NCBI RefSeq assembly: GCF_000372725.1
Contig: NW_005201792.1
Coordinates: 103,452 to 167,451, forward strand
Reading direction: 5' to 3'
Length of the DNA: 64,000 bases
From: Emiliania huxleyi CCMP1516
Taxonomy: Eukaryota
A program made the translations under genes and the position numbers. Below are positions 1 to 64,000 of the stretch, one piece after another (positions within the stretch are counted from its first letter, which is position 1; each line of letters opens with the position of its first letter). The notes beneath the pieces were generated by a model. That model was given only the letters and a program-made list of their open reading frames with translations. It was not told the origin of the DNA and made no database searches.

Positions 1-765
1 AGAACACACTGCCAAACTTCAAAGATATCTTGCTCACCGTTATTTCCAAGGTTTGCGGCTACACGGGTCCTGAGCCAGGTGCCAACAAGCAGTACATCTT
101 TGTGCGCGACCAGCGCCAGCTCGGTGGCATCGAGCTTCGAGGTCGTGGACGGCAACGGTCGCGACGTCAACAACGTCGGTCTGCTCCCGGGCGGTGTTAT
201 GGCTGGCGGCGGGCAAGCCAAGGAGTCGCTTTGCTTCGAGTCGCAGGTTACGCATAAGTTCTACCCGGGTCAGCCTGTCACGGTCTCACCACGCCATTTT
301 GGTGACGAGGGCCGCTCGCCTGCAGAGGGGACGGTGGTTCGCTACAGTACAGTGCGAGGCGTGGCGATAGAAATCGGGGCGTCGGCATCCAGCAGCCGAT
401 TTCTGTTTCGGCGAGGGAAATCGGGCAAGCCAGCAGCCGATTTCTGTAAGCGATTTCTGCCAAAATTTTCTTCGGCGCTGCGCGCCGGTCACTATACGGT
501 CTAGATACTAGTACACTAAAAGGTTGCCCTGAGATACGAATTCAATCCTCCCGCTTAACCTTTATTTCGTGTGTGCGTGCTCGCTCGTGCCTCGTGCGCC
601 GAACCAAGTTCTGCTTCAACAAACCCGTCGAGAGGCCACGTCACGCCGGTGTCCCCTTTTTCTGCATCTTTGTGAGTGTGGCAGCCCACTTTGCCAGTCC
701 CTAGAGGTGTCTTTGACATTTGACTTCGATGTCTGGTGGGGGACGATTTATGTCTGGTGGGGGAC

Positions 766-846
766 GCACGCCCGCGCACGCGCGCGCACGCCCGCGCACG
801 CGCGCGCACGCCCGCGCACGCGCGCACGCCCGCGCGCACGCCGCAC
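766..846. repeat. Low-complexity (GCGCAC/GCCC) tandem repeat
   Basis: cgcacgcccgcgcacgcgcg units repeated directly in the sequence. Confidence 0.85.
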
Positions 847-864
847 TACGCGGCACTGCCCAGG

Positions 865-916
865 TTCCCTCACGCTCAGATTCCCTCACGCTCAGATTCC
901 CTCACGCTCAGATTCC
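865..916 (+). repeat. 16-bp tandem repeat (ttccctcacgctcaga) x3
   Basis: Three consecutive identical copies are visible. Confidence 0.9.
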
Positions 917-1216
917 GTGCAAGGGGGTGCCGAGGTATGCCGCAGGCCGGGATGGAGTGAGATCTTGCGGGGCAGGGCGTGGGCTAGCGCGTGAGGGCGC
1001 AGGCAAGTGCCCGAGGGTATGGGGGTGGGCGCCACCCTGGGGCTACCCGTAGCATTGTCGGCTCAGTGATGGGTATCCCTACATCCTCCCGATTCACAAT
1101 ATACAAAAAAGAAATTGCGGCGTCGTGCTGCCGCTCGGCCTCGGGCCCGCTGCCAGGGCCCAGAGCCGAGAGGACCGAGAGGAGTTCGAGTCAGGTTCGA
1201 GTTCAACCGCTTGGCA

Positions 1217-3160
1217 ATGTTGAGCGTGTGTGCGCAGTGTGCGCTAATCCCTTCTGGCACGCCGGAGCGAGTGTGGGCAATCGGCGACCTGCATGGCGAC
1301 GTCGGCTGCGCCCTACATTGGGTGGAGCGCACGGGGCTGCTGCGGAATGCATCGTTGCCAGCGGCGGAGTGGGAGTGGACAGAGCCGTCGAGCCAGCTGG
1401 TGTTCTTGGGCGACTACATCGACCGGGGACCGGACTCGAAAGCCGTACTCACCCTGGTGCGAGAGCTAACTTTGCGCTTCCCTGAGCACGTGCATGCTCT
1501 CCTCGGAAACCACGAGCTGAACCTCCTTCTCGACCGGGCGAGGAGCCCCAGCGGCGGCCGCTACCTCGAGTACGCCTACGCCGCTGCTCACCCGGCGCAG
1601 TACGAGGCGTGGCTGCCCGAGGGTGAGCGGACAGAGGACCTTGACGGGGTGCTGCGCTCGCTCCACGATGCGCTGCTCTCCGTCTACAGACGCGGCCTGC
1701 ATGCCCAGGGCGTGCCGATGGCGCCCGACGGCCCGTCCCAAGGACCTTGCAGGAGCCTTCTGGGAGCCTTCCTACAGGCGTGCAGATGGTGCCCGACGGC
1801 CCGTCCTCGATCGTCGAGTTCGTGCGCCCCAAGGCCGCGCGCCCGCGCGTTGCAGACGCCCTCCGCCGTTGGCAGCGTGCATACATGCGCGGCGTGAGCA
1901 GCGACTCCCCCCTCGGCGAGTTCCTGCACCGGCCTCTCTCCGTCCACCTGGCAGGCGGCTTGCGCGGCGGGCGGTCGCAACGGGGATGAGCCGAGATGAG
2001 CCGAGATGAGCCGAGATAAGCCGAGAGTATAGGCACCGTGTTTGTGCACGGCGGGCTCGCAGAGGAGCTCCTCGACAGAGAGCTGCCGCACTCCCCCTCC
2101 GCCCCGGTGCGGCCGCTCGACTCGCTCGAAGCCCTCGACGAGCTCAACGCGCGCTGGCTCAACGCGACCGGGGGACACGCGCCGCCGCGGCCAGGCGAAG
2201 AGAGCTATCACTGCAATAGCTATCACTGCTACCTCGGCCACTTCGGCCACCTCTCGGCTACCTCTCGGCCACCTCTCGGCCACCTCTCGGCTACCTCTCG
2301 GCTACCGCTCGGCGGTCGCTCGGCTGCACTTGGCCGATCTGTCGGCTATCTCTTGTCTATCTCTCGGCCGCCTCTCGGCCAGGCGAGACGCGTGCGTCGG
2401 CAGAGGCCGCGGCGCTCGCGCAGTCGGACCTCGTCGCCTTCGCGTCGGAGATGGTTGAGTACCGAGGGCTGCACGGCTCGTACGCAGGCAGGTACGCCGA
2501 CCGCCACTCGCGGCGTGGTCGACGGCGCGCCGCGCCTCCGGAGCAGGTTGCGTGCAACCTCCCAAAGGCCAAGCAGCACCGAAGCTGCAGCACCGAAGCA
2601 GCAGCACCGTGCCTGACGTCCGCAGGTTGCTTGCGACCGCGTCGCGGCGGTGCTGCGCCGGCTGAACGTGTCACGCATTGCGGTCGGCCACACGCCCGAG
2701 GACAGCGTGCGGGTGCGGTGCGGCGGGAGACTGCTGGCGCTCGACTCGACGCTCTCGCGCAGGCGCAGAGGCTACATCTCGATTGCATCTCGGGCTCTAC
2801 CTCGGGCTTTTCCTCGGCTCTCCTCGGCTTTTCCTCGGGCTCTACCTTGGCTCGCCACTTCCCCCCGCTCGCAGCTTTCGGGCGCACGGCAACTACTACT
2901 GCGACGAGCAGATGGAGCGCGAGGAGTCTCCGGGTAGGAGGGGCTAGGCGCGGCGAGGCCCCGAGATCACGCGTCGAGATTGCCTGAGCGATTAGGAGCC
3001 GAGGATCTGCGCGCCGCGGCGCGAGGCGTGCGAGGGGCAGATCGTGCGCCTCGAGCGGAGGGACGCGCGGGCGGCGTGGGTGCTGCACGTCGTGGAGAGC
3101 GAGCCGGACATCGAGCGAGACGAGGGCGCCGTCGAGGACATGAAGCTGGAGCTGCGGTGA
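1217..3160 (+). CDS. Calcineurin-like metallophosphoesterase, Shewanella-like phosphatase (SLP) type; multi-exon
   Basis: PPP motifs occur in order across exons: IGDLHGD, LGDYIDRG, LLGNHE, FVHGGL, IAVGHTP. ATG at 1217; ends EDMKLELR-TGA at 3160. Confidence 0.85.
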
Positions 3161-3719
3161 CACCGGCCGGCGCGCTGAACCGCGCCATCCTCGTAGTCGT
3201 ACCTCGACCGCCGTGCAAAGCTCGCTTCCGAGCTCTCACGCCGCGCGTAGGGCCTTTACACCGGAGGCCGGGGACCGGATAAGAAAAAATATGTGCGCAA
3301 GACATAGAGATAAGAGAGAAGATGAGTCTTGTCAAGTTGTATGACAAGAAGAGGCTCTTGTGTGCACACACGACCCTCACCCGCTATGCAGCCCCTTGGA
3401 GTGTGAAGGCTTCGTAGCCCTCCGGTCTACTAGAAGATCCGCAGGACTGGAGCGAAAAAAAAGCAAGCGAGTGCCCGCTATGGGTATGGGACCGGCGAGG
3501 GCGACTCTCTATACACACTGTAATTTAACCCTTCGATCCGTGCGCGGCAGCTTCCACTGCATCGCCTCCAAACGCCTGCATTCCTGCTTCTGCTCTCCCC
3601 CGCGGGGCTCCGTCCTCGTCCCTTCTCAGCTCTCTACATGGGTTATCGGCTACGGTGTATCTCTGGCGGGCCCTGCCGGCCAGCCAGGGCGCCACAGCGG
3701 ACGCCCGTCTTCGGCGCGC

Positions 3720-6207
3720 CTAGGACTCGATGCCGGTGAGCCCGTCCTCGGGCGCGGGGAAGTCGTCGGGCATGATAGTCATCAGCTCGTCCTCCGACAC
3801 CTGCTCACACGGGCAGCTGCTGAAGAGACGCCGCTCACAGCCACGGCGGTCGTCGCTCGTCCTCCGATACCATCCCGTTGGACGAGGGAGACATCTTCTC
3901 CTCGAAGACGCGGATGGCGGAGCCCATGCGCGCGAGGTCGATCGCGTTGCGCACCTGCGCACGCGCGGAGGGCGGGGCTTGAGTGGCGTGTGCGCTGCGT
4001 GTGACGACAGCCCCCAAACTACGGACGCATCACGCGACCTTCAGCAATGCTGCGACGGAGGACATGGTCCTTGGTCCGTGGGCTGCGCATCTTGGGTGCG
4101 CACCGTGCGCGCGTTGGCAAAGAAGGGCATGCGCTTGCGCTTGGAGAGGTAGTCCTTGAGCGCCGGCTCCGCGCCTGCACGAGAAGGGTCCGAGAAGGGT
4201 CCGGGAAGGGTCCGAGAGGAGGCTGCTGCTCGAGCTGCTCCGCGCCAGGGCCGAGCTTGTATTCGAGCTCGCGGCACATCACCTGCTCGCCGAGATTAGC
4301 CGAGATCAACCGAGGTTGTCCGAGGTTGTTGATCGCCGAAAGAGTGCTCGAGCTCTCGCGGCTCATCACCCGCCGTCCGAGAGGAGCCGAGAGGAGCCGA
4401 GAGGAGCCGAGAGGAGCCGAGAGGAGCCGAGAGGAGCCGAGAGGAGCCGAGAGGAGCCGAGACGAGAGCCGAGAGGAGCTGAGCTTGTTCTCGGCGGCGC
4501 AGCACCTTTCCAATCTCGACGAGCTCCTCGTCCTCGTAGTCTGGGAACTCGATGTGGTTGCCGATGCGCGAGGCCATGCCGGGGATGAAGCCGTAAAAGG
4601 CGTCCATCTTGTCCTTGTACCCGGCGAGCACGACGATGATGTCCTCCTTGTTGTTCTCCATCACGTTGAGCAAAATCTCGACCGACTCTTGCCTATGTTT
4701 AATTATGAATTAATTATTCATAATTAATTTAAATGCCAGATCTCGACCGACTCTTGCCCGTAGTCGCGGTCGTTTGCGGCGTTGTACAGGTAGTACGCCT
4801 CGTCGACGAGCAGAATGCCTAGAGCGTGAGCAAACCGCAGTCAGCTTTCGGAGCATCTCGTGAATGCATACGAATACAGTGAGCCAATACAGCGGAGTGC
4901 GTGTCCTCTCGAGCGCCAGTCGGCAGACAAGACTACGTCTTCCCCAGCTAGGGAGCAGCATGCCGCCCATCGCCTTTTTGACCATCTCCTTGGTCTTTGG
5001 CGCCTACGCGACATGTCTCGGACGTGTCGTGGACGTGTCCTCGACCTCCCGACCGCCTGCCCGGCCTCGGGCGCCGTGTGGCCCACGTACTGCCCCACCA
5101 GGTCGTCGCGCGTCGCGACGACCACGTGCCCCGTGCGGCAGTAGCCCATCCGCTGCAGGATCTGGCCCATGCGCAGCGCGACCGTCGTCTTGCCGGTGCC
5201 GGGCGCGCCTGCAGGAAGGGTCCGAGAGGCTTGCGCGAAGGGTCCGAGAAGGGTGCGAGGTCTCTCCCTGCCGCGCCGGTGAAGCCCATGTGCAGCGACG
5301 GGACCGACGTCTCGAGCCCCAGCTTGAGCCGCATCTTGTCCACAACCAGCAGCGACGCGATCTCGCGCACGCGCTGCTTGACCGGCTTCAGGCCGATCAG
5401 GTCGTAGTCGAGCTTCTCGAGGATGTCCTTGACGCCCTCCTTGTACATGAAGTCGTCGACGGTGCCCGCCGCGACGTCGTCGGGGATCTGCCGCATCAGC
5501 GCGATCTTGCGCTCCTATGGGGCATGTCTCGGACATGTCCCGGACATGTCCCGGACGGCTGGTCGTGCCGCTTCATCAGGGCAGTCTCGCGCTCCTTCGC
5601 CTCGCGCGCCAGCTGCGCCGCGTTCTCGCGCGCAAAGATCTCCTCCTCCTCGAGCCTCCTCTCGACGTCCGCCTACCCACCAGATCAGCCGAGATCAGAC
5701 CAGCCGAGATGAGGTCGCCTCCTCGCGCCTCCTCCCGACCTCTTTGAGCCGGTCCGATGCTCTGCGGTAGTTCTTGACGTTGCCGTCGGTCACAACCTTG
5801 TCTCCGGCGGCAGTGTGGCCTTCGAAGTTGCCGTGCGCATCTGTCTTCAGCCCGGCATCGTACTGCACAGCTGGCGGGCCGGACGGCGGCGCGGCGGCCG
5901 CCTGCTTCATCGAGAAAGCCCAGTTGTCGTCCGGGTCATCCTCAACGTCCGGCGTTGGGCCCGTGCCAAAGCGCTCCGGTGCCTTCTTGCCGTCGCGCGT
6001 GACTGTGTCAGCCCAGCCTCCTTCGTATTGTCTGATTGGTTTCCTCAAGTGTGCGAGCATGGGATTGCCGTCGTCCGAGGGCGGCGGCGGCAGCTGCATG
6101 GCGGCAGGAGCGCCGCGGCATATGCCCACGCGGCGATGTCTGGCCGCAGCACTGTGGGCCTGCGACGGCTTTAGAGCCGACGGCTGCGCCACGAGGAGCG
6201 CGAGCAT
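3720..6207 (-). CDS. cbbX: Nuclear-encoded CbbX (red-type Rubisco activase, AAA+) with N-terminal targeting extension; about 10 introns
   Basis: Spliced protein reads [35 protein letters not shown] (Walker A), [28 protein letters not shown] (Walker B), [22 protein letters not shown]. Confidence 0.95.
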
Positions 6208-6852
6208 CGCCCGGCACGACGGAGGCCTGCGGAGATGCAGCGTCAGAAGAAAAGAAAAACGTCAGTTTCCTAAGAGTTACAAAATATGAAAAAGCAGAGT
6301 CATCCTACGGGAATGTACGTTAAGAGCCACATACAACGTAAAAAAATGGAGGAGGATCGGGAGGCGGGAGAATAAATCCCCCACTCTGGCCTCCGGACCC
6401 TCCGTCCCCACAGACAGCTCGTCGGCAGCACGACCACGAGGACACGTCTCTGCTGATCCTGTGGGACCTGCTGGTGGTGCTCAACCTCTCGGAGCGGAGC
6501 GCGCGGTGTCGAGGTTGGATACGAGCTTGGTCAATGGAATCGGGCTGCAGGGGGCATCTCACCGTCGCGTGGGCGCACGTGCCACCACCTTTGCAGGATT
6601 TTGCAAAAGCGAGGGGGGAGGGCGCATCGCCGCGCGGAGAGGGCTGGGCATAGGGCACAGGGGATCTCTCTCGCATAGGATATGCACTCGGCGGCACGAG
6701 GGCAAGGCTGGGCGTCCTATGTTTGTGCTCCCCCCCGGACCCCAGGGTCAGCCATTAAGGCGACTCAGATTCTCTTTTTTGTCGCACCGCCATCAAGCTC
6801 CGCCCGACCTCGAAGCCAGCTGGCTCGAAGCCGACCTCGAAGCTCTCGTGGG

Positions 6853-9800
6853 ATGCTCCTGCTGCTCGCCGTCAGCGCGCTCCATCCTCCTCTCGCCGCC
6901 ACGGTCCAGCGGCGATGCCGTCGACGTGCGGTGTATCTCGCGGAGAGTCCCGGCGCCAAAAAATTGACGCTCATCCGGCACGGTCAGTCCGAGTGGAACC
7001 TGGCTAACCGCTTCACCGGCTGGGTGGACGTCGACCTGACCACCCGGGGCATCCAAGAGGCGCGTGAAGCGGCTCGTGCACTCAAGGCGGACGGCACAGA
7101 GTATGACCTCGTCCTCACCTCGTGTCTCCGCCGCGCCGTTCGCACCTCCTGTCTACTGCTGTCCGGCGCAGGGCGCCCTGCGGTGCCGATGGTCAAGGAC
7201 GCGCGGCTCAACGAGCAGCACGCCGGCGCGCTGACCGGGCGGAACAAGCGGTCGCTCGCCAAAGAGCACGGCCACGAGCAGGTCATGCGCTGGCGGCGCG
7301 GGTTCGCGGTGCCACCGCCGCCCATCTCGACGAAAGCTCCGCTGCAGAGCGCCATCTGCCGCGACGAGAGGTACCGGCGGCGGCCTTGCGCAGGCGGCGC
7401 CAGCGGAGGTCCGAGCCAGGACGTGGTCGTTCCTCGCGGGGAGACGTTCCGCGACTGCCTGGAGCGGGTGAGCGAGGTGTGGTCTGGGGCACGGCCGAGC
7501 ACTGCCTCGTCTACACGGCCCTACCTCGGCTGCACCTCGGATGTAGGTCTGGTCCGACACGGTGGAGCCGGCCCTCCGCGACGGCAAGAACGTGCTGGTC
7601 GTGTCTCACGGAAACGCACTGCGCGCGCTCATCAAGCTGGTCGACGGCGTCAGCGACGAGGACGCCGCCTCGACATGCCCCCCCCACGTCCACACATGCC
7701 CGTGACATGACATGCACATGCACATGCACATGCACATGCCGCATGTGCATGTGACATGTCCGAGACATGTCCACAGGACGCCTACCACCTCGACATGCCC
7801 ACCGCCTGCCCGCTCGTCTACGAGGCGCTGCCAAGCGCCGGCCCCTCGGGCGTGAGATTCGGCGACGCGCACGGCACGTGGGGCACGTCGAGCGTGCTGC
7901 GGCACGGCCGCTTCCTATACGACGAGGGGCGGGTGCAGCAGGCGCAGGAGATGATGCGCTCTCAGGTGCTTCGGGACATCGCCGTCTCGACCATCTCTTC
8001 GACCGGCACGAGCGGCATCGCGACGTGCGACGCATGGTCCCGAGGACGGGGTGGCGCCGGTGCGGCAGGCGGTGTCAGCTGTGAGTGACCAGTATGGGTG
8101 GCTGAACAGGTCCGAGGAGGGGGTCTCGTCGGTGCGCGTGTCGGTTGGTGATGGCGAGCCCTCAAGCAGTGTGCGGACGAAGATTCGGAGCTACTCATGG
8201 GAGATGACCTTGGACCACGGATTCCTCGTCAGGCGAGTCCTTCAACGTGCGCACGATGGGCAAGCCGGAGCGGCAGCCACAGGCGGGCGAGGGGGACGGG
8301 GAGGGGGGAGAGGAGGACGGGACGGAGGTGCGCATCCTGCCGCCGCCGCGGCGGAACCCGCGCTACGACGGCGTGGGAGGTGCGGCGGCGAGCTCGGCGG
8401 AGCTAGCGGCGCAGGCGAGCCTCGAGCTTGCCATGTTTGCGAAGAGCCAGCGGCAGCAGGCGGCGCAGCAGGCCGCGGCGCCGGGTGGCCGCGAGGAGGC
8501 GGCGGCGCGGCGGCAGTCACGGGCGAGCCTGATCTTGCTGCGGCACCCCCTCGCCACGTCGATGCTGCATCACGGCGTGGACGGCGTCTCTTCACAGCTC
8601 TCGCTGTCCACAGGCACGGCTACTCGGCTTGGAACGAGGAGAACCGCTTCACCGGCTGGGCCGACCCGCCGCTGACGAGCCGGGGTCGCGAGGAAGCGCG
8701 GCTCGCGGGCTCGCTGCTGCGCGAGGCAGGCGTGCGGCGCGTCGAGCGCGTGTTCTGTTCGCTGCACGAGCGAGCAATCAAGACGGCGTGGCCTCCTGCT
8801 CGGCGAGGTGGAGATCTCGGGGCGATCTCGGGTGATCTCGGGTACTCTCGCGCAGGCGTGGCTGCTGCTCGACGAGATGGAGATGCAGTGGGTGCCGCTC
8901 AGCTACACGTGGCGGCTGAACGAGAGACACTACGGTCCTCACCGGCCGCGGCGGCTGCCGAGACCGGCTCTTAGCCACTACTCGTGAGGACCACCTCTTC
9001 TCGTCAGGTGCCCTCACCGGCCGCAACAAGCGCAGCTGCTCGGAGGAGTTTGGGCTTGCGCAGGTGCAGCGGTGGCGCCGCTCTGTCAGCGAGGCGCCGC
9101 CGCCGCTCGAGGCCGAGGCGGCGGCGGCGCTCCTCGACGGGCGGTGCGAGCACGTGGCTTGCGCCCGCGCGCATTGACCATGACCCTTTGAAGTCTTTGA
9201 ACAACGAACAGGTATGAGGGCGTGCCGGCGCCCGCGTCCGAGTCGCTCCTGCAGTGCGCGGACCGGCTGCGCCCCTTTGTGCGAGGCGAGCTGGCGGAGG
9301 CGATGCGGCGGGCGGTCGACGAGTGCGGTGTCGTGGCGGCGGAGGAGGGGAGGGCGGTGGAGGTGCCGAGCTTCGTCATCTCGTCGAGCGAGAACGTGCC
9401 GCGGATTCCTCGAGAGTGCACTCGGCAACTCTCGGAGCGCACCCTCGGCCCCCCTCGGGTCGTCTCAGGTGCTGCGCGCTCTCGTGCGCGACCTCGAGGG
9501 GCTTGCAGACGAGGAGACGCCGCTCATCGACGTGCCGCTCGCCAACCATCCCGCTGGTCAACTCTGCCAAGGTGATTCGTCTTCAGTCCTGCCTCTAGGT
9601 GCCGCACGCCATCCCGCTCGTCTACTCGCTCGACGCGGACCTGCAGCCCATCCCGTCGGGGCTGGCAAAGGCGCCGCTGCGGGCTGGCTGGTACATGGCC
9701 GACCCGGACCGACTCGCCGCCTCGCAAAAGTCCATCCGCGAGGAGGCGGGCTGCCGCCGCCGGGCGCGAGAGCCGACTCCATGGCACGTCCCTCACGCGT

Positions 9801-9930
9801 CCCGACATGTCCGCAGGTGGACTGCCGGTTGGGCGAGGCGCCGTGCGACGTGCCGCCCGAGGAGTGCTTTGTGGAGAGTCTGCCTCGCCCGCCGGGGGCG
9901 CTGGAGTGGGTCTGTGAGCAGGCGCAGTGA
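6853..9930 (+). CDS. Tandem two-domain cofactor-dependent phosphoglycerate mutase (histidine phosphatase family) with signal-peptide-like N-terminus; multi-exon
   Basis: Domain 1: LIRHGQSEWNLANRFTGWVDV, RLNEQHAGALTG, VSHGNALRAL. Domain 2: LLRHGYSAWNEENRFTGWADP, RLNERHYGALTG. The linker stays in frame if two short introns near 8037-8109 and 8154-8232 are removed. Confidence 0.85.
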
Positions 9931-10104
9931 CGTCTGACGCGAGGGAAAGAATGCGCCTGCAGCTTCACTTTAGTTGCCAGTGTGGCAGTGCGCGCGCGGC
10001 CAGCGTAATGCGAGACCGGCGGCCGTTTCCATTGTGCATTGACAAAACGATATTTATTTGTGATCCACCCCCCGAAGCGCGAAGGAAGCCCGATTTCACT
10101 CCCT

Positions 10105-11113
10105 CTACCGTATCGATCCCCGCCGCGCCTCTGCCTCCTCCTGCCGCCGCCTCGACCAGTCCGCGTCGCTCTCCCGGAAGCGGCCGGAGATGAGGTGCCG
10201 CTCGCGGCGCGTCGCCTGCACCTCGTGCTCAATCGTCGAGTCGTAGATGACCAGAGAGCCGGCGGTGGGAGGCAGCTCGCGCGGCGCGGCGCTCGCGTCG
10301 TAGACGACGAGCGAGCCGCCGTCGGCGGCGCTCCAGTCGTCCGGCGTCAGGTAGAGCAGAAAGCTGATCGAGTTGCGCCGAGGCTCCGACATCGCCGGCT
10401 CCTAGAGCGGGAGCACAGGGGACGGAGCCCCGCGGTGAGTCCAAGGGCTGCGAGTACAGCGAGTACCGTCGAGCACAGCCGAACGCACATCATGTCTACC
10501 CGAGGTGACTGTTGTGTGCCCAAGCAGCACTGCCACCGCCGACGTAATCTCTGTGCAGCACAAAGGCAACGGCGCACTCTCGTCAGCACAGACGTGCAAA
10601 TCACGCAAGGGGCTCGGACACGTGGGTCTGGTTCTAGTCCGGGCACGAGGGTCTGGTACTCCGTCGTCTAGGCGCCGGCTCCTCGTCGCGGTGGCGCATG
10701 AACTTTGCGCCGGGCGGGTAGCGCATCAGGTGGAAGCCGCCACCGCCCAGCAGCGAGCGCGAGCTGTGGCGAGCCAGACCGCCGCGGAGCTCGTCGAGCT
10801 GCACGAGAAGGTTGCCAAACGGGAGCGCCGCGGCGTCGGCGAGCTGCGCGCGAAACGCTGGCTCGAGCAGATCGGTCTGTATCGAATCCAGGTCGTCGCC
10901 CGCCTGAGGTATGTCGGCGAGCACGCGCACCATGGTTTCGCGCGACTCGACGAGTTCGTCGCCTGAGAGCCAGCCTTGCTCGACGTGCGCAAACCCGTCG
11001 CGCATCGCCGCCGCGGCACGCGCAGCGAGCGAATCGATGTCCGCTCGGCGGCTCGGCGTGGCGGGGCCGGCAGTGAGGCCGAGGAGCGGAGGAATGACGT
11101 GCAGCACGCACAT
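10105..11113 (-). CDS. 2OG-Fe(II) dioxygenase (prolyl-hydroxylase/SM-20-like); one intron
   Basis: MRYPPGAKFMRHRD (HxD), SFLLYL, DGGSLVVY, GSLVIYDS, EHEV and RHLISGRFR motifs. Intron at about 10402-10681. Confidence 0.85.
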
Positions 11114-11184
11114 ACACCTTCTCTCGGAGGGCCGTTGGATCAGTGCCAGTCGACCTCTCGAATTCACTCCCGGCGTCTCTCACA

Positions 11185-11900
11185 GCACACTGGCACGACA
11201 AGGGCCCGGACTGGCGCGGACTGGAGACACACCGGCTCACAAAGAAAGAAAGAGGACGTACCGCCGCCACCACCCTTGGGTTGTCCCATCCCTCCCTTGG
11301 GTTGTCTGTTTTCTTTCTTTCTTTTTTGGGTTGTCTGTTTTCTTTCTTTCTTTCTTTCACACAGGGATTTTAATTAAGGAGAGGGGTCACGACGACTCTC
11401 GAAAAAGAAAGAAAACAGACAAACCCAGACGAGGGATGGGGGAGGAGGACAGGGTCCCCACCTGCACGAGCAGGATTTTGGAAGGACGATCAGGGGGACA
11501 GGTGGGGCTCTCCTGCTCCTGACAAGGGACGACTCTCGAGCGGATTGGAGGTGATAGCCGAACTTTCTTTTTTGATTTTTTTCGTGATTCTTGTTGGTTC
11601 TCGAGGTGGACATCCTTTGGCCGCGTTGGGTAGCGAGGATTGGGAGAGAGAGAGATTTTTAGCAATACCATTGTTTTGTAGGATTGGTGTGACGCGATCC
11701 ACGCAGGCGTGTTTTCTGGCGGCCGACCGTCAGTGCACGGAGTTGCCCCTTGCTTCGGTTTGCCTGTTAGTGCTAGCACGCGCCAGTCCGCACCTGTGTG
11801 TCGAGCCTGTCTGCTGGAGAGAGAGTTGTTTTCGGTTAAATGTTCTTTTCTGTGGTGTTTTGTGTTAGTGCCAGTGCGCGCCAGTCCTGTGCCCAGTGTC
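11185..11900. repeat. Dispersed fold-back-like repeat family member (non-coding)
   Basis: Internal inverted repeat (11285-11320 vs 11403-11440). Imperfect outer inverted motifs at 11187-11224 and 11871-11899. Segments recur at 27218-27243, 50130-50215, 50792-50830, 51555-51595 and, reverse-complemented, at 56600-56730. Confidence 0.7.
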
Positions 11901-12490
11901 GCGCGAGAGAGAGTCTCGTTATACGTTAAATTTCTTTTTTGTCGTAAACTTCTTTTTTACCCTTAGGGCTGAGAAAGGCCCTCCCGCATGGTGGCCAAAT
12001 GTCCAGAAAAGAATTTCCGGGACGGCTCGCATCCTATCCAGGAGGGCGAGTCGGCAACGGCGGCGGTGAGGGCGGGGGGGCGGCGGACTGGGAGGTGGTG
12101 GCGGCGGCGTGGGCGGCGCCGGCGGGGAGGGCTGCGCAGGGGGCGGCGAGGGAGGTAGCGGTCGGCAAGGGCTCGGGCGAGGGTGGTGCCGGCGGTGGCG
12201 GTGCCAGCAGCAGGGGGTGCGATGGGGGTTGGGGGAGGCCGCCCCGCGGCGTGCTGGTGGGCGGGTGGAGTCTGGAGAGAGGGCGGCAACGGCGACGGCG
12301 AGGGCGACGGCGGCGGAGGGGACTTTAGTGGTGGCGGTGGGGCGCGCGGCGGGGTGGGCGCCCACAGCCACACCGACGTGCCTTTAGACACGCGGCCCCA
12401 CCCAAATAGAGTATACTCGCTGACAGGGATAGCTACACCGTGCCTCACGCTCCGGGCCAAGTTCCGGGCCCCGCCACTCAAGAGAGAGAC

Positions 12491-14197
12491 TCAATCACAC
12501 CGTTCACTCAGCGCAAAAGCGACACGCCACTGGTCCCTGCGAACGCCGGCGTACATGCGCTGCGCGCAAGGGGCGGGCGCGCCGCCCGATCTCGTGGCTG
12601 CGCGCGCAAACGGCGCGCAGAAGACGAACTCGCGGAGCTCGCGCTCCTTCGGCCGGCTGCCAGCGGCGGCGAGCAGCGCCGGGCCGAGCGCCTACAAGAC
12701 CAAGAGCTCGTGAGGAAAGAAGGCTGTTCAGCGCGATCGCCCTGGTCTCGTAGTGCGTCAGTGCGTTGCTAAAGTTGCTGCAGTGTGCGTGCGCCTCTCC
12801 GTCTCCCCAGCGCCCTCCTGACCGCCCGGCGTCCAACTCTGCTGCAAGTCTAGCATCTCTCACTGCGCACGTCGTTCGGCCCACAGCGCCAATCGTACGG
12901 GTGTAAGTGGTATCACTGACTGACTGACTCATCTAGACCTCCCATCGCCTGCCGCACGTCCGGCTCGAGCAGCACTTCGGTCGGATCACCACCCGCTGCC
13001 TCCTCCTCCTCGCCGCCGCCGCCGCCGCCGCCGCCGGACGGCAGCGGCGGCGCGACGGACGGCTGGCCGGACGCCTAACAGAGCAAGCTGCGAGTCCAGA
13101 CGGGAAGGAAGCTGTGAGGGCGATGTGTCGGCCGGCTGCCGCGAGCAGCTGCCGCACCTGCGTCACGAGTACACGCAGAGGCGGGGTGTGAGTACGCGCG
13201 CCGTGTTTCCGAGCATCGCGCGAAGGGAATGGCTGAATGCGGCTGAATACAGCTGAACACGTGTGCCCTCGAGCTCTAGTCAGGACACACAGATCCTGCC
13301 CCGCATCTAGGCTGACGCACCAGCGAAGTCTGGCCCGGCATCCGGGCGGAGAGCGCCCCCGCCGCTGCGAGCGACGCCTCGAAATCCGCCAGGCGGGCGA
13401 CGAACGCGTCGGCAGCCGCCGCAGAGGGGGGATCGCTCGCGGCGCCGCGGCCGCCGCAAGCGGCGCGGAGGCCTTCCCAGAGCTGCGCGGCGCGCTCCTA
13501 AAAGCAGAGAGCTGTCGCTGAGAGGCCGCTGTGATCGGAGGTCCCAGAGCCGCGCGGCGCTCCTCCGCGCGCGGCTCAAGTTTGGCGGCGGCGCAGCGGG
13601 CCATCGCGTCGAGGAGGTGGGCGATCGCGCCTCAAACAGGAGAGCTGTGAATGAGGGCACACGGCGCGCTGGTTGGCCAACACGTTGGGCGCGCCTTCAG
13701 AGAAAATCTGCGAGTGCACAAGAGAGACAGCGGGGGGTGGTGCTTGGGGTGTCGGAGCGCACCCATGCAGAGCTGCGAGAGAAGCTCGGGCAGCGGGGAC
13801 GCGTCGAGCGCCTCGAGGGCGGTTGCGGCGGCGGTGAGGCGAGAGAGGCAGCGGTGAGGGTTTGCACGCACCGGTGTGTGCGTATGTGTGTGTGTGTGCG
13901 AATGCGTGTGTGCGTATGTGCGTGTGCGCACGTGCGCGTGCGCGTGTGTGCGTGTGCGTGTGCGTGTGTGGTGAGACATATGCGCCTCGAGAGCGATGTG
14001 CGCCTCGCGCGCGGCGTCAAAGAGCGGCCGCTGCTCCGCGGCGCAAAGCGCGCTCGTGCCCTCCCACAGCACCGCCCACAAGTTGCCTATCGGCGGGCCT
14101 CGAAGTTCCTAAGGGGGCTCCTAAGGGCGCCACAGCACCGCCCACGAGTTGCCTGGCGCGCGCATCCGCTCGCTCAACACGCCCCGCACATGGCAAA

Positions 14198-14237
<40 letters not shown>

Positions 14238-17200
14238 CTCCGCCGTCGCCGCTCCCTCGTCCGCGACCCAGTCGTGCGGCGACTGCCAGCGCACAAAGTC
14301 GGCGAAGGTGGACGGCGGGTTGGCGGCCTTGAAGGCCTGCATGCCGGAATTGATGACTGACATCTCGGGCAATCTCCGACAATCACTTACATCTCGGTCA
14401 ATCTCGGGCAATCTAATCTCGGCTGATCTCGCCTGCATGTCGGACTTGATGCGCCCGGCCTCGGCGGCCGCGAAGCTGGCAACCTGAGGACGAACGCCGC
14501 GAATCCGTCAGGGCGGTGACCGAGATGCTTCGGCGGTCGCCGAGCCGCCGCCTGCCCCTCGCCCCCCCGCCCCTCCTCGGGGTGCCGCGCCGGCTCAGGT
14601 GCGGCGAGCTGCGGGAAGGCCAGCTGCGTGATCGGCTCCCACAGCGGCTGACCAGACACCTCGCCGACAAGCCCAGGGAGCGGACGGAGGCAGCCCCGCC
14701 CCGCCCCGCCGCCGACACGCTTGGCCGCAGCCGCGAGGCAGCGCTCGTCCGGCTCCTACGACAAGAGAGCCCTCGACTAGAGGGAGCTGTGAGCGCAGAT
14801 CTGCCCAAGCAGCGCTGCTCCGGTGCCTCGCACTCGGCGAACTCCGCCTCCTCTCCCGCCGCCTCCGCCTCCTCTCCCGCCGCCTCCGCCTCCTCTCCCG
14901 CTGCCTCCGCCTCCTCTGCCCCCTCCCCCGCCGCCGCCGGCGGCGGCGGCGGCGACACCGAACGGGGCACACGGCGCGAGGCCGCCTGCGAGGGCACGCC
15001 AGGGACGTGTCGTGGACAAGTCTAGGGGAATTCGCTGCACACGGCGCGCGCATGCGCCTCGCGCCGCACGCACGCATTGAGGAGGTACAAGCGCTGCTGC
15101 AGGCTGCAGCCGCCCGCGGCGTCGCAAGGCAGATGGGGCAACTCGTGCAGCCGCTCCCACGCGACACGTGCCTGGCCGAGGTGCAGCCGAGGTGCAGCCG
15201 AGGTGCAGCCGAGGTGCAGCCGAGGTGCAGCCGAGGTGCGGCCGAGGTGTGGCCGAGAGTGGCCGAGAGTGGCCGAGGTGCAGCCGAAGTGCAGCCGAGG
15301 TGCGGCCGAGGTGTGGCCGAGAGTAGCCGAGAGTAGCCGAGAGTAGCCGAGAGTAGCCGAGAGTAGCCGAGAGTGGCCGAGAGTGGCCGAGATGAGCCGC
15401 TCCGTCGCCTCCTCGCGCAGAGACAGCCACAGCTGCAGCAGCACCGCCGCAGGGCTGTGTCTCCCGCCTACCCCGCCGCCGGACGCGGCCGAAGTGGCGC
15501 CGCTCGCCGAGAGGGCGACGGCGGCGATGCGGCAGAGGAGCGAGTCGCGCGCGAACGGCGCGTGTGGCAGCGGGCGCGGCTCGGCGGGGGTGTGCGGGGC
15601 GGGGGGAGAGTGCTCCGGCGGCGGGTAGGGCGGCTGGGGAGAGAGGAGGCGGCGTGTGGCGGCGGCGGCGGCGGCTTGCTGCAGCCCGCCCGGGAGCGCG
15701 GCGAGAAGGTCCACCACTCCACGCGCGCCTAAGATTCATCAACTATTCCGCCTCCACTCTTCATTCTTCTTTGTAGAAGGCCAACCACGCAGCACGCGCC
15801 TGCAGGGGCGTACCGTGGACGCGTCGCGGACATGTCGCGGACATGTCGCGTGGTCGCCGCGCCGCGCGCCGCTCTCCGCCGCCGCCGCCGCTTCGACCCA
15901 CCCCGCCAGCAGCGCCTGTCGGACGTGTCCTGGACATGTCGCAGGACGTGCCCCCGGACGTGTGCCCCTCCCACCCGGCAGCGCCTTCGCGGCAGCGGCG
16001 GCGCCCTCGCCCCCCGACGCGAGGCATGCGGCGGCGGCGTCGCGCTCGTGCGCGCTGAGCGGCATGCGGCGCAACCTCCAGCCTGCAGGCACCAGGGTTC
16101 AGGTACGGTGTGGGTGCGGTATCGAGCCTGCGGTCTCAGAGCACCGCGGGATTGCAGCGGCGCGTGATTGCAGAGTGCGCAGCAGGCAGCGACGTGAAGC
16201 CGAGTGCGCGTCTGCTCGAGAGCAAATCGGAGAGCAGATGGGGTCTGTGTTCCGCATCCAGACCCTCGAGATAGGGGGGAGATATCCGCATCTAGGGCCG
16301 CCCGCTGTGAGCGGTCTCGGACGACAGCTCGGGCAACGGCGGCGCCTGTTCACAGTTGGACGTGTGATGAGACGCCGCCTTCACGGCCTGTCTTCACAGC
16401 TCGACCGACGGCTCGGGCAGGGTCGGCGCCTCGCCCTCTTGCTCCCCGCCCTCTTGCTCCCCGGCTCTCAGCCACTCCTCCGGCGGCAGCTGCAGCGACC
16501 ACTCGCACGAGAGGGCGAGAGAGTCGAGCGGCGAACCTACCCTCGCCGAACCTCGCCCACTCTCGGCGGATGGCAGAGCGGCCTCGCCCACTCTCGCGGG
16601 TCGAGCGGCGCACCCGCGCCCGACAGCCAGTGCCGCAGCCCGCCGCCGCGCCACCCGCCTCCTACAGACTTGCTTCTCGGGCCGCAATCAACTCGCGCGG
16701 TACGGACCGGGGGGCCGCCCGCCGCCGCGCCGCCCGCCGCCGCGCTTCGGCGCCCGGTCGCTGCCCCACGCGGCGAGCGGCAGCGCCGCGCCGCCAGAGA
16801 GGGGCACCGTCGAGAGCGAGGCGACGGCGGCGGAGTCCCAGGCGTCCGCCGCGCCTGCGAGCAGGCAGCTGCGCATCATCGAGGAGGAGAAGCGGCGGAG
16901 GGGCAACTCTCCCCTCTCGTCTGCCGCGCGCGCCGCCGCGAGGCCACTCGTCGAGGACGAGCGTGCGGCGGGCGGAGACGCGCCTGTGGGGACATGTCTC
17001 GGACATGTCTCGCGCAGGTTGTGGAACTGTCCTTGGACAGGACGAGCAGGCGGCGGGCGGAGGCGCGCAGAGGTTCGCAGCCGGCGAGGAGCAGCCTGCC
17101 GCTCGCGTCGCGCGGGCCTGTCCTCGCTCCGCCCAGTACCTTGGAGGCAAACAGCCGCAGCAGCGCGCGGAAGCAGTCGTCGCCTCGGAGGCTCGCGCCG

Positions 17201-17873
17201 ACCTCGTCAAAGCACTTGACGTCGAAACGACAGCGAGCAACGCCTCCGCCGACGCCGTTGATGCTCATGGCGCGACCGCACAAGCCGGCGTCTCCCGCCT
17301 CGTGCGCCACAAAGGTGGCGGCGGCGCAGCGGGAGGCTGCGGCGGCGGCGCACAGCGCGCCTGCAAGAGAGTCTGTGGATAGAAGGAGCAGCAGAAGGCT
17401 GTGGGACCGTAGCGGCGCACGGGCGCACCCTGCAGCGACGCCATCTCGGACGCGTCGAGCACCTGTCGCGGAGGCTGCGGCGCGAGCAGCACGAGGGAGG
17501 AGAGGCCGAACCACCGCTGCAGCCGGTCGACGAGGGACGGCGCAAAGGTGTCGCGCCGCAGTGAGTCGTCGCCGCAGCTCAGCAGCTGCCGGCAGAGCGG
17601 TGTCAGCTGCTCGCCATCGGACGCGAGTTCGTTGCGCGCGACGGCGGAGCCTGGCTGACCGCGGCACGTCAGCACGCACGGAATGTCCAACTCCCGCGCG
17701 CTCGGCGCTGCAAGTGGTGCGGATAGCTGGAGTGGAGCCAGTGACTCTGGCCGGGCGCCGTCCTCGTCGGCCTGCCACTCGCGGAGGCGGGCCTCGATGG
17801 CAGCGACGAGATGCTCCCACGGCGAGGCGACCGAAAAGTCCTGGATGTCAAAGGGCTCCTCTTCGGGCGTCAT
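12491..17873 (-). CDS. RAB3GAP1: Rab3 GTPase-activating protein catalytic subunit homolog; multi-exon
   Basis: N-terminus FDIQDFSVASPWEHLVAAIEARLREW; core SDMQAFKAANP..FADFVRWQSPHDW, LSERMRAPGN.W, QRPLFD; C-terminus REFVF..QRMY..WRVAFA. All resemble RAB3GAP1 family motifs. Confidence 0.88.
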
Positions 17874-17934
17874 TGAGCCGTGCCGAAGGCCGTGTGCGCG
17901 GCGAGCGCGCGTCAAAAAGGAATAACGCCGCGGC

Positions 17935-18140
17935 CAGCGGAGCTGGGAAGAGGACCGCCGCAAGCGGCGTGGCGTGGAGCGGTTGTGCATCCCTCCGGGG
18001 GCCCTCTGCGCCGGGGAGGCGTTGTTGGAGGCTAGGACGCAAGCGTCCGTCGCCCTTTTCAAACTCGGGGCCCACTCCGCTACGCTCCGACCCGAATTTG
18101 GAGGGCCTAAAAGTTTAAGGTGTTGCTGCGCAAAAGGGGT
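17935..18140. repeat. About 205-bp structured dispersed repeat, copy 1 (upstream of RAB3GAP1)
   Basis: Near-identical to 63361-63577; contains the hairpins cgccgcaagcggcg and ggacgcaagcgtcc. Confidence 0.9.
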
Positions 18141-18902
18141 CGGACACCGGGCGCAGCTCATGCTAAGAGCTAGAAGAGGAGATAGAGAGAACAACCACCC
18201 TGTCCCGTTATTGCGTACACCAACAAACACCACAAAACGCTCTCTCTCTCCTGTCCTCACTCAGGGGGGTCACAACTACCAAGGACCAGAGAGGCACGAC
18301 GTCTAGGACATCGCGACAGACAAGACGCGCCGACTAAGGGACGTCCACGTGACAAGATTGTGGCACCGAGGGTGTGAGACTGGAGTATCGACATTCATGG
18401 GGCACGGCGCAGGATGCGCCGTGCTAGTACACCGTGTGTAGCGTGTGTGAAGGGTAGCACAGGCGTCCGAATTCAGACGTCCCCCCCAGGACCGATGCTG
18501 AAGGCGTCGGGGATGTACCGTAGATCGCGACGCCTGTGCGGGCAAGGCCGAAGGCGGCACGAGGAGGGAGTAGTTGACATTCGAGAGTCGCCCTTGACGG
18601 AGGCGAGGCACGGCGCGGAGCCGAAGATGGCGCGGGCGCTGGGGCGCAGGCCGGAGACGGCGCGGGCGCGAGGGGCCGAGGTCGCCCTTGACGGAGGCGC
18701 GGCGCGGCGCGGAGCCGGAGGTAAAGCTATGAAAGCTGAAGTGTGAAGCACTGGCTGTGCGATGTGAGTTGTCACTGACTCTCGATGACGGAAGCGAGAC
18801 TCGACGGTGATGGAGCATGGAGGCGGCGACGGCGCTGGTGGTGGAGGCGCTGGCGGAGAGCTCGGCTACCCTCGCCGTCGCCGTCCCGCCTCGCCGTCGC
18901 CG

Positions 18903-18990
18903 TCCCACCTCACCATCACCATCCCACCTCACCATCACCATCCCACCTCACCCACCATCACCATCCCACCTCACCATCACCATCCCACCT
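18903..18990 (+). repeat. About 19-bp tandem repeat (tcccacctcaccatcacca)
   Basis: Four to five consecutive copies are visible. Confidence 0.85.
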
Positions 18991-19469
18991 CTTCATCACC
19001 ACCCAAAAGAAAAAATTCACCTTTTGAGCAAGTGCATTCTTGCGTGCAAGTTGATTTGCCACCAATTGTGGAATGGTCGCTTCTGCGCCGCACCGCGATC
19101 GAGTGGCTGCCTGTTCGAATCGGTGCTGTCAGTGCCCGGCCGCCCTCATAGCTCAGTTGGCAGAGCGCGAGACCTTTAATCTCGTGGCCTTGGGTTCGAT
19201 CCCCAATGAGGGTGCCTTTTCCCCCGGCTCCGCCATCCTTTTGCACAGAGCCCCGTCCTGTTTTCGTATCCTACCCGTATCTGTTTTCTTCGGCCAGCAT
19301 GCACTGAACTGGGGGCACGCGGCACGGACGGGGCACACACGCCAGGCGAGTAAGAAACCCATCTTCCTGTCTTTTGTTAAAGAAGAAAAAAGCGGCGCTC
19401 CTTTCGGAAAGACGGCCGGCCGCTCGCTCTACACTGAACAGGCCGCCTCTTGCGGGACCACTTTCAGGC

Positions 19470-21001
19470 ATGGAGGTGGTCGACCTCAAGCTGGTGCTAC
19501 TTGGCCAGCCCGGCGTCGGCAAGACCTGCCTGGTGCGCGCCGATTATGCACGCAGCCGACGCGGCGCAGTGTCGTCACACCCCGCCGTCGCTGGCTCGCC
19601 TCGCACCCCGCCGTCACGCTGCGAGCGCGAGCGGAGAGAGGAGCTCCCGTTCGCCTCACCTCTCCCATACGCCTTCACCGGGCCGCCGCAGGTGTACCGG
19701 TATCTCTACAACACATTTGGCGAGACCATCTCGGTGCGCGCGCCCGCGCAAAATGCGCCCCGCTCCGACTGGCAGCCCCACCGACCGTGCCGCCGCCACG
19801 CTCCTCAGACCATCGGCGCGTCCTTTGCGATGAAGAAGATTGAGGCGCGCGCGGTTAGCCGTAGACGTGGCTCTCGCCCTCGAGCAACTCGTGTGCAGCT
19901 GCTCTGCCCGTGGGCCCGGCCGGTCCACGCTCGCCGCGCCACCGCCTCCCGCCCTCCGCCTCCCCTCGCCACAGTCCAACGGCCGCCCGTGCAACCTCGG
20001 CATCTGGGACACCGCGGGCCAGGAGCGGTTTGACTCGCTGTCGAGCTTCTACTGCCGCGGCGCGCGCGCAGCCATCATCTGCTTCGACCTCACGGACCGA
20101 GCCTCGTTCGAGTGCCTGCAGAGCAAGTGGGTGAAGAAGGTGCCTCGCCTTTTCGTGGGCCGCCTAGGGCGTCCCACACCGCAGCCCACCCCACGCCTCC
20201 CCACACCGCCGCACCGGCACTGCCCGACCTCTTCGGCCGCTGCCCGACGACACACGCCCCGCCGCGGCCTCGCCTCAACACGAGACACGAGAGGAGGGGT
20301 GTGTGTGTGTGTGTGTGACTCAGGTGCTCGACGAGGCGGAGCCCGGCTGCCACATCTGCATCGTCGGCACCAAGCTCGACCTCGTGCAGGAGCCGCATCT
20401 CTCGGCCCCATCTCTCGGCCGCAGCTCGGCCTGATCTCGGCCGGATCTCGGCCAGACAGACCTCGGCCAGATCTCGGCCAGACCTCGGCTGCAGCTCGAC
20501 CCAGCTCCGGAGGGCTTGCACCTGCACTCGCTTCGAGACCTCGAGACGCGTCGCTCGTCTTTTCAGCTCTTCCCCCGTGGCCGGCAGGCGGGCCGCTACG
20601 GGCGCGCGGTGTCGGAGGAGGAGGTGAGGGCCGTGGCGGCAAAGCACCACGCCGACGTCTTCGAGGCGCCCACCCCTGCAACCCCCCGCCAGCCGCCACC
20701 CCCGCCCGCACACACGCTCCTCGGTGCCCTGGCGTCGCTTTGCCGCGACACGGGCGCCGAGTCGCACACGGCGCAACTCACAGAGCGGCGACTGCTCACG
20801 CCCCTCCCCTCGCACACGAGTCTGCACGCGACAGCTGCCACCCCGCGTGTGCAGGTGTCGTCAAAGGCGGGGACAGGTATCGGCGAGATCTTTGAGGCGG
20901 TGGTGCAGCACTTCCACTCGCGCGGCGCGAGCGGCGGCGCCGGCCACGGTGGACTGTCGGTGAGCGGCGTGCAGGCGCGCGAGGGCGGCGGCTGCTGCTG
21001 A
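19470..21001 (+). CDS. Rab-family small GTPase (Rab24/Rab5-group-like); 6 introns
   Basis: GQPGVGKT, TIGASF, IWDTAGQERFDSL, VGTKLDL and EVSSKAG motifs, plus a C-terminal GGCC prenylation motif. Confidence 0.93.
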
Positions 21002-21869
21002 GGTGCGTCGACGTCTTGTGTTGCGCGCAGGCAGGGGGGGCTTGGGTTTGGGGGGGGGGGGGGGGAGCGCGCTACCTGCATACAGATAGGCGACGTGGGG
21101 TTGCAATCATTCGTGGGTTGTTCAGTCCAGACGCGTGCAGGGAGACCGCTGACCCGTGACCGGCCGCGTCGCGCGACCGGAGAGGGGACGCCCGTGTTTT
21201 GTCCGGCGGGCAGAAGCGGCGGGTCCACTATAGACGCTACGTGTACAATGTAAGAGGACCCAGCGGGGCGGGGCGCAGAACAAGCAAAAATCCAAGCAAA
21301 TTGTGTGAGAGCCTTATGGTTATGTGCTCGAACGATTTCGATTGCGACTCCGACTTTTCTCTTTTGCTTGTACTGTGTACATAAACGAAATTATTGAATT
21401 ACCTTACAATTTGGTCAATGCACAATGCCCCGGACCGCAGGTGAGCAGGACATTTCTCATTTGGCCAACGCGCAAATGTGGCACAGAATGTGGCGGCGCT
21501 TGCGGCTTGGCCCTTGGGCCGCTTGGCCGGCGGTGTCGGCGCTGTCGAGCTGCGTCGTGAGTGTCGGCCCCGGTCCCCACATGTATGTACTCCTCTTAGA
21601 AATGTGCCCCCCCCCCCCCCCCCGGCCCGCGCTCCTCTCCGTACACCGTTGACCTCTCACACATCTCGGGCGCGAGACGACAGCGAGCAGTGCGGAGCGT
21701 CGTCGGTCGCGCCACCACTGGAGTAACAAAACATGGTGTGTGGTATGACGTGCGCCGCCACTACAGCGCATGGGCATGTGGAGAGAGCTGGGTCCGTTGG
21801 CGCTAAGCCCTCAGCACGCCGGCGAGCGCACGAACCTATTCAAGAGATCCCCGTGATGCGACCGCGCAG

Positions 21870-24800
21870 TCATCTCGAGTGAGTGCGCCGCCGATCCAAT
21901 CGCGCCAACTGCGGCCCGCCCCCCTCCGCTAAATCGGCGGCGGTCGCGGCGCGCGCCGCCTCATCGCATCGCACGCGCAGCAGCGCCTCCTCAAGGCCTT
22001 TGAAGGGGCAGGGACGACAACACTGAGACGAGGCGGGGCTCGCGAGCTCTCTCTCTCTTGAGCCCTCCCTCTCTCGAGCCCTCTCTTCTAGCACCCTCTT
22101 CTCCCGAGCCCTCTCTCTCGAGCCCTCCCTCCTCGAGCCTGGCTCGTGCGCGCCGCCCGCTCCGGCGCCGGCGGCGTGCGCGAGGTAATAGACGGCGGCG
22201 GGCGGCTTCGCGAGGCGTCCGACTCGTCGCAGCTGCAGCGGCGCGCCATCGAACGTGTCGTAAAAGATGGCGGCGCTCGCCCCGGCGCAGAGCGGGTGCA
22301 GCGGCGGCGAGTCCGACCCAACGGCGAGCAGCGCGACGGCGAGGCGGCTGCCCGGCAAGGTCGCACGCGGCGGACGCGAGCCGGGCGGGTCGAGCAAGGT
22401 GTGCCGCCGGCTGAGGACCTGGGGACGGGGCGAGCGGCGCGTGGCGTCAGCCCCGACTCTCCATCGTTGCGCGGCCCCTCGGGCGGCCGCCGGCACCGCG
22501 CGCTCGACGATTGGGATCGCGGGCGGGGGGACAAAGAGGAGGACGACGGAGGTCGAGGCGGCGGCCCCGGCCACCGCAACCCCGCGCGCCGCCCGCTCGA
22601 GGCGGGCGAGGAGCGCGAGGAGCGCGCGCAGCTTGGCGGACGTCCCGACCAGCGCAGCCGCACTCGTCGTCGGGAAGAGACGCGGCGGCGGCGGCAGCGA
22701 GTGCGGCGGCAGCGGCGGCACGGAGGTGCGTGGAAAGGCGCGGCGCGCTGGGTGGATGCGAGGCAGCGCGACGATGAGCGCCGCCGCCTAGTGGTGCAGC
22801 GCCACGGAACGAGTCGCGCAAGTGTCTGGCCGCACGCCGCAACGGCTCGAGGGCGGGGGCTACCTTGCCAACCGCGCCGCCCTGCCACGCGGCATCGGGC
22901 ACTGCGGCAGCGGGCGGCGAGGCCACGGCACGAGGCAGCACGAGCGAGAGGGGCGCGCGGAGGGCGAGGAAGAGGGCGGCCTGCAGGGGCGGTGCATCGG
23001 AGCCGGATGAGAAGCGAGCAGCTGGGTGGGGAAGCGCGAGTCGAAAGAGGGCCTCACCGCTGCCTTCAGCGCCCCCTCGCCACCGGCTGCCGGCGCGGGC
23101 AGCAGCGCCGCCCACGGCGTGTACGCCGTGCCAGGCCAGAGGGGCGCCTCGAGGGAGGCGCTCACCTACACGCCGCCCGCGCGCACTCTCCTCCTCGTGA
23201 GCCGCGTGCAGACGAGAGGCCCGCCGAGCCGAGGGCGGGGGCGGGGCGGAAGGCGAGAGGGCAGAGAGGCGAGCGGGGCGTCACCTCTGCCCGCAACCTC
23301 TCCAGTACCGTTGGCACGCGCAATGCACCCGCCGCCTGCGCCACGGCTCGCGCCACCCCGCCCCCGGCCGCTCCGCCACCGGCCGCCCGCCTGGCTGCGG
23401 CGCGTCGCTCCTCGGCGGCGGCGGCGGCGAGCCACACTGGCGTGGCTGCGAGTACGTGCAGCAGCGGCCGGAGCGGAGTCACGCTGAGCGGACCCGCGAC
23501 GCGCGTGCCTCCGCCGACTGCAGGCAGGCCGAGGGCAACAGGCGGCAGCGGAGGCCTGCTCGCGGGAGACGGCCGAGTCGCGAGTGCAGGGCGAGGAGAG
23601 GAGGGGGTCGGGCAGAGGCGCCTCATCAGCCAGCGGTGGCAAGCGCCCAGCCGGTAGGATAGGAGGGGCCGCAGCTCCGCCGCCGCAATGCTGGAGGCGG
23701 GAAGCGAGGAAGCCGCCGCCGCCGCTTCCGCGAGGTCGCCTCCCGGCGATGCGCCGCCGCGAGGGACACGGAGGAGGGTAGCCTGGGGGAAAGTGGCAAA
23801 GACGAACGCGCGTCTGGCGGCGTCTCGGCGGGCGTCTCGGCTGCATCTCTGCGCTCATCTCACCTCTTCGCTGCAGAGCGCAACCAGCCGCTCGAGAGCA
23901 CGCTGAGCTGCGGACGGCTCTGCTCGCGCGGCCGCCTGCCTGCGCCAAGCCGCGTGCGCAGCCTCGCGCCGCTGCGCAGCCAGCTCCGCCTCCCGCGCCG
24001 GCGCGCTGGCCTGCACGCGCAAGAGCCGCTCATGTTGCTACGGCGTAGTGTGTAGTGCGGTAGTACAGTGGCGCTGGCCTGCATGTCGCGCACCAACCGC
24101 TTGCAACGCAGCTGCACCTGCGACGGCGCGCCGACACGCTGCGCAGCGAGCGCCTTGCGCCGCACCTCCTTCTGGGCGGCGAGCGCGGCGCGCTTGGCCA
24201 CGGCGAGCACCTGCGCACGACAGAGGCGAGCCCGCCTCAGGCGATCGAGCGAGACCCCCCCCCCCCCCCCCCCCCACTGCTCCCTGCCCGTGTGTGTGGG
24301 CCTCGCCTCGCGCTGCTGCGCGGCGATGGCTCGCTGCTGCTTTGTGACGTCGCGCCGCACAACAATCGACCAGCATCGCCTCCACCGCTCGTCCTCCTAC
24401 AGGACGGCGGAGAGGCGGCTCGGGCAAGGCTTCGCCCCTAGCACGTCGCCTCCACACCTTGCCCGCCTCGCGCAGCGCCTCCATCGCCGCGTCCTCGGGC
24501 CCGTCCTCGCCGCCCGCCGCGATGGAACCGCCCGCCGACCCCTCCAACCGGGCGCGCTTGAGCGAAGGCGCCGCCGCGATACCGCGCCGAGGAGGCTCCT
24601 TCGGCCCCTGGTACGGCCTGCCCACCGGCGCGCGCGCCTGCCCGTTCCCATTCGGCTTTGCGGCTGCGGCAGGCGCCTGCGGTCGCAGAACAAGCGCGTG
24701 CGTGGGGCCCCGTGCCGTCTTTCCCCACTGAGCCGACAAGCGGCGCGCGCCCCAGAAGCGGCGCGCGCCCAAGCAGCGTACGACGCGAACCCCGGCCGAG

Positions 24801-25521
24801 GCACTGCCGGAGCCGCCGCCGGCCCGAACGGCTCCTCGAGCCCGTTGTCGCTCGACAGCGCGGGGATCTTGTAGTACATCCCGTGGATATTCCACCACTC
24901 GCCACCGCCGCCTGCGGAGGAACAAAGAGCTCGCGGGACCACGCAACGAAGGGGGGGGGGGGGGGCACGCGCCACCGTCGGCGCCGCCGCCCGCAAGCGA
25001 CGCCAGCGCCTGCGCACCCGCCTCGACACGTCGCGCGCCGGCGAGGGACTTTTGCGACGGAGGCCTTGCGGGGGCGCCGGCGCCGGCGCCGGCGCCAAAC
25101 GCTGCCCCCGGAGCGAGAGGCAGCGGCACCTCCCCAGCGCCTTGAGCAGCCTGCGGCACGGCGTGCGGAGTCCGCGGGCTCGACTGGACGAAGTGGAGCT
25201 GCGCAGCGCTCACCCCTCTCGGCTGCAGCGCCGGAGGCGACGGCTGCGCCGGCTGCATCGCCTGGGGCGGCCATGGCTGCCACTGCTGCTGCTGCTGCCG
25301 AAGCAGCTGCGCTGCACCTTCGAAGCTGAGCTGCAGCTGGTGCGACGGAAGTTGCTGCTGCTGCTGCTGCTGCTGCTGCGACCCTCCGGGTGGTGCAGAG
25401 GAGCACGAGGAGCACGAGTGCTGCGCCTGCGATATCATCGCCTGGATCTGCTGCTGCTGATGCATCTGCTGCTGCTGCTGCTGCGCCTGTGCCTGCGCCT
25501 GCGCCTGCGCCTGCGCCTGCG

Positions 25522-25610
<89 letters not shown>

Positions 25611-26247
25611 AAGAGAGCGTGGATCTGAGCCGCCTATGATCAGGCGCGACGAGGCTGAACGGGGACGCGCCGCCACCTCACACCGCAGGAGCAGCGCAGG
25701 AGAGGCGGGCAGGAGAGGCGGGCCTGCAGCTGGTTCTGCAACGCCGGCGGCAGCTGGGCGGGCGGGTAGGAGCAGGCGGGCATGCAAGCGCAAGCCGCCG
25801 GTTGCGCCTGAGCGCGTGCGGGGGGAGGGGGGGGGGGGGGGCGGTGAGCAAAAGGCCAGGTGGCCGGGTCCTAGTGACAGCCCGCACCATTCCAGCGGCG
25901 TACGCATACGCTGGCATCTGCATGGCGAGAGGATGGGCCGCGTGCAGAGCTGCAGGTGCCGACGCGGCCGTGCCCTGGTGAGGGAGGGGGCGGGAAGCTT
26001 GAGGGACGGAAGCGGTGGTGTGGGGCAGCTGGCTGACACGGTGCCGCGGCGAGGCTGCCCCAGCTGAACGCTGCGCCGCCCTGCGCCGGCCCGCGCTCCT
26101 CTGGATTCAGGGGCAGGATGAAGAGTGCGGCTGGCTGGGCGGCGGAGGCGTGGCCTGTTGGGGCTCGCAAGGGTGGAGCAACGTCGGGTGCGCGGCCCAC
26201 TCCTCGCCCGCGGCACCGCTGCTGCTGCTGTTCGAGGGCACCGACAT
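21870..26247 (-). CDS. Poly-Q protein with INO80 DBINO-like helix and degenerate SNF2 helicase C-terminal lobe; multi-exon, boundaries approximate
   Basis: AKRAALAAQKEVRRKALAAQR..LRCKRLVRDM (DBINO/HSA-like). SAKLRALLALLARLE and AAIFYD..RVGRL..VYYL..GLEEALL resemble the SNF2 HELICc region. Long CAG tract near 25523-25608. Confidence 0.5.
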
Positions 26248-27947
26248 CAGAGCAATGGGCGCTCGTCGACCCTTCGCCGCGCCGCGCGCTGCAGGTGGTC
26301 TGGCTAGCGCGGACACGAACCCGCGCGCGTTCACAGGCTAACGCGCTTCCTACACGGAGCAGGCGCTGCCATGGAAAAAAAGAATCTTCGCACGCAGAAG
26401 AAAACTCGCGCACTGGCACAAACACAGGTTCACGAATTTTAGAAATCCCCCCATAGAAAAAAGAAGTAGGCCGCACATTGCGGATTTGCGGTGCAGCTGG
26501 CGTTGCACACCAAGGGAGCCGCCTAAAAAAGAAAGGGTACATTGTTTTCTTTCTTTTAGACTTCGCGCCCGTGCCTGCATCCCTAATACCTCCTCTTGCA
26601 AAAGTTATTAGGGACACCCCCCTACCGCCGCCCAGTACGTGCTCCGCAGCTGAGCCCACGCACCCCACAGCAGCTCAGGGACACAATGAGCTCGCATACA
26701 AGTGCTGGTACGCACAGCTCGACGCGTACTCGAATGCGGCTGCCACTGTCATTCTAGCCGTTGAGCGGCGGCGTCACAGCGTCGACTCTCGCATCGCGAT
26801 GAGACGCACTGCTTGCCCAGACGCGCGCCTTGGCGCGCTCCTGTGGTGCAGGAGGAAGGCCAGCGGTCGTGCTGCGCAGGCTCGGCCGTCTGGCTGAAGG
26901 GAGCAGCAGCTGGCGCTCAACACGGCAGCGCTGTCCGAGCAGCGCAGCCACACCACACTCCCGCCAAACCACGTGTCATTTCGCGCCAAGATTTGGCCAA
27001 AATGGCACTTTAGTGTCCACCTAGCCACGTGGTCGCGGCTTGAAGCTCCAAGCTTCTGGGACTGAGGTCCCACATCACAGGGCTCCATTTGTGTGCAGGC
27101 AGGCGGCACCCTTCCGATCGTTCGCCGATATCCGAAAACCGGCATGTTGCTAAACTTTTGGAAGAGGAGGTACTAGAGTAACAAACAAACATCTCTCTCT
27201 CTCTCTCTATTGAGTACCAGTGCACGCCAGTCCCGTGCCCAGTTTTTAGGAAAGATTTGTCACAGTGTGTCTGTGTGTGTGGCTCTTACGAACATACCCG
27301 GAGAGAGAGAGAGAGGGGCCCAGAGGGGGCTGGTGCATGGTGGGCTGCTGACAGGGTTATGCGACGATCTAGCTTTTTCGGTGACAGTGTCTGTGGCTCT
27401 CACGAACATACCCGAAGGTGGACTGCTGACGGGGTTCGATGAGGAACGACTCCGAAGGGGACTACCGAGGCAAGGGCGGCCAGCGCAGCTGAGCCAGACT
27501 GCTGACAGGTTTGCGATGAGGAGCTTTTGCTTTTTGGAGCAGGCATCTCCAGCCAGGAGAGATGGGCGACGCACGAACACAGAGGCACACACAGTGCGCA
27601 CCCCGCCCCGCTCGCAGGGCGTGCATCACACAGGCAGGTGGACTGTGTGACTCCTCGGGGTTTCTGGGGACCACACTAATCGTGTGCTAGTCGCTACAGT
27701 CGGACGGTTCCGGCACGTCGTCTGAAAGGCAGTTCGGGTTCGGGCTCGAGCGAGGGAGGGCCGCGGTCGCGGTCGCGGCCAGTGCGCGGGGCCTGGCTAG
27801 GGCTGTCGGGCGTGATCTCGACCCACGCGCCGGAGCGCGAGTAGTGCTTGATCAGCCGGGCGGTTTTTGGAATTCTAGAAAGACTTCTAGTAAAATTCTT
27901 CTTTTGACTACGAACTCGACACCCGGCTCCCCCCCCCTACCTAACCT

Positions 27948-29105
27948 ATGCTGACAGAGCAGACCGAGGCAAGGGCGGCCAGCGCAGCTGAGCCAGCGCT
28001 CGAAGACCAAGGGCAGCTTTGCTGTTCTTGCCTCGGTATGGTCTGCCGCTGGGCAGAGCAGCCCATTGCCAACGATGCAGAGCGCGCACAGCGGCCGTTA
28101 CGGGCTTGGGTGCCCTTTCACCTGGATTTTGAAGACAATCGCCTACACTGGGCACCGCTAACCAAGATCCAACTCGAGAAGGCAGACTTTCTGGATTCAC
28201 GGCTCCTTCAGAGTGCGCGGCCTGACATTGTAAAGCGCACCTCTCTTGACTGCCGGGTTGAGAAAGCCGACTCGGAGATCATCTGGCTGTTTCACTTTGG
28301 GCACTGCGGCTCGACGTCTCTCTCACGTGCGCTGGGAAAGTCTCTCAGTATTCCAGCGTACCGCGAACCCGGTGCCATGTGGGCATTCTTCAGTCGCTTT
28401 GAGATGGCGCAAACCCTCACTCCATCCGACGTCAAGCTCGCGAAAGCTCTCATCTCAACCATGACCCGCGATTCGGGCTCATCGCTTGTGAAGCCCTCAA
28501 GCTTACATACAGAGTTCGCCTCATCCCATCTCGTTGACCCAGCCACATCAAACGCTCTTTTTTTAGTCCAGCACTGGAGAACGTGCCTGCTCAATGGGCT
28601 CAAGAACATTGAGCGGGGCGATGAGCTCGGCGGCGACTATCCTGTGTATGAACAGGTGGCCTGGAGGTTTTGGAAACGCCACGACGTCGATGCTCGAGCC
28701 GTGGCCGACCTCAAACAAGCTCTCCCCGCCCCTGTCGGCACACTTCTAATCGGATGGTTGGGCAAGATTTCTGCTTTCTATCGAGCATGGCAAGAGCTGC
28801 ATCAGGTGAACGCGAAGCTGGTCTGCTCTTTCGAACAGTATCTCGCTGCTCCTAGTCAAACGGTCCAACGTATCGCCAACAGACTTGAGCGCCGAGCATC
28901 AGACTTCCCAGAGGTTGACATCGGTGATCTTGGCAAAGGCCAGCACTACTTCAATGCGCGATCCTTCGCGCAAAGATTAAGCCAGATCGAATCGACACAT
29001 AAATCGTCTCTCTTGAAGTGTGATGCTCTAATGAACGAACTCCTTGAAGACAGTGGAGAACTTGGCGACGCTCTACGATTTTATTACGACGCAGTTGGAG
29101 TATAA
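27948..29105 (+). CDS. Intronless P-loop sulfotransferase-like protein of bacterial character
   Basis: 385-aa open frame with WLFHFGHCGSTSLSRAL (5'-PAPS-binding-like), YREP and LVKPSS. Visibly lower GC than the flanking genes. Confidence 0.65.
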   Translation: MLTEQTEARAASAAEPALEDQGQLCCSCLGMVCRWAEQPIANDAERAQRPLRAWVPFHLDFEDNRLHWAPLTKIQLEKADFLDSRLLQSARPDIVKRTSLDCRVEKADSEIIWLFHFGHCGSTSLSRALGKSLSIPAYREPGAMWAFFSRFEMAQTLTPSDVKLAKALISTMTRDSGSSLVKPSSLHTEFASSHLVDPATSNALFLVQHWRTCLLNGLKNIERGDELGGDYPVYEQVAWRFWKRHDVDARAVADLKQALPAPVGTLLIGWLGKISAFYRAWQELHQVNAKLVCSFEQYLAAPSQTVQRIANRLERRASDFPEVDIGDLGKGQHYFNARSFAQRLSQIESTHKSSLLKCDALMNELLEDSGELGDALRFYYDAVGV

Positions 29106-30307
29106 AGCCGTTCCGCCAAGGCCCTTGCCAGCGTCGCTGGCGGCGAGGCGGTGAGGCGCCTCTTCACACCTGCGTGTGGCTGATTAGGCCACGCCGGCCT
29201 CGGCGGGGATGCGCTCGATTGGCTTCTACTTCGGGATACCGCAGGACTGAGGAGAGTCCGGCCGCGGCTAGCATGGAGCGTTAGCGCAATTTTTTTTCCT
29301 TTTTTTCTCTGTCCGCATTATTTTGCCCGTACGTCTGCCCACACATCTAGAGAGAGAGACATCTACACATCTACCCGCGTAACCGTTATACACAGCGAGA
29401 GCCCCCCGTAAGGATCTCCCAGAACCAGCAATCCTCTCCCAGAAGCGACGATAAACCTACCCGCGCCAGGCGGAAGCGGCGAGTGAAGCCCCTTCCCGCC
29501 GAGGGCCCGCACCCAAGGGCGCAGAGACGGAGGCGGCATGGCAAGCCGCAAGCCGTGTAAAGCAACGCAACACAACAGCAAGGCGCGCATGCAAGGCGCG
29601 CATGTAATTTGCAGATCGATTCCCCGACCACCCCTGCATGCGCGGGCCTTGGTCCGGTGCCCCGCTGGCCGAAAGGTAAGGGCTGGACGGCATTGGGCCA
29701 ATCCTTGAGTGGCGCTGAACACTGACTGTGCGTGAGGGTGTGGGTGGAAGCCTCGGTGAGGACCTAGAAGTGTCTGATTGTGGCAGTCTAGTCTAGCGTG
29801 CGTGCAGCGGTGGCTGAGAGAGTGTTAGCGCATTCGCTGAGCCACGGCCTGTGGCCGGCTCGCTTCCGGCACGGGGCCCGCAGCGCTGTCAGCCTACGTC
29901 TCTGGACTGCCGTGGCCATTGTCGTTTCTCTTGCGTAGATTGGGTGGATGTACCGCGTTACACCTCGTCTCGATCTCCCACACCCGGGCCGGCGCCGACA
30001 CGCGGCAGGCGCCATCAGTACCGTAGCGCGCGAGTTAGGCGAGTAGCGAGTAGCGGGACGCTCTCTCTGGCCTAGTCTCTGGCTGTGTGCTGTGAGCTCT
30101 CTGTGTTTGTACTAGTTATCACTAAAATTGGAGAGCAGGCCTCTCCTAAATCGTGACTCCGTACTCGAACCCAAACTCATACAAAAGAGAGACACCTTTT
30201 CTCCCAGTAAGCTTAAAAGTACAAAAGAGTTCCCCTCCGGGGATACGTACATCACTGTCAACACTCACTCGTGCGAAGTACCGGCCGTGGAACGTACTAA
30301 ACAACCG

Positions 30308-32900
30308 CTAACACGAAAGGCCCGTGAGTGCCACATAGTTGACTTTGTCAATGCCATTCAAGCCACGCTCCAAATCGGCACCTCCTAACGGCGACGAGCA
30401 CTCGTCGCCGGCGCCGGACGCCACATCCTTCCCAGGCGCATTCACCCCCGAGTATTGCTCGCTCAACAAGCCACGCTTCAAATGGGCCATACCGCCTTGC
30501 TGCCTCCACGGCGATGTGCGCCTGGCGATGGTACGCGCCGCATCCTCCCATTCCCGTACATTCGACCCCTCGTGTACATAATGTTGACTTTGCGTGCGTT
30601 GGCATCGACGGGGAGGGTTGCCCTGAACGGTAAGGCACTGCGAGTCGTCGAGCTGCGTGAGCTTCGATACGCTGGAGGCTGGCCCAACATGCGTTCCATC
30701 GGGGACGTGCAAGCCAGGATTGACCAGAGCAAGGTGCGAGAGATGTACGCCGGCGCCAATCGTCAGTGGAGGAAACTCCATGTAGCCCTTTCCAAAATTG
30801 TGCGCGTAAGCCGACGCTGCCCCGTCAGTGCTGAAGCATTCGCCAATCGTGATCAACGACGTCTCCGGCTGCATGGGGTATAAGCCACCACGAGCAGGAA
30901 CCTCGGAGTGCCGTCCGACGGTGGCCCCCGCTAGTCGGAAGAGAGTGCGCGGAAAAGACGTGCCGGTCCATAGTCGAGCTATTGGCATTGTTAGAGAGGT
31001 GGCCGTTCTCGCGTTGAGTGCCAACGCGCTGGTCCAACGCGAATGCTCCCTCGTGTGCCAGCCGTACGCCTTGCCAGGCTGCGCGAGAGAACCCATTAGC
31101 GAGCGAGAGAAGAGGACGGAGCACACGGCGTAGAGTGGCTGGACGAAGAGCGGTTGGATGACGCATGCGGTGCAGATGGTGATGGTAGAAAACATGACGA
31201 AGGTACCCATGTCCGCGCCGCGGTCGAGTAGGCCTAGTAGCACGGGGCCAGAGGTAGTCGCGTGCCGCTGAGCCCACTCAACGGCGTCCGAAAGCTCGGC
31301 CTCAGATGTGACGCGGCGAGCTGGTGCACCAACGGAACGCGCGAGCGCGCACGCATCGAAACCGTTCAGAACCGTGCAGAACGGCTGTTGGCCGGCCGCG
31401 CGCTGCAGTCCGGACATCATACCGAGCTCGCCATCTGTCAGCACAACAACAATCACGGGAAGTCGGGCGCGCACCGCAGACGCGAGCTCCAGGCCCGTCA
31501 TTCGCCACGCGCCGTCGCCCACAGTCGCAACCGCGATCCGGTTGGAGTCGGAGACTCGAGTTTGGCGCACGAGGGCGAGCGCTGCGCCGAGCGCAGCAGG
31601 GACTGCGAAGCCCATGCTCGAGTAATTGACGGGCCCCATATATCGCGCGCCACGCACACGGAGCGACTCGGAGCCATATGTCGTGCCATTGCCCGAGTCG
31701 GTGGTGAAGGTGGCGTCTGGCATGCACGCCTGCAGTCGCCGGAAGAGCACGCTCGGGCTCACCCATGTATCAGCAGCGCCCCGTACGGCTGCCTCCTCGT
31801 CTGCCACGGTTGTGGCAAGCGCTGCATGCGCTCTGCACACACACGCCGCTAGCTCCTCCTGCACAGATGTGGCCGGTGCGTGGCCGATCGACTCGAGCGC
31901 CCTCAACAGCTCACGCACGAAGGCAGCAACGTCGGCGACGATGGGCACAGCGCCACGCACGTTGGCGCCCGGCACGCCCGGCTCAATGTCGACGTGAAAC
32001 ACCGTGACCCGACGGCTGGGCCAATTGTAGTGCGCGGAGGCGAGCTCTCCCATCCGTGCGCCAAGGATGACCCACACGTCGCACGCCTTGTCGAGCGTGC
32101 GAAGCGGGGGTGGGATTGCAGGCCCTACTCCTGGCCATAGCCAGCGTGGGTGGTCCTCCGGGAAGACACCCTTGCCGGAGAAGGTCGTGGAGACGATGGC
32201 GCCCGTCCTCTCCGCAAGCTCGACGACCAGAGGTGTCGCCTTGGCAGCCCCAAGGCCAAGATGGAGGCGTGGCTGTTTTGCGTTGCGCACGGCGTCCACC
32301 ACCGAGGCCACGGCTGACTGCAGCGCAACGTCAACAGCCGGCAAGGTGGGCGTGGTCTGATGCGAGACATCGGCTAACGTGGAGACGCTACGGCGCACCA
32401 GCACAGCCACCGGCGCGGGACACCCACCGCGTGCAGCCGCAGCCGCCAACCGCAGCGCGCCTGGCGTCGCCATGTCGAAGCTCTCCGTGCACAGCTTCGC
32501 CGCCACGTCCATCGCGATGCTGTCTGATTCAAGACCCTCGGGCTCGAGCACGAGCACGAGCATTGGCGTGCAGTCCATTAACGCCTCCCCGACCCCTGAG
32601 AAGCTTGCGGGGGGCGCAGTACCCTCGATGAGGATCGCGCCAATCGGCCCACCTTCACGGTTGCGCCGCGCAAAACCGTCCGCGATGAAGCCCGATGACT
32701 GGCCATCGGTCGCCACTATCACCTGCAGTGCCGCCGTCTCATTTAGCCGCGATACCTCACCTCGGATGGCGTGCATCAGATCGAGGAGCTCTTGGCTGGC
32801 CGGCGATCCCACGATGAGCCCGACACCCGCCTCCTGCAGCTCTGCGCACATGCGTGGAACGAGTGCACGCCACTCGGCGGAGGGCGAGGCGATCGGCGAA
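30308..32900 (-). pseudogene. ThDP-dependent enzyme (acetolactate synthase-like) fused to an NRPS-terminal beta-helix fragment; probable relic of a PKS/NRPS megagene
   Basis: GFIADGFAR, TTFSGKGVFPEDHP, SMGFAVPAALGA and VGDGAWRMTGLEL, followed by LFRLAGATVG..ITIGE..PPLTIGAGVHLSHLALVNPG. Ends VALTGLSC-stop. No clean N-terminus. Confidence 0.65.
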
Positions 32901-33306
32901 AGTGACCGTTCGGCGGGCTGTGGGGAGAGGTGCTGCTGCAATGCTCTCCACTCGACGATGACGCACGACGCGCACGCGGCCACCATGTGTGTCATCGACG
33001 TCGATGTGGCGGCCTCGCGTGAGGATGAGCCTTTCGTCGCGGCGTTCGAGCTGCAGACAGAAGTACCGACCGTGCTGAACGAAGTGCGCATCCACGCCGT
33101 CGAGTGGGCATGCGATTGCGAAGCAGCATGCAGCGATGGTGATCGCGACTCTGGCAAGCGCCGTTTAGTCCCGCCGTTTATAGTGACTTGCAGCACCGAT
33201 GGAAGTACTTTTGCGCCGCCCATCGTCACTCACGGCGGAACAGCGACAGGCATGGAGGCGAGGGCGCTCGTCCTACGGAACGCGCCGCGGCGTCGGCTGG
33301 CGCGCG

Positions 33307-33668
33307 ATGAGCCTCGCCGCACTGCTGGCCCTGCCTCGAGAGGCGCGCTGGGAGCAGGCAGACCGCCAGGGCTGCGACGACCTGTCGTTATCGATCGCGC
33401 GCGCCCTGCTTGAGCGGCAGACCAGCTCTCGTCGGACGGCGGCGGCCACCGCAGGAAGCTGAAGGCTTGGCTAGGGTAGGACGCCGTGCAGGCGCTCGCG
33501 GCGTGGTGGCTCGCAGCGCGGCTTGTGGCGGACCACGGCTACACGGAGCCGGAGCTCTACGCCGTCATCGAGGCCGAGTGCTGGTACTCGCCGGACTTGG
33601 GCACGATACGAAAGGAGCTCGTGCGGCGCTGGCTGCCTCGAACCGCCCTCCATCACGGAGAATGCTGA
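33307..33668 (+). CDS. Short hypothetical protein or gene fragment (two exons)
   Basis: MSLAALLALPREARWEQ... and ALAAWWLAARLVADHGYTEPELYAVIEAECWYSPDLG read as protein-like; no family recognised. Confidence 0.25.
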
Positions 33669-33914
33669 CCGGACGACATCGACCACAACCCGCGTCAAAC
33701 GAGAAACGTCGAAGGCATGCGAGCGACGCTCGACCCTCGAGGGCCCGAGTGGAGAGGCGTGATCTGAAAGACCCACGCCTGGCTCCTCGGGGTACGGGGA
33801 TCATCTAAATTCTCGTCCCTCCCAGTCCCACCCACCGGCGGCCACCGGCCTGCGCGCTGGCCGCTGCGGCAACCGCCACAAAAACCAAAACATGTGCGCG
33901 TAACTCGCGCTCTC

Positions 33915-35298
33915 TCACGACCTTTCATGCGGTGTCTCGCTCCGTGCCGGCGAGGAAGCGCTGGAACTTGCGCTGGACTCGCGGAGAGCAGCGGCGGCGG
34001 CCAGCTCGGCGAGACTCTCGACCGACGGTGTGCGCGGCCTTCCGGCCCCGGCCGCGGCGACGGCCTCGCAGACTCGCCGGTTCATGTCGAGCGCGCGCTG
34101 CCGCGACAGGGCGAGAGTGGAGGAGGAGTAGGAGAAGCGGTAGGTTCGCGAGGGTCGCCCCTCGGCGCTCTCCCACTCGTCGAGCAGGGAGGGAGGCGTG
34201 CGGAGCACGTGCGCCTCTGCGGGTGCCAGCGCGGCGCGGCACAGCTCGTGCAGCTCGGCCGGGCTGCGCGGCGCCCCGTCGAGCCAAAACGCATTGTCAA
34301 AGTCGAACTCGAGTCGCGAGACGCCTGCCGCAGCCTCGCGCGCGCCACTCGCCCCGCGAGGCGCCACGCCGCCGGCCAGCACGGCGCGCGTCGCACCGGC
34401 GCAAGCGGCCGCGGCGGCGCGAGAGGAGGGCGAGTCGAGGCCGTCGCCCTCGCGGACGAGGACGTGCGAGACGAGGGGGCGGACTGGCCCAACCCTGGCC
34501 GCCCGCCGGATGCCGCGCCCACCCGGCACGTAGCCCAGCTCGGCGAGCGGGCCGAGGTCCGCCTGACGGGGAGAGGGGAAGGACGCTTCTGTGAGGGCGA
34601 GGAGAGGCCCTGGAGAGACCGTGGCTGCCTCCGGCGCAACGACGGGCGGCCGCACCTCGAGCGCCGAGACGAGGAGGAGGCCCGCCTGCGCCGCCGCCAG
34701 CTGCACCTGCAGGAGGCAGCCGCCGGTGGGCGGTGAGCGGTGGCGGCCTTGGCGCGCCGCATCGCCGTTGTAGGAAGAGGCGCCGCTGCGGCGAGGCGCG
34801 CGCCTGCCACGAGTCTCCGATGGCGCGCTGGTTCGGGTCGAGCCGCGTGCCGCCCTGGCCGGCGAGGAGCGTCACCCAGATCTGGCCGTCGCGAGAGAGG
34901 ACGGAGGCGGCCGCCGCGCAAAAGTCGCGCAGGAGCGCGCGCTGCCGCTGGATCTGGTTCCGCCTGCGTGGCTCGGGCGGCGCCTGCGGGAGGTTGAAGA
35001 CGACGCGGTCCCACTCCTCCGACGGGTAGCGGCGGCTCAGCTCACGCGCGTCGACGCCAAAGTCGCATCGCGCACCCGCTGCGCGCACTCGCGCCAGCGC
35101 CTCCGCGGCGCGCGGATACCGCTCGTGCAGCTCCATCTCCTCCTCGAAGGCGGTCGCGGTGACCTCGATGGCGCCGCGCTGCGTGGCACAGAGCGCGGCC
35201 GCGTAGCTGAAATCGGCCTCGCCGCACAGCAGCACGCGCGATGGGCCCGAGAGCGGCTGGACGCCGAGGTCGAGCAGCGTGGGGAGCCGGACCAGCAT
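33915..35298 (-). CDS. FDXACB1: FDXACB1-like protein (BMT5/DUF2431 methyltransferase-like domain plus ferredoxin-fold anticodon-binding domain)
   Basis: VLLCGEADFSYAAAL, FGVDAREL, DRVVFNLP, LLRDF, IWVTL..GQGGT, DSWQ; C-terminal GRPSRTYRFSYSS..ALSR. Confidence 0.85.
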
Positions 35299-35483
35299 GG
35301 AAGGTAAGATTGGAAGGTATTGCAATAGGCTTCAGGGGCGGTGCTCTTTTTTATGTGTGGTTCATGAAGAGCCAACGTAAAAACTGTTTTGACCGCGCAA
35401 GACAAAGGGTGGCTAAGGGCTCTGCCCGCAAGGCGCCCGCGTCGCTGACGCGGTACAGTACCATTGACTAATCCCGAATGTGT

Positions 35484-35640
<157 letters not shown>

Positions 35641-36560
35641 TCCCGAAGAAGAAGAGTAACTAACTCTTTACAGATACAGTGGGTTGCGGGCATTAAGAAA
35701 CCTTACCATTAAGAAACCCTACCAAGCGATTTCCGCGAAATTCTAAGAAACCACGGCGCGCCGAGACTGGAACGTTTCGGAATTAAAGCATGCGCGACGC
35801 TGCCTCTTTGCACCGCTCGCTCGCGGCGGCGGGAGACATGGCCGCCGATGCGGCTCGCACTCACTCGGCGGGCCTCCGTCCCACAGCCGCCCGGGCGTGC
35901 CACGGGTCGGCCTGGCGCTGCGCTGCTCGCACGCTGCACTGCACAAAGCTGCGACAACAAGGGGAGGCTCCTGAGCTTGAGCGTTGAGCAGTGCAGCTGC
36001 GGGCGCTCGTGGGCGGCTGTGCAGTGTGAGAGTGCCTGATTGGGGGCGAGTTGGTGCTGCGCCAGGCCCAGGGTGCGCAGCATGCCCTCTTGCTCTGTGC
36101 TGAGGCATGCTGGCTGGCGCCCAACACAATGCCCTGGGTACATTGCTCCACGCCGTGCTGGCTGGTGCAGTACTGCCAGTGCGCCGACTGGCGCGCAGGG
36201 TGCGCGTCGCCGCGCGTGGCACGGATGGAATGCTTTGTGTATGGCAGATGGCACCGCCGCGGGTGACCGCGGTGTGTCCCCCGCGTGTGTGTGTGTGGAC
36301 TTGTCACTTGAGCCTCTATGATTCGTAGACCATCTGCGCAGCGCCTCGGAGAGGCGCGCAGGAGGCGCGCTTTGTACTCGGTCGGGTTTGGATGATAGCG
36401 GGGGGCCCCGCCGGAGGCTGGTTGTTGATAGCAATACCATTTGTTGTTGTTGTGTGATGTGTGATGCGGGAGAACAAGATAGGTGGACGCTCTTCACGAC
36501 AAGTCAGTCTCTGGAAAAGTGGTAGGCGACACTGTTGCGAGGCGTTTTTTTGTTTCACTC

Positions 36561-36968
36561 AGGTGGCGTTTATTTTTGCTTGGGCGGCCCTCATGCTGAA
36601 ATTCTGCAAAAACCCTGGCCGGCCCCTGCGGTGCCCCTACCTACCTACCTACCTACCTACCCTACTTATGGGAAACTAAAAAAGAAATCACTCGATGGGT
36701 GAAGGTGGGGTACTATACCAACTAGAGTGATGGTTGGTGGTACTCTCCTGCATCCACAGTCCTTCTTGTGACATGGGAGGCCACTCTCAAGCCCTACAAG
36801 CATCAGATCACCCATTTGGGGAGAGTTGACATCGTGATTTCCGCGGAAAATTTCTTTTTCTGCTGTGAAAATTCCAGCTTGAAGAGAGGGAAAACCCCGA
36901 CGGGAGGGCCCAGACCTACCCTACCTACCCCGGCATGAGGGCCGGCCAAGCAAAAATAAACGCCACCC
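36561..36968. mobile_element. 408-bp MITE, Mutator-like by TSD length
   Basis: About 36-bp terminal inverted repeats (aggtggcgtttatttttgcttgggcggccctcatgc / gcatgagggccggccaagcaaaaataaacgccaccc) flanked by the direct repeat gtttcactc (36552-36560, 36969-36977). Confidence 0.88.
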
Positions 36969-37012
36969 GTTTCACTCATTCAGTCAAGCCGGTCACCAGG
37001 AGAGAGGATCGG

Positions 37013-37992
37013 ATGGTTCGCCGCCGGCGGTCCGCCTCGCTCACCTCATCGCCCAGCCGTGCCCGGACATCGCCCAGCCGTGGCCGGAGCAGCAGCCGCA
37101 GCAGCCAGTCTTACGATAGTCGTAGCCGCTGCAGAGGCCGCAGCAGTAGCAGTAGTCGCAGCAGTAGTCGTAGCAGTAGTCGCAGCAGTGGCCGCAGCAG
37201 TGGCCGCAGCAGTAGCAGCAGCCGCGGCAGAGGCCGCCGCCGCCGCAGAAGCAGCAGCAGCAGCGACGGCAGCAGCAGCAGCAAATCCAGCAGCCGCAGT
37301 CGCAGCCGCCATCACAGCCGCAGCCGCCGTCCCAGCCGCCGGAGCCGCCGCCGCCGCAGCCGGAGCCGCCGCCGCAGCCGATCCCACAGTTCACGAAAGG
37401 CGGCGGAGAAGGTGGCGGAGAAAGCGGCGGAGAAAGCGGCGGAAAAAGCGGCGGAGAAAGCGGCGGAGAAAGCGGCGGAGAAAGCGGCGGAGAAAGCGGC
37501 GGAGAAAGCGGCGGAGAAAGCGGCGGAGAAAGCGGCGGCAGATAAAGCTGCGAAGCAGGCCGCCGTCCTCCCTCTTTCTGCCTCTCCGCCTCTTGCGCGG
37601 CACCTGGCCGGTCCGTTCCGCGGGATGCGGCGGGCGCAGGTGCCGGCGCAGCGCGTCGATGCGGAGTGGGGCTGCCGGTGCGGCGCCACCAACCCCGCGG
37701 GCGCGAAGCTGTGCCAGACAGCCGGGTGCGGGACCTGGTTCTGCCTCGGGTGCGGCAGGCTCGGCCACCAGCTCGTGTACTGCAAGGCGACGCGCCAGGC
37801 TGCGCCGCAAGCGGTGACGGCGCCGCCGGAGCCTGCGGCAGTGCCTGCGGCAGAGCACGCGGCAGAGCATGCGGCCGGTGCGGCCGGTGCGGCGCGGGAG
37901 ATGCGGTCGGTGGAAGTGTGGGGGCCTGCCCAGTCGGACCAACGAGGTTCGAACTCTTCGCCCTCTTCTCTGGGGTGGGCCGGGTGTGCGCT
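37013..37992 (+). CDS. SR-rich protein with (AAEK)n repeat, RanBP2-like zinc finger and CCHC zinc knuckle; truncated by gap
   Basis: RS-rich N-terminus, W-x-C-x-CGATN..C..C and CLGCGRLGHQLVYC. Confidence 0.55.
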
Positions 37993-38092
37993 NNNNNNNN
38001 NNNNNNNNNNNNNNNNNNNNNNNNNNNNNNNNNNNNNNNNNNNNNNNNNNNNNNNNNNNNNNNNNNNNNNNNNNNNNNNNNNNNNNNNNNNN
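37993..38092. other. Assembly gap (100 N)
   Basis: Run of n characters. Confidence 1.
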
Positions 38093-38149
38093 CTCCCCCT
38101 CCCCCTCCCCCTCGCCCTACCCCTACCCCTACCCCTACCCCTACCCCTA

Positions 38150-41100
38150 ACCGCAGGCGGCCCTCGGCCTCGACGGAGCGGAGCTGTGCGGCGCCACCAT
38201 CGCCGTCCGGCGCGGCGGGAGCGACGCCTCACTCGCTGCAGAGGAGGACGCTTCTCCCGCGCCGTCCGCGGCGCGCCTCCCTCCCCCTCTGCCTCCGCCT
38301 CCTCCGCCACCCCACGCCTGCAGCTGTGCGCAGGCTGACGGCTCGGCGTGGACTCGGGTCGGGTGTGTGGAGAGGAGTCGGGCGGACCAGGCGCCGGACG
38401 AGCCCACTGCTGGAGCGGAGGGTGGTGCGGAGGGTGGTGCGGAGGGTGCCGTGAGCGAGTGGACTCGGGTCGAGTCTGTGGCGGAGGAGGGCGTCCCGCG
38501 CCACTACGACTGCCGCATCGCCGCCAGCGGTGGAAGGGTTCTCGCACGCGACCCAGCCGCCTCGCCACGCGCCACGGCAGCAGCAGCAGCAGCAGCAGCA
38601 GAGCCGCCCGCCTCATGGCAGGAGGAGCCCCCACCGCCCCCACCGCCCCCCCCTCCACCTCCGCCGCCGCCGCCGCCGCCGCCGCCTCTCCAAGCCCGCG
38701 CCTACCCCGCGCGAGCGGGCCGCCCCCACCCCCCATCGCCGCCGCTCGGCCCCCCCCACACTCCGTCGCCGCCGCTCGCCTCTCTGCTGTGCGTCGGGAG
38801 CCGGGACCCAAACCCGCTGCTGTCGCTGCGGCTGCCGCTGCCTGGCTCGTTCGAGATTGGCCGCGACGAGGGCTGCGACGAGACCATCGGAGAGTGCGCC
38901 GCCATCTCGGCCTCGCACTGCAAGCTGCACCTGCGGCTTGGCGGGGGCGGAGATCAGCCGGCCGGAGAGCGGGCGGTGGAGGTGTGGCTGGAGGACCGCT
39001 CGACCAACGGCACATTCGTCGGCGGCGCCAGGCTCGGAAAGGGCAACACGCGCCGCCTCGTCCCCGGCGAGCGCTTCTCGCTGCTGCACGACGGCCCGTA
39101 CGCCTTCGAGCTGCGGCTCGGTCCGCCCCGGCCAGACAGCGACCCGTCGGAGGAGCTGCGCAAGCTCAACTTGCCCGACGGAGGGCCGGGCAGGTAGGCT
39201 CGGCCAGCAGGGGGCGGGGGAGGGGCGGGCGGGGCGAGAGGTGCGCCGAGGTGCGTGTCCCGCCCCTCGCAGGTCCGCCCCGCGAGCCGGCGTCGACGGC
39301 TGCTGGCGGTGCGGCTGCTGCGGCAGCGCAAACTACCCCCGCCGCTCGACGTGCTTCCGATCCGCCTGCGGCTCCTCCCGCGACGCGCGCGGGACCGCCC
39401 TGGTGCAAGCGTACCTGGACAGGCTGCAGAGCTCCTCCGACTCCGCCCCCGCCTCCAAGACCACCGAGGGTCGCGGCCATCCACGCGCTGCCCCCGCCGC
39501 TGCTGCCCCTTCTGCGTCTGCTGCCCCTGCTGCCTCTTCCGCCTCTGCTGCCTCTGCTGCCTCTGCTGCCTCTGCTGCTCCTCCGAGAAGGCTGCGAGAA
39601 GCCTCCGAGAAGCCTCCGAGAAAGCGACGGGCTGCTCCTGCTGCGCTTGCTACGCCTGCTGCGTTTGCTGCGCCTGCTGCGCCTGCTGCCGCTGCTGCCG
39701 CTGCTGCCGCTGCTGCCGCTGCTGCCGTCGCCGCGTCGTCGACGGAGCCGCGCGAGGAGCCGCGCGTGGAGAGCGCGGGCCCGGCGGAGCACGGGGCGCG
39801 GCGCAGCAAGCACGAGCGCGTGGTGCGCTCGCCTCCACACGGCCTCCGCTCACGGCCTGCCCTGCGGCACAGGACAGAGCGCGCGCAGCCGCCGTAGCGA
39901 GAGTCCACGGCCCCCCCCCTCGCAGGCGCGGCCGATCACAGAGTGGAGGCAGAAGCCCTACAAGCCCATCCAGAGGCGGATGCTGCCCGCGGACGGCGAC
40001 GAGGCGCCGCGCCCCAAACACCGATTCCTGGCGCGGGAGAGGAGGCGTCGCCTCGACCTCGGACGTGTCCTCCTAGGCGACCAAGGAGACGGTGCTTCCG
40101 GCGGGAGCGGACCCGCTGAACCACGTGCACCCTTCAGCGCGGTGCTCTCGCCCCTGCACGCTCACGCGAGCCCGCCACCCGCCCTGCACCCCCACACGCC
40201 GCGAGGCGCAGGTACACGCGGCAGAGCTGGTCCTCATATCTCCCCATATCTCCCCATATCTCCCCATGTCTCAGGTACACGCAGCAGAGCTGGTCCGTCC
40301 ACCAGTACAACCGACTCAACGAGAGCTTGCGCGGCGGCAGCTCCGGCGGTCGCTCCGCTCGAGGAGGGGCGACGCACGGCGCGGAGCTGGCACGCCGGAT
40401 GCAAGCTGCGGCGGCGCCACCGCCCCCCGACGCCCCCCTCGAGTCGGTCGACTGGCCGCTCGAGCCGACCGCGCCGACTCTCGGCCGGGAAGCGGGCGGT
40501 GCGACGGACGTGCCGATGCTGCGGCTCTCCGGGCCGGCCCCGACGCTGCGAGGTTTCCGACGGCTGCTGGAGGCGTGCGCGGCTGTCGTCGGCCCGGCGC
40601 GCGTGCATGAGGCAGCGCAGCAGGGTGGGCAGCGCTTGTGGCCCATCTTTGTCCTCTCGCGCGGCCGGCCGGAGACGGCGCATCTGCACTGGGGTACAGA
40701 GCACGCGCTCGGCGGGGAGGGCGAAGGCGAGGGCGAGGGCGAGGGCGGGGGCGAGGGTGCGCTAGTGGTGGCGGTGGTGTCGCCGGAGGAGGAGGCGGAG
40801 TATCGGCGCTGCTGGCCTGGCTCGCTGCTGCTGGCGCTGCCTCAGGCGGGCAGGCCGGTGGGGTACGCTCGGCACGTGCTTAAGCGGGCGCTGCAGTGGC
40901 GCACGCCCTTCTTCTGGATGTGCGACGACAACCTCTCGACGTTTGTGCGCATCGAGCGCGGGAGCGACGGCCTGGCGCGGAGGCACACGCAAGGCTCGCG
41001 CTGCACCACCTCGTGTGTCAGCACGCCCTTGGGGCGAGATCTGTCCCTCACGCGGCACTCGTGACACGTCAGGTCCGCTCTTTCGCGAGGCCTTCATGCA

Positions 41101-43321
41101 CGTGCAGCGGCGCGAGGGCATCTCGTCCATCGCTCTCGCGGGCTTCCTCCGCTCCAACGGCACCGAGACGTCCAAGACGTACACCGAAGTACTCGACAAC
41201 GTCAAGGTGTACAAGTGCTGCCTGCTCAACTCGCTGCAGTGCGCGGGCGTCGAGTACGTCGCGCCGCTCGCCAACTTTGAGGACGTCGCCTTCAACCGCG
41301 AGCTGCTGCTGCGCGGCCGGCGGCTGCTCAAGGTGCAGCGCTACGCGTACCGTGCGCACATGGCGGCGAGCGGGGGCTGCGCCTCGCGACGAGGCGACAG
41401 TGCCGGCGGCGAGCTCGTCCACCCTTCGTACCGACACGAGGAGCTGAGCGCCGCGGATCTCGCCACCGTCGCGAGGCTGGAGGAGTGGGTGCGCCGGGAC
41501 GAGGCAAAGCCGATGCCCCGGCGGCTGCAGCGGCGCATCGACCTGCAGGCCGCCTCCCGCACGCAGCCTTCGCATGCAACAAAGGGCGAGAGGCGGCCGC
41601 GCCGCCCTGCCCGCCGCCGCTCTCGCCGCGACGAGGAGGAGAGCAGCGAGGAGGAGGAGAGCGGTGAGGAGGGAGAGAGCAGCGAGGAGGAGGAGGGCAG
41701 CGAGGACAGCGGCGGGGAGAGCGGTGAGGCGAGCACCGACGAGGAGGAGAGCGAGGAGCAGGAGAGCTCCTTCGAGGTGGGAGGCCGTGTCGTCCTCGAG
41801 TATTCCGACGGCGCGCTGTACCCGGGCGAGATCTTGAGCTTTGACGGCGCGTCCCGCTTGTACACGGTGCGGTGCGATGACGGCGAGCTGTTGGAGGACG
41901 TCTCGCTGCACGAGATGCTGCGAGAGGAGGAGCAGGGGCGGGCGGGCGGCGGGGAGTCGGGCGAGGAGGCGGGCGAGGAGGCGGACGAGGAGTCCTCGGA
42001 CGACGGAGGCTTCGGCGGCGGCGAAGGGACGGCGGAGACAGCGGCGGCGGTTGCGCGGGCAGAGCGTGTGACGGAGGTCGACGGCCTCGTGCTCCACCTC
42101 TCCTCGAACGCCACCGGGTACAGGGGCGTCGCGAAGAGGCGGGGCAGCAGCCGGCGCGAGCGGTTCCAGGCATGCTTCCGGCGCAAGTCGATTGGCTGCT
42201 ACACGACGGCGGTCGAGGCGGCTGTGGCGTACGCGCAGCGGGCGGCCGTTACGCAGGCGATCGACTGGATGCTCCAGCAGGTCGTGGCGGAGGTGAGTGA
42301 GGAGGGCGAGGACGGCGAGGACGGCGAAGAAGAGGGCGAGGGCGAGGAGGCACCAGTGCCGGTGGCGGAGGAGGCGGAGGGCTTGCGTCTGCATCTGTCA
42401 AGCAACGCCGCCACCGGCTACAAGAATGTGCGGGAGTCCTCTGGCCGCTTCGAAGCGCGGATCTGCCTAGGCGGCTCGGGACGGCAGATCGCCATCGGCC
42501 GCTTCGACACGGCAGTGGAGGCGGCGGTGGCGTATGCGCGGAGGGTCGGACAGGCAGAGGAGGCAGGGGTGGAGGCAGCGGAGGAGGCAGCGGAGGAGGC
42601 AGCGGAGGAGGTAGGGGAGGAGGCAGCGAAGGAGGTAGGGGAGGAGGCGGCGGAGGAGGCAGCGGACGGGGCGTCAGAGGCAGTGACGATGGAGGAGGCA
42701 GCAGAGGCGGCGGCTGGCGCTGGCTATCACGACCCCAGCCAGCAGGTCTTGGGGGCCGACGAGCGGCGGCGGCTCGAGGCGACCGTTGGCTACGTGGTAT
42801 GCGGCATCAACGGCTGCTGCCTACAGTATGGCCACTGCGGCGAGTGCCTCTTTGAGCTCAACGGCCGACGCTGCCGCCAGCGGCCCACCGCGCCGGCCCC
42901 GCCGGTGAAGCGGCGCCGCACGTCGGCGGCAGGGCAGCCCTCGACGTCGGACCAGAGCGGGGATGCGCCGCTGGCAGCCGAGGCTGCTCAGCCGGCACCG
43001 GAGCCGCCGCCTGCGGCACCGCGTCTCGCAGACGTGAGCGTGTACGAGCGCGGCGCGGGGTGGCGGAAGCCGGTGGACACGCCCTGCGCGGAGTGCGGCG
43101 GGTGCCACGACCCCACGCAGACGCTGCTGTGCGACGGGGACGGCTGCGATCGCGCGTACCACCTCTCCTGTCTCAAGCCGCCGCTCGAACACGTGCCCGC
43201 AGGGAAGTGGCTGTGCCCCGGCTGCACCGAGCGCTGGAACGCGAGCGAGGCGGGCTCGCGCGAGCTGGCGCGCAGCCTGTACGAGCAGGAGATGCGCGAG
43301 GCGCGCAACCTGCGCCGGTAA
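38150..43321 (+). CDS. Multidomain chromatin protein: FHA, GREB1/TAGT-like GT-A glycosyltransferase, acidic tract, Tudor, 2x AP2-like, Cys/His motif, PHD; 5' end uncertain
   Basis: FHA: FEIGRDE..ISASHC..LEDRSTNGTFV. GT: WPIFVLSRGR, EEEAEYRRCWP..LALP..VGYARH, FWMCDDNL, EDVAFN. Tudor: FEVGGRV..DGALYPGEI..YTVRCDDGE. AP2: LHLSSNATGYRGV..TAVEAAVAYA x2. PHD: CAECG..LLCDGDGCDRAYHLSCLKPPL..P.GKWLCPGC. Confidence 0.8.
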
Positions 43322-43774
43322 CCCTTCCCGGCGGGGTCATGCGGAGTGTCTCTGCACGCGTACGTACATATGACGCGCCGTCTCTGAGTACAGATGTACA
43401 GTACGTTCTCATTCTCAGCGTCGCTTCGTTTGTGGGGAGTCTGTGGAGAGTCTGTGTGGAGTCTCTCGCACGGCGGTCCACGGTGTGTGGCGAGACGAGC
43501 GTGCGATCGCCGATCGAGTTCGAGAGAGTCGCGCCGGTCGCGGACTCGTGTGCGCTATAGAGATTAGAGATAGAGTCTGCTGCACGGCGCGTCGGCGTAC
43601 AAATGCGCTCTGTGGTTGTTTACTTACAACTTTCTCAGTGGAAACCAACAATAGTCAATACGCGCGCTGGCACGGACAGCGCCGCCCCCACAGGCACTCT
43701 GCTTGCGCCGCCACGCCCGGTCCCGTGGCGCCAGAGGTCACCGCCAACGCGCCCCCGGGCAAGTAGAGGACACG

Positions 43775-44148
43775 CTAGCCCTTCTTCATCTGCTTGCCGG
43801 CGCGGATGACCTCGTCGACGAGCAGCAGCTGCGCCGCAATGACGGCGGCCGAGTCCAGCATCTGCCGCTTGACGCGGAAGTTGTCCCACAGCCCGGCGGC
43901 GCACGGGTCGAGCGGCTCGCCTGTCTCCACGTCGAGGCCCACCTGGCCGGAGGGAGGCGTGCGGCGACACGTCACGCGCAGGCACTCGCTGGCAGGCACT
44001 CACTGGCACGCGGCGGTCGCTGGCATGTCTCGTTCAGTGTGGGCGCGCCGGTGCGGCGGGGTTGCCAGAGGCGGCAGGCGGCGGGCGCGGCGGGCGCGCG
44101 ACGGCGGGACCGCGGGGCGTGGGAGGCAAGGGAGGCAGGGGAGGGAAG

Positions 44149-44196
<48 letters not shown>

Positions 44197-47052
44197 CCGC
44201 GCCTTTGGCGAGCCCGCCTCCTGCTCCTCCTGCAGCTTGAGGAGCGCGTCCTGCGCGTCGTAGCCGGCGTTGTCCGCGAGCGTCTTCGGGATGACGAGCA
44301 GCGCGTCGGCGAAGGTCTGCACGCCGAGCTTTGCGCGGCCCTGCACCTTCTTGCGGTACTCCATCAGGTGCGCGTGGCAGAGCACCTCGATGCCGCCCGC
44401 GCCCGGCAGCAGCTGGCCGTCGGTGACGGCGTTGGACACGGCGCGCAGCCCGTCGCGGACCGCCTCCTGCGGGGGGCGTGTCGTGGACGTGTCGTGGACG
44501 TGTCGTGGACGTGTCGTGGACGTGTCGTGGACGTGTCGTGGACGTGTCGTGGACGTGTCGTGGACGTGTCGTGGACGTGTCGTGGACGTGTCGTGGACGT
44601 GTCGTGGACGTGTCGTGGACGCGTCCCCGGCGGCGGGTGGCGGGGCCGAGGGGCCGCTCTCCTTGATCTGCGAGATGACGTGCGGGTGCGCGCCCTTGAT
44701 GAGGATGGTGCACCTGCCGTGTCGCGGGCGTGGCGTGGGCGCGGTCGCGTGCAAGGGGCCGGCCGGGGTCGGGTGGGCGGTGGCGCACGAGAAGGGGTTC
44801 GAGACGCCCTCGAGGAAAGTGTACGTCTCCTCGCCCAGCGTCTGCTCCGACACCTCCTCCGCGTACCCGAGCACCTGCACGCGGCGGGGCGGGGCTCGCC
44901 GCATGCCCCGGCCCACGCTGCACACACGGCCCCTGCCGTGCCGCTCATATTGACGGAGGGGTCTGGAGGGGTCTGGAGGGGTCTAGGGGGCGCCCAGGAG
45001 GTGTAAAGGAGGCGTGCAGGAGGTGTGCAGGAGGTGTGCAGGAGGTGTGTAGGAGGTGTGCAGGAGGTGTGCAGGAGGTGTGTAGGAGGTGTGCAGGAGG
45101 TGTGCAGGAGGTGTGCAGGAGGTGTGCAGGAGGTGTGCAGGAGGTGTGTAGGAGGTGTGCAGGAGGTGTGTAGGAGGTGTGTATGGAGCGTCGCCTCGGG
45201 CGTCATGTCGTCGATCGAGTTGACCTGCTCGCCGCCGCACGCGAGGGTGATGCGCTCCATGTTGCGCCTGCGCGGGGGGCGGGGGGCGGGTGGGTGCGGG
45301 TGGGGTGGAGCGGGTGAGTGGGGGGGTGCGGCGCGGGTGTGTGATGGTGTGTGGTGTGCGGTGTGTGGTGTGGTGTGGGTGAGGTGTGTGGAGGGTGTGG
45401 GAGTGGTGTGGGCGATTGGTGATTGAGTTGCGCGGCACCGCTTTGCGCGGCGCAGCGCGAGGATGCCCTCCTTGGCAAGGAGGTCGAGGGCGAGCGGGTC
45501 GATCCCCTTCTGGTTGATGACCACCATCGTCTCGCCCTCGCCGCACGCCTTGCGCTTCAGGTCGATGATCAGCTTTGTCTTGTCGTCGACCCACTTGCGC
45601 TCCGCCTGCACCATCTTCTCGCGCTCCTGCTCACACGCGCACACACCACGCAACGCTCAAAGACGGGACCCCTCCCCCTCCCCCTCCCCCTCCCCCTCCC
45701 CCGCCATCCCTAGCGTCGCTCCGGTGAGCGAGAAGTAGAATCCCGACGTCGGGCTGGCGGCTGCGGGCTGGCGGCTGCGGGCTGGCGGCTGCGGGCTGGC
45801 GGCTGCGGGCTGGCGGCTGCGGGCTGGCGGCTGCGGGCTGGCGGCTGCGGGCTGGCGGCTGCGGGCGGGGGGTGAGGGGGGTGAGGCTCCTCTGCGTTGG
45901 AGTAGTAGAAGCCCGAGTTGACCTCGGAGCGCATGTACTCGAGGTCGTAGTTGATGGTGAGGACGCGCACCTAAGAGCAGCTCATTGAACGTGAGAGGTG
46001 AGACCAGAAGACAAGACAGAGTGCGCTCGAGGTGGACAAGCGCCTTGCTGAGCTGCTTTGGCATGCCGGGGTGCCTCCCGCCATGGTCGAGGACGAGGCC
46101 CTTGACGAGGCGAGAGTCGGTGCCCGCCTGCAGGAGCGAGGAGACGCGCGTCGGGAGCGGGCCGAGGAGCGGGCGGACCGGGAGGAGAGCAAGGGGAGGA
46201 GAGCAAGGGGAGGAGAGCAGCCAGGGGAGAAGGGCAGCATCCGGGGGAGGAGCGGGGGGGGGAGGGGAGCAGGCGGCCGGGCAGTGGGGTGGAGCGGCTG
46301 GCAGCCGCGAGCGGGTGGGTGCGGCGTGGGAGGGGGTGGTGGGGGGGGGGGGGTGTCGGGGCAAGGCGGGGATGTGGCGGGGCGAGGGGCGAGAGGGCAG
46401 GAGGGTGGTGCGGAGAGGGCAGGGGAGGCAAGCGGGAGTGGAGGAGGGTTGCCTTGTGCTGCATGTGCATGATCTCGACCATGTGCAGGTCGAGCGGCGT
46501 GTCCGGCTTGCGGATCGTCAGCACCGCGTCCACGCAGATGGCGGTAAACATGTCCGCCAGCTCGCGGTGCATCTTAGTGCGGAGCGAGCACTGCGCAATC
46601 TGGAGGAGCAGGTCGCGGTCGGCGCAGTCCTTGGCGAGCGCGGTCCGGTCGATGTACTCGAGCAGCGACGTCTTCGCCAGCTCGATCCCCTCGCACAGCA
46701 GTCGCGGGTGCACCCCGTCCGAGAGGTGGCGCTCTGCCTGCTTCATCATCTCGCCGACGACGAGGACGGCGGAGGTGGTGCCGTCGCCGGTGATGTCGTC
46801 CTGCGCGGTGGCGATGCGCGCAATCATGCACGCGGTCGGGTTCTGGATCTGCATCTCGTGCAGCAGCGTGTTCCCGTCCTTGGTGAGCTTGATGTCGCCC
46901 GCGCCGCCGACAAGCATCTTGAGCGTGCCCTTGGGACCGAGGTTGCTCTTGAGCACGTCCTGCAGGCCGCGGGCCGCGTTGATGTTCATCAGCGACGCCT
47001 GGCCCGACTTGAGCACATCGGCGTTCGGGTTGAGCTGCTGGGTGGCCGCCAT
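43775..47052 (-). CDS. CCT6: T-complex protein 1 subunit zeta (chaperonin CCT6); multi-exon
   Basis: [70 protein letters not shown]. Confidence 0.97.
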
Positions 47053-47738
47053 TGACACGTCGCTGGGCGAGCTGCTGGCCCAACGAGCGGCAACGGAGGC
47101 GTTGGTACCCGCTTTGACGGTAATTCTTTTATTCCCCTCACCATGTTCCCACGATGATCCTGGCTGTTCTTCACCTTTCTACCTACCTACCTACGATGAG
47201 TTCAAAGACGTCATCGCCTATGGCGTCTGCAAACGGGCATGCCACTGACGCCGCAGGTAGGTGCGTCGCCATCCTCACGGTGGCTCCGTGGCCGCCGCCT
47301 GCTCCTCCTGACCTCCTCTGGTGCCATGTCTGCCTCGATGCCCAGCTCAGCTCGGATGTGACTCGGATGTCTGCGGCAGCGCGCACCGACACCGCTCCAT
47401 TCGGCTCCTTTGACGCGAGCCGCGTTAAGGCGAAATGCTCGCAGAGTTCGGCCAGACAGAGGCACAGAGCCTTGCGCGCTTCGAGGTAGTTGCAAGTTGG
47501 CGGGTGAGTGAGTGTGAGTGTGTACACACACACACACACGTAGTTGGCGGCGCAGATGAGCGAGATCGTCATCGGCGAGGTCACTCAGAAACGTCCGGGC
47601 CTCGTCCTTCGCACAACGGTTGTGGCAAAATTGTCTTTGGCGCAACGAGGTCTCACGGCCTCGACGACACGTCTGGGAGGACGCCGGCACAGCGCTAGCC
47701 CATTCAACCCCGCCCTCCTCGTTTCGACACACAGACCT

Positions 47739-48504
47739 ATGCTCCTCGCCGGGATGCTCCTTCCTCCCGCCCTGGCGCTTTCAGCGCCCTCCGTGGTCCA
47801 GCAGCGCAAGCGCGCGCTGCTGTCGTCGGTCGCGACCCTCAAGCGCAGCCCGAGCGCTGCGGCGAGGGATGCGGTCCTGGCGGCCGTCGCCGACCTCGAG
47901 GCGCGATCCATCTCGTGAGCAGCTAACCCATCAGACACCACTGCTGCCACTCTCGACAGCTCCGTGCGCGTAGGCGTGCAGCGTGACTAGCGCGCCGCCC
48001 GACGGCCGCTGGGCTCTCATCTTCTCGACGCAGGCGGAGCTGCCCGACGCGTCACGGCCGCGCACCTCGAGCCCGGTGCAAGGGCTCATCGACGCAACCT
48101 ACGCGGCGTTTTTCAAGGTGGCGCCGGCGCTGGCGGGAGCGCAGCAGGATGGCCGCAGCGGCGCCTCCAACGAGCAGGCCCTCTCGCTCGACACGGGCGT
48201 CGTCGAGAACCGCGTGCGCATACCGCTGCCGTTCCTGCCCTCGATCCTCGAGATCCGCGTCGACGGCCGCGTGGCGGAGGCCGGGGCGGCGGAAACGGAG
48301 CCGCTGCTGGATGTCACCTTCACCGAGTGCTCCTTCGCGCTGCAGCGCAGCGGCGCCCGCTCAAGCGGCGGTGCCTTGCGCATCCCGCTCCCGTCCCCCG
48401 TGGGGACGCTCCGGACGACGCACTGTGATGATGAGGTGCGCGTCTCCAGGGGCGGTCGGGGCGGGGTGTTTGTGCTGAAGCGCTTGCGCGCGGCGGCTAC
48501 GTGA
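47739..48504 (+). CDS. PAP/fibrillin-like plastid lipid-associated protein; one intron
   Basis: Signal-like N-terminus, KRALL..AVADLE, DGRWALIFST and GTLRTTHCDDEVRVSRGGRGGVFVLKR. Confidence 0.75.
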
Positions 48505-48637
48505 TGGGCCCGCGTGTGGCGTCATGGGGAGTAGATATGCCTTTTGAGAAGCGGGACCACAGCCAGACCACAGCATCCTGCTAGCGCGCCCACCCCCCAC
48601 GCGCAGGAACCCGAACCCTGGGTAGAAGCGCGGGTTC

Positions 48638-49016
48638 ATGCCCAACGCCACTGGCGGCGTCCTGCTCGCGTGCGACGGGCCGGCGATCAAGCAGTTCATC
48701 CTCAAGCTTGACGAGGACCGGCGCGCCGCGAGCCAGGCGCCGAGTTTTGTGCTGCGCGACCTCGACGAGCGGACGCTGCTGCTGCGCGACGACGAGCCAG
48801 CGCTGGTCGAGTTTGTCAAGGCGAAGCTCGACGAGCTGCAGGCGCGCCCCGCGCCCGCCCGCCGCCACCCGCGCGACGTACCGCGGCCTGCCCACTCACC
48901 ACGCCGCGCCGCGGCTACAGAGCGCCAACGCATACGAGCGCAGCGATGTCGACGTGCAGTCAGCGCCTCCGGAGAAGGGCCACGGCCCCCGCAAAAAGAG
49001 CAGGAAAGACGGATAG
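48638..49016 (+). CDS. TFB5: TFIIH subunit p8/TTDA; one intron
   Basis: GVLLACDGPAIKQFILKLDE..FVLRDLDERTLL..VKAKLDEL. Confidence 0.88.
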
Positions 49017-50129
49017 CCCGGTGTGCTAGTGCAGCGCGATGGATTTTAGGATGTGATAGGGATAGGATTAGTGATAGGGATAGGGGCCCCCAGCTGAGAG
49101 AGGCGGGAGCCGCAGCAGGAGGCTCCTGCACGTGCTCCTGCAGGAGAGGTGTGGCCGCGGTGTGCGTGGGGCGCGGCGTGGGAGGGGTGACGCAATACCG
49201 CCAACACTGTGACGACGATGTCGTTACCGCAGTGGTGACCACAAGCAAAATTGGTGGGGTCGTGTGGGTGGTTTTTTCTCAATTCTCGCCTGATTCTCGC
49301 ATCTCCGACGGGAGATCATCTCGGTGTCGAAAAATATCTCGTATATGTGTTATCTCTGCGAAGCTAGGATCGAAAACGACGCGACGGCCCCTGGCCCCGC
49401 TCGCTTAGGGCTGATTGGCTAGACGAGAGCGGCCTACCCGTCCAACGGGGGGCAGTCTGACGACCGGGGCGCGAGCTCTGACCGCCGTACTCACCGGGAG
49501 CGGGACGCTGTGTGGCGTGCGAGACGTGAGATCTGCGGTGAAGGTCGGGGACGGTGGGAGCCCCAATCTACAATGCTGTCTTAAGGTTGCTCCCGGCCCA
49601 CAGTGGGGATTTTGGCCTACAGTGTGTACAGTGATCGTCTAGGAATCCTAAATGGCCTGCAATGCCGTATCTTTGTGTCTAACTTGTAGAGCACCTTGAA
49701 AAACTAGTATATCTTGGGGTGAAAAGTTTCTCGATGAGGTGGGGATCCGTGGTGAGCAGATTCCCAGATTCTCCAGATTCCCGCCCTCGAAAACCGCCCA
49801 TTTTAATTCATTTTGGCGTTCCGGTGCCTACAAAAAATATCCGATATGATATCGAGCTGACCACAGGGTTTGCGGCGATCACTGTCCTACCAGCGGGCAC
49901 AGTGGGCCGCGGACACCCGTGAATGACCTTAAGGTCCGACAGGTTCGGCACCAGGCACCGACTCGGGATACCGGCGGGCGGAGGACCCTCCCAGCTCACA
50001 GCTCACAGGACACAGCTACAGCTCAGCTACAGCTCTCTCTGGAGTGGACCACCCGCGAAACCCGAAACGGTCTTCGGGTGGCACGGCCCCCGGTCGTGTG
50101 CGTCGAAAGTAGGGGCCAATATTCGAGAG

Positions 50130-50830
50130 GCGAAAGAAAGAACACAGACTCAACCCAAGGGAGGGATGGGAGGACGGCACGCCGCCACCACACAGGGATT
50201 TTAAGGAGAGGGGTGTGATGCGCTAGCCGTCGCCCACCCTTGGGCGTCCGCCTCTTCCGATCTCTCTTCGCAGTCTCTCGCCCCCGATTCTCGCTGCAAC
50301 CTTCATGCCACCCCGCGGTCGTCCCACTCTCGTCGTTCTCTCTCTTGTCGCTTCTTCCTCTGTCGCGTCGCTCTCCTCTGCCTCGTCCTGCGACGGCGCC
50401 GCCACCTGCCGCTCCCTTGCTCTCGCGGCTTCTCTCGCCTTTCGGCGCAACTCTGCCCTCCTCGGACCTCGCGGCATATTTTGGCCCCTCGAGTTTATCG
50501 AGCTCTCCTCGCGCAAGGACGACTCTTCTGACGCCCACTGCGATCATTTGCCGCCAAGTCATATCGTTGCTCAGGTCCACTCTCTCTTCGGACACTTTTG
50601 TACTTCCACAGATGATGCTGGCGCTGGGGTCCCCTTCGGGTGCATCGTGACAGCTGACGACGAGATTACCACTGGTGTGTCGTCCTCCTCGGAGTCGTCG
50701 TCCCCGGCTTCCTCCCGTTCGGCTCTACGTTCAGCGTGGCTCACCCTCCATGCCGTGAACAGGCGCTTTATCCACCCTATATTCTTCTCTCGTGTTAGTG
50801 CCAGTGCGCGCCAGTCCCGTGCCCAGTGTT
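50130..50830. repeat. Second member of the 11.2-kb dispersed repeat family, with degenerate internal ORF-like sequence
   Basis: Shares acacagggatttt(aa)ggagaggggt and gtgttagtgccagtgcgcgccagtcc-gtgcccagtgt with 11361-11386 and 11862-11899. Confidence 0.6.
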
Positions 50831-51740
50831 GTGCGAGGGAGTTTTGTTGTAAAATTCTTCTCTCGCTCCTCTGCCCGTGCCTTGGTCTTGTCGTTGTTTC
50901 GCACCCATGTCTGTACGGCAATCGAAGCTGCCTTCCCCACTACCTGTAGTTCTCTAGTTCACTCGTCACCTCTCCTGCGAGCTCCCCTCTCTTTCTTTCG
51001 GGTATGGAGTCCGTGAGTGCGGGCAGCGTGCAGGCAATCACGGGCGCTATTTTGTCGTACTCCTCTTCGGCGAGCGCTCCAAATCTAGCCACCCCATTGC
51101 CTTTAAGGAGGCTGCCCTCGCTCGTCTCAGGAATGCGGCTGTGTCTTTTGAGTCAGGCGCCGCCCGTTCGACTCTTGCTGTCGCCCTCGCCGTGTGTTTG
51201 AGCTTCCGCATGAAGTAACGCGCCTCTTCCTGATTTCCCAGCGCAGCTGCCGCTCAGTATGTGCGCCAACGACGCCTGTGGTGGAGCACTTGGAGCACTT
51301 GGAGTGCAGTCGGTAGCCTCACATCCAGGGCCGGGGAGCTAAGGAGCGCACCCAGCGGTGGCTCACTGTCTTCTTGTGTCCAATCGTCCCAGTCTCCCCG
51401 TTCTCCATCTCTCCTCCTTGCCCGCGCGCCTTTTTTGCGGCCTCATCCCTAGCCGCCTTGCACGCTCTGCATCCCCAAAACGCACTCCTCGTGGCGGGCC
51501 CCTCATTCCCCGTTTCTTTTCCCCTTCTAGAATGGTGTGGTATACCCCGACCTAAAAAAGAAAGAAAACAAACAACCCAACACGCCGCCACCACACACCT
51601 CTCCTTACGTTTTTCGTATTTCTTTGTTTTGAAACGTTCCCCGCGCGCGTTGCACAGGGCGGCGGCGGACTCCGCCGATCGCGGCGCGGGGCGGCTTGCT
51701 CCGTCGACAAAGGTCACAGCCAGCGAGGCCCTGCGCGAAT

Positions 51741-52216
51741 ATGAGCGCGGCGGCAGCGGCTCTCGCGGAGCAGGGAATCCACGCCGACAGCGACGGGCTG
51801 CATCTCCTTCCTCCTGGGCAGGCCAAGGCGTCGGCGGAGCTGCAGGAGGAGTGCACCGAGTTCCTGAACCGGACGACACAGTTTAGCGCGATCGTTGCGG
51901 ATTTTGTCTCCGTCATGGAGAGCCGCGCCACGCTCATCGAGGCGGAGAAGCTCCGTGCCATAGGGCTCGGCAACCGTGTGGAGGCAGAGCCAGAGACGCG
52001 GAAACGCAAGGCACTGGAGATGCAGGCGCCCCCTGTTGCGGCCGTAAAGAGCCATTTCCCGCGTTCCGGCCACAGACACCAGATTGCGCCTCTCAGGCGA
52101 TGATCAACGAGAAGAAGGCGCAGCTGGACAGGCTGACGGCGCAGTGTGACTCGCTCGCTCGCGTTGACGCCGAGCAAAAGGCGCTCCTAGAGCGGCTGAC
52201 GAACAACGAATCGTGA
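51741..52216 (+). CDS. IFT20: Intraflagellar transport protein 20; one intron
   Basis: GIHAD..LHLL..ELQEECTEF..IEAEKLRAIGLGN..INEKKAQLDRL..DSL..EQ. Confidence 0.88.
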
Positions 52217-52578
52217 GTGCACTTTGTCTTTGCCTGCTCCCCCCACAGAACGGTAAAACAAGAGGACGCGTGCAGCTGGCTCGGGGTGCACGTGTGCGAG
52301 TTGTATTATAATACGTTTCACGCGCAGAGCCGTTTTTCACGCGCCTCCTCTGCTGGCGGGTGCCGGGTGCTGGCGCCTGCTGTGGTGTGCATGCGGCGTG
52401 CGCACCATATGCTACGGGTCCCAAGTATGGGTTCGGGACGTATTCACACCAGTGTGGAATGGTAGGCCATATGGGCGTGCGCAACCGTCATGGCAACCGT
52501 TCGCACCCCGGGCCGCAAGAGAGGAGATGCCTCGCTGGAACGGCCCCACGCTGGCCCCCGGGCTGCTGCTGAGTCGCG

Positions 52579-55500
52579 TCAGGCCTGCTTGTACTGCAGC
52601 ACCATCTCGTCGGCCGACTTCCATACAAAAGCGCGCACCGCGCCGAGGGACATGTCGGGCGCGAGCGGCTTGCCGCTGGCAAAGAGGGCGAGCGGCTTGC
52701 CCGACGGGACGCGCTCCTCGACGTACGCGATGACCTTGTCGAGGCGGAGAGCGGTCGCGGCGGCGAGCTTGTTGCAGTCGGGCGGCAGCAGCGGCAGGCC
52801 CGAGGCGGGGTGCGGCTGCAGGAAGAAGGAGAGCTTGAGCGGTGCCCTCGGAGAGAACTGCGCGTGCAGCACGGCCTGCCCCACCCACGACGGTACCGCG
52901 CCGTCGGGCAAGTCGCCGAGACGGGACGCCCTGCTGCGCGCCGTCACCACGCTGCCGTCGCATATCAACACCGGCGTCTGCTCCAGCGAGCGGAACGCGC
53001 ACTGGCCGCCGCCGCCGTCGCTCCCCGCGCCGCCAGAGTTAGCGCCGCCAGCGCCGCCGCCCCCGGCGCCGCTGCCTCCCGCGCCTGCAAGAGAGGGGAG
53101 GCCGACTCCGGCGCGTGTGCGACGGCCTTTGCTGGCGGGCAGGTGGCGTGGCGGTGCGGGGGCGGTGCGGGGGCTGCGCTGGCGCGCCGTTGGCAGCGGC
53201 ACGGGAGGGCTTTTGGCGCTCGCGCCAGCTGGCAAAGAGGGCGCACAAGAGCTGCTCGCCGAGGTTGACCCGAAAGTCCTCCTGTCGGCAGGCGAGGCCC
53301 GAGCTGACCGGAGATGGCGGCGGAGGCCACTTGGGTGCCGCTTGGGTGCCACTTGGGTGGTGGCCTCTCGGCGGTCTCTCGGCGTCATCTCTGGGACCTG
53401 TCCGGCGATGCCGAGCTCAGAGGCGTATCCTACGGCCGTGGGGCACGCGTGAGGCATGCGGAGAGGGGAAGGGGGGGAAGCGGCGAGAGGAGAAGCTGCC
53501 CTCGGCGTTGAAGGTGCTGCTCGCGCACAGCGTGAGCTCGAGCGCGCCCGAGCGAGCCGATGCGGTGAACCACGAGGCGCTGTACGTGCCTGGCGGGGAG
53601 GAGGGGAAGCACAGAACACCCGCCCGGTGAGACACGCGGCGTTGCATGTCCGACTAGTCGATCTCTGTCTGTCTGCCCGTCCCCTCGACTGTCCGTGCTC
53701 TAGCCCTCTCGGGCGGCGGCGCACGTTGCGCCGTCGGCTCGGCCAGCTCGGCGAGCAGCTTGTCGTACTTCTCGCCCGCGTCGAAGCGGCGCACGCAGCT
53801 GCCCCGCGGCAGCACCTTTGCAGACGCCGCAGCCCGTCACACGGCCGCACTCGCAGCCGCACCCCTCTGCAGCCGCACCCCTCTCCCCCGCTGAGAGACG
53901 ACTCGCGGAGGAGGAGAGGGCAGGGGGGAGAGGGCAGGGGGGAGAGGGCAGGGGGGAGAGGGCAGGGGGGAGAGGGCAGGGGGGAGAGGGCAGGGAGGAG
54001 AGGGCAGGGGGGAGAGGGCAGGGAGGAGAGGGCAGGGGGGAGAGGGGGAAGAGGCTGGAGAAGCGCCTCCCACAGCGCGCAGAGCCCGCGCGTGTCCTCG
54101 GTCAGGATGCGCCGCTTGCACGGCAGCACCGCCAGCCGCTTCACAGCGGCGCTGCCTCGGATCGTTGCCACCTGCAGTCGGCGAGAGGCGGCGGAGGGGT
54201 GGGTCTCGAGGCGGCGGCGGCAGATGGAGAGGGAGAGGGAGAGGGAGAGGGAGAGGGAGAGGGAGAGGGAGAGGGAGAGGGAGAGGGAGGAGCGGCAGGG
54301 AAGGGGGTGCGGGAGAGGCGGGGAGGGAGAGGGGGAGGACGAGGGAAAGGAGGAGGGCGAGGCTTCCGCTGGAGGAGAGGCGCACCCGGTGGGAGGGCGG
54401 AGCCTCGCTGCAATCTCCGCTCCCGCCTCTCTCGTGCCGCCGCGCCAGATCGCCGCCCGCCGCCGCGCCGCCCGCGCCGCCTCCCGCGCCCGCCGCCGCG
54501 CGCCAGCAGGAGAGGGACGAGTCCGAGGTTGCCACCCAGAGCAGCTCTGGCGCCCAAGCCGGGCGGTGCAGCCTCAGCGCCGGCGCGCCGACCTGGCAGA
54601 CCCCTCGCGGCGGCGGCGGCGGCGGCGGCGGCGACGCGTGCGCGGCGAAAGAGTCGTCGAGGACCAGTCCGTCGCGGCCGCCGTAGAGGACGCGGGAGCA
54701 CGACTCGTCGACGTCGATGCAGAAGACCGAGTCGCTGTGCGGCCTGGCGGGCGGGGCGGAGGGGTCGCGGGAGGAGAGGCGCCGGGGTGCGGGAGCAGCC
54801 GCCGCCGGCGTGCGTCGCCTGAGCTCGGCCTAGACACTTCCTAGACACTTCCTAGACACTTCCTAGCCGGCGTGCGTCGCCTGAGCTCGGCCTGCACGCG
54901 TCGCTGGCCGATGCTCCAGAGCTTGACCGAGCGGTCCGAGCTGCACGAGACGAGGCAGCCGCCGTCGGCAGAGATCGCGATCCCGCGCACCACGTCTGTG
55001 TGGCCCACCAGAGAGCCGACCGCCGCCGCCTGCGCGCGAGGGTCCCAGAGGCGGAGGGTCGCGTCGACGGCGCCCGTGGCGATGAGCCCGCCGTCGAGCT
55101 TCACCTACGGCGCCACCGCCCCGCTCAAGCAGCCGCCTGTGTGCGCCGGCGCGCAGCGCCCGCCCCTAACCGCCAGCGCGTAGATGGAGTCTCCGTGCGC
55201 CCGCGCGCCCTCGCTGCCGCCGATGACGACTCGCGGCGCCAGGCGCGCCACGTCCCACACGACCACGCAGCAGTCGCAGCCGGCCGAGGCGAGTGTGCCC
55301 GCGTCCGCCGCGTACCCGAGCACCTTGACAAAGTCGGTGTGCTGCCGCAGCGTGTAGCACTTTGACGGTGTCCCCGTCTCGCCCTCGGGCCGCCAGAGCT
55401 TGATCGTCCGGTCGCTCGAGGCGGAAACGACAGCAGAGGTCAGATCGCCGTCCGTCAGCAGCGCGAGGTCGTTGACCCAGTCTGTGTGCTCGTCCACGGT

Positions 55501-55701
55501 GAAGCGCAGCCGCGGGACTCCACCACCCTCGGGCTCGCGCCAGCAGCGCACCGAGCCGTCACGGCCGCCGGTAAAGAGCTCGCGCGACGATCCCCACGCC
55601 GACGCGCAAGTCGAAGCCAGCGCGTTGATGCCAAAGCGGTGACCCTCAGACGCGCCATCGTCGAGGAGGGTGAGCGTCACCGACTTTCTGGACGCCGACA
55701 T
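52579..55701 (-). CDS. WDR48: WD-repeat protein 48 (UAF1); multi-exon
   Basis: LFTGGRDG, HTDWVNDL, SASSDRTIKLW, HTDFVKVL, DSIYALA, LRLWDPR, GHTDVVR; C-terminal KLSFFLQP..KVIAYV..LAPDMSLGAVRAFVWKS. Confidence 0.93.
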
Positions 55702-55933
55702 GCACACCCAGCCCAGCCAAGGGCCGAAGCCAGAAGAATTTAACGCTTTCTTCATTTACAACGCGAGGTGACCTTTGAAGTTTGAACGTGTGGGCGGCAG
55801 CTGTCTGTTTACAGGCGCTGGCCGCCCGCGCGCGCGCCGGACCGGCTCCGGCACGTCCGGCGCTGGGCGGCGCGCGTCCACACTGCGCGTCGCGCAAAAG
55901 GCGAGCGCTCGCCGCCGCTACGGCGGCGGCGGC

Positions 55934-56014
55934 GGCCGACGGCCGACGGCCGACGGCCGACGGCCGACGGCGGCCGACGGCCGACGGCCGACGGCCGACG
56001 GCCGACGGCAGACG
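55934..56014. repeat. 7-bp tandem repeat (ggccgac)n
   Basis: About 11 copies are visible. Confidence 0.9.
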
Positions 56015-56308
56015 GCATACGGCCTAGGGCTCGGCTGGGCGCGCACGCGCACGCGCGCGCGTCGCGCGCCACGCGTCGCTCCGCGAGGGCGCGCGCCAAC
56101 CGCGATTCGAACCGGGGCCAAAAGGCGCCTGGAGCGACCGCGGTCCGGTCGCGCCACCGCGGCTGCGGGGCTGATAGAGCAGGCCGGCTGCGGCTCCTGA
56201 TGTACCTCCGCTTTTGGGTGGCGGTCGCGCGCTGCCGACGGCGCTCGCCGGCGCTACGGCGCTCGCGGCGCGCTCGTGGCGTTCAGGGCGGCTCGCACAC
56301 GCACACGC

Positions 56309-56341
<33 letters not shown>

Positions 56342-56599
56342 TGCACACACACACACACACACACATGCACAGACACACAGCCCCTTCCCCTCCCCCCTCA
56401 AGGGCGAGGACACGCACAGGCCGCACCTCTAGTGAGGCCCGCATAGTATGTGGGAGACTCGTGCCGCCGCCCCTGCCACCCCTGTGTCAGTGTGCCTGTG
56501 GTAGGAGAGACTGCCAGTGAGAAGCTGGAGGCAGGTCGCTAGACTGAGATGAGACCGCCAGTGGATGTGGGATTCCACCGTGCACCGCGCTGCGAGCCT

Positions 56600-56730
56600 G
56601 TCGTGTCCCTTGTCAGGAGCAGGAGAGCCCCACCTGTCCCCCTGATCGTTCTTCCAAAATCCTGCTCGTGCAGGTGGGGACCCTGTCCTCGTCCCATCCC
56701 TCGTTTGGCGTGTCTGTTTTCTTTCTTTCT
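56600..56730 (-). repeat. Inverted copy of 11403-11531
   Basis: The reverse complement matches gaggacagggtccccacctgcacgagcaggattttggaag..cctgacaagggac almost exactly. Confidence 0.9.
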
Positions 56731-57774
56731 TTTTCCGTGTCGCGATGCGCTCCCCACTTTGGCCTGCATCTCCTTTTCCGGCAAACAAAAAGGAAAACAG
56801 AGGGTCCCCAGCACTTTGGTCTTTGCGTTTCCGGAAATTTCCAGGGAAAACAGAGGGCGTTTGGTGCTCCATTCTGGAAACTCGCGAGTTTCCCTGAGTC
56901 TGAGAGCTGGTCTGGGGCAAAATCTGAGGCACAATTGTCAATTGAGGAAATCGCGCCTGCTGAACAAGCTCCTCTTGTAGCTCGATCGGTCACACCGCCA
57001 TCACCGCCGACGTCTCCCTGTAAGATGGTGGAGAGGGGGGACGACACTGCTTCTCAGCAGCGTGCACCTCGATCCTGTGCCGTGTTTGTTATGACCCCCC
57101 CCCAATGAACACACCAGTGAGGGAGGGCGAGACGATCGAGGGGTCCCGTACCATGCGGAATCGACCCTATCCAGTGCTCAAGTGCTCAAGGAAATCGGCA
57201 CGATACCCAGGCGGTCGCAGGGTATTTTCCAGGTATACCCGGGTTTTTCCAGGTACCTGCATCTGGTACTCTCCCACCTGGAAGAGGTGCTGCCTCGTGC
57301 ACGGCTTCGTCGTCGCCTCGCGGGCAGCTCGGCCATCGTCCGCCGGCTCGCCTCGGCGCTCGCCCTCTCGCTCGCCGCCCGCTGCGCCGCCTCGCTCTGC
57401 CCGTGCGACGCGCTCTCCCGCGCCGCCTCGCGGCCCGCCGCCCGGCCGGCGGCTCCTGCCGCGTCCTTCATCCCGCCGCCGCCGCCGTCGAACAGCGACA
57501 TCACCTGGTTGGTCACCAGCCGGCAGTACTGCCTCGCGTCGCTCGGCATCGCCGGCCAGATCTCGCGCCACACGTGGTTCTTCATGTGCTGCAGCGCGAC
57601 GTACACTGTGTTCTCGCCGTGCGGGGAGCACCGAAAAATTGCCTCTTTTACGTGTAATGTAACGTTCAGCCCGAGGCGCACGCGCGCGAGATCCACCCCG
57701 CTGCAGCCCGTACCTCCCCCGCCGCGGTCTCGTTCGTTGGTTCGCGCGTTGAGAGAGAGAGTTTCTTCGCGTTG

Positions 57775-59784
57775 ATGGCCCGCACGCAAAACCCGGAAGA
57801 ACCAATCCGCGTGATCGTGCGGGTGCGCCCACCCCAATCTGGTCGTGACGATCTAGACGTGGACTCGCTCGCGATCAGGGGCGACACCGTGCAGCTGATC
57901 CGGAAGCAACGCACCTTCTCCGCGCAGTTTGACGCGGCCCTCGACGGGGAGGCGGATCAGCGCTCACTGTTTTCGCACATTCGGCCGGCCTGTGAAGCAG
58001 CGCTCGACGGCATAAACGCGACGGTGCTTGCCTACGGGCAGACAGGCTCCGGTAAGACTCACACCATCTTTGGCGGTCTCCTGCCCGACGAACAGGAGGG
58101 CGAAGAGCGCACCGGCATCGCGGGTCGTGCGCTCCATCAGATCTTTGAGCATGCCGCGTGCGCAGCCACCTGTGGGACTCGCGTCATGGTCAGCGCGTCG
58201 ATGCTCGAGGTTTACAATGAGACTCTTCGGGACCTGCTCCTGCCGAGCGTGGACGGCGGGCACGAGAGGCCAGCCCTGGCGCTCCGCGAGTCTGAGAGCC
58301 GAGAGACGTACGTGCAAGGCCTGACAGAGGTGCCACTGCATGACGCAGCGGCTGCCGTGGCCTTGATACGTCGGGCTCTTCGAATGCGAGCAATACGCGC
58401 GACCGACGCGAATGCGCGGTCGTCCCGCTCGCACGCCGTGCTGCAATTTATCGTCGAGCAGCGAGGCGGTTCCGCGAGAGGCGGCCTTCGCTCGCGCTTC
58501 TGCCTCGTCGACCTCGCCGGCTCGGAACGTGCCATGGCTGCAGAACTGCTCGCTCGAGACCACCAGCGCGAGCGCTGCCAGATCAATACCTCGCTGACGG
58601 CGCTCGCCAAGTGCGTGCACGCGCTCTCCGTCTCTACGCGTGGCGAGTCACACATCCCATTTCGGGACTCGGTGCTCACGCGCCTTCTGCAGCCGGCGCT
58701 CTCCGGCAACTCGCGCACGGTGCTGCTCGCAATGCTCTCGCCCACAGCCGACGCGGTAGAGAACAATCTCTCCACCCTGCGCTTTGCCGACCGTGCCAAG
58801 CGCGTGACGTTGACTGCGGCCCGAAACCCGGCGGATGTGTCCGAAACACTGCAGCAGCAGCGAGAGCGGTACGAGGCTCACATACATCGGCTAAAGCAGA
58901 CCGTCCAGCGTCTCCGACTGGCGCTGCGCAGCGCGGGCCACCGAGCAGAGAGCACCGCCATGCCCCCGCCCGCCTTCCGCTTGTCGCCGGAGGCGCCGAG
59001 GAGCCTCGGCCCCGATTTCGCCTCTACCCGAGAGGACGACGACGTGGCGGAGCTGCGCCAGCAGCTCCGAGAGGCGCGCGCCGAGAGTGCAGCCCACCAA
59101 AGAGCGAGCCACCGGTTGGAGAAGGCCTTGGACAATGCGCTGGCGGGGCGAGTCGACCGAGCGCTCTCTTGGGCGAATGGGGGGAAGCGCATGGAGGATG
59201 ACCCTCCCGGTCACGCGTCACAGCCGGAGGGCGGTCTGCTGGAGGACATTGAGACGGATGACGTGCTCCTGCAAGCAACTCTCCAGGAGTTGCAGCTGCA
59301 GCAGGCGCAGCTCGATCGCATCCGGGCGGAAGAACAAGAGGTGCAGAGCCTCTTGCGAGGCGCGACCGGCGGAGTAGCCTCCACACCGCGCCGGTCGCGC
59401 GCTGCCAACGTGTGGACGGCTCCGCGCGAAGGCAGCGATCGAGGAGACGGAACCCGCTCGGCGCCGTCGCCGCGGAGCGTGCATCCTACCGCCGGTCCAT
59501 ACAGCGTCAAAAACGCGCAGACACCGAACAGCGGCCGCCGTCACCGCCGCACGGCGAGGCAAGCTGGCGACAGCCACCCCGCCTCCGGTCGGAATGTGCG
59601 ACCCAATGACGGCAGAGCTCTTGGTGGGTCGCAGGACACGATCGCGCAGGCTATGACTCAGACGCTGCTCGGCGGTGGAGCGACGGTTGGCGCTGGTGGG
59701 GTTGGCATGGGCTCGCTCTTTTACATCCTCGGAAGCCACACCTCGGCGCGCCGTGTGAAGGAGCTGAACGACCGCCTCGTCCGC

Positions 59785-59837
<53 letters not shown>

Positions 59838-59844
59838 AACGTAA
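57775..59844 (+). CDS. Kinesin-family motor protein, intronless, with coiled coil and C-terminal poly-Q
   Basis: IRVIVRVRP, AYGQTGSGKTHT, SMLEVYNE, NARSSRSHAV, LVDLAGSER, HIPFRDSVLTRLLQ, STLRFADRAK. Confidence 0.96.
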
Positions 59845-60244
59845 ACCCCTTTCCGCGACGAGGTCTACGGCACGTGTGTGCCCGTGGCCTCTGATCCTGA
59901 GACGTGAGAGACCAGACGACGCGTCCCCTGGGCCCTGGCGGCCCCCCCGCCGAGTCCGCCGCCCGCCCATGCGCGTTGGCGCATGGGCCCCCAGTCGCCA
60001 GTCCCAGACGCCAGAGCTCAGATAGACACTCCTGTGAGTCTCAGATCTCCTTTGAGCTTCAGCCGTATTTGGAAAAAAATCTGATCATTCACAGACCCAC
60101 ACCTTGTGGCTCCCCAACACACGTTTTGACCCGGGGTTAACACTGCGCCGCACACGGACGATTCCAAATTCCGAGACGGTCGTGACCCTTTTCACATCCA
60201 ACCACGCGCAATCGCTCACCTCACAAAGACACGCGCGGACCGCC

Positions 60245-63200
60245 TCACGGCGGCGGGCTGCTTGCGAGCGCTCGAAGCCGCTGCGTGCCCTTCAGCGGGC
60301 GAGTGGGCTTGGCGGCGGCGGCCCGCGACGCCCCGGCTCCATTCGGTCGCCCGGCGCCCGCCTCGACAAGCTCGCGCAGCGTGGCGTTGTACGCGGTGGC
60401 GAGGGCCTCCTCCATGTCAGCTCGCTTGCGCCTCTCGGCCACCAGCGCCGCCTCGAGCTCCGTCACCTTCTCGAGGAGCTGCCGCTTGTCCTTGCTCGTG
60501 TGGCGGCGGCCGTGCTCGAGCCGAGCATTCTCGCGCTCGAGCTGCGCGCACCGCCGCTTGAGGTAAGACGCCTCCTCGAACAGAGCGTCGTACTGCTCCT
60601 GCAACTCGGCGCCACGCCCGCCGCCCGCGCCACCCAAGCCGCTGCCGCCCGCGCCGGCGGTGAAAGCGGCGCCGGGGGGGGCTGGCGGCGGCGGCTGCTC
60701 CTCCTCCTCCTCGGCCGAGGCCACGCCTACGCGCCGCGCAACGAGACGCACGTTGGCCCGGTCAGTAGGGGAGAATGGCCTCCTCGCAGGCACGCGGCAC
60801 GTGCGAGCAGCTCCGCCGCCGCCGTGGCCGCCTTGCGCGACTTTTTGAGCGCGTGCGAGCGGATCTTACTCGCCATCAGGGCCGCCTGCGGGGAGGTGGC
60901 GGGAGGCTTGCCTGCGGGGCCCACGCGCCATAACCTCGCTCGCGAGAGAGCGATCAGGGGCGAGCCTTGCGCCCTTTGAACTGGACATAGCTCCACACCC
61001 GCAGCTGCACGCCTCCGTCGCCGCCCCCGCCCGCCGCCGAAGCGAGCGCGACCCACCGCTCCTGCACGCGGAAGGACTCGCCATACGGGATGTCTAGCGT
61101 GCCGACCTACGGAGAGAGAGCGCGCGCTCGACAAGACGACCGTCGAGCTGGAAGGGGGGCGGGAGGGGGCGAGGCAAGGAGGGGGGAGGCGCGAGGGTGG
61201 ACGCGCGAGGAGGAGGGAGGGAGGAGGAGGAGGGAGGGGGGTAGGGGGAGGAGGGAGGAAGGGGGAGGAGCGAGGGAGGGGGGAGAGGGAGGGGGGGAGG
61301 GAGGGAGGGATGGGGGAGAGGGAGGGGGGAGAGGTAGGGAGGGGGGAGAGGGGGGGAGGGAGGGAGGGAGGGAGAGGAGGCAAGCAGCGCCTCGCGCTCG
61401 AGCAGCAGCCGCTCGCCGCCTTGCCGCTGGAGCCGCTGCCGGATGACAACCTACTCCGAGCTGCGTCGGATGAGCAGACGCCGTGCGCAGCTGCTGCTGC
61501 GGCGTCCGCGGGGCAAAGGTCCCTCGTCTGGTCGGGCAGCATCGGCTTGGGCGGGCACTTGACGACGCACGAGACCTCGCGCTCGAGGCCAGACTCCTCG
61601 GACCCCTCCCACCGGCCCGCAGCTACGGGCAAGGCACCGCAAACGAGCTGAGATAACGGCGGCGATGAGATAACGGCGGCGAGGTATAGCCGAGGTGTAG
61701 CCGAGGTAGCTGCGCACAGACTCGCTGGTAGCCGAGCCGCGAGCAGAGCAACCGGCCGAAGCGGCCGTCCTCGCAGTCCATGCCGAGCAGCGCCTGCGAG
61801 AGGGGGGAGGAGGAGGGGGGGGGGAGGCACTGTTGGCCCTCGGCCCTCGGGGGGGGTGGCGGCGGGCGGTGGCGCGGCCGTGCGCCTGCTCGAGCGCGTT
61901 CAGGTCGAGCGGCAAGCTCGTGCTGAGGCTCTCGGCCATGTCGCCCCACGCGACGGCGAAGAGGGAGCCAGAGAGAGACACACCCGCGGAGCCTCCCCCT
62001 CCGCCGCCACCGCTCCCGCCCCTTCGGCGCGCGCGTCTCTCCCCGCCGCTCTCTCCCCTCGCCGGCGCCGCCGCCCCGCCTCCGCCTCCCTGTGCCGCGT
62101 CACCACCGCCCTTTGCCATGTCCGCGGCGTGCGGCGCGGAGGCACTGCGCGCGACGCTGCAGCTGCCCGTCGGCGAGCTCGGCACCTGAGGAGCACGCCA
62201 CACACGGACGCCTCACCCGCGTCTCTCGGCCGCACCTCGCCACCGCCCAGACCTCGGCCGCACCGACACCGCACACGCCTCCCCGCCGCCGCCGGCCGTC
62301 TCCTCCGCCCCAACCTGCCGCCCCAGCCGAAGCAGGCCGCCGCTGCCGCCGCCGCCGCCGCCGCCAGCCCCGCCGCCGCCGGCAGAGAAGGCCGCCGCCG
62401 CCCGCGACAGCGCGTCCGCCGCCTCGCCGCCCGCCTCGCCGCCGCCTCCGAGATGGTGCTGCTCTCCTGCCCTCGCGCTGTCCGCGTCGCCGCACTTTCG
62501 CCTCCGACCTGCCGCAAAGCTCGCCGCGCGGATGGCCGCCCGCGCCGCCGATCCAGTGCGCGTCCTACGGCAGGCTCCCGCAGCCCTCAGGGGCGGGTCG
62601 CACGCCTCGTGGGGAGGTGCGGACAGGCTGCTCCTGCGCCGATCGCTCGCCTCGACGTCTGACCGCTCCGACGCAGCAGAGTCGTCCGAGTCGGCTCCGC
62701 GCTCGGAGAGGCCGCGCTCGGAGAGGCCGTCCTCGTCGCCGTACATGGCCGACGAGGCGACCGACGATCCGATCGACGACTCGGACGCGGCGGACGACGA
62801 GGCGCCGTCCGAGTCGTCGCCGCCGCCCAGCCCTCGCTTGAGCCAGGCGGACGTCAGCTGCAGGTGCAGCGTCGCGGCGCCCTTGGCCAGCGGGACCGAG
62901 AGCGTCGTCGATTGCCGCGAGTAGGAGGCGTGCGGCGCGAGGTCGAGCGAGCCGCTGATCTTCTTCGCCTTGGCCGCGCCGCCTTCGACCCGCACCGTCA
63001 AGTCGGAGTTGCGCGGCTCCAGCCGCATCTGCCCGTGACTCGTGCTCGAGTAGACGGAGCACGCGAGCGAGACGGGCTCGCGCCACTCGGCCGCGCGGCC
63101 GTCCGCCGCGGCGCCCGCGCGCACGGCCCCACCGTACGCCGTCTTCTTGCCCGACTTCCAGCTGAGCGAGAGCGTCGGCGGGACGCCGGGCCGAGCGGGC

Positions 63201-63301
63201 TGGAGGAGCGCGCCGCCGCAGACGAGCCAGGCCTCCTCGACAGTGAAGAGGTAGCGATGCTTCTTCTTGCCCAAGCGCAGCGAGGGCTTGAGCGCGGGCA
63301 T
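60245..63301 (-). CDS. N-terminal C2 (NT-C2) plus VASt (StART-like lipid-binding) domain protein with C-terminal coiled coil; multi-exon
   Basis: NT-C2-like: LSWKSG..EWREPVSL..SVY..GSLDLA..LSVPL..TLHLQLTS. VASt-like: GPWE..EREVS..DIPYGESFRVQERW. Confidence 0.65.
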
Positions 63302-63360
63302 GGCGGCGGCTTTGGGAGGCCGTTGCGAGCAGGAAGAAACCCTGTGCGCGAAGAGTGGCG

Positions 63361-63577
63361 CAGCGGAGCTGGGAATAGGACCGCCGCAAGCGGCGTGGCG
63401 TGGGGCGGTTGAGCATCCCTCCGGGGCCCCCTCTGCGCCGGGGAGGCGTTGTTGGAGGCTGGACGCTAGCGTCCTTCGCCTTTTTCAAACTCGGGAGGAC
63501 CCACTCCGCTACGGCAGCCTACGCTCCGACCCGAATTTGGAGGGCCATGAGTTTAAGGTGTTGCTGCGCAAAAGGGG
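63361..63577. repeat. About 215-bp structured dispersed repeat, copy 2 (upstream of the NT-C2/VASt gene)
   Basis: Near-identical to 17935-18140. Confidence 0.9.
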
Positions 63578-64000
63578 CGGGGCGCGGGCGCGCGTACGGC
63601 GGCAGGCCGAGAGCTCTTTTTGGAGATCAGACCTTTCGATGGTTCATGCTTTCTAATGTCTATCTATCATGCTTCATGACACGACACGCGGTGGTGGGAG
63701 CTGGTGGAGCTGTCAGCTGATCGATCCAAGCGGGTGGGGAGTGGGGGGCATGGCTGGGCATGCAGGCCCGCCAGTCGGCCCGGCCTCTGACGTGGTGCTG
63801 CCGCTGCATTCGCTGAAGAAGAGAGGTGCGACTTGATTGGAGGCACTGGAGGCGAAACAAGAGCCGTGGGTTGCGGGCGTCTCTCGCAAGGGCCGACAAA
63901 GAGAGCAGATCGGCCTGACACGTCCCGCACATGTCCCCGTTCACAGTTGAACTAATTCTCACGGCTGTACACTGTTTATTAATCGGCCGTCCGCGAGCCC

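What the first reader, a model, noticed from the sequence alone, without database searches (positions are those of the whole stretch)
1710..55170. 'Echo' introns: intron 5' ends are copies of the start of the following exon, suggesting an active intron-birth system
Seen: in gene after gene the intron begins with a direct-repeat copy of the first 9-30 nt of the next exon, then filler, then AG. Intron start vs exon start: dPGM near 8787 gcgtggcctcctgctcggcgaggtggagat vs gcgtggctgctgctcgacgagatggagat; near 9532 gtgccgctcgccaaccatcccgctggtcaactc vs gtgccgcacgccatcccgctcgtctactc; near 8935 gtcctcaccggccgc vs gtgccctcaccggccgc; near 8037 gtcccgaggacggggtggcgccggtgcg vs gtccgaggagggggtctcgtcggtgcg; cbbX near 3870 gtatcggaggacgagcgacgac vs gtgtcggaggacgagctgatgac; phosphatase near 2547 gttgcgtgcaacc vs gttgcttgcgacc. 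Identity runs from perfect to decayed, like an age series. The rule predicted two otherwise unresolved introns in the dPGM linker. Inference: a staggered break duplicates the exon start, which becomes the donor, and inserted filler supplies the AG. Unlike Introner transposons, these introns share no common element sequence or TIRs. I do not know of this being described at this scale.
Basis: partly seen in the sequence, partly recalled or inferred. Interest (0 to 1): 0.9.

Follow-up and report, generated by a model that had tools for sequence, protein, structure and literature searches.

The report
Echo introns with long duplication scars
In several genes of this bloom-forming alga most short introns begin with a 10-30-letter copy of the start of the next exon, which is likely the scar of DNA insertions that created the introns and would explain the alga's unusual splice signals.

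Summary
The echo is real. I defined 29 introns without using it (RNA contigs, homologous proteins). Intron starts match the next exon's start far beyond permuted pairings (14.4 vs 3.7; 0 of 100,000). It is gene-dependent: 8 of 10 cbbX, 10 of 11 dPGM, 0 of 8 CCT6 introns. The copy runs about 10-33 nt, is not under codon constraint, and in the cleanest case continues into the next intron, so the template was genomic DNA. Fillers do share sequence: families of 10-11-bp tandem repeats recur across genes. Current activity is not shown: four DNA runs gave no intron-less allele among the listed joints. Two related algal cbbX genes lack these introns, consistent with gain. Best reading: short repeat-built inserts pasted at a staggered cut, the duplicated target giving the GT/GC/GA donor and the insert usually the AG. 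That geometry is known from Introners (3-9 bp duplications) and Daphnia repair introns (4-12 bp). The long variable duplication, its prevalence, the minisatellite filler and stacking at one junction were not found in ten literature searches. The organism is Emiliania huxleyi or nearly so. New variant of a known kind.

The parts
3801..3870 (-). cbbX intron, 70 nt, GT donor, 23-nt echo (20/23)
   Evidence: RNA joint, proteins, score 28
3955..4103 (-). cbbX intron, 149 nt, 7-nt echo (below threshold)
4175..4245 (-). cbbX intron, 71 nt, GC donor, 9-nt exact then gapped echo, 11-bp repeat filler
4283..4505 (-). cbbX intron, 223 nt, two echoes (at 4505 and 4369), each followed by a 10-bp repeat array
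4693..4757 (-). cbbX intron, 65 nt, 18-nt perfect echo, AT-rich self-complementary filler
   Evidence: hairpin read by eye from the sequence
4819..4963 (-). cbbX intron, 145 nt, 11-nt echo (10/11)
5004..5074 (-). cbbX intron, 71 nt, decayed 24-nt echo (16/24), 11-bp repeat filler
5209..5276 (-). cbbX intron, 68 nt, 5-nt exact echo (below threshold), 11-bp repeat filler
5515..5594 (-). cbbX intron, 80 nt, GA donor matching a GA exon start, 21-nt echo (17/21), 11-bp repeat filler
5673..5739 (-). cbbX intron, 67 nt, echo offset by 6 nt into the exon
7477..7546 (+). dPGM intron, 70 nt, decayed echo (21/30)
   Evidence: 11 of 12 proteins, 54
7661..7776 (+). dPGM intron, 116 nt, GA donor, echo 21/27
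8037..8109 (+). dPGM intron, 73 nt, echo 23/28
8154..8232 (+). dPGM intron, 79 nt, echo 17/22
   Evidence: 6 of 12 proteins, 54
8543..8613 (+). dPGM intron, 71 nt, only 4 nt shared (no echo)
8786..8855 (+). dPGM intron, 70 nt, echo 26/30, 10-bp repeat filler
8935..9007 (+). dPGM intron, 73 nt, echo 15/17
9144..9211 (+). dPGM intron, 68 nt, echo 19/26
9396..9468 (+). dPGM intron, 73 nt, weak echo 19/29
9532..9598 (+). dPGM intron, 67 nt, echo 26/33
9746..9816 (+). dPGM intron, 71 nt, echo 21/30
   Evidence: 4 of 12 proteins, 54
1710..1777 (+). Metallophosphoesterase intron, 68 nt, 29-nt echo with 2 mismatches, 11-bp repeat filler
   Evidence: ab initio, RNA contig length fits the six-intron model, 597 nt (13, 63), 66, Pfam 78
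2547..2625 (+). Metallophosphoesterase intron, 79 nt, 13-nt echo
   Evidence: same RNA length constraint
10402..10681 (-). Intron, 280 nt, GA donor, 9-nt exact echo
   Evidence: ab initio; RNA pieces end at 10403 and 10673 (13)
14087..14152 (-). Predicted intron, 66 nt, 23-nt echo with 1 mismatch
14337..14432 (-). Predicted intron, mirror case: its 3' end copies the end of the upstream exon (21 nt), filler repeat in the opposite orientation
15729..15869 (-). Compound intron of two back-to-back units (70 + 71 nt), each ending in AG; the second starts with an echo
   Evidence: RNA contig implies 902 intronic nt in 15722-17427, met with an open frame when both units are removed; one fitting solution, picked by hand
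16346..16429 (-). Intron, 84 nt, about 26-30-nt echo
16984..17068 (-). Intron, 85 nt, 30-nt echo, 11-bp repeat filler ending at the acceptor
40212..40274 (+). 63-nt unit: 22-nt echo with 1 mismatch plus near-perfect 10-bp repeats, sitting directly behind an older acceptor of a predicted intron (40142-40211)
   Evidence: no RNA laid here
54830..54891 (-). Youngest-looking unit (WD40 gene): perfect 26-nt duplication plus three perfect 11-mers and TAG; the copy covers 11 exon bases and the start of the following predicted intron
   Evidence: no RNA laid here
43943..46452 (-). Eight CCT6 introns (73-325 nt): no echo beyond 1-4 nt; the in-window negative set

Best explanation
Most short introns of cbbX and dPGM begin with a decayed 10-33-nt copy of the next exon's start, likely the target-site duplication left when a short insert, often built of 10-11-bp repeats, was pasted into coding DNA and became an intron. 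Steps: (1) a staggered cut with a long, variable overhang is filled in, duplicating the target (duplication shown; cut inferred); (2) a 35-55-nt insert lands between the copies, in many cases 3-4 units of a 10-11-bp repeat that recurs in introns of other genes (sharing shown; copying between loci inferred); (3) when the duplicated target starts with GT, GC or GA and the insert ends in YAG, the spliceosome removes copy plus insert and restores the original mRNA exactly (splicing shown for cbbX by RNA contigs); other insertions in exons would be purged (inferred); (4) the intron copy then decays neutrally with an AT-to-GC drift, arrays expand, and the event sometimes repeats at the same junction (patterns shown; order inferred). 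The insert most likely behaves as a non-autonomous Introner-like element moved by an unidentified enzyme; most events are old and fixed, a few look recent.
For: Permutation test on 29 echo-blind introns, 0 of 100,000; second blind set, 0 of 50,000. Donor dinucleotide equals exon-start dinucleotide in 23 of 29 (37% in wrong pairs); all 4 GA donors face the 4 GA exon starts; all 29 exons start G-not-G. The echo stops: distal intron is not like downstream mRNA (p=0.25 all, 0.056 cbbX+dPGM) nor upstream exon (p=0.37, 0.26). Mismatches are even over codon positions (23/130, 25/132, 19/133 after correcting a one-base offset in the printed labels), with T>C 14 and A>G 12 against C>T 5 and G>A 3. At 54830-54891 the perfect copy runs into the next predicted intron, so the template was unspliced. 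Mirror case 14337-14432 fits an insert flanked by a duplication. Filler families: 18 of 406 pairs >=24 vs 0.6; period-11 peak 0.40 vs 0.25 in exons; 25 of 33 period-10/11 arrays lie in called introns, which cover 20% of the window (partly circular for ab initio introns); filler bins draw very many contigs in DNA runs. Genomic contigs L002 (89% identity) and L018/L019 (83%), on separate branches, lack the eight core introns, and L002 also the two upstream ones. Published ~70-nt Introner families exist in this species, one noted 'co-opt 5' carry 3'' with '10bp terminal direct repeats'.
Against: No single element: no inverted ends, several fillers are unique (for example the AT-rich one at 4693-4757), and no transposase or reverse transcriptase was identified. 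No empty site was seen in a conspecific run, so insertion is inferred from distant relatives only, which may be paralogues and may have lost introns. CCT6 (0 of 8) and the Rab-like gene (0 of 6) show no echo. Echo score does not track filler purity (rho 0.16, n=19; 0.22, n=34), so the 'age series' is not confirmed by a second clock. Three units sit at or inside existing introns, so some echoes mark remodelling, not birth. Exceptions to the G-not-G exon start exist (2763-2874, exon begins CT). One 64-kb window only; no genome was held.
Confidence: 0.6

Rival explanations
1. Host repair of staggered double-strand breaks makes the duplication and captures or synthesises filler from whatever is abundant; no mobile element is involved, and filler families reflect later minisatellite spread or selection for 3' splice signals (Daphnia-type gain; the first reader's model).
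For: Variable duplication length, unique fillers, nested and side-by-side events resemble the categories described for Daphnia; no inverted ends; the AT-rich hairpin filler at 4693-4757.
Against: Daphnia repeats are 4-12 bp (33 such repeats among 90 new introns) against 18-30 nt in the cleanest cases here; the youngest unit has a perfect repeat array from birth-like state; filler families recur at the acceptor end in unlinked genes.
Confidence: 0.2
2. The echo marks rewriting of existing introns: duplication-plus-filler events are aimed at, or only tolerated at, existing junctions and replace or extend an older intron; intron positions need not be new.
For: Stacked units at 4283-4505, 15729-15869, 40142-40274 and next to an intron at 54830-54891; several long introns are near multiples of 70 nt (145, 149).
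Against: L002 and L018/L019 have no intron at the cbbX core positions, and the outgroup cbbX loci are uninterrupted there, so those positions most simply arose on this lineage.
Confidence: 0.12
3. Abortive copying from spliced mRNA or cDNA: the upstream exon end is extended across the junction for 10-30 nt and rejoined to the old intron's 3' part.
For: The copy starts at the junction in most cases.
Against: At 54830-54891 the copy continues into the next predicted intron, not the next exon (that intron is ab initio, not RNA-checked); relatives lack introns at the positions.
Confidence: 0.04
4. Plain tandem duplication of an exon segment containing AG-GY, the middle becoming the intron.
For: Echo at the 5' end; one mirror case.
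Against: Intron 3' ends do not resemble upstream exon ends (0.6 vs 1.5 in 29 introns; 3.1 vs 2.6, p=0.08 in 83); the upstream exon ends in AG in only 11 of 29 (28).
Confidence: 0.03
5. Chance from high GC and splice consensus, or assembly artefact.
For: GC about 66%; CCT6 shows nothing.
Against: Permutations keep composition and consensus; RNA contigs splice the introns; four DNA runs carry them.
Confidence: 0.01

Closest known systems
Introners / Introner-like elements that recruit the 5' splice site from the target-site duplication and carry the 3' site (Symbiodinium and Polarella classes 4, 5, 6, 8, 10, bioRxiv 10.1101/2020.10.14.339549; PMC9860276 Fig. 2B; Aureococcus, as cited there)
   Same: Identical geometry; GT/GC/GA donors; conserved G-not-G start of the downstream exon; narrow intron length; mRNA restored exactly.
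   Different: Their duplications are fixed per family and 3-9 bp; here about 10-33 nt and variable. They are full-length homologous families, often with inverted ends; here only the 3' filler is shared, as 10-11-bp repeat arrays, and no inverted ends were seen.
E. huxleyi Introner families in the surveys (PMC9860276 Tables 5-6; PMC12130899 dataset sd07: fam24, fam11, fam4)
   Same: Same species; families of about 70 nt; fam24 is listed as co-opt 5' carry 3' with a note of 10-bp terminal direct repeats.
   Different: Tiny (79 initial introns; fam24 has 5), duplication scored '?' or 2 nt; no statement seen that most short introns carry long exon-start copies. Their sequences were not compared with these introns.
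Daphnia pulex new introns from staggered double-strand-break repair (PMC4202315)
   Same: [quoted passage not shown]
   Different: Repeats 4-12 bp, AT-rich inserts, polymorphic in populations; here longer, GC-rich, shared repeat fillers, strongly 5'-sided, and fixed in the runs checked.
Generic direct repeats near intron borders (PMC11782384)
   Same: 4-30-bp repeats read as insertion scars.
   Different: That survey allows repeats anywhere within 40 bp of either border in 213 mixed introns; here the copy is anchored at base 1 of intron and exon and passes a permutation control.
Replitron-1 of Chlamydomonas (PMC10288648)
   Same: Variable-length target duplications that include an RG target; putative members in two haptophytes.
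   Different: Kilobase-class transposon with a Rep enzyme and fixed terminal repeats; not reported in the passages seen to make introns; no link tested here.

Membership tests
Introner (DNA-transposon type) | Introns of unlinked genes are homologous over most of their length | tested here: not met
   Only the last ~40 nt are shared, as short-period repeats: 18 of 406 pairs >=24 vs 0.6 expected; 5' parts are locus-specific.
Introner (DNA-transposon type) | Locus-specific target-site duplication that supplies a splice site | tested here: met
Introner (DNA-transposon type) | Duplication short (3-9 bp) and fixed within a family | tested here: not met
   18-30 nt in the six cleanest units, 7-33 nt overall; published range.
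Introner (DNA-transposon type) | Terminal inverted repeats (present in many, not all, families) | tested here: not met
   First 35 vs last 35 nt of 29 introns score 6-17, no clear arms; no shuffled control was run for this number.
Introner (DNA-transposon type) | Recent gain: empty orthologous site in a strain or relative | tested here: inconclusive
   Empty in distant algal contigs L002, L018/L019; no empty site among listed joints of four conspecific-like DNA runs.
Introner (DNA-transposon type) | Copies outside genes and an autonomous partner | not testable with these tools
   No genome held; 8 of 33 period-10/11 arrays lie outside called introns.
Daphnia-type repair introns | Direct repeat shared by the intron and one adjacent exon, insert without a homologous family | tested here: inconclusive
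   Repeat met; inserts partly fall into families, partly unique.
Daphnia-type repair introns | Presence/absence polymorphism in populations | tested here: inconclusive
Tandem genomic duplication introns | Intron 3' part copies the upstream exon end | tested here: not met
   one exception, 14337-14432 (73).

The most novel reading that the evidence does not exclude
This lineage has an intron-writing process of its own: an enzyme makes 20-30-nt staggered cuts and fills them by reiterating a 10-11-nt template (retroelement- or telomerase-like), it built most of the genome's ~70-nt introns, revisits junctions to stack introns back to back, is still running, and is the cause of the majority-GC and GA donors of E. 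huxleyi.
Probability: 0.25. Interest if true: 0.9.

Novelty: new variant of a known kind. Interest (0 to 1): 0.7.

Why it matters
[quoted passage not shown] A locus-specific scar readable in most short introns of some genes would let one find and rank intron gains without a shared element, in a major bloom alga. It also gives a testable cause for the 56% GC and 4% GA donors that PMC4028052 ascribed to genomic GC content: donors would be borrowed exon sequence, then filtered by splicing (exonic G-not-G sites GC 737, GA 408, GT 228; donors GC 13, GT 12, GA 4). Practically, the echo looks like coding sequence and pulls gene predictors past the true donor, so it can correct annotations.

Tried and rejected
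No whole genome was held, so nothing is genome-wide. A filler motif gave 0 matches in viral contigs. The search of protein representatives never ran (queue full on eight tries), so the WD40 gene and the gene at 13.3-17.9 kb have no homologue-based junctions; a try through solved structures placed one WD40 exon on WDR48 residues 180-243 (81) but found nothing for the next exon. Model-free repeat scans: the first was swamped by arrays; the second lost known cases through masking and flagged 7 of 46 repeats; the third gave 9 of 18 with donor/acceptor geometry against 23% background, weak by itself. Echo score against filler purity: no correlation. Rejected: tandem duplication, duplicated alternative exons (even codon-position mismatches and frame-breaking gaps, 54), whole-intron copy of the exon, chance or artefact. 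The ab initio predictor adds false introns (2 extra each in cbbX and dPGM at first setting, 61) and was used only as a dilution-prone second set. The RNA table showed 15 of 214 joints, so dPGM junctions are not RNA-checked. Two papers I wanted (Huff et al. 2016; the 2013 genome paper) were not held.

Full report
Source. The window is GC-rich eukaryotic DNA. A cbbX exon is 100% identical to a protein named EMIHUDRAFT_351387 of Emiliania huxleyi CCMP1516 (P0086; 302 of 304 residues on spliced alignment), so the organism is E. huxleyi or nearly so. Gene names: cbbX and dPGM from named homologues, CCT6, metallophosphoesterase and WD40 from Pfam; 'Rab-like' is my reading of the translation, from recall.

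Independent junctions. To avoid circularity I fixed introns without looking at the echo. RNA contigs of four runs gave ten cbbX joints among the 15 of 214 listed; each has a placement G..AG that homologous proteins reproduce. A spliced aligner that knows only donors GT/GC/GA and acceptor AG gave 11 dPGM introns (single-protein calls dropped; two introns rest on 6 and 4 of 12 proteins) and 8 CCT6 introns. Spliced frames are open to the stop. For the phosphatase a six-intron model sums to the 597 nt implied by one RNA contig; this model was chosen by hand.

Statistics. Start-anchored alignment of intron against next exon, donor bases skipped: 14.4 against 3.7 for permuted pairs, 0 of 100,000. 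cbbX 17.0/3.9, dPGM 18.9/3.5, CCT6 5.0/4.8 (p=0.47). 18 of 29 reach the score that 4.6% of wrong pairs reach: 8 of 10, 10 of 11, 0 of 8; 15 of 19 short and 3 of 10 long introns. A blind ab initio set of 83 introns in 12 more genes: 6.7 against 3.9, 0 of 50,000; 15 of 83 strong against 4.6 expected; 0 of 6 in the Rab-like gene.

Anatomy. Short introns (19 of 29 are 65-80 nt) have three parts: a copy of the exon start, 7-33 nt by alignment and 18-30 nt in the cleanest cases; a filler of about 35-55 nt; and YAG. Donors are GC 13, GT 12, GA 4; all 29 next exons start GT, GC or GA; the dinucleotides agree in 23 of 29 (37% in wrong pairs) and all four GA donors face GA exons. The similarity ends: the distal intron resembles neither downstream mRNA (p=0.25; 0.056 for cbbX+dPGM) nor the upstream exon, and intron 3' ends score below permuted pairs against upstream exon ends. 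Mismatches fall evenly on codon positions and lean from A/T in the exon to G/C in the intron copy, as expected if the intron copy decays free of protein constraint.

Fillers are not unrelated. 18 of 406 pairs of 3' fillers score >=24 against 0.6 in shuffles. They are arrays of 10-11-bp units such as GGACATGTCTC, GAAGGGTCCGA, GATCTCGGGT, CCTAGACACTT; autocorrelation peaks at 11. 25 of 33 such arrays lie in called introns, which cover 20% of the window (partly circular, as the predictor was trained on such introns). In DNA runs the bins holding them draw summed depths of 10,000-55,000 against about 130 elsewhere (X8; not a copy number, but many other contigs match). By eye the units look related to each other and occur in both orientations. 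No inverted ends were seen. One young-looking intron (4693-4757) has an AT-rich self-complementary filler instead.

Informative cases. 54830-54891: a perfect 26-nt duplication, three perfect 11-mers and TAG; the copy includes the first bases of the next predicted intron, so the template was unspliced DNA. Either copy can serve as the 11-nt exon, so it is a new intron or an extension of the old one. 40212-40274: one mismatch in 22 nt, directly behind an older acceptor. 15729-15869: two units back to back; the RNA contig length (902 intronic nt) is met with an open frame when both are removed. 4283-4505: a second echo inside an RNA-verified intron. 14337-14432: the mirror form, with the copy at the 3' end. 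The first two and the last have no RNA check.

Age and activity. Metagenome contigs of other algae carry cbbX without the eight core introns: L002 (9.4 kb, 89%), L018/L019 (46 and 86 kb, 83%); they lie on separate branches of a poorly resolved tree of 33 rows (17 proteins, 16 of the 80 loci). L002 has two introns of its own that score 0 and 2, one four codons from our 5673-5739. The scan favours uninterrupted matches, and these genes may be paralogues, so this is consistent with gain, not proof. That nuclear cbbX descends from an intronless plastid or bacterial gene is recalled; it fits the AT-rich and distant loci at the base of the tree. Four DNA runs from four studies showed no intron-skipping joint among 15 of 79 listed, and listed contigs bridge 18 introns in 1100-10500; 4693-4757 is not among the listed pieces and the youngest units were outside the stretch. 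Echo score does not correlate with filler purity. Activity today is therefore unproven.

Mechanism. I favour short repeat-built inserts pasted at a staggered cut, with donor from the duplicated target and acceptor from the insert, filtered by splicing (0.6). Shown: duplication, its DNA template in one case, splicing of cbbX introns, shared filler families, empty sites in distant relatives. Inferred: the cut, movement of fillers between loci, selection, order of events. Unknown: the enzyme. Rivals: host break repair (0.2), rewriting of old introns (0.12), mRNA-templated copying (0.04), tandem duplication (0.03), chance (0.01).

Literature, with what I saw. PMC9860276: passages and supplement rows (file cut when stored): duplications of 3-9 bp, a mode with 5' site from the duplication; E. 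huxleyi 79 initial and 653 total elements, two families of mean length 70 with duplication '?'. PMC12130899: passages and supplement rows (files 13-14 not searched): three small families, fam24 with a note of 10-bp terminal direct repeats. bioRxiv 10.1101/2020.10.14.339549: passages: GHNN and 8-nt duplications, GH after the acceptor; its supplements are closed. PMC4202315: abstract and passages. PMC4028052: passages. PMC11782384: abstract and first part of results. PMC11347168 and PMC10288648: passages. Huff et al. 2016 and the 2013 genome paper were not held and may bear on novelty. Ten searches (listings only unless named above) found no description of long exon-start copies in most short introns of this alga. 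An earlier unchecked note of this scan (e1-2577349) reports a 66-nt intron family with 15-nt duplications in another haptophyte; it is a lead, not support.

Verdict. Observation confirmed with limits; interpretation partly supported. It works like an Introner that borrows its donor, but fails two family features (full-length homology, short fixed duplication). New variant of a known kind; interest 0.7.

Noticed in passing
window 17932-18154 and 63357-63591: Two copies of a ~225-nt dispersed repeat, each just upstream of the start codon of a minus-strand gene.
   Followed up: no
window 11440-11530 and 56605-56695: 91-nt repeat, 98% complementary, 45 kb apart; likely ends of a dispersed element.
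   Followed up: no
window 19142-19216 +: tRNA-Lys(TTT) gene.
   Followed up: no
window 57757-59841 +: Intronless 695-aa kinesin gene (Pfam) in an otherwise intron-dense region.
   Followed up: partly
window about 27950-29100 + and 30250-32990 -: Two long, apparently intronless, lower-GC reading frames between repeat-like flanks; the second looks by eye like a thiamine-diphosphate enzyme of the acetolactate synthase kind (recalled, not tested). Possible horizontal acquisitions.
   Followed up: no
window 6853-9930 +: dPGM gene holds two phosphoglycerate-mutase domains in tandem; homologues of 670-830 aa are widespread in haptophyte-like records.
   Followed up: partly
window 3202-3460 and 6266-6743: Intergenic stretches with very high summed depth in DNA runs, and length differences near 3332-3523 in runs X8 and X12: high-copy repeats at gene ends.
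   Followed up: no
window 43943-46452 -: CCT6 introns are long and C-rich with expanded arrays; whether they are old or overwritten echo introns is open.
   Followed up: partly
L002 690-826 and L019 about 5571-5681: Both relatives have an intron right after the cbbX start codon with canonical GT donors; the window's gene has none there.
   Followed up: partly
window 37993-38092: 100-N assembly gap inside a long gene; models across it are unsafe.
   Followed up: no

Follow-up and report, generated by a model that had tools for sequence, protein, structure and literature searches.

A transcribed TAGT-family glycosyltransferase joined to FHA and PHD domains in Emiliania huxleyi, a candidate writer of a sugar-modified DNA base

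Organization and transcription of the locus

We analysed a 64,000-nucleotide stretch of the Emiliania huxleyi CCMP1516 genome, here called the window. It carries one spliced, transcribed gene that runs from an FHA domain to a PHD finger, and the spliced protein contains, in order, the FHA domain, a RanBP2-like zinc finger, a clade-specific extension, a TAGT glycosyltransferase domain (PF20691), an acidic tract, a Tudor-like domain, two AP2-like repeats and the PHD finger (Table 1). Six introns were seen in RNA contigs from four studies, and all six splice joints were found in 4 of 4 RNA runs. Four GC-AG or GT-AG sites connect the FHA domain to the glycosyltransferase, one further intron splits the catalytic domain, and the spliced reading frame is open over 1543 amino acids, numbered here from the first exon after an N gap in the assembly. 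The two small exons at the start of the extension are collinear with the unbroken ORF of a relative, P0004.

A preliminary description of this DNA had proposed that the FHA domain and the glycosyltransferase share a transcript. The spliced joints bear this out, as do two relatives, P0004 and P0023, in which FHA and TAGT are encoded in single uninterrupted ORFs, and the same evidence rules out two separate genes. The motifs and domains also lie where that description had placed them, but its reading of the glycosyltransferase motifs as one genomic frame has to be given up: they are divided between ORFs 40120-41064 and 40766-43321, and the two TAGT halves are joined because the GC-AG intron between them is spliced out.

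Upstream of the gap lies a probable first exon, which is probably joined to the remaining gene across the run of N at 37993-38093; an RNA contig (37509-37986) continues into this gap, and its depth is similar to that of the next contig. The exon encodes an Arg/Ser-rich tract, (E/K/A) repeats and the beginning of a stretch that we take, from motif resemblance, to be RRM-like, and its zinc-knuckle match in Pfam is weak (zf-CCHC_4 only, E 0.12).

Table 1. Features of the FHA-TAGT gene in window coordinates.
Feature	Position	Strand	Evidence and remarks
Probable first exon	37013..37992	+	ATG at 37013; ORF 36869-38338; RNA contigs begin 36988-37001
Exon after gap	38160..38270	+	joint 38269-38333 in 4/4 RNA runs; GC-AG intron 38271-38333
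Exon with poly-Pro tract and FHA	38334..39193	+	FHA ~38850-39115; GT-AG intron 39194-39272 spliced in 4/4 runs
Exon with RanBP2-like zinc finger and Ala-rich linker	39273..39822	+	finger ~39304-39369
Two small exons, start of pre-TAGT extension	39926-40003, 40077-40141	+	joints in 4/4 runs
Exon with remainder of extension and first half of TAGT	40275..40993	+	TAGT from 40639; PF20691 49 bits
GC-AG intron within TAGT, 79 nt	40994..41072	+	removed in 4/4 RNA runs
Second half of TAGT, then conserved helical tail	41073..41530	+	conservation
Acidic Glu/Ser tract	41630..41767	+	sequence; acidic linker at equivalent place in relatives
Tudor-like domain	41768..41910	+	PF21743 20 bits, below cut-off 27.2
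AP2-like repeat 1	42092..42240	+	phrog_99 E 1.8e-4
AP2-like repeat 2	42389..42550	+	phrog_99 E 7.6e-7; AtERF1 E 0.37
Cys/His-rich small motif	42800..42860	+	sequence; without Pfam match
PHD finger, conserved C-terminal tail, stop	43079..43321	+	PHD 43085-43225; stop codon 43319-43321

The glycosyltransferase domain

The enzyme is a variant of the known TAGT (TET-associated glycosyltransferase) family, which was reportedly defined by Iyer et al. in 2013. In Pfam, its first half alone scores 49 bits for PF20691 against a cut-off of 27.5, and the profile reaches 55-69 bits in close relatives whose domain is unsplit; the second half alone has no Pfam match. Neighbours in the ESM Atlas are TAGT clusters, the Pfam matches listed include no Glycos_transf_2 profile, and no PDB sequence relative of the domain appeared among the 60 of 80 rows listed. 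The fold was modelled on a relative in place of the window protein (P0020, 52% identical over 445 amino acids; mean pLDDT 76, with most of the catalytic domain above 90), an earlier fold from an 8-row alignment having been set aside at pLDDT 49. This model is of GT-A type, with B4GALNT1 as its best match (Z 12.0, rmsd 3.6, 197 aligned). Among viral folds its best matches have E-values down to 1.5e-11, those named among the first 12 being mostly phage TAGTs, and the first one named GT2 comes at E 2.2e-5. The Pfam result and this ranking rule out an ordinary GT2, so that the family assignment made in the preliminary description holds.

By its residues the domain is catalytically intact. The TAGT motif pattern R…DD…ED…GG is complete, with R686, D772-D773-N774 and E864-D865-V in model numbering (window positions: Arg 40666, Asp-Asp 40924-40929, Glu-Asp 41279-41284, Gly-Gly 41372-41377), and the five charged positions are conserved in a 109-row alignment (R in 100 rows, D in 108, D in 108, E in 97 and D in 102), in agreement with the active-site motifs recognized earlier. 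Set against the R…DDD…EDY/F pattern that the base J glucosyltransferase (JGT) shares with phage enzymes that modify DNA (bioRxiv 2023.12.21.572611), the window protein has Asn for the third Asp and Val for the aromatic residue, a DDN and EDV variant that is also present in a TET-fused relative, P0090. The protein has basic NLS-like runs and no membrane-like hydrophobic segment, its top hydropathy window being a poly-Ala run.

Reader and binding modules

The modules that surround the TAGT domain had been named FHA, Tudor, AP2 and PHD, and the first and last of these are secure, both scoring above their Pfam cut-offs (FHA, PF00498, 39.7 bits versus 20.7; PHD of C4HC3 type, PF00628, 34.1 bits versus 24), whereas the other two are weak. 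The FHA domain carries the G-R, S-x-x-H and N-G-T residues that serve phosphothreonine binding, and the C-terminus of the window protein is 68% identical over 81 amino acids to that of P0004. The Tudor-like domain, below its Pfam cut-off, matches KDM4A and LBR Tudor chains in the PDB at E ~0.006; a profile built from the Tudors of the relatives does not match it, and its aromatic positions are unlike theirs. The AP2-like repeats have no Pfam match, PF00847 included. They match positions 208-253 of the PHROG profile phrog_99, an HNH endonuclease family, and their only PDB sequence match, to AtERF1, is weak.

The RanBP2-like zinc finger has no Pfam match in the window, and the same position in P0023 aligns with it and matches Zn_ribbon_RanBP at E 5.6e-4. 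Immediately before the TAGT domain lies the conserved clade-specific extension of ~165 amino acids. Neither of these two elements, nor the intron within the catalytic domain, had appeared in the preliminary description.

Relatives and domain fusions

The FHA-TAGT-Tudor-PHD part of the architecture recurs, in the same order and in one uninterrupted ORF, in P0004, the only full-length relative, but the AP2 part does not: the repeats are in neither P0004 nor P0023. Because they are missing from P0004, sequence-guided targeting through AP2-like repeats looks like something that this lineage added late rather than a core part of the system.

PF20691 was matched in 85 of the 88 relatives scanned by Pfam, which were drawn from 104 homologue-search matches. 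TAGT stands alone in 78 of the 88, many of them fragments, and ten have a second Pfam family, nine of these being DNA, chromatin or phospho-signalling domains (HsdR-like SF2 helicase 3, Tet_JBP 2, and SNF2, RAMA, PHD and FHA 1 each). Cymbomonas P0130 is RAMA-TAGT-SNF2. Since a membrane transporter fusion and an aldo-keto reductase fusion resemble gene-model noise, the fusion counts are soft evidence. The last search covered lengths of 3514-5000 amino acids and found no homologues there, so that long fusions of 1000-2500 amino acids are under-sampled.

In the tree the enzyme groups with other eukaryotic proteins, among them ones from dinoflagellates and prasinophytes, in a clade that stands apart from the single TET-fused row included; the tree holds no row named JGT, there being no JGT-named sequence among the homologue matches. 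The folded extension is present in 49 of 76 rows of the eukaryotic clade versus 0 of 17 short prokaryote-like rows. No close viral or prokaryotic source was found by tblastn in phage records or by pattern scans of viral contigs and prokaryote genomes, a weak negative because such scans require near-exact motifs.

Proposed function and alternatives

We put at about an even chance the reading that this protein is a self-targeting nuclear writer that places a sugar on a hydroxymethylated pyrimidine (5hmU or 5hmC) in DNA. A TET/JBP-type oxygenase encoded elsewhere in the genome would produce the hydroxymethyl base; in the 64-kb window no TET/JBP was found among 778 ORFs searched with a two-sequence profile or 137 ORFs searched with Pfam, and at 10108-10401 a fragment of a 2OG-Fe(II) oxygenase falls under the profile 2OG-FeII_Oxy_3 and not under Tet_JBP. 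Docking on histone tails would fall to the PHD and Tudor-like domains while the FHA domain bound a phosphothreonine partner, and the GT-A domain would then transfer the sugar from a nucleotide-sugar, held via Asp-Asp, to the base hydroxyl. The AP2-like repeats gained in this lineage may tilt the choice of site. With the readers within the transferase, specificity would reside in the glycosyltransferase itself, unlike JGT.

FHA, PHD and Tudor are all protein-binding domains, and they suit a protein substrate equally well. A nuclear protein glycosyltransferase with GREB1-like chemistry, recruited to chromatin and placing sugar on Ser/Thr of histones or of a phosphoprotein held by the FHA domain, is unlikely, though the folded extension of the eukaryotic clade could alter the acceptor. 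ER-alpha is reported to be O-GlcNAcylated by GREB1, but the same study notes the lack of a robust assay for the purified protein in vitro (PMC7968844). Dinoflagellates, whose proteins are among the named TAGT relatives, make 5hmU through TET/JBP enzymes, and 12-68% of their thymine is 5hmU (PMC11572971), yet they are described as being without base J, and a glycosylated form of 5hmU is not reported (PMC11071213). We count this against a DNA base as the substrate and in favour of a protein. The SNF2, HsdR-like helicase and RAMA fusions, being independent, point instead to DNA. An RNA-directed or co-transcriptional enzyme that adds sugar to a hydroxylated base of nascent RNA is improbable. The RanBP2-like finger that follows the FHA domain, both here and in P0023, would suit such an enzyme, as would the Arg/Ser-rich first exon with its presumed RRM-like stretch, but Pfam finds neither a finger of this kind nor an RRM in P0004, and the link to the first exon passes over the assembly gap. 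Acquired modifiers do often shift from DNA to RNA substrates (PMC4738411); an RNA-acting TAGT is not described in the part of the literature covered.

It is likewise improbable that the enzyme acts at a second step, adding to a base that already bears a sugar, or that it caps oxidised pyrimidines at sites of damage to which the FHA domain recruits it. Addition of a second glucose is the likely activity of the T6-type TAGT (PMC13390438), and the first TAGT half matches the PHROG family of that enzyme, but only weakly (E 0.042), and no linked first-step glucosyltransferase or repair gene was found among the 137 ORFs of the window scanned with Pfam. In favour of the repair version, FHA domains often take part in damage signalling. 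We see only a slight chance that the protein is a catalytically silent chromatin scaffold or the gene model is mis-joined. The whole gene is not spanned by any single RNA contig, and AP2-like and Tudor-like modules are also present in other transcripts; against this, the catalytic motifs are all retained, the six joints recur in every run, and FHA and TAGT share an ORF in both relatives. An independent metagenome contig, L001, is 99% identical over 38711-44548, which rules out mis-assembly there.

In the review literature covered, the only eukaryotes with glycosylated DNA bases are kinetoplastids and algae closely related to them. That haptophyte-type algae, together with dinoflagellates and some green algae, carry a DNA base with a sugar modification that has so far escaped detection, placed there by a TAGT that targets itself, is a tentative proposal that we hold to be rather doubtful. 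If true, an epigenetic mark resembling base J would exist outside Euglenozoa, and its targeting logic would be reversed, running through histone, phosphoprotein and DNA readers. An expressed TAGT with intact catalytic residues, joined to PHD, Tudor and FHA modules, is a concrete candidate enzyme, and the same clade is present in dinoflagellates, where thymine is heavily 5hmU. Something would be learned either way, whether the enzyme turned out to write a new DNA mark or to provide a second route by which nuclear proteins become glycosylated, which would bear on the targets of GREB1-family enzymes.

Comparison with known systems

With phage TAGTs the window protein has in common a PF20691 match above cut-off, the GT-A fold (via P0020) and the R…DD…ED…GG pattern. 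The phage-like members are mostly stand-alone proteins of ~250 amino acids or TET fusions, whereas the window protein has the 165-amino-acid folded extension and chromatin readers, belongs to a separate eukaryotic clade and has no TET gene nearby. Kinetoplastid JGT, which works with JBP1/JBP2, belongs to the same enzyme family and has the same catalytic motif pattern. JGT is without sequence specificity and JBP1/2 select the site (PMC7055916); judged from this description, the window protein differs in having its readers built into the transferase.

Animal GREB1/GREB1L likewise carries a TAGT domain in a large eukaryotic protein. In PMC7968844 GREB1 is described as a mainly cytoplasmic protein that combines a Zn-binding domain with an SF2 helicase that is permuted and inactive, and it is reported to glycosylate protein. 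The window protein instead has FHA, Tudor-like, AP2-like and PHD modules, and Pfam gives no helicase match before its TAGT domain, where FHA, the zinc finger and a low-complexity linker are found in place of the GREB1 arrangement. The same pattern of recruitment by fusion is seen in algal DNA methylases of prokaryotic derivation and in TET/JBP enzymes fused to chromatin domains, including haptophyte adenine methylases fused to an FHA fold (PMC4738411); in the window protein the catalytic domain so joined is a glycosyltransferase.

Gene structure and transcription

The stretch is contained in 14 of 15 listed sequencing runs from five studies, and joints were examined in four runs from four studies, one recorded as RNA and three guessed to be RNA, with splicing visible in all four. 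Identical sets of six joints were recovered from each (Table), giving a spliced frame that is open from 38160 through the stop at 43319-43321 (1543 aa). In these four runs no single RNA contig crosses the whole gene, the breaks lying inside exons, at repeats. The joints place the FHA domain and the glycosyltransferase on one transcript, as the preliminary description had proposed, and two single-ORF relatives agree. The first, P0004 (1316 aa), repeats the domain order of the window protein, FHA scoring 47 bits, TAGT 55 bits and PHD 38 bits with a weak Tudor-like match between the last two, and has no AP2. At 56% identity over 516 aa, it aligns collinearly with the spliced model through the small exons, independently confirming the splice model. 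The second, P0023, encodes FHA and a zinc finger of the RanBP type together with the first half of TAGT. These relatives share an unnamed N-terminal domain (P0004 1-226 and P0023 32-140; 46% identity over 117 aa) that tblastn did not find in the window.

Upstream, RNA begins near 36990 and a contig enters the N gap at 37993-38093, so the gene probably starts at ATG 37013 in an Arg/Ser-rich exon, whose link across the gap we infer. At 37924-37992 the same five letters and two single-base gaps differ from the window in all four runs, a sign that the assembly is faulty at the edge of the gap. The assembly of 38711-44548 is independently supported by a metagenome contig, L001, with 99% identity. 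GC content of the window is approximately 70%, which together with the GC-AG introns would fit a haptophyte alga as host.

Introns of the gene and neighboring genes in the window
Feature	Position	Strand	Borders or basis
Intron 1	38271-38333	+	GC-AG
Intron 2	39194-39272	+	GT-AG
Intron 3	39823-39925	+	GT-AG
Intron 4	40004-40076	+	GC-AG
Intron 5	40142-40274	+	GT-AG
Intron 6	40994-41072	+	GC-AG
TCP-1/cpn60 chaperonin subunit	43775-47178	-	Pfam
BMT5-like rRNA methyltransferase	34300-35331	-	Pfam
Thiamine-pyrophosphate enzyme	30311-33229	-	Pfam
2OG-Fe(II) oxygenase fragment, not Tet_JBP	10108-10401	-	Pfam

Domains and active site

Inspection of the sequence located all of the motifs and domains named earlier, with the correction that the glycosyltransferase is divided between two genomic frames, one for each half. 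FHA (39.7 bits), TAGT (49 bits, from the first half of the domain only) and PHD (34.1 bits) exceed their Pfam cut-offs, while Tudor (20 bits) falls under its cut-off and the two AP2-like repeats had no match in Pfam scans of the window. Both repeats have matches (E 1.8e-4 and 7.6e-7) to the C-terminal portion of phrog_99, a phage family of HNH endonucleases in which we take that portion to be an AP2 domain; against PDB sequences the single match was AtERF1 (E 0.37). The PHD finger does not have the Trp typical of H3K4me3 readers, which hints that its ligand could be the unmethylated H3 tail.

At the second AP2-like repeat (42396-42582) RNA depth exceeds the gene-body level by a factor of 90 to several hundred, with loose ends, implying that a near-identical module is present in many other transcripts and suggesting an expanded or mobile family. 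Likewise, the Tudor-like segment at 41854-41891 has a second contig with six differences in two of four runs, two of these differences also occurring in a third run, indicating that a paralogous copy of the module is expressed.

Residues R686, D772, D773, E864, D865, G895 and G896 (numbered from position 38160) are kept in the window protein, each being conserved in 97-108 of 109 rows. They fit the R…DDD…EDY/F pattern that an excerpt of bioRxiv 2023.12.21.572611 gives for JGT and for phage GT-A enzymes that modify DNA, in a DDN and EDV variant also present in the TET-fused relative P0090. A fold predicted for the relative P0020, used in place of the window's intron-split domain (100 sequences, mean pLDDT 76), matched assorted GT-A enzymes in the PDB, none standing out; matches to viral structures were far stronger (from E 1.5e-11), several top rows being unnamed and the named ones mostly TAGTs. 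Pfam on the window protein and the structure predicted for P0020 both bear out the family assignment, and ESM Atlas neighbors of two further relatives, P0003 and P0006, are TAGT clusters.

Relatives and phylogeny

When the first half of the TAGT domain was searched against the full library, 104 matches were obtained, 88 of which were scanned with Pfam (three close matches and 13 short fragments were omitted). TAGT was matched in all 88, above cut-off in 85, and stood alone in 78; the other ten add HsdR-like SF2 helicase (3), SNF2, RAMA, PHD, FHA, Tet_JBP (2) or a membrane transporter (1). Organisms named among 20 clusters looked up were Cymbomonas tetramitiformis, whose P0130 reads RAMA-TAGT-SNF2, Polarella glacialis and Symbiodinium.

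An IQ-TREE quick tree (SH-aLRT support only, midpoint root) covered 93 of the 109 domain rows after removal of near-duplicates; neither truncated rows nor P0107, a duplicated TET fusion, formed part of the input. The window protein falls within a 16-row clade (support 100) nested in a group of 76 rows, most of them long proteins (support 99), separate from 17 mostly short, prokaryote-like rows including P0090, in a tree that gives a long-branch warning and contains no row known to be JGT or GREB1. By a profile seeded with six of the 16 clade rows, eight of the 16 have a Tudor-like domain after TAGT. The Tudor-like domain of the window protein does not match this profile, so the position is retained and the module has diverged or been replaced. 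Ahead of TAGT, 49 of the 76 long-group rows and none of the 17 prokaryote-like rows have an extension of about 165 aa, mostly folded in the P0020 predicted model. Many divergent TAGTs (P0033-P0096) group with proteins from Polarella and Symbiodinium, spread over at least two subclades where organism-named rows are a minority, suggesting an expansion in the 5hmU-richest lineage, the dinoflagellates.

Proposed function and comparison with known systems

Iyer et al. (2013) reportedly defined the TAGT family and surveyed its eukaryotic members, and that paper or its supplement may already hold the window protein's architecture; the protein is a variant within this known family. The literature searched, mostly at title level, yielded no description of a TAGT fused to FHA, Tudor, AP2 and PHD, nor of TAGTs in haptophytes or dinoflagellates, and the part of the PMC4738411 supplement examined has no TAGT entry.

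We give roughly even chances to the window protein being a nuclear, self-targeting DNA-base glycosyltransferase. This reading is favored because described family members act on DNA, namely JGT (PMC11065753, in part) and phage enzymes (excerpts of bioRxiv 2023.12.21.572611 and PMC13390438), because most of the other domain fusions in the clade are to DNA-acting partners, and because fusion to chromatin domains is the usual path by which prokaryotic DNA modifiers become epigenetic writers, according to the portion of PMC4738411 seen; action on RNA would be a long shot. Against a DNA base, no TET/JBP partner was found within the 64-kb window, where Pfam identifies the neighbors as housekeeping genes. 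Dinoflagellates have relatives of the enzyme by cluster look-up (Polarella, Symbiodinium) and 5hmU made by TET/JBP (PMC11572971, in part), yet are described, in part of PMC11071213, as without base J synthesis, so either the product has escaped notice or enzymes of this clade do not glucosylate 5hmU. A protein substrate, for which excerpts of PMC7968844 and PMC6163654 reporting GREB1 as a protein O-GlcNAc transferase speak, is a less likely candidate that stays in contention.

Two TAGT-SNF2 fusions lie on different branches (P0130/P0077 and P0072), one with the Cymbomonas RAMA domain, and resemble JBP2, in which SNF2 is paired with a base-J enzyme (PMC11065753, in part). P0041, P0051 and P0061 form a well-supported subclade (100) with TAGT behind an HsdR-like SF2 helicase, an arrangement reminiscent of GREB1, where a helicase also accompanies TAGT. 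According to the available part of PMC7055916, JGT itself lacks site specificity, whereas the window protein has predicted readers built into the transferase, which would make it a different design.

What the first reader, a model, noticed from the sequence alone, without database searches (positions are those of the whole stretch)
54804..54893. Apparently newborn intron in WDR48: perfect 28-bp duplication around three copies of an 11-mer
Seen (minus strand): cag|gccgagctcaggcgacgcacgccggc + taggaagtgtc x3 + tag|gccgagctcaggcgacgcacgccggc. The copies at 54804-54831 and 54866-54893 are identical. The 62-nt insert (54830-54891) has an in-frame stop, so it must be spliced if the gene is functional. 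The filler unit itself supplies the acceptor AG. Inference: variable-length target duplication plus a reiterated short unit resembles target-primed or reiterative (telomerase/RT-like or Pol-theta-like) synthesis at a staggered break.
Basis: partly seen in the sequence, partly recalled or inferred. Interest (0 to 1): 0.75.

Follow-up and report, generated by a model that had tools for sequence, protein, structure and literature searches.

The report
Introns born from duplicated exon starts
In a coccolithophore alga, a 28-base duplication wrapped around a short repeat sits on the edge of an existing intron rather than being a proven new one, but many introns in neighbouring genes begin with a copy of the next exon's first 20-35 bases, so the same kind of event likely created them and would help explain this alga's unusual GC splice sites.

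Summary
The 28-bp duplication and 34-nt 11-mer filler are real. A separate 62-nt newborn intron is not needed: RNA contigs of 4 of 4 runs join 54881 to 54743, a net 137-nt GC-AG excision whose donor lies inside the first copy. DNA of 4 of 4 runs shows no empty allele but extra 62-nt units, and in two runs that donor reads GT. Two-step splicing (62+75) gives the same mRNA and is not excluded.

The event is one of a class. Of 32 introns defined by protein homology, 18 begin with a decayed copy (about 22-39 nt) of the next exon's start: cbbX 8/10, PGM 10/11, WDR48 0/3, CCT6 0/8. The donor dinucleotide (GC, GT, GA) equals the next exon's first two bases in 24/32 (chance 37%). Fillers are shared 10-11-mer families, a 12-bp hairpin, or unique sequence.

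Most likely mechanism (inferred): fill-in of a staggered break about 30 nt wide plus end-joining filler; the donor comes from the exon and the acceptor from the filler. It works like Daphnia break-repair intron gain but with far longer duplications. I did not find it described for this alga, though the main genome paper could not be read.

The parts
54866..54893 (-). Copy A of the 28-bp duplication: last 13 nt of exon 2 plus first 15 nt of the intron; holds the working GC donor at 54880
54832..54865 (-). 34-nt filler, three 11-mer units of a repeat family abundant in the genome; purine-rich on the sense strand
   Evidence: (823-1189 records laid per run, depth piled on this bin)
54804..54831 (-). 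Copy B: intronic copy with a decoy GC donor at 54818; use of this donor alone gives a premature stop
54744..54880 (-). Net excised interval, 137 nt, GC-AG (75 nt, 54744-54818, without the insert)
   Evidence: RNA joint in 4 of 4 runs; same boundaries from two homologues by spliced alignment
54879..54879 (-). Donor +2 polymorphism, GC or GT, in copy A only
   Evidence: X6 all of the exon-side contig, X8 depth 6.1 of 14.7, absent in X1 and X12; placement in copy A
55105..55170 (-). WDR48 intron 1, 66 nt, GT-AG
   Evidence: RNA joint in 4 of 4 runs
52579..55701 (-). WDR48/UAF1 homologue, host gene
3801..5739 (-). cbbX gene, ten introns; 8 of 10 begin with a copy of the next exon's start; intron 4505-4283 holds two such copies
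4693..4757 (-). Young-looking cbbX intron, 65 nt: 18-nt exact copy of the next exon's start plus an AT-rich filler with a 12-bp hairpin
7477..9816 (+). Phosphoglycerate mutase gene, eleven introns; 10 of 11 begin with a copy of the next exon's start
14087..14152 (-). Rab3GAP intron, 66 nt, predicted from the duplication alone (19 of 20 matches); flanking exons are collinear on the Pfam model and all three unspliced frames stop
14337..14432 (-). Candidate Rab3GAP intron of the opposite polarity: its 3' end copies the end of the previous exon; boundaries read by eye
40212..40274 (+). Candidate 63-nt unit: 25-nt copy with 1 mismatch around a 10-mer array; splicing not tested
1710..1777 (+). Candidate 68-nt intron in a metallophosphoesterase gene: about 30-nt copy plus 11-mer filler; splicing not tested
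43943..46452 (-). CCT6 gene, eight mostly long introns without a significant footprint (negative test set)

Best explanation
The feature is a real 62-nt insertion (28-bp duplication plus three 11-mers) lying across the donor of an existing WDR48 intron and removed with it from the mRNA, and it is likely the scar of a staggered DNA break about 30 nt wide that was filled in and joined with filler DNA, a process that likely also created many introns of neighbouring genes. Shown: the structure, the net 137-nt excision, extra-unit alleles, and the exon-start copies at the 5' end of 18 of 32 introns. Inferred: fill-in duplicates the segment X; an end-joining polymerase (Pol-theta-like) adds 35-45 nt by copying 10-11-mer arrays from elsewhere, by snap-back or without template; where X begins G|GC, G|GT or G|GA and the filler ends in A or AG, the unit X+filler is a precise 62-80-nt intron whose donor comes from the exon and whose acceptor comes from the filler. 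Here the event hit an old donor, so copy A keeps working and copy B is a decoy. Unequal exchange between copies would then give the X-array-X-array-X alleles.
For: Net excision 54744-54880 in 4 of 4 RNA runs. A k=31 simulation reproduces the DNA contig breaks with an extra 62-nt unit (X1, X12), GT in copy A plus an extra unit (X6) and a mixture (X8); an empty allele predicts breaks at 54831/54866 that are not seen. A spliced aligner blind to the duplication idea recovers both RNA-defined introns. On its first 24 introns, intron 5' end versus next exon start scores 22.7 against 6.8 for cross pairs, 0 of 100000 permutations; with CCT6 added, 18 of 32 exceed the null p95, 31 of 32 next exons start with G, and the donor dinucleotide equals the exon's first two bases in 24 of 32 (expected 0.37). 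Copies span 22-39 nt (15 alignments), bracketing the 28 nt here. Without annotation, imperfect 20-nt repeats peak at 60-89 nt spacing (24 events in 30 offsets versus 39 in 220, p 1e-7), 14 of 24 versus 7 of 39 with splice geometry (p 0.002); 10 of 29 10-11-mer arrays versus 4 of 80 other tandem repeats have flanking duplications (p 0.0002). Relatives lack the introns: P0170 (cluster with Chrysochromulina cbbX, uninterrupted gene calls on contigs up to 85 kb) spans all ten cbbX junctions. Fillers are of three kinds, as Pol theta makes them (PMC4912351): shared 10-11-mers (13 of 24 tails versus 1 of 24 exon controls), a 12-bp hairpin at 10% GC (z -4.7), and unique sequence.
Against: The footprint is absent in CCT6 (0 of 8, permutation 4883 of 40320) and WDR48 (0 of 3), so it is not universal; decay with age is my reading (score falls with intron length, rho -0.45, p 0.01), not a shown fact. 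cbbX was the discovery gene. The plain test for AG before the second copy was weak (odds ratio 1.2-2.0, p 0.015-0.39). Junction microhomology here is only 3 nt and 1 nt. No empty allele of any site was seen, so insertion is inferred from sequence footprints and distant relatives. No enzyme was identified. Pol theta inserts in vitro have a median of 7 bp (PMC4912351), far shorter than these fillers. RNA and DNA runs are not from the same strains. Only one 64-kb window could be analysed.
Confidence: 0.62

Rival explanations
1. The 62-nt unit is itself spliced: either as 54891-54830 followed by an 11-nt micro-exon and the 75-nt intron, or as 54880-54819 followed directly by the regenerated donor (recursive splicing).
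For: All routes give the same mRNA (for the micro-exon route; the recursive route read from the sequence). The unit has the geometry of the productive introns, CAG|GC...TAG|G, and scores 52 in the same test. Introns here cluster at 65-80 nt (19 of 24), close to 62 and 75.
Against: No 62-nt or 75-nt skip and no depth at 54768-54813 in 4 RNA runs (contigs drop rare forms). The filler is purine-rich (pyrimidine share 0.40, the minimum among 24 introns, mean 0.59). Copy A keeps the old donor intact, and it reads GT in two runs.
Confidence: 0.2
2. The fillers are tiny retroposed elements or the tails of 5'-truncated non-LTR elements, inserted by target-primed reverse transcription with long variable target duplications.
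For: Filler families recur across genes, including a non-repetitive one shared by 3870, 8543 and 16429 (20 of 496 tail pairs versus shuffled mean 2.7). The 11-mer is abundant in RNA runs. Long variable duplications fit this chemistry (recalled).
Against: Exon controls gave 10 such pairs and opposite-strand pairs 8. Several unrelated unit families plus an AT-rich hairpin; no poly(A); no longer element seen in the window. No parent element found in viral contigs or phages.
Confidence: 0.2
3. Plain tandem duplication by slippage (Rogers model): a 62-75-nt exon segment is duplicated, both splice sites come from one AG|GY, and arrays grow later.
For: A known, demonstrated route (PMC3443670). One candidate of this polarity at 14337-14432. 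Arrays do expand later (CCT6 introns).
Against: Intron 3' ends show no similarity to the previous exon (4.3 versus null 4.7; 75364 of 100000 permutations). Only 12 of 32 upstream exons end in AG. Events with near-identical copies already hold fillers unrelated to the flanks.
Confidence: 0.08
4. Cut-and-paste DNA transposon (MITE-type introner) with a donor co-opted from its target duplication.
For: Donor co-option from the duplication is known in introners (10.1101/2022.06.06.494994, Fig. 2B passage).
Against: Duplications of 22-39 nt and variable, against 3-8 nt in the papers read; no terminal pairing in the two array fillers folded.
Confidence: 0.05

Closest known systems
Intron gain by repair of staggered double-strand breaks, Daphnia pulex (Li et al. 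2014, PMC4202315; abstract and sections 19, 33 read)
   Same: Insert flanked by a direct repeat, filler without a clear source, repeated events at one site, AT-rich example.
   Different: Repeats there are 4-17 nt; here about 22-39 nt and retained as the intron's 5' part, supplying the donor. Fillers here are often shared 10-11-mer arrays. Here up to 8-10 introns of one gene carry the mark. There empty alleles are shown; here none was seen.
Introner elements that carry the acceptor and take the donor from the target duplication (Gozashti et al., 10.1101/2022.06.06.494994 and PMC12130899; review PMC11282704; passages read)
   Same: Donor from host sequence, acceptor from the insert, mRNA unchanged, many introns per gene.
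   Different: Short fixed duplications (3-8 nt), often terminal inverted repeats, end-to-end similarity between introns. Here the first 25-35 nt are locus-specific, so the both-ends similarity rule of that pipeline would miss them; 'huxleyi' does not occur in the main text of either Gozashti paper (supplements not read).
Tandem genomic duplication model of intron gain (reviewed in PMC3443670; passages read)
   Same: The intron contains a copy of flanking exon and excises precisely.
   Different: There both splice sites derive from one duplicated AGGT and the whole intron is exon-derived; here only the 5' part is, and most upstream exons do not end in AG.
Small tandem duplications from paired nicks and Pol theta terminal transfer (PMC8355091, PMC4912351; abstracts and passages read)
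   Same: Nicks 43-50 nt apart yield duplications; Pol theta adds untemplated, snap-back and in-trans copied sequence.
   Different: Mammalian experimental breaks, short inserts, no intron creation; no such enzyme was tested in this alga.
GC-AG excess in Emiliania huxleyi (Feldmesser et al. 2014, PMC4028052; passages read)
   Same: 56-65% GC and about 4% GA donors; here GC 15, GT 13, GA 4 of 32.
   Different: That paper ascribes the excess to genomic GC content; here the donor dinucleotide tracks the first two bases of the next exon, pointing to inheritance from the duplicated exon.

Membership tests
Newborn intron (this 62-nt unit) | Excised as its own unit | tested here: inconclusive
   Only the net 137-nt joint is listed in 4 of 4 RNA runs; two-step routes give the same mRNA
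Newborn intron (this 62-nt unit) | An allele without the insert exists | tested here: not met
   None in 4 of 4 DNA runs laid; contigs drop rare variants
Newborn intron (this 62-nt unit) | Interrupts formerly continuous coding sequence | tested here: not met
   It straddles an older donor; 75 nt of intron remain without it
Break-repair intron gain (Daphnia type), class in this window | Direct repeat at the intron-exon boundary above background | tested here: met
   18 of 32 above null p95; met in cbbX and PGM, not in CCT6 or WDR48
Break-repair intron gain (Daphnia type), class in this window | Filler without a single source family | tested here: met
   Several 10-11-mer families, a hairpin and unique tails
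Break-repair intron gain (Daphnia type), class in this window | Intron absent from relatives or other alleles | tested here: inconclusive
   Absent from uninterrupted gene calls of distant haptophytes; no within-species empty allele tested for these introns
Break-repair intron gain (Daphnia type), class in this window | Dependence on end-joining enzymes | not testable with these tools
   No genome held; needs genetics
Introner elements | Introns at different loci similar at both ends | tested here: not met
   5' ends match their own next exon, cross pairs score 6.8; only tails share families
Introner elements | One splice site co-opted from the target duplication | tested here: met
   Donor dinucleotide equals next exon's first two bases in 24 of 32
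TIR DNA transposon or MITE | Terminal inverted repeats | tested here: not met
   Fillers at 54832-54865 and 40233-40272 show no terminal pairing; the cbbX filler has an internal hairpin only (3 fillers folded)
TIR DNA transposon or MITE | Short target duplication of fixed length | tested here: not met
   22-39 nt, variable
Tandem genomic duplication (AGGT model) | Intron 3' part copies the previous exon's end | tested here: not met
   No signal in 24 introns; one candidate exception at 14337-14432
Non-LTR retroposition | Longer parent element ending in the filler repeat | not testable with these tools
   No genome held; none in viral contigs or phages
Telomerase addition at a break | Filler is one fixed telomeric unit | tested here: not met
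   Fillers belong to several different 10-11-mer families; the telomere unit of this alga was not determined here

The most novel reading that the evidence does not exclude
Coccolithophores of the Emiliania lineage have a dedicated, still active machinery that opens genes with a roughly 30-nt stagger and writes three helical-turn-sized repeats into the gap. It built a large share of all their introns, explains both the GC/GA donor excess and the intronic 10-11-mer repeats, stacks new units on old introns (as here, possibly spliced recursively), and is invisible to introner searches.
Probability: 0.3. Interest if true: 0.92.

Novelty: new variant of a known kind. Interest (0 to 1): 0.72.

Why it matters
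Most new introns have no traceable source, and bursts of intron gain are credited to introner transposons. Here the source is legible: the intron starts with a copy of the next exon. If this holds genome-wide, a globally important alga gained many introns by a non-transposon or unrecognised route, its GC-AG and GA-AG majority is inherited from exon sequence rather than caused by drift in GC content, and each intron carries its own clock (copy versus exon). It also warns annotators: the reference model P0001 takes a GT inside the 11-mer and adds six residues that the RNA does not support. The single locus alone is modest: a copy-number-variable unit at a splice donor.

Tried and rejected
No whole genome was held, so the genome-wide count and the search for a source template could not be run. 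A 19-nt pattern scan of metagenome contigs gave 34 loci, all chance matches of at most 27 nt. Two array patterns in viral contigs gave 0 and 0; the intron against phages and a CCT6 exon against plasmids gave no match. The annotation-free test for AG before the second copy was weak at three thresholds; the spacing test was run at three thresholds and I report 16 of 20 matches. The first CCT6 run failed because the homologue has in-frame stops; it was redone with X at those codons and was negative. A homologue search for a full Rab3GAP test never ran; only one Rab3GAP intron was checked, by Pfam collinearity. Branch-point-like motifs were inconsistent across tails. Assembly artefact: rejected. 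Use of the decoy donor alone: rejected, it stops early and is not seen. Earlier findings of this scan: three answered look-ups, nothing. Three papers were not held (Read 2013, Huff and Zilberman 2014, Huff 2016); what I say of them is recalled.

Full report
Observation. The two 28-nt copies are identical, 62 nt apart, around 34 nt of an 11-mer; the period-11 run overlaps them by 3 nt and 1 nt. Ten Markov copies of the window gave longest exact repeats of 13-22 nt. Exon 1 is 100% identical to an Emiliania huxleyi protein and 55% to a Chrysotila protein named WDR48 homolog; the E. huxleyi protein has WD40 and DUF3337 domains.

What is spliced. Translation alone shows that one intron from the GC at 54880 to the AG at 54744 restores a frame that aligns without gap to the transcript-derived orthologue P0004. 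I laid 4 of the 7 RNA runs listed, from 4 studies: all four join across this 137-nt interval and across intron 1; none lists a 62-nt or 75-nt skip. Two limits: the RNA strains are not matched to DNA, and routes through a separate 62-nt excision (54891-54830 with an 11-nt exon, or 54880-54819 then the regenerated donor) give the same mRNA.

Alleles. I laid 4 of the 14 DNA or unlabelled runs listed. All hold both junctions and none lists a joint that skips the insert. Contig breaks at 54833/54804 and 54893/54864, and junction depths mostly 1.3-1.8 times the exon-side contig, are reproduced by a k=31 simulation with one extra 62-nt unit; an empty allele predicts breaks at 54831/54866, which are absent. 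In X6 and part of X8 the donor in copy A reads GT while the inner copy keeps GC; the simulation reproduces those 47-, 61-, 45- and 46-nt records. The change is also an ordinary CpG transition, so selection is not shown. The contig over 54646-54833 has about half the exon-side depth in all four runs, so a second 3' haplotype may be unlisted. The locus is therefore a copy-number-variable compound repeat on an old donor.

The class. Flanks of 10-11-mer arrays in the window are duplicated in 10 of 29 cases against 4 of 80 other tandem repeats; by eye 2 of the 10 are repeat-edge artefacts and 1 of the 4 is a true case. Reading the cbbX gene suggested that introns start with a copy of the next exon. 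I then defined introns with a protein-to-DNA spliced aligner that knows nothing of this idea and recovers both RNA-defined introns. Set: cbbX 10 (two homologues agree), PGM 11 (from P0241; 8 agree with P0251), WDR48 3 of 9 (6 rows dropped where two homologues disagree). Intron 5' end versus own next exon scored 22.7 against 6.8 for cross pairs, 0 of 100000 permutations; above null p95: cbbX 8 of 10, PGM 10 of 11, WDR48 0 of 3. Intron 3' end versus previous exon gave nothing. Copies run 22-39 nt and drift A to G and T to C (19 changes versus 6 reverse). Nineteen of 24 introns are 65-80 nt.

Out-of-sample tests. CCT6, eight introns of 73-325 nt, shows no significant footprint (0 of 8; 4883 of 40320 permutations); one of its junctions may be mis-set by a codon. 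Overall 18 of 32. A Rab3GAP intron predicted only from the duplication (14152-14087) has stops in all three unspliced frames and its exons match Pfam positions 74-120 and 123-154. Without annotation, imperfect repeats peak at 60-89 nt spacing and carry splice geometry more often than distant ones, though the plain AG test was weak. Uninterrupted gene calls from other haptophytes span all ten cbbX junctions and the WDR48 site itself (P0002), consistent with gain in this lineage; these relatives are distant and date nothing.

Mechanism. Shown: a duplicated segment of about 30 nt, filler, and a donor equal to the exon's own first bases in 24 of 32. Inferred: a staggered break is filled in and joined with polymerase-made filler. 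Paired nicks give such duplications experimentally (PMC8355091), and Pol theta mixes untemplated, snap-back and in-trans synthesis (PMC4912351), matching the AT-rich hairpin and the shared 10-11-mer families. Since 28 of 32 upstream exons end in G, the acceptor's G can come from the duplication and the filler need only end in A. Why this polarity dominates over the classical AG|GY duplication is unexplained; the filler may supply 3' signals. The long fillers and their shared vocabulary keep a retroposed micro-element open. In the joint tables, most unique spacers between two copies of this same 11-mer array at other loci are 12-39 nt, and several read by eye as an exon end plus donor; this fits repeated events but was not tested.

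Relation to what is known. It works like Daphnia break-repair gain (PMC4202315; repeats 4-17 nt) and like introners that take the donor from the target duplication (10.1101/2022.06.06.494994), but fails the introner tests of both-end similarity, inverted repeats and short fixed duplication. The GC donor excess of this alga is published and ascribed to GC content (PMC4028052). That 10-11-bp repeats are enriched in its introns is recalled from the genome paper, which was not held. Eight searches on this alga's introns or on intron gain listed no paper describing exon-start copies in its introns; I saw listings for most, passages for those cited, and no supplements, and subscription papers are missing, so absence from print is not established.

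Verdict. Observation real; the specific newborn intron unproven and unnecessary; the process behind it probably real and widespread but patchy among genes. Interest 0.72, new variant of a known kind.

Noticed in passing
window 57658-59844 (+) and 30308-33229 (-): Kinesin and TPP-enzyme genes run 2-3 kb as single open frames, while cbbX and PGM hold 10-11 introns in about 2-2.4 kb: intron gain looks very uneven among genes.
   Followed up: no
window 5594-5515 (-), 7661-7776 (+), 44661-44467 (-): GA-AG introns whose next exon also begins GA.
   Followed up: partly
window 54859, protein P0001: The reference gene model appears to use a GT inside the first 11-mer, adding six residues; RNA supports the GC donor at 54880. 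It also shows that the reference strain carries the array.
   Followed up: yes
window 4757-4693 (-), protein P0136: A read-through gene call from another contig follows the same 18-nt copy and then differs, read by eye, suggesting another filler at the same cbbX site.
   Followed up: no
proteins P0121, P0122: A second E. huxleyi cbbX with a different N-terminus; P0121 reads through intron sequence like the window's, suggesting recent duplication or conversion.
   Followed up: no
window 3870-3801, 8543-8613, 16429-16346: Three introns in different genes share a non-repetitive 3' filler (local scores 24-31), a possible small element family.
   Followed up: partly
introns of 137, 145, 149, 223 nt: Four of the five long introns are near multiples of about 70-74 nt, as if units stack; 4505-4283 holds two exon-start copies.
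   Followed up: no
window 35486-35637: An (AC)76 run is flanked by a 12-nt direct repeat.
   Followed up: no
window 40120-41064 (+): Frame with a TET-associated glycosyltransferase domain (PF20691, E 1e-12), just downstream of the 40212-40274 unit.
   Followed up: no
window 55701-55702: Run X1 has 5 extra bases at the likely WDR48 start codon context.
   Followed up: no
L035:2500-4100 and L036:2500-4800: Eukaryotic CCT6 genes inside records titled as bacterial genomes; L035 has in-frame TAA/TAG as in ciliates and L036 is intron-rich: likely contamination.
   Followed up: no
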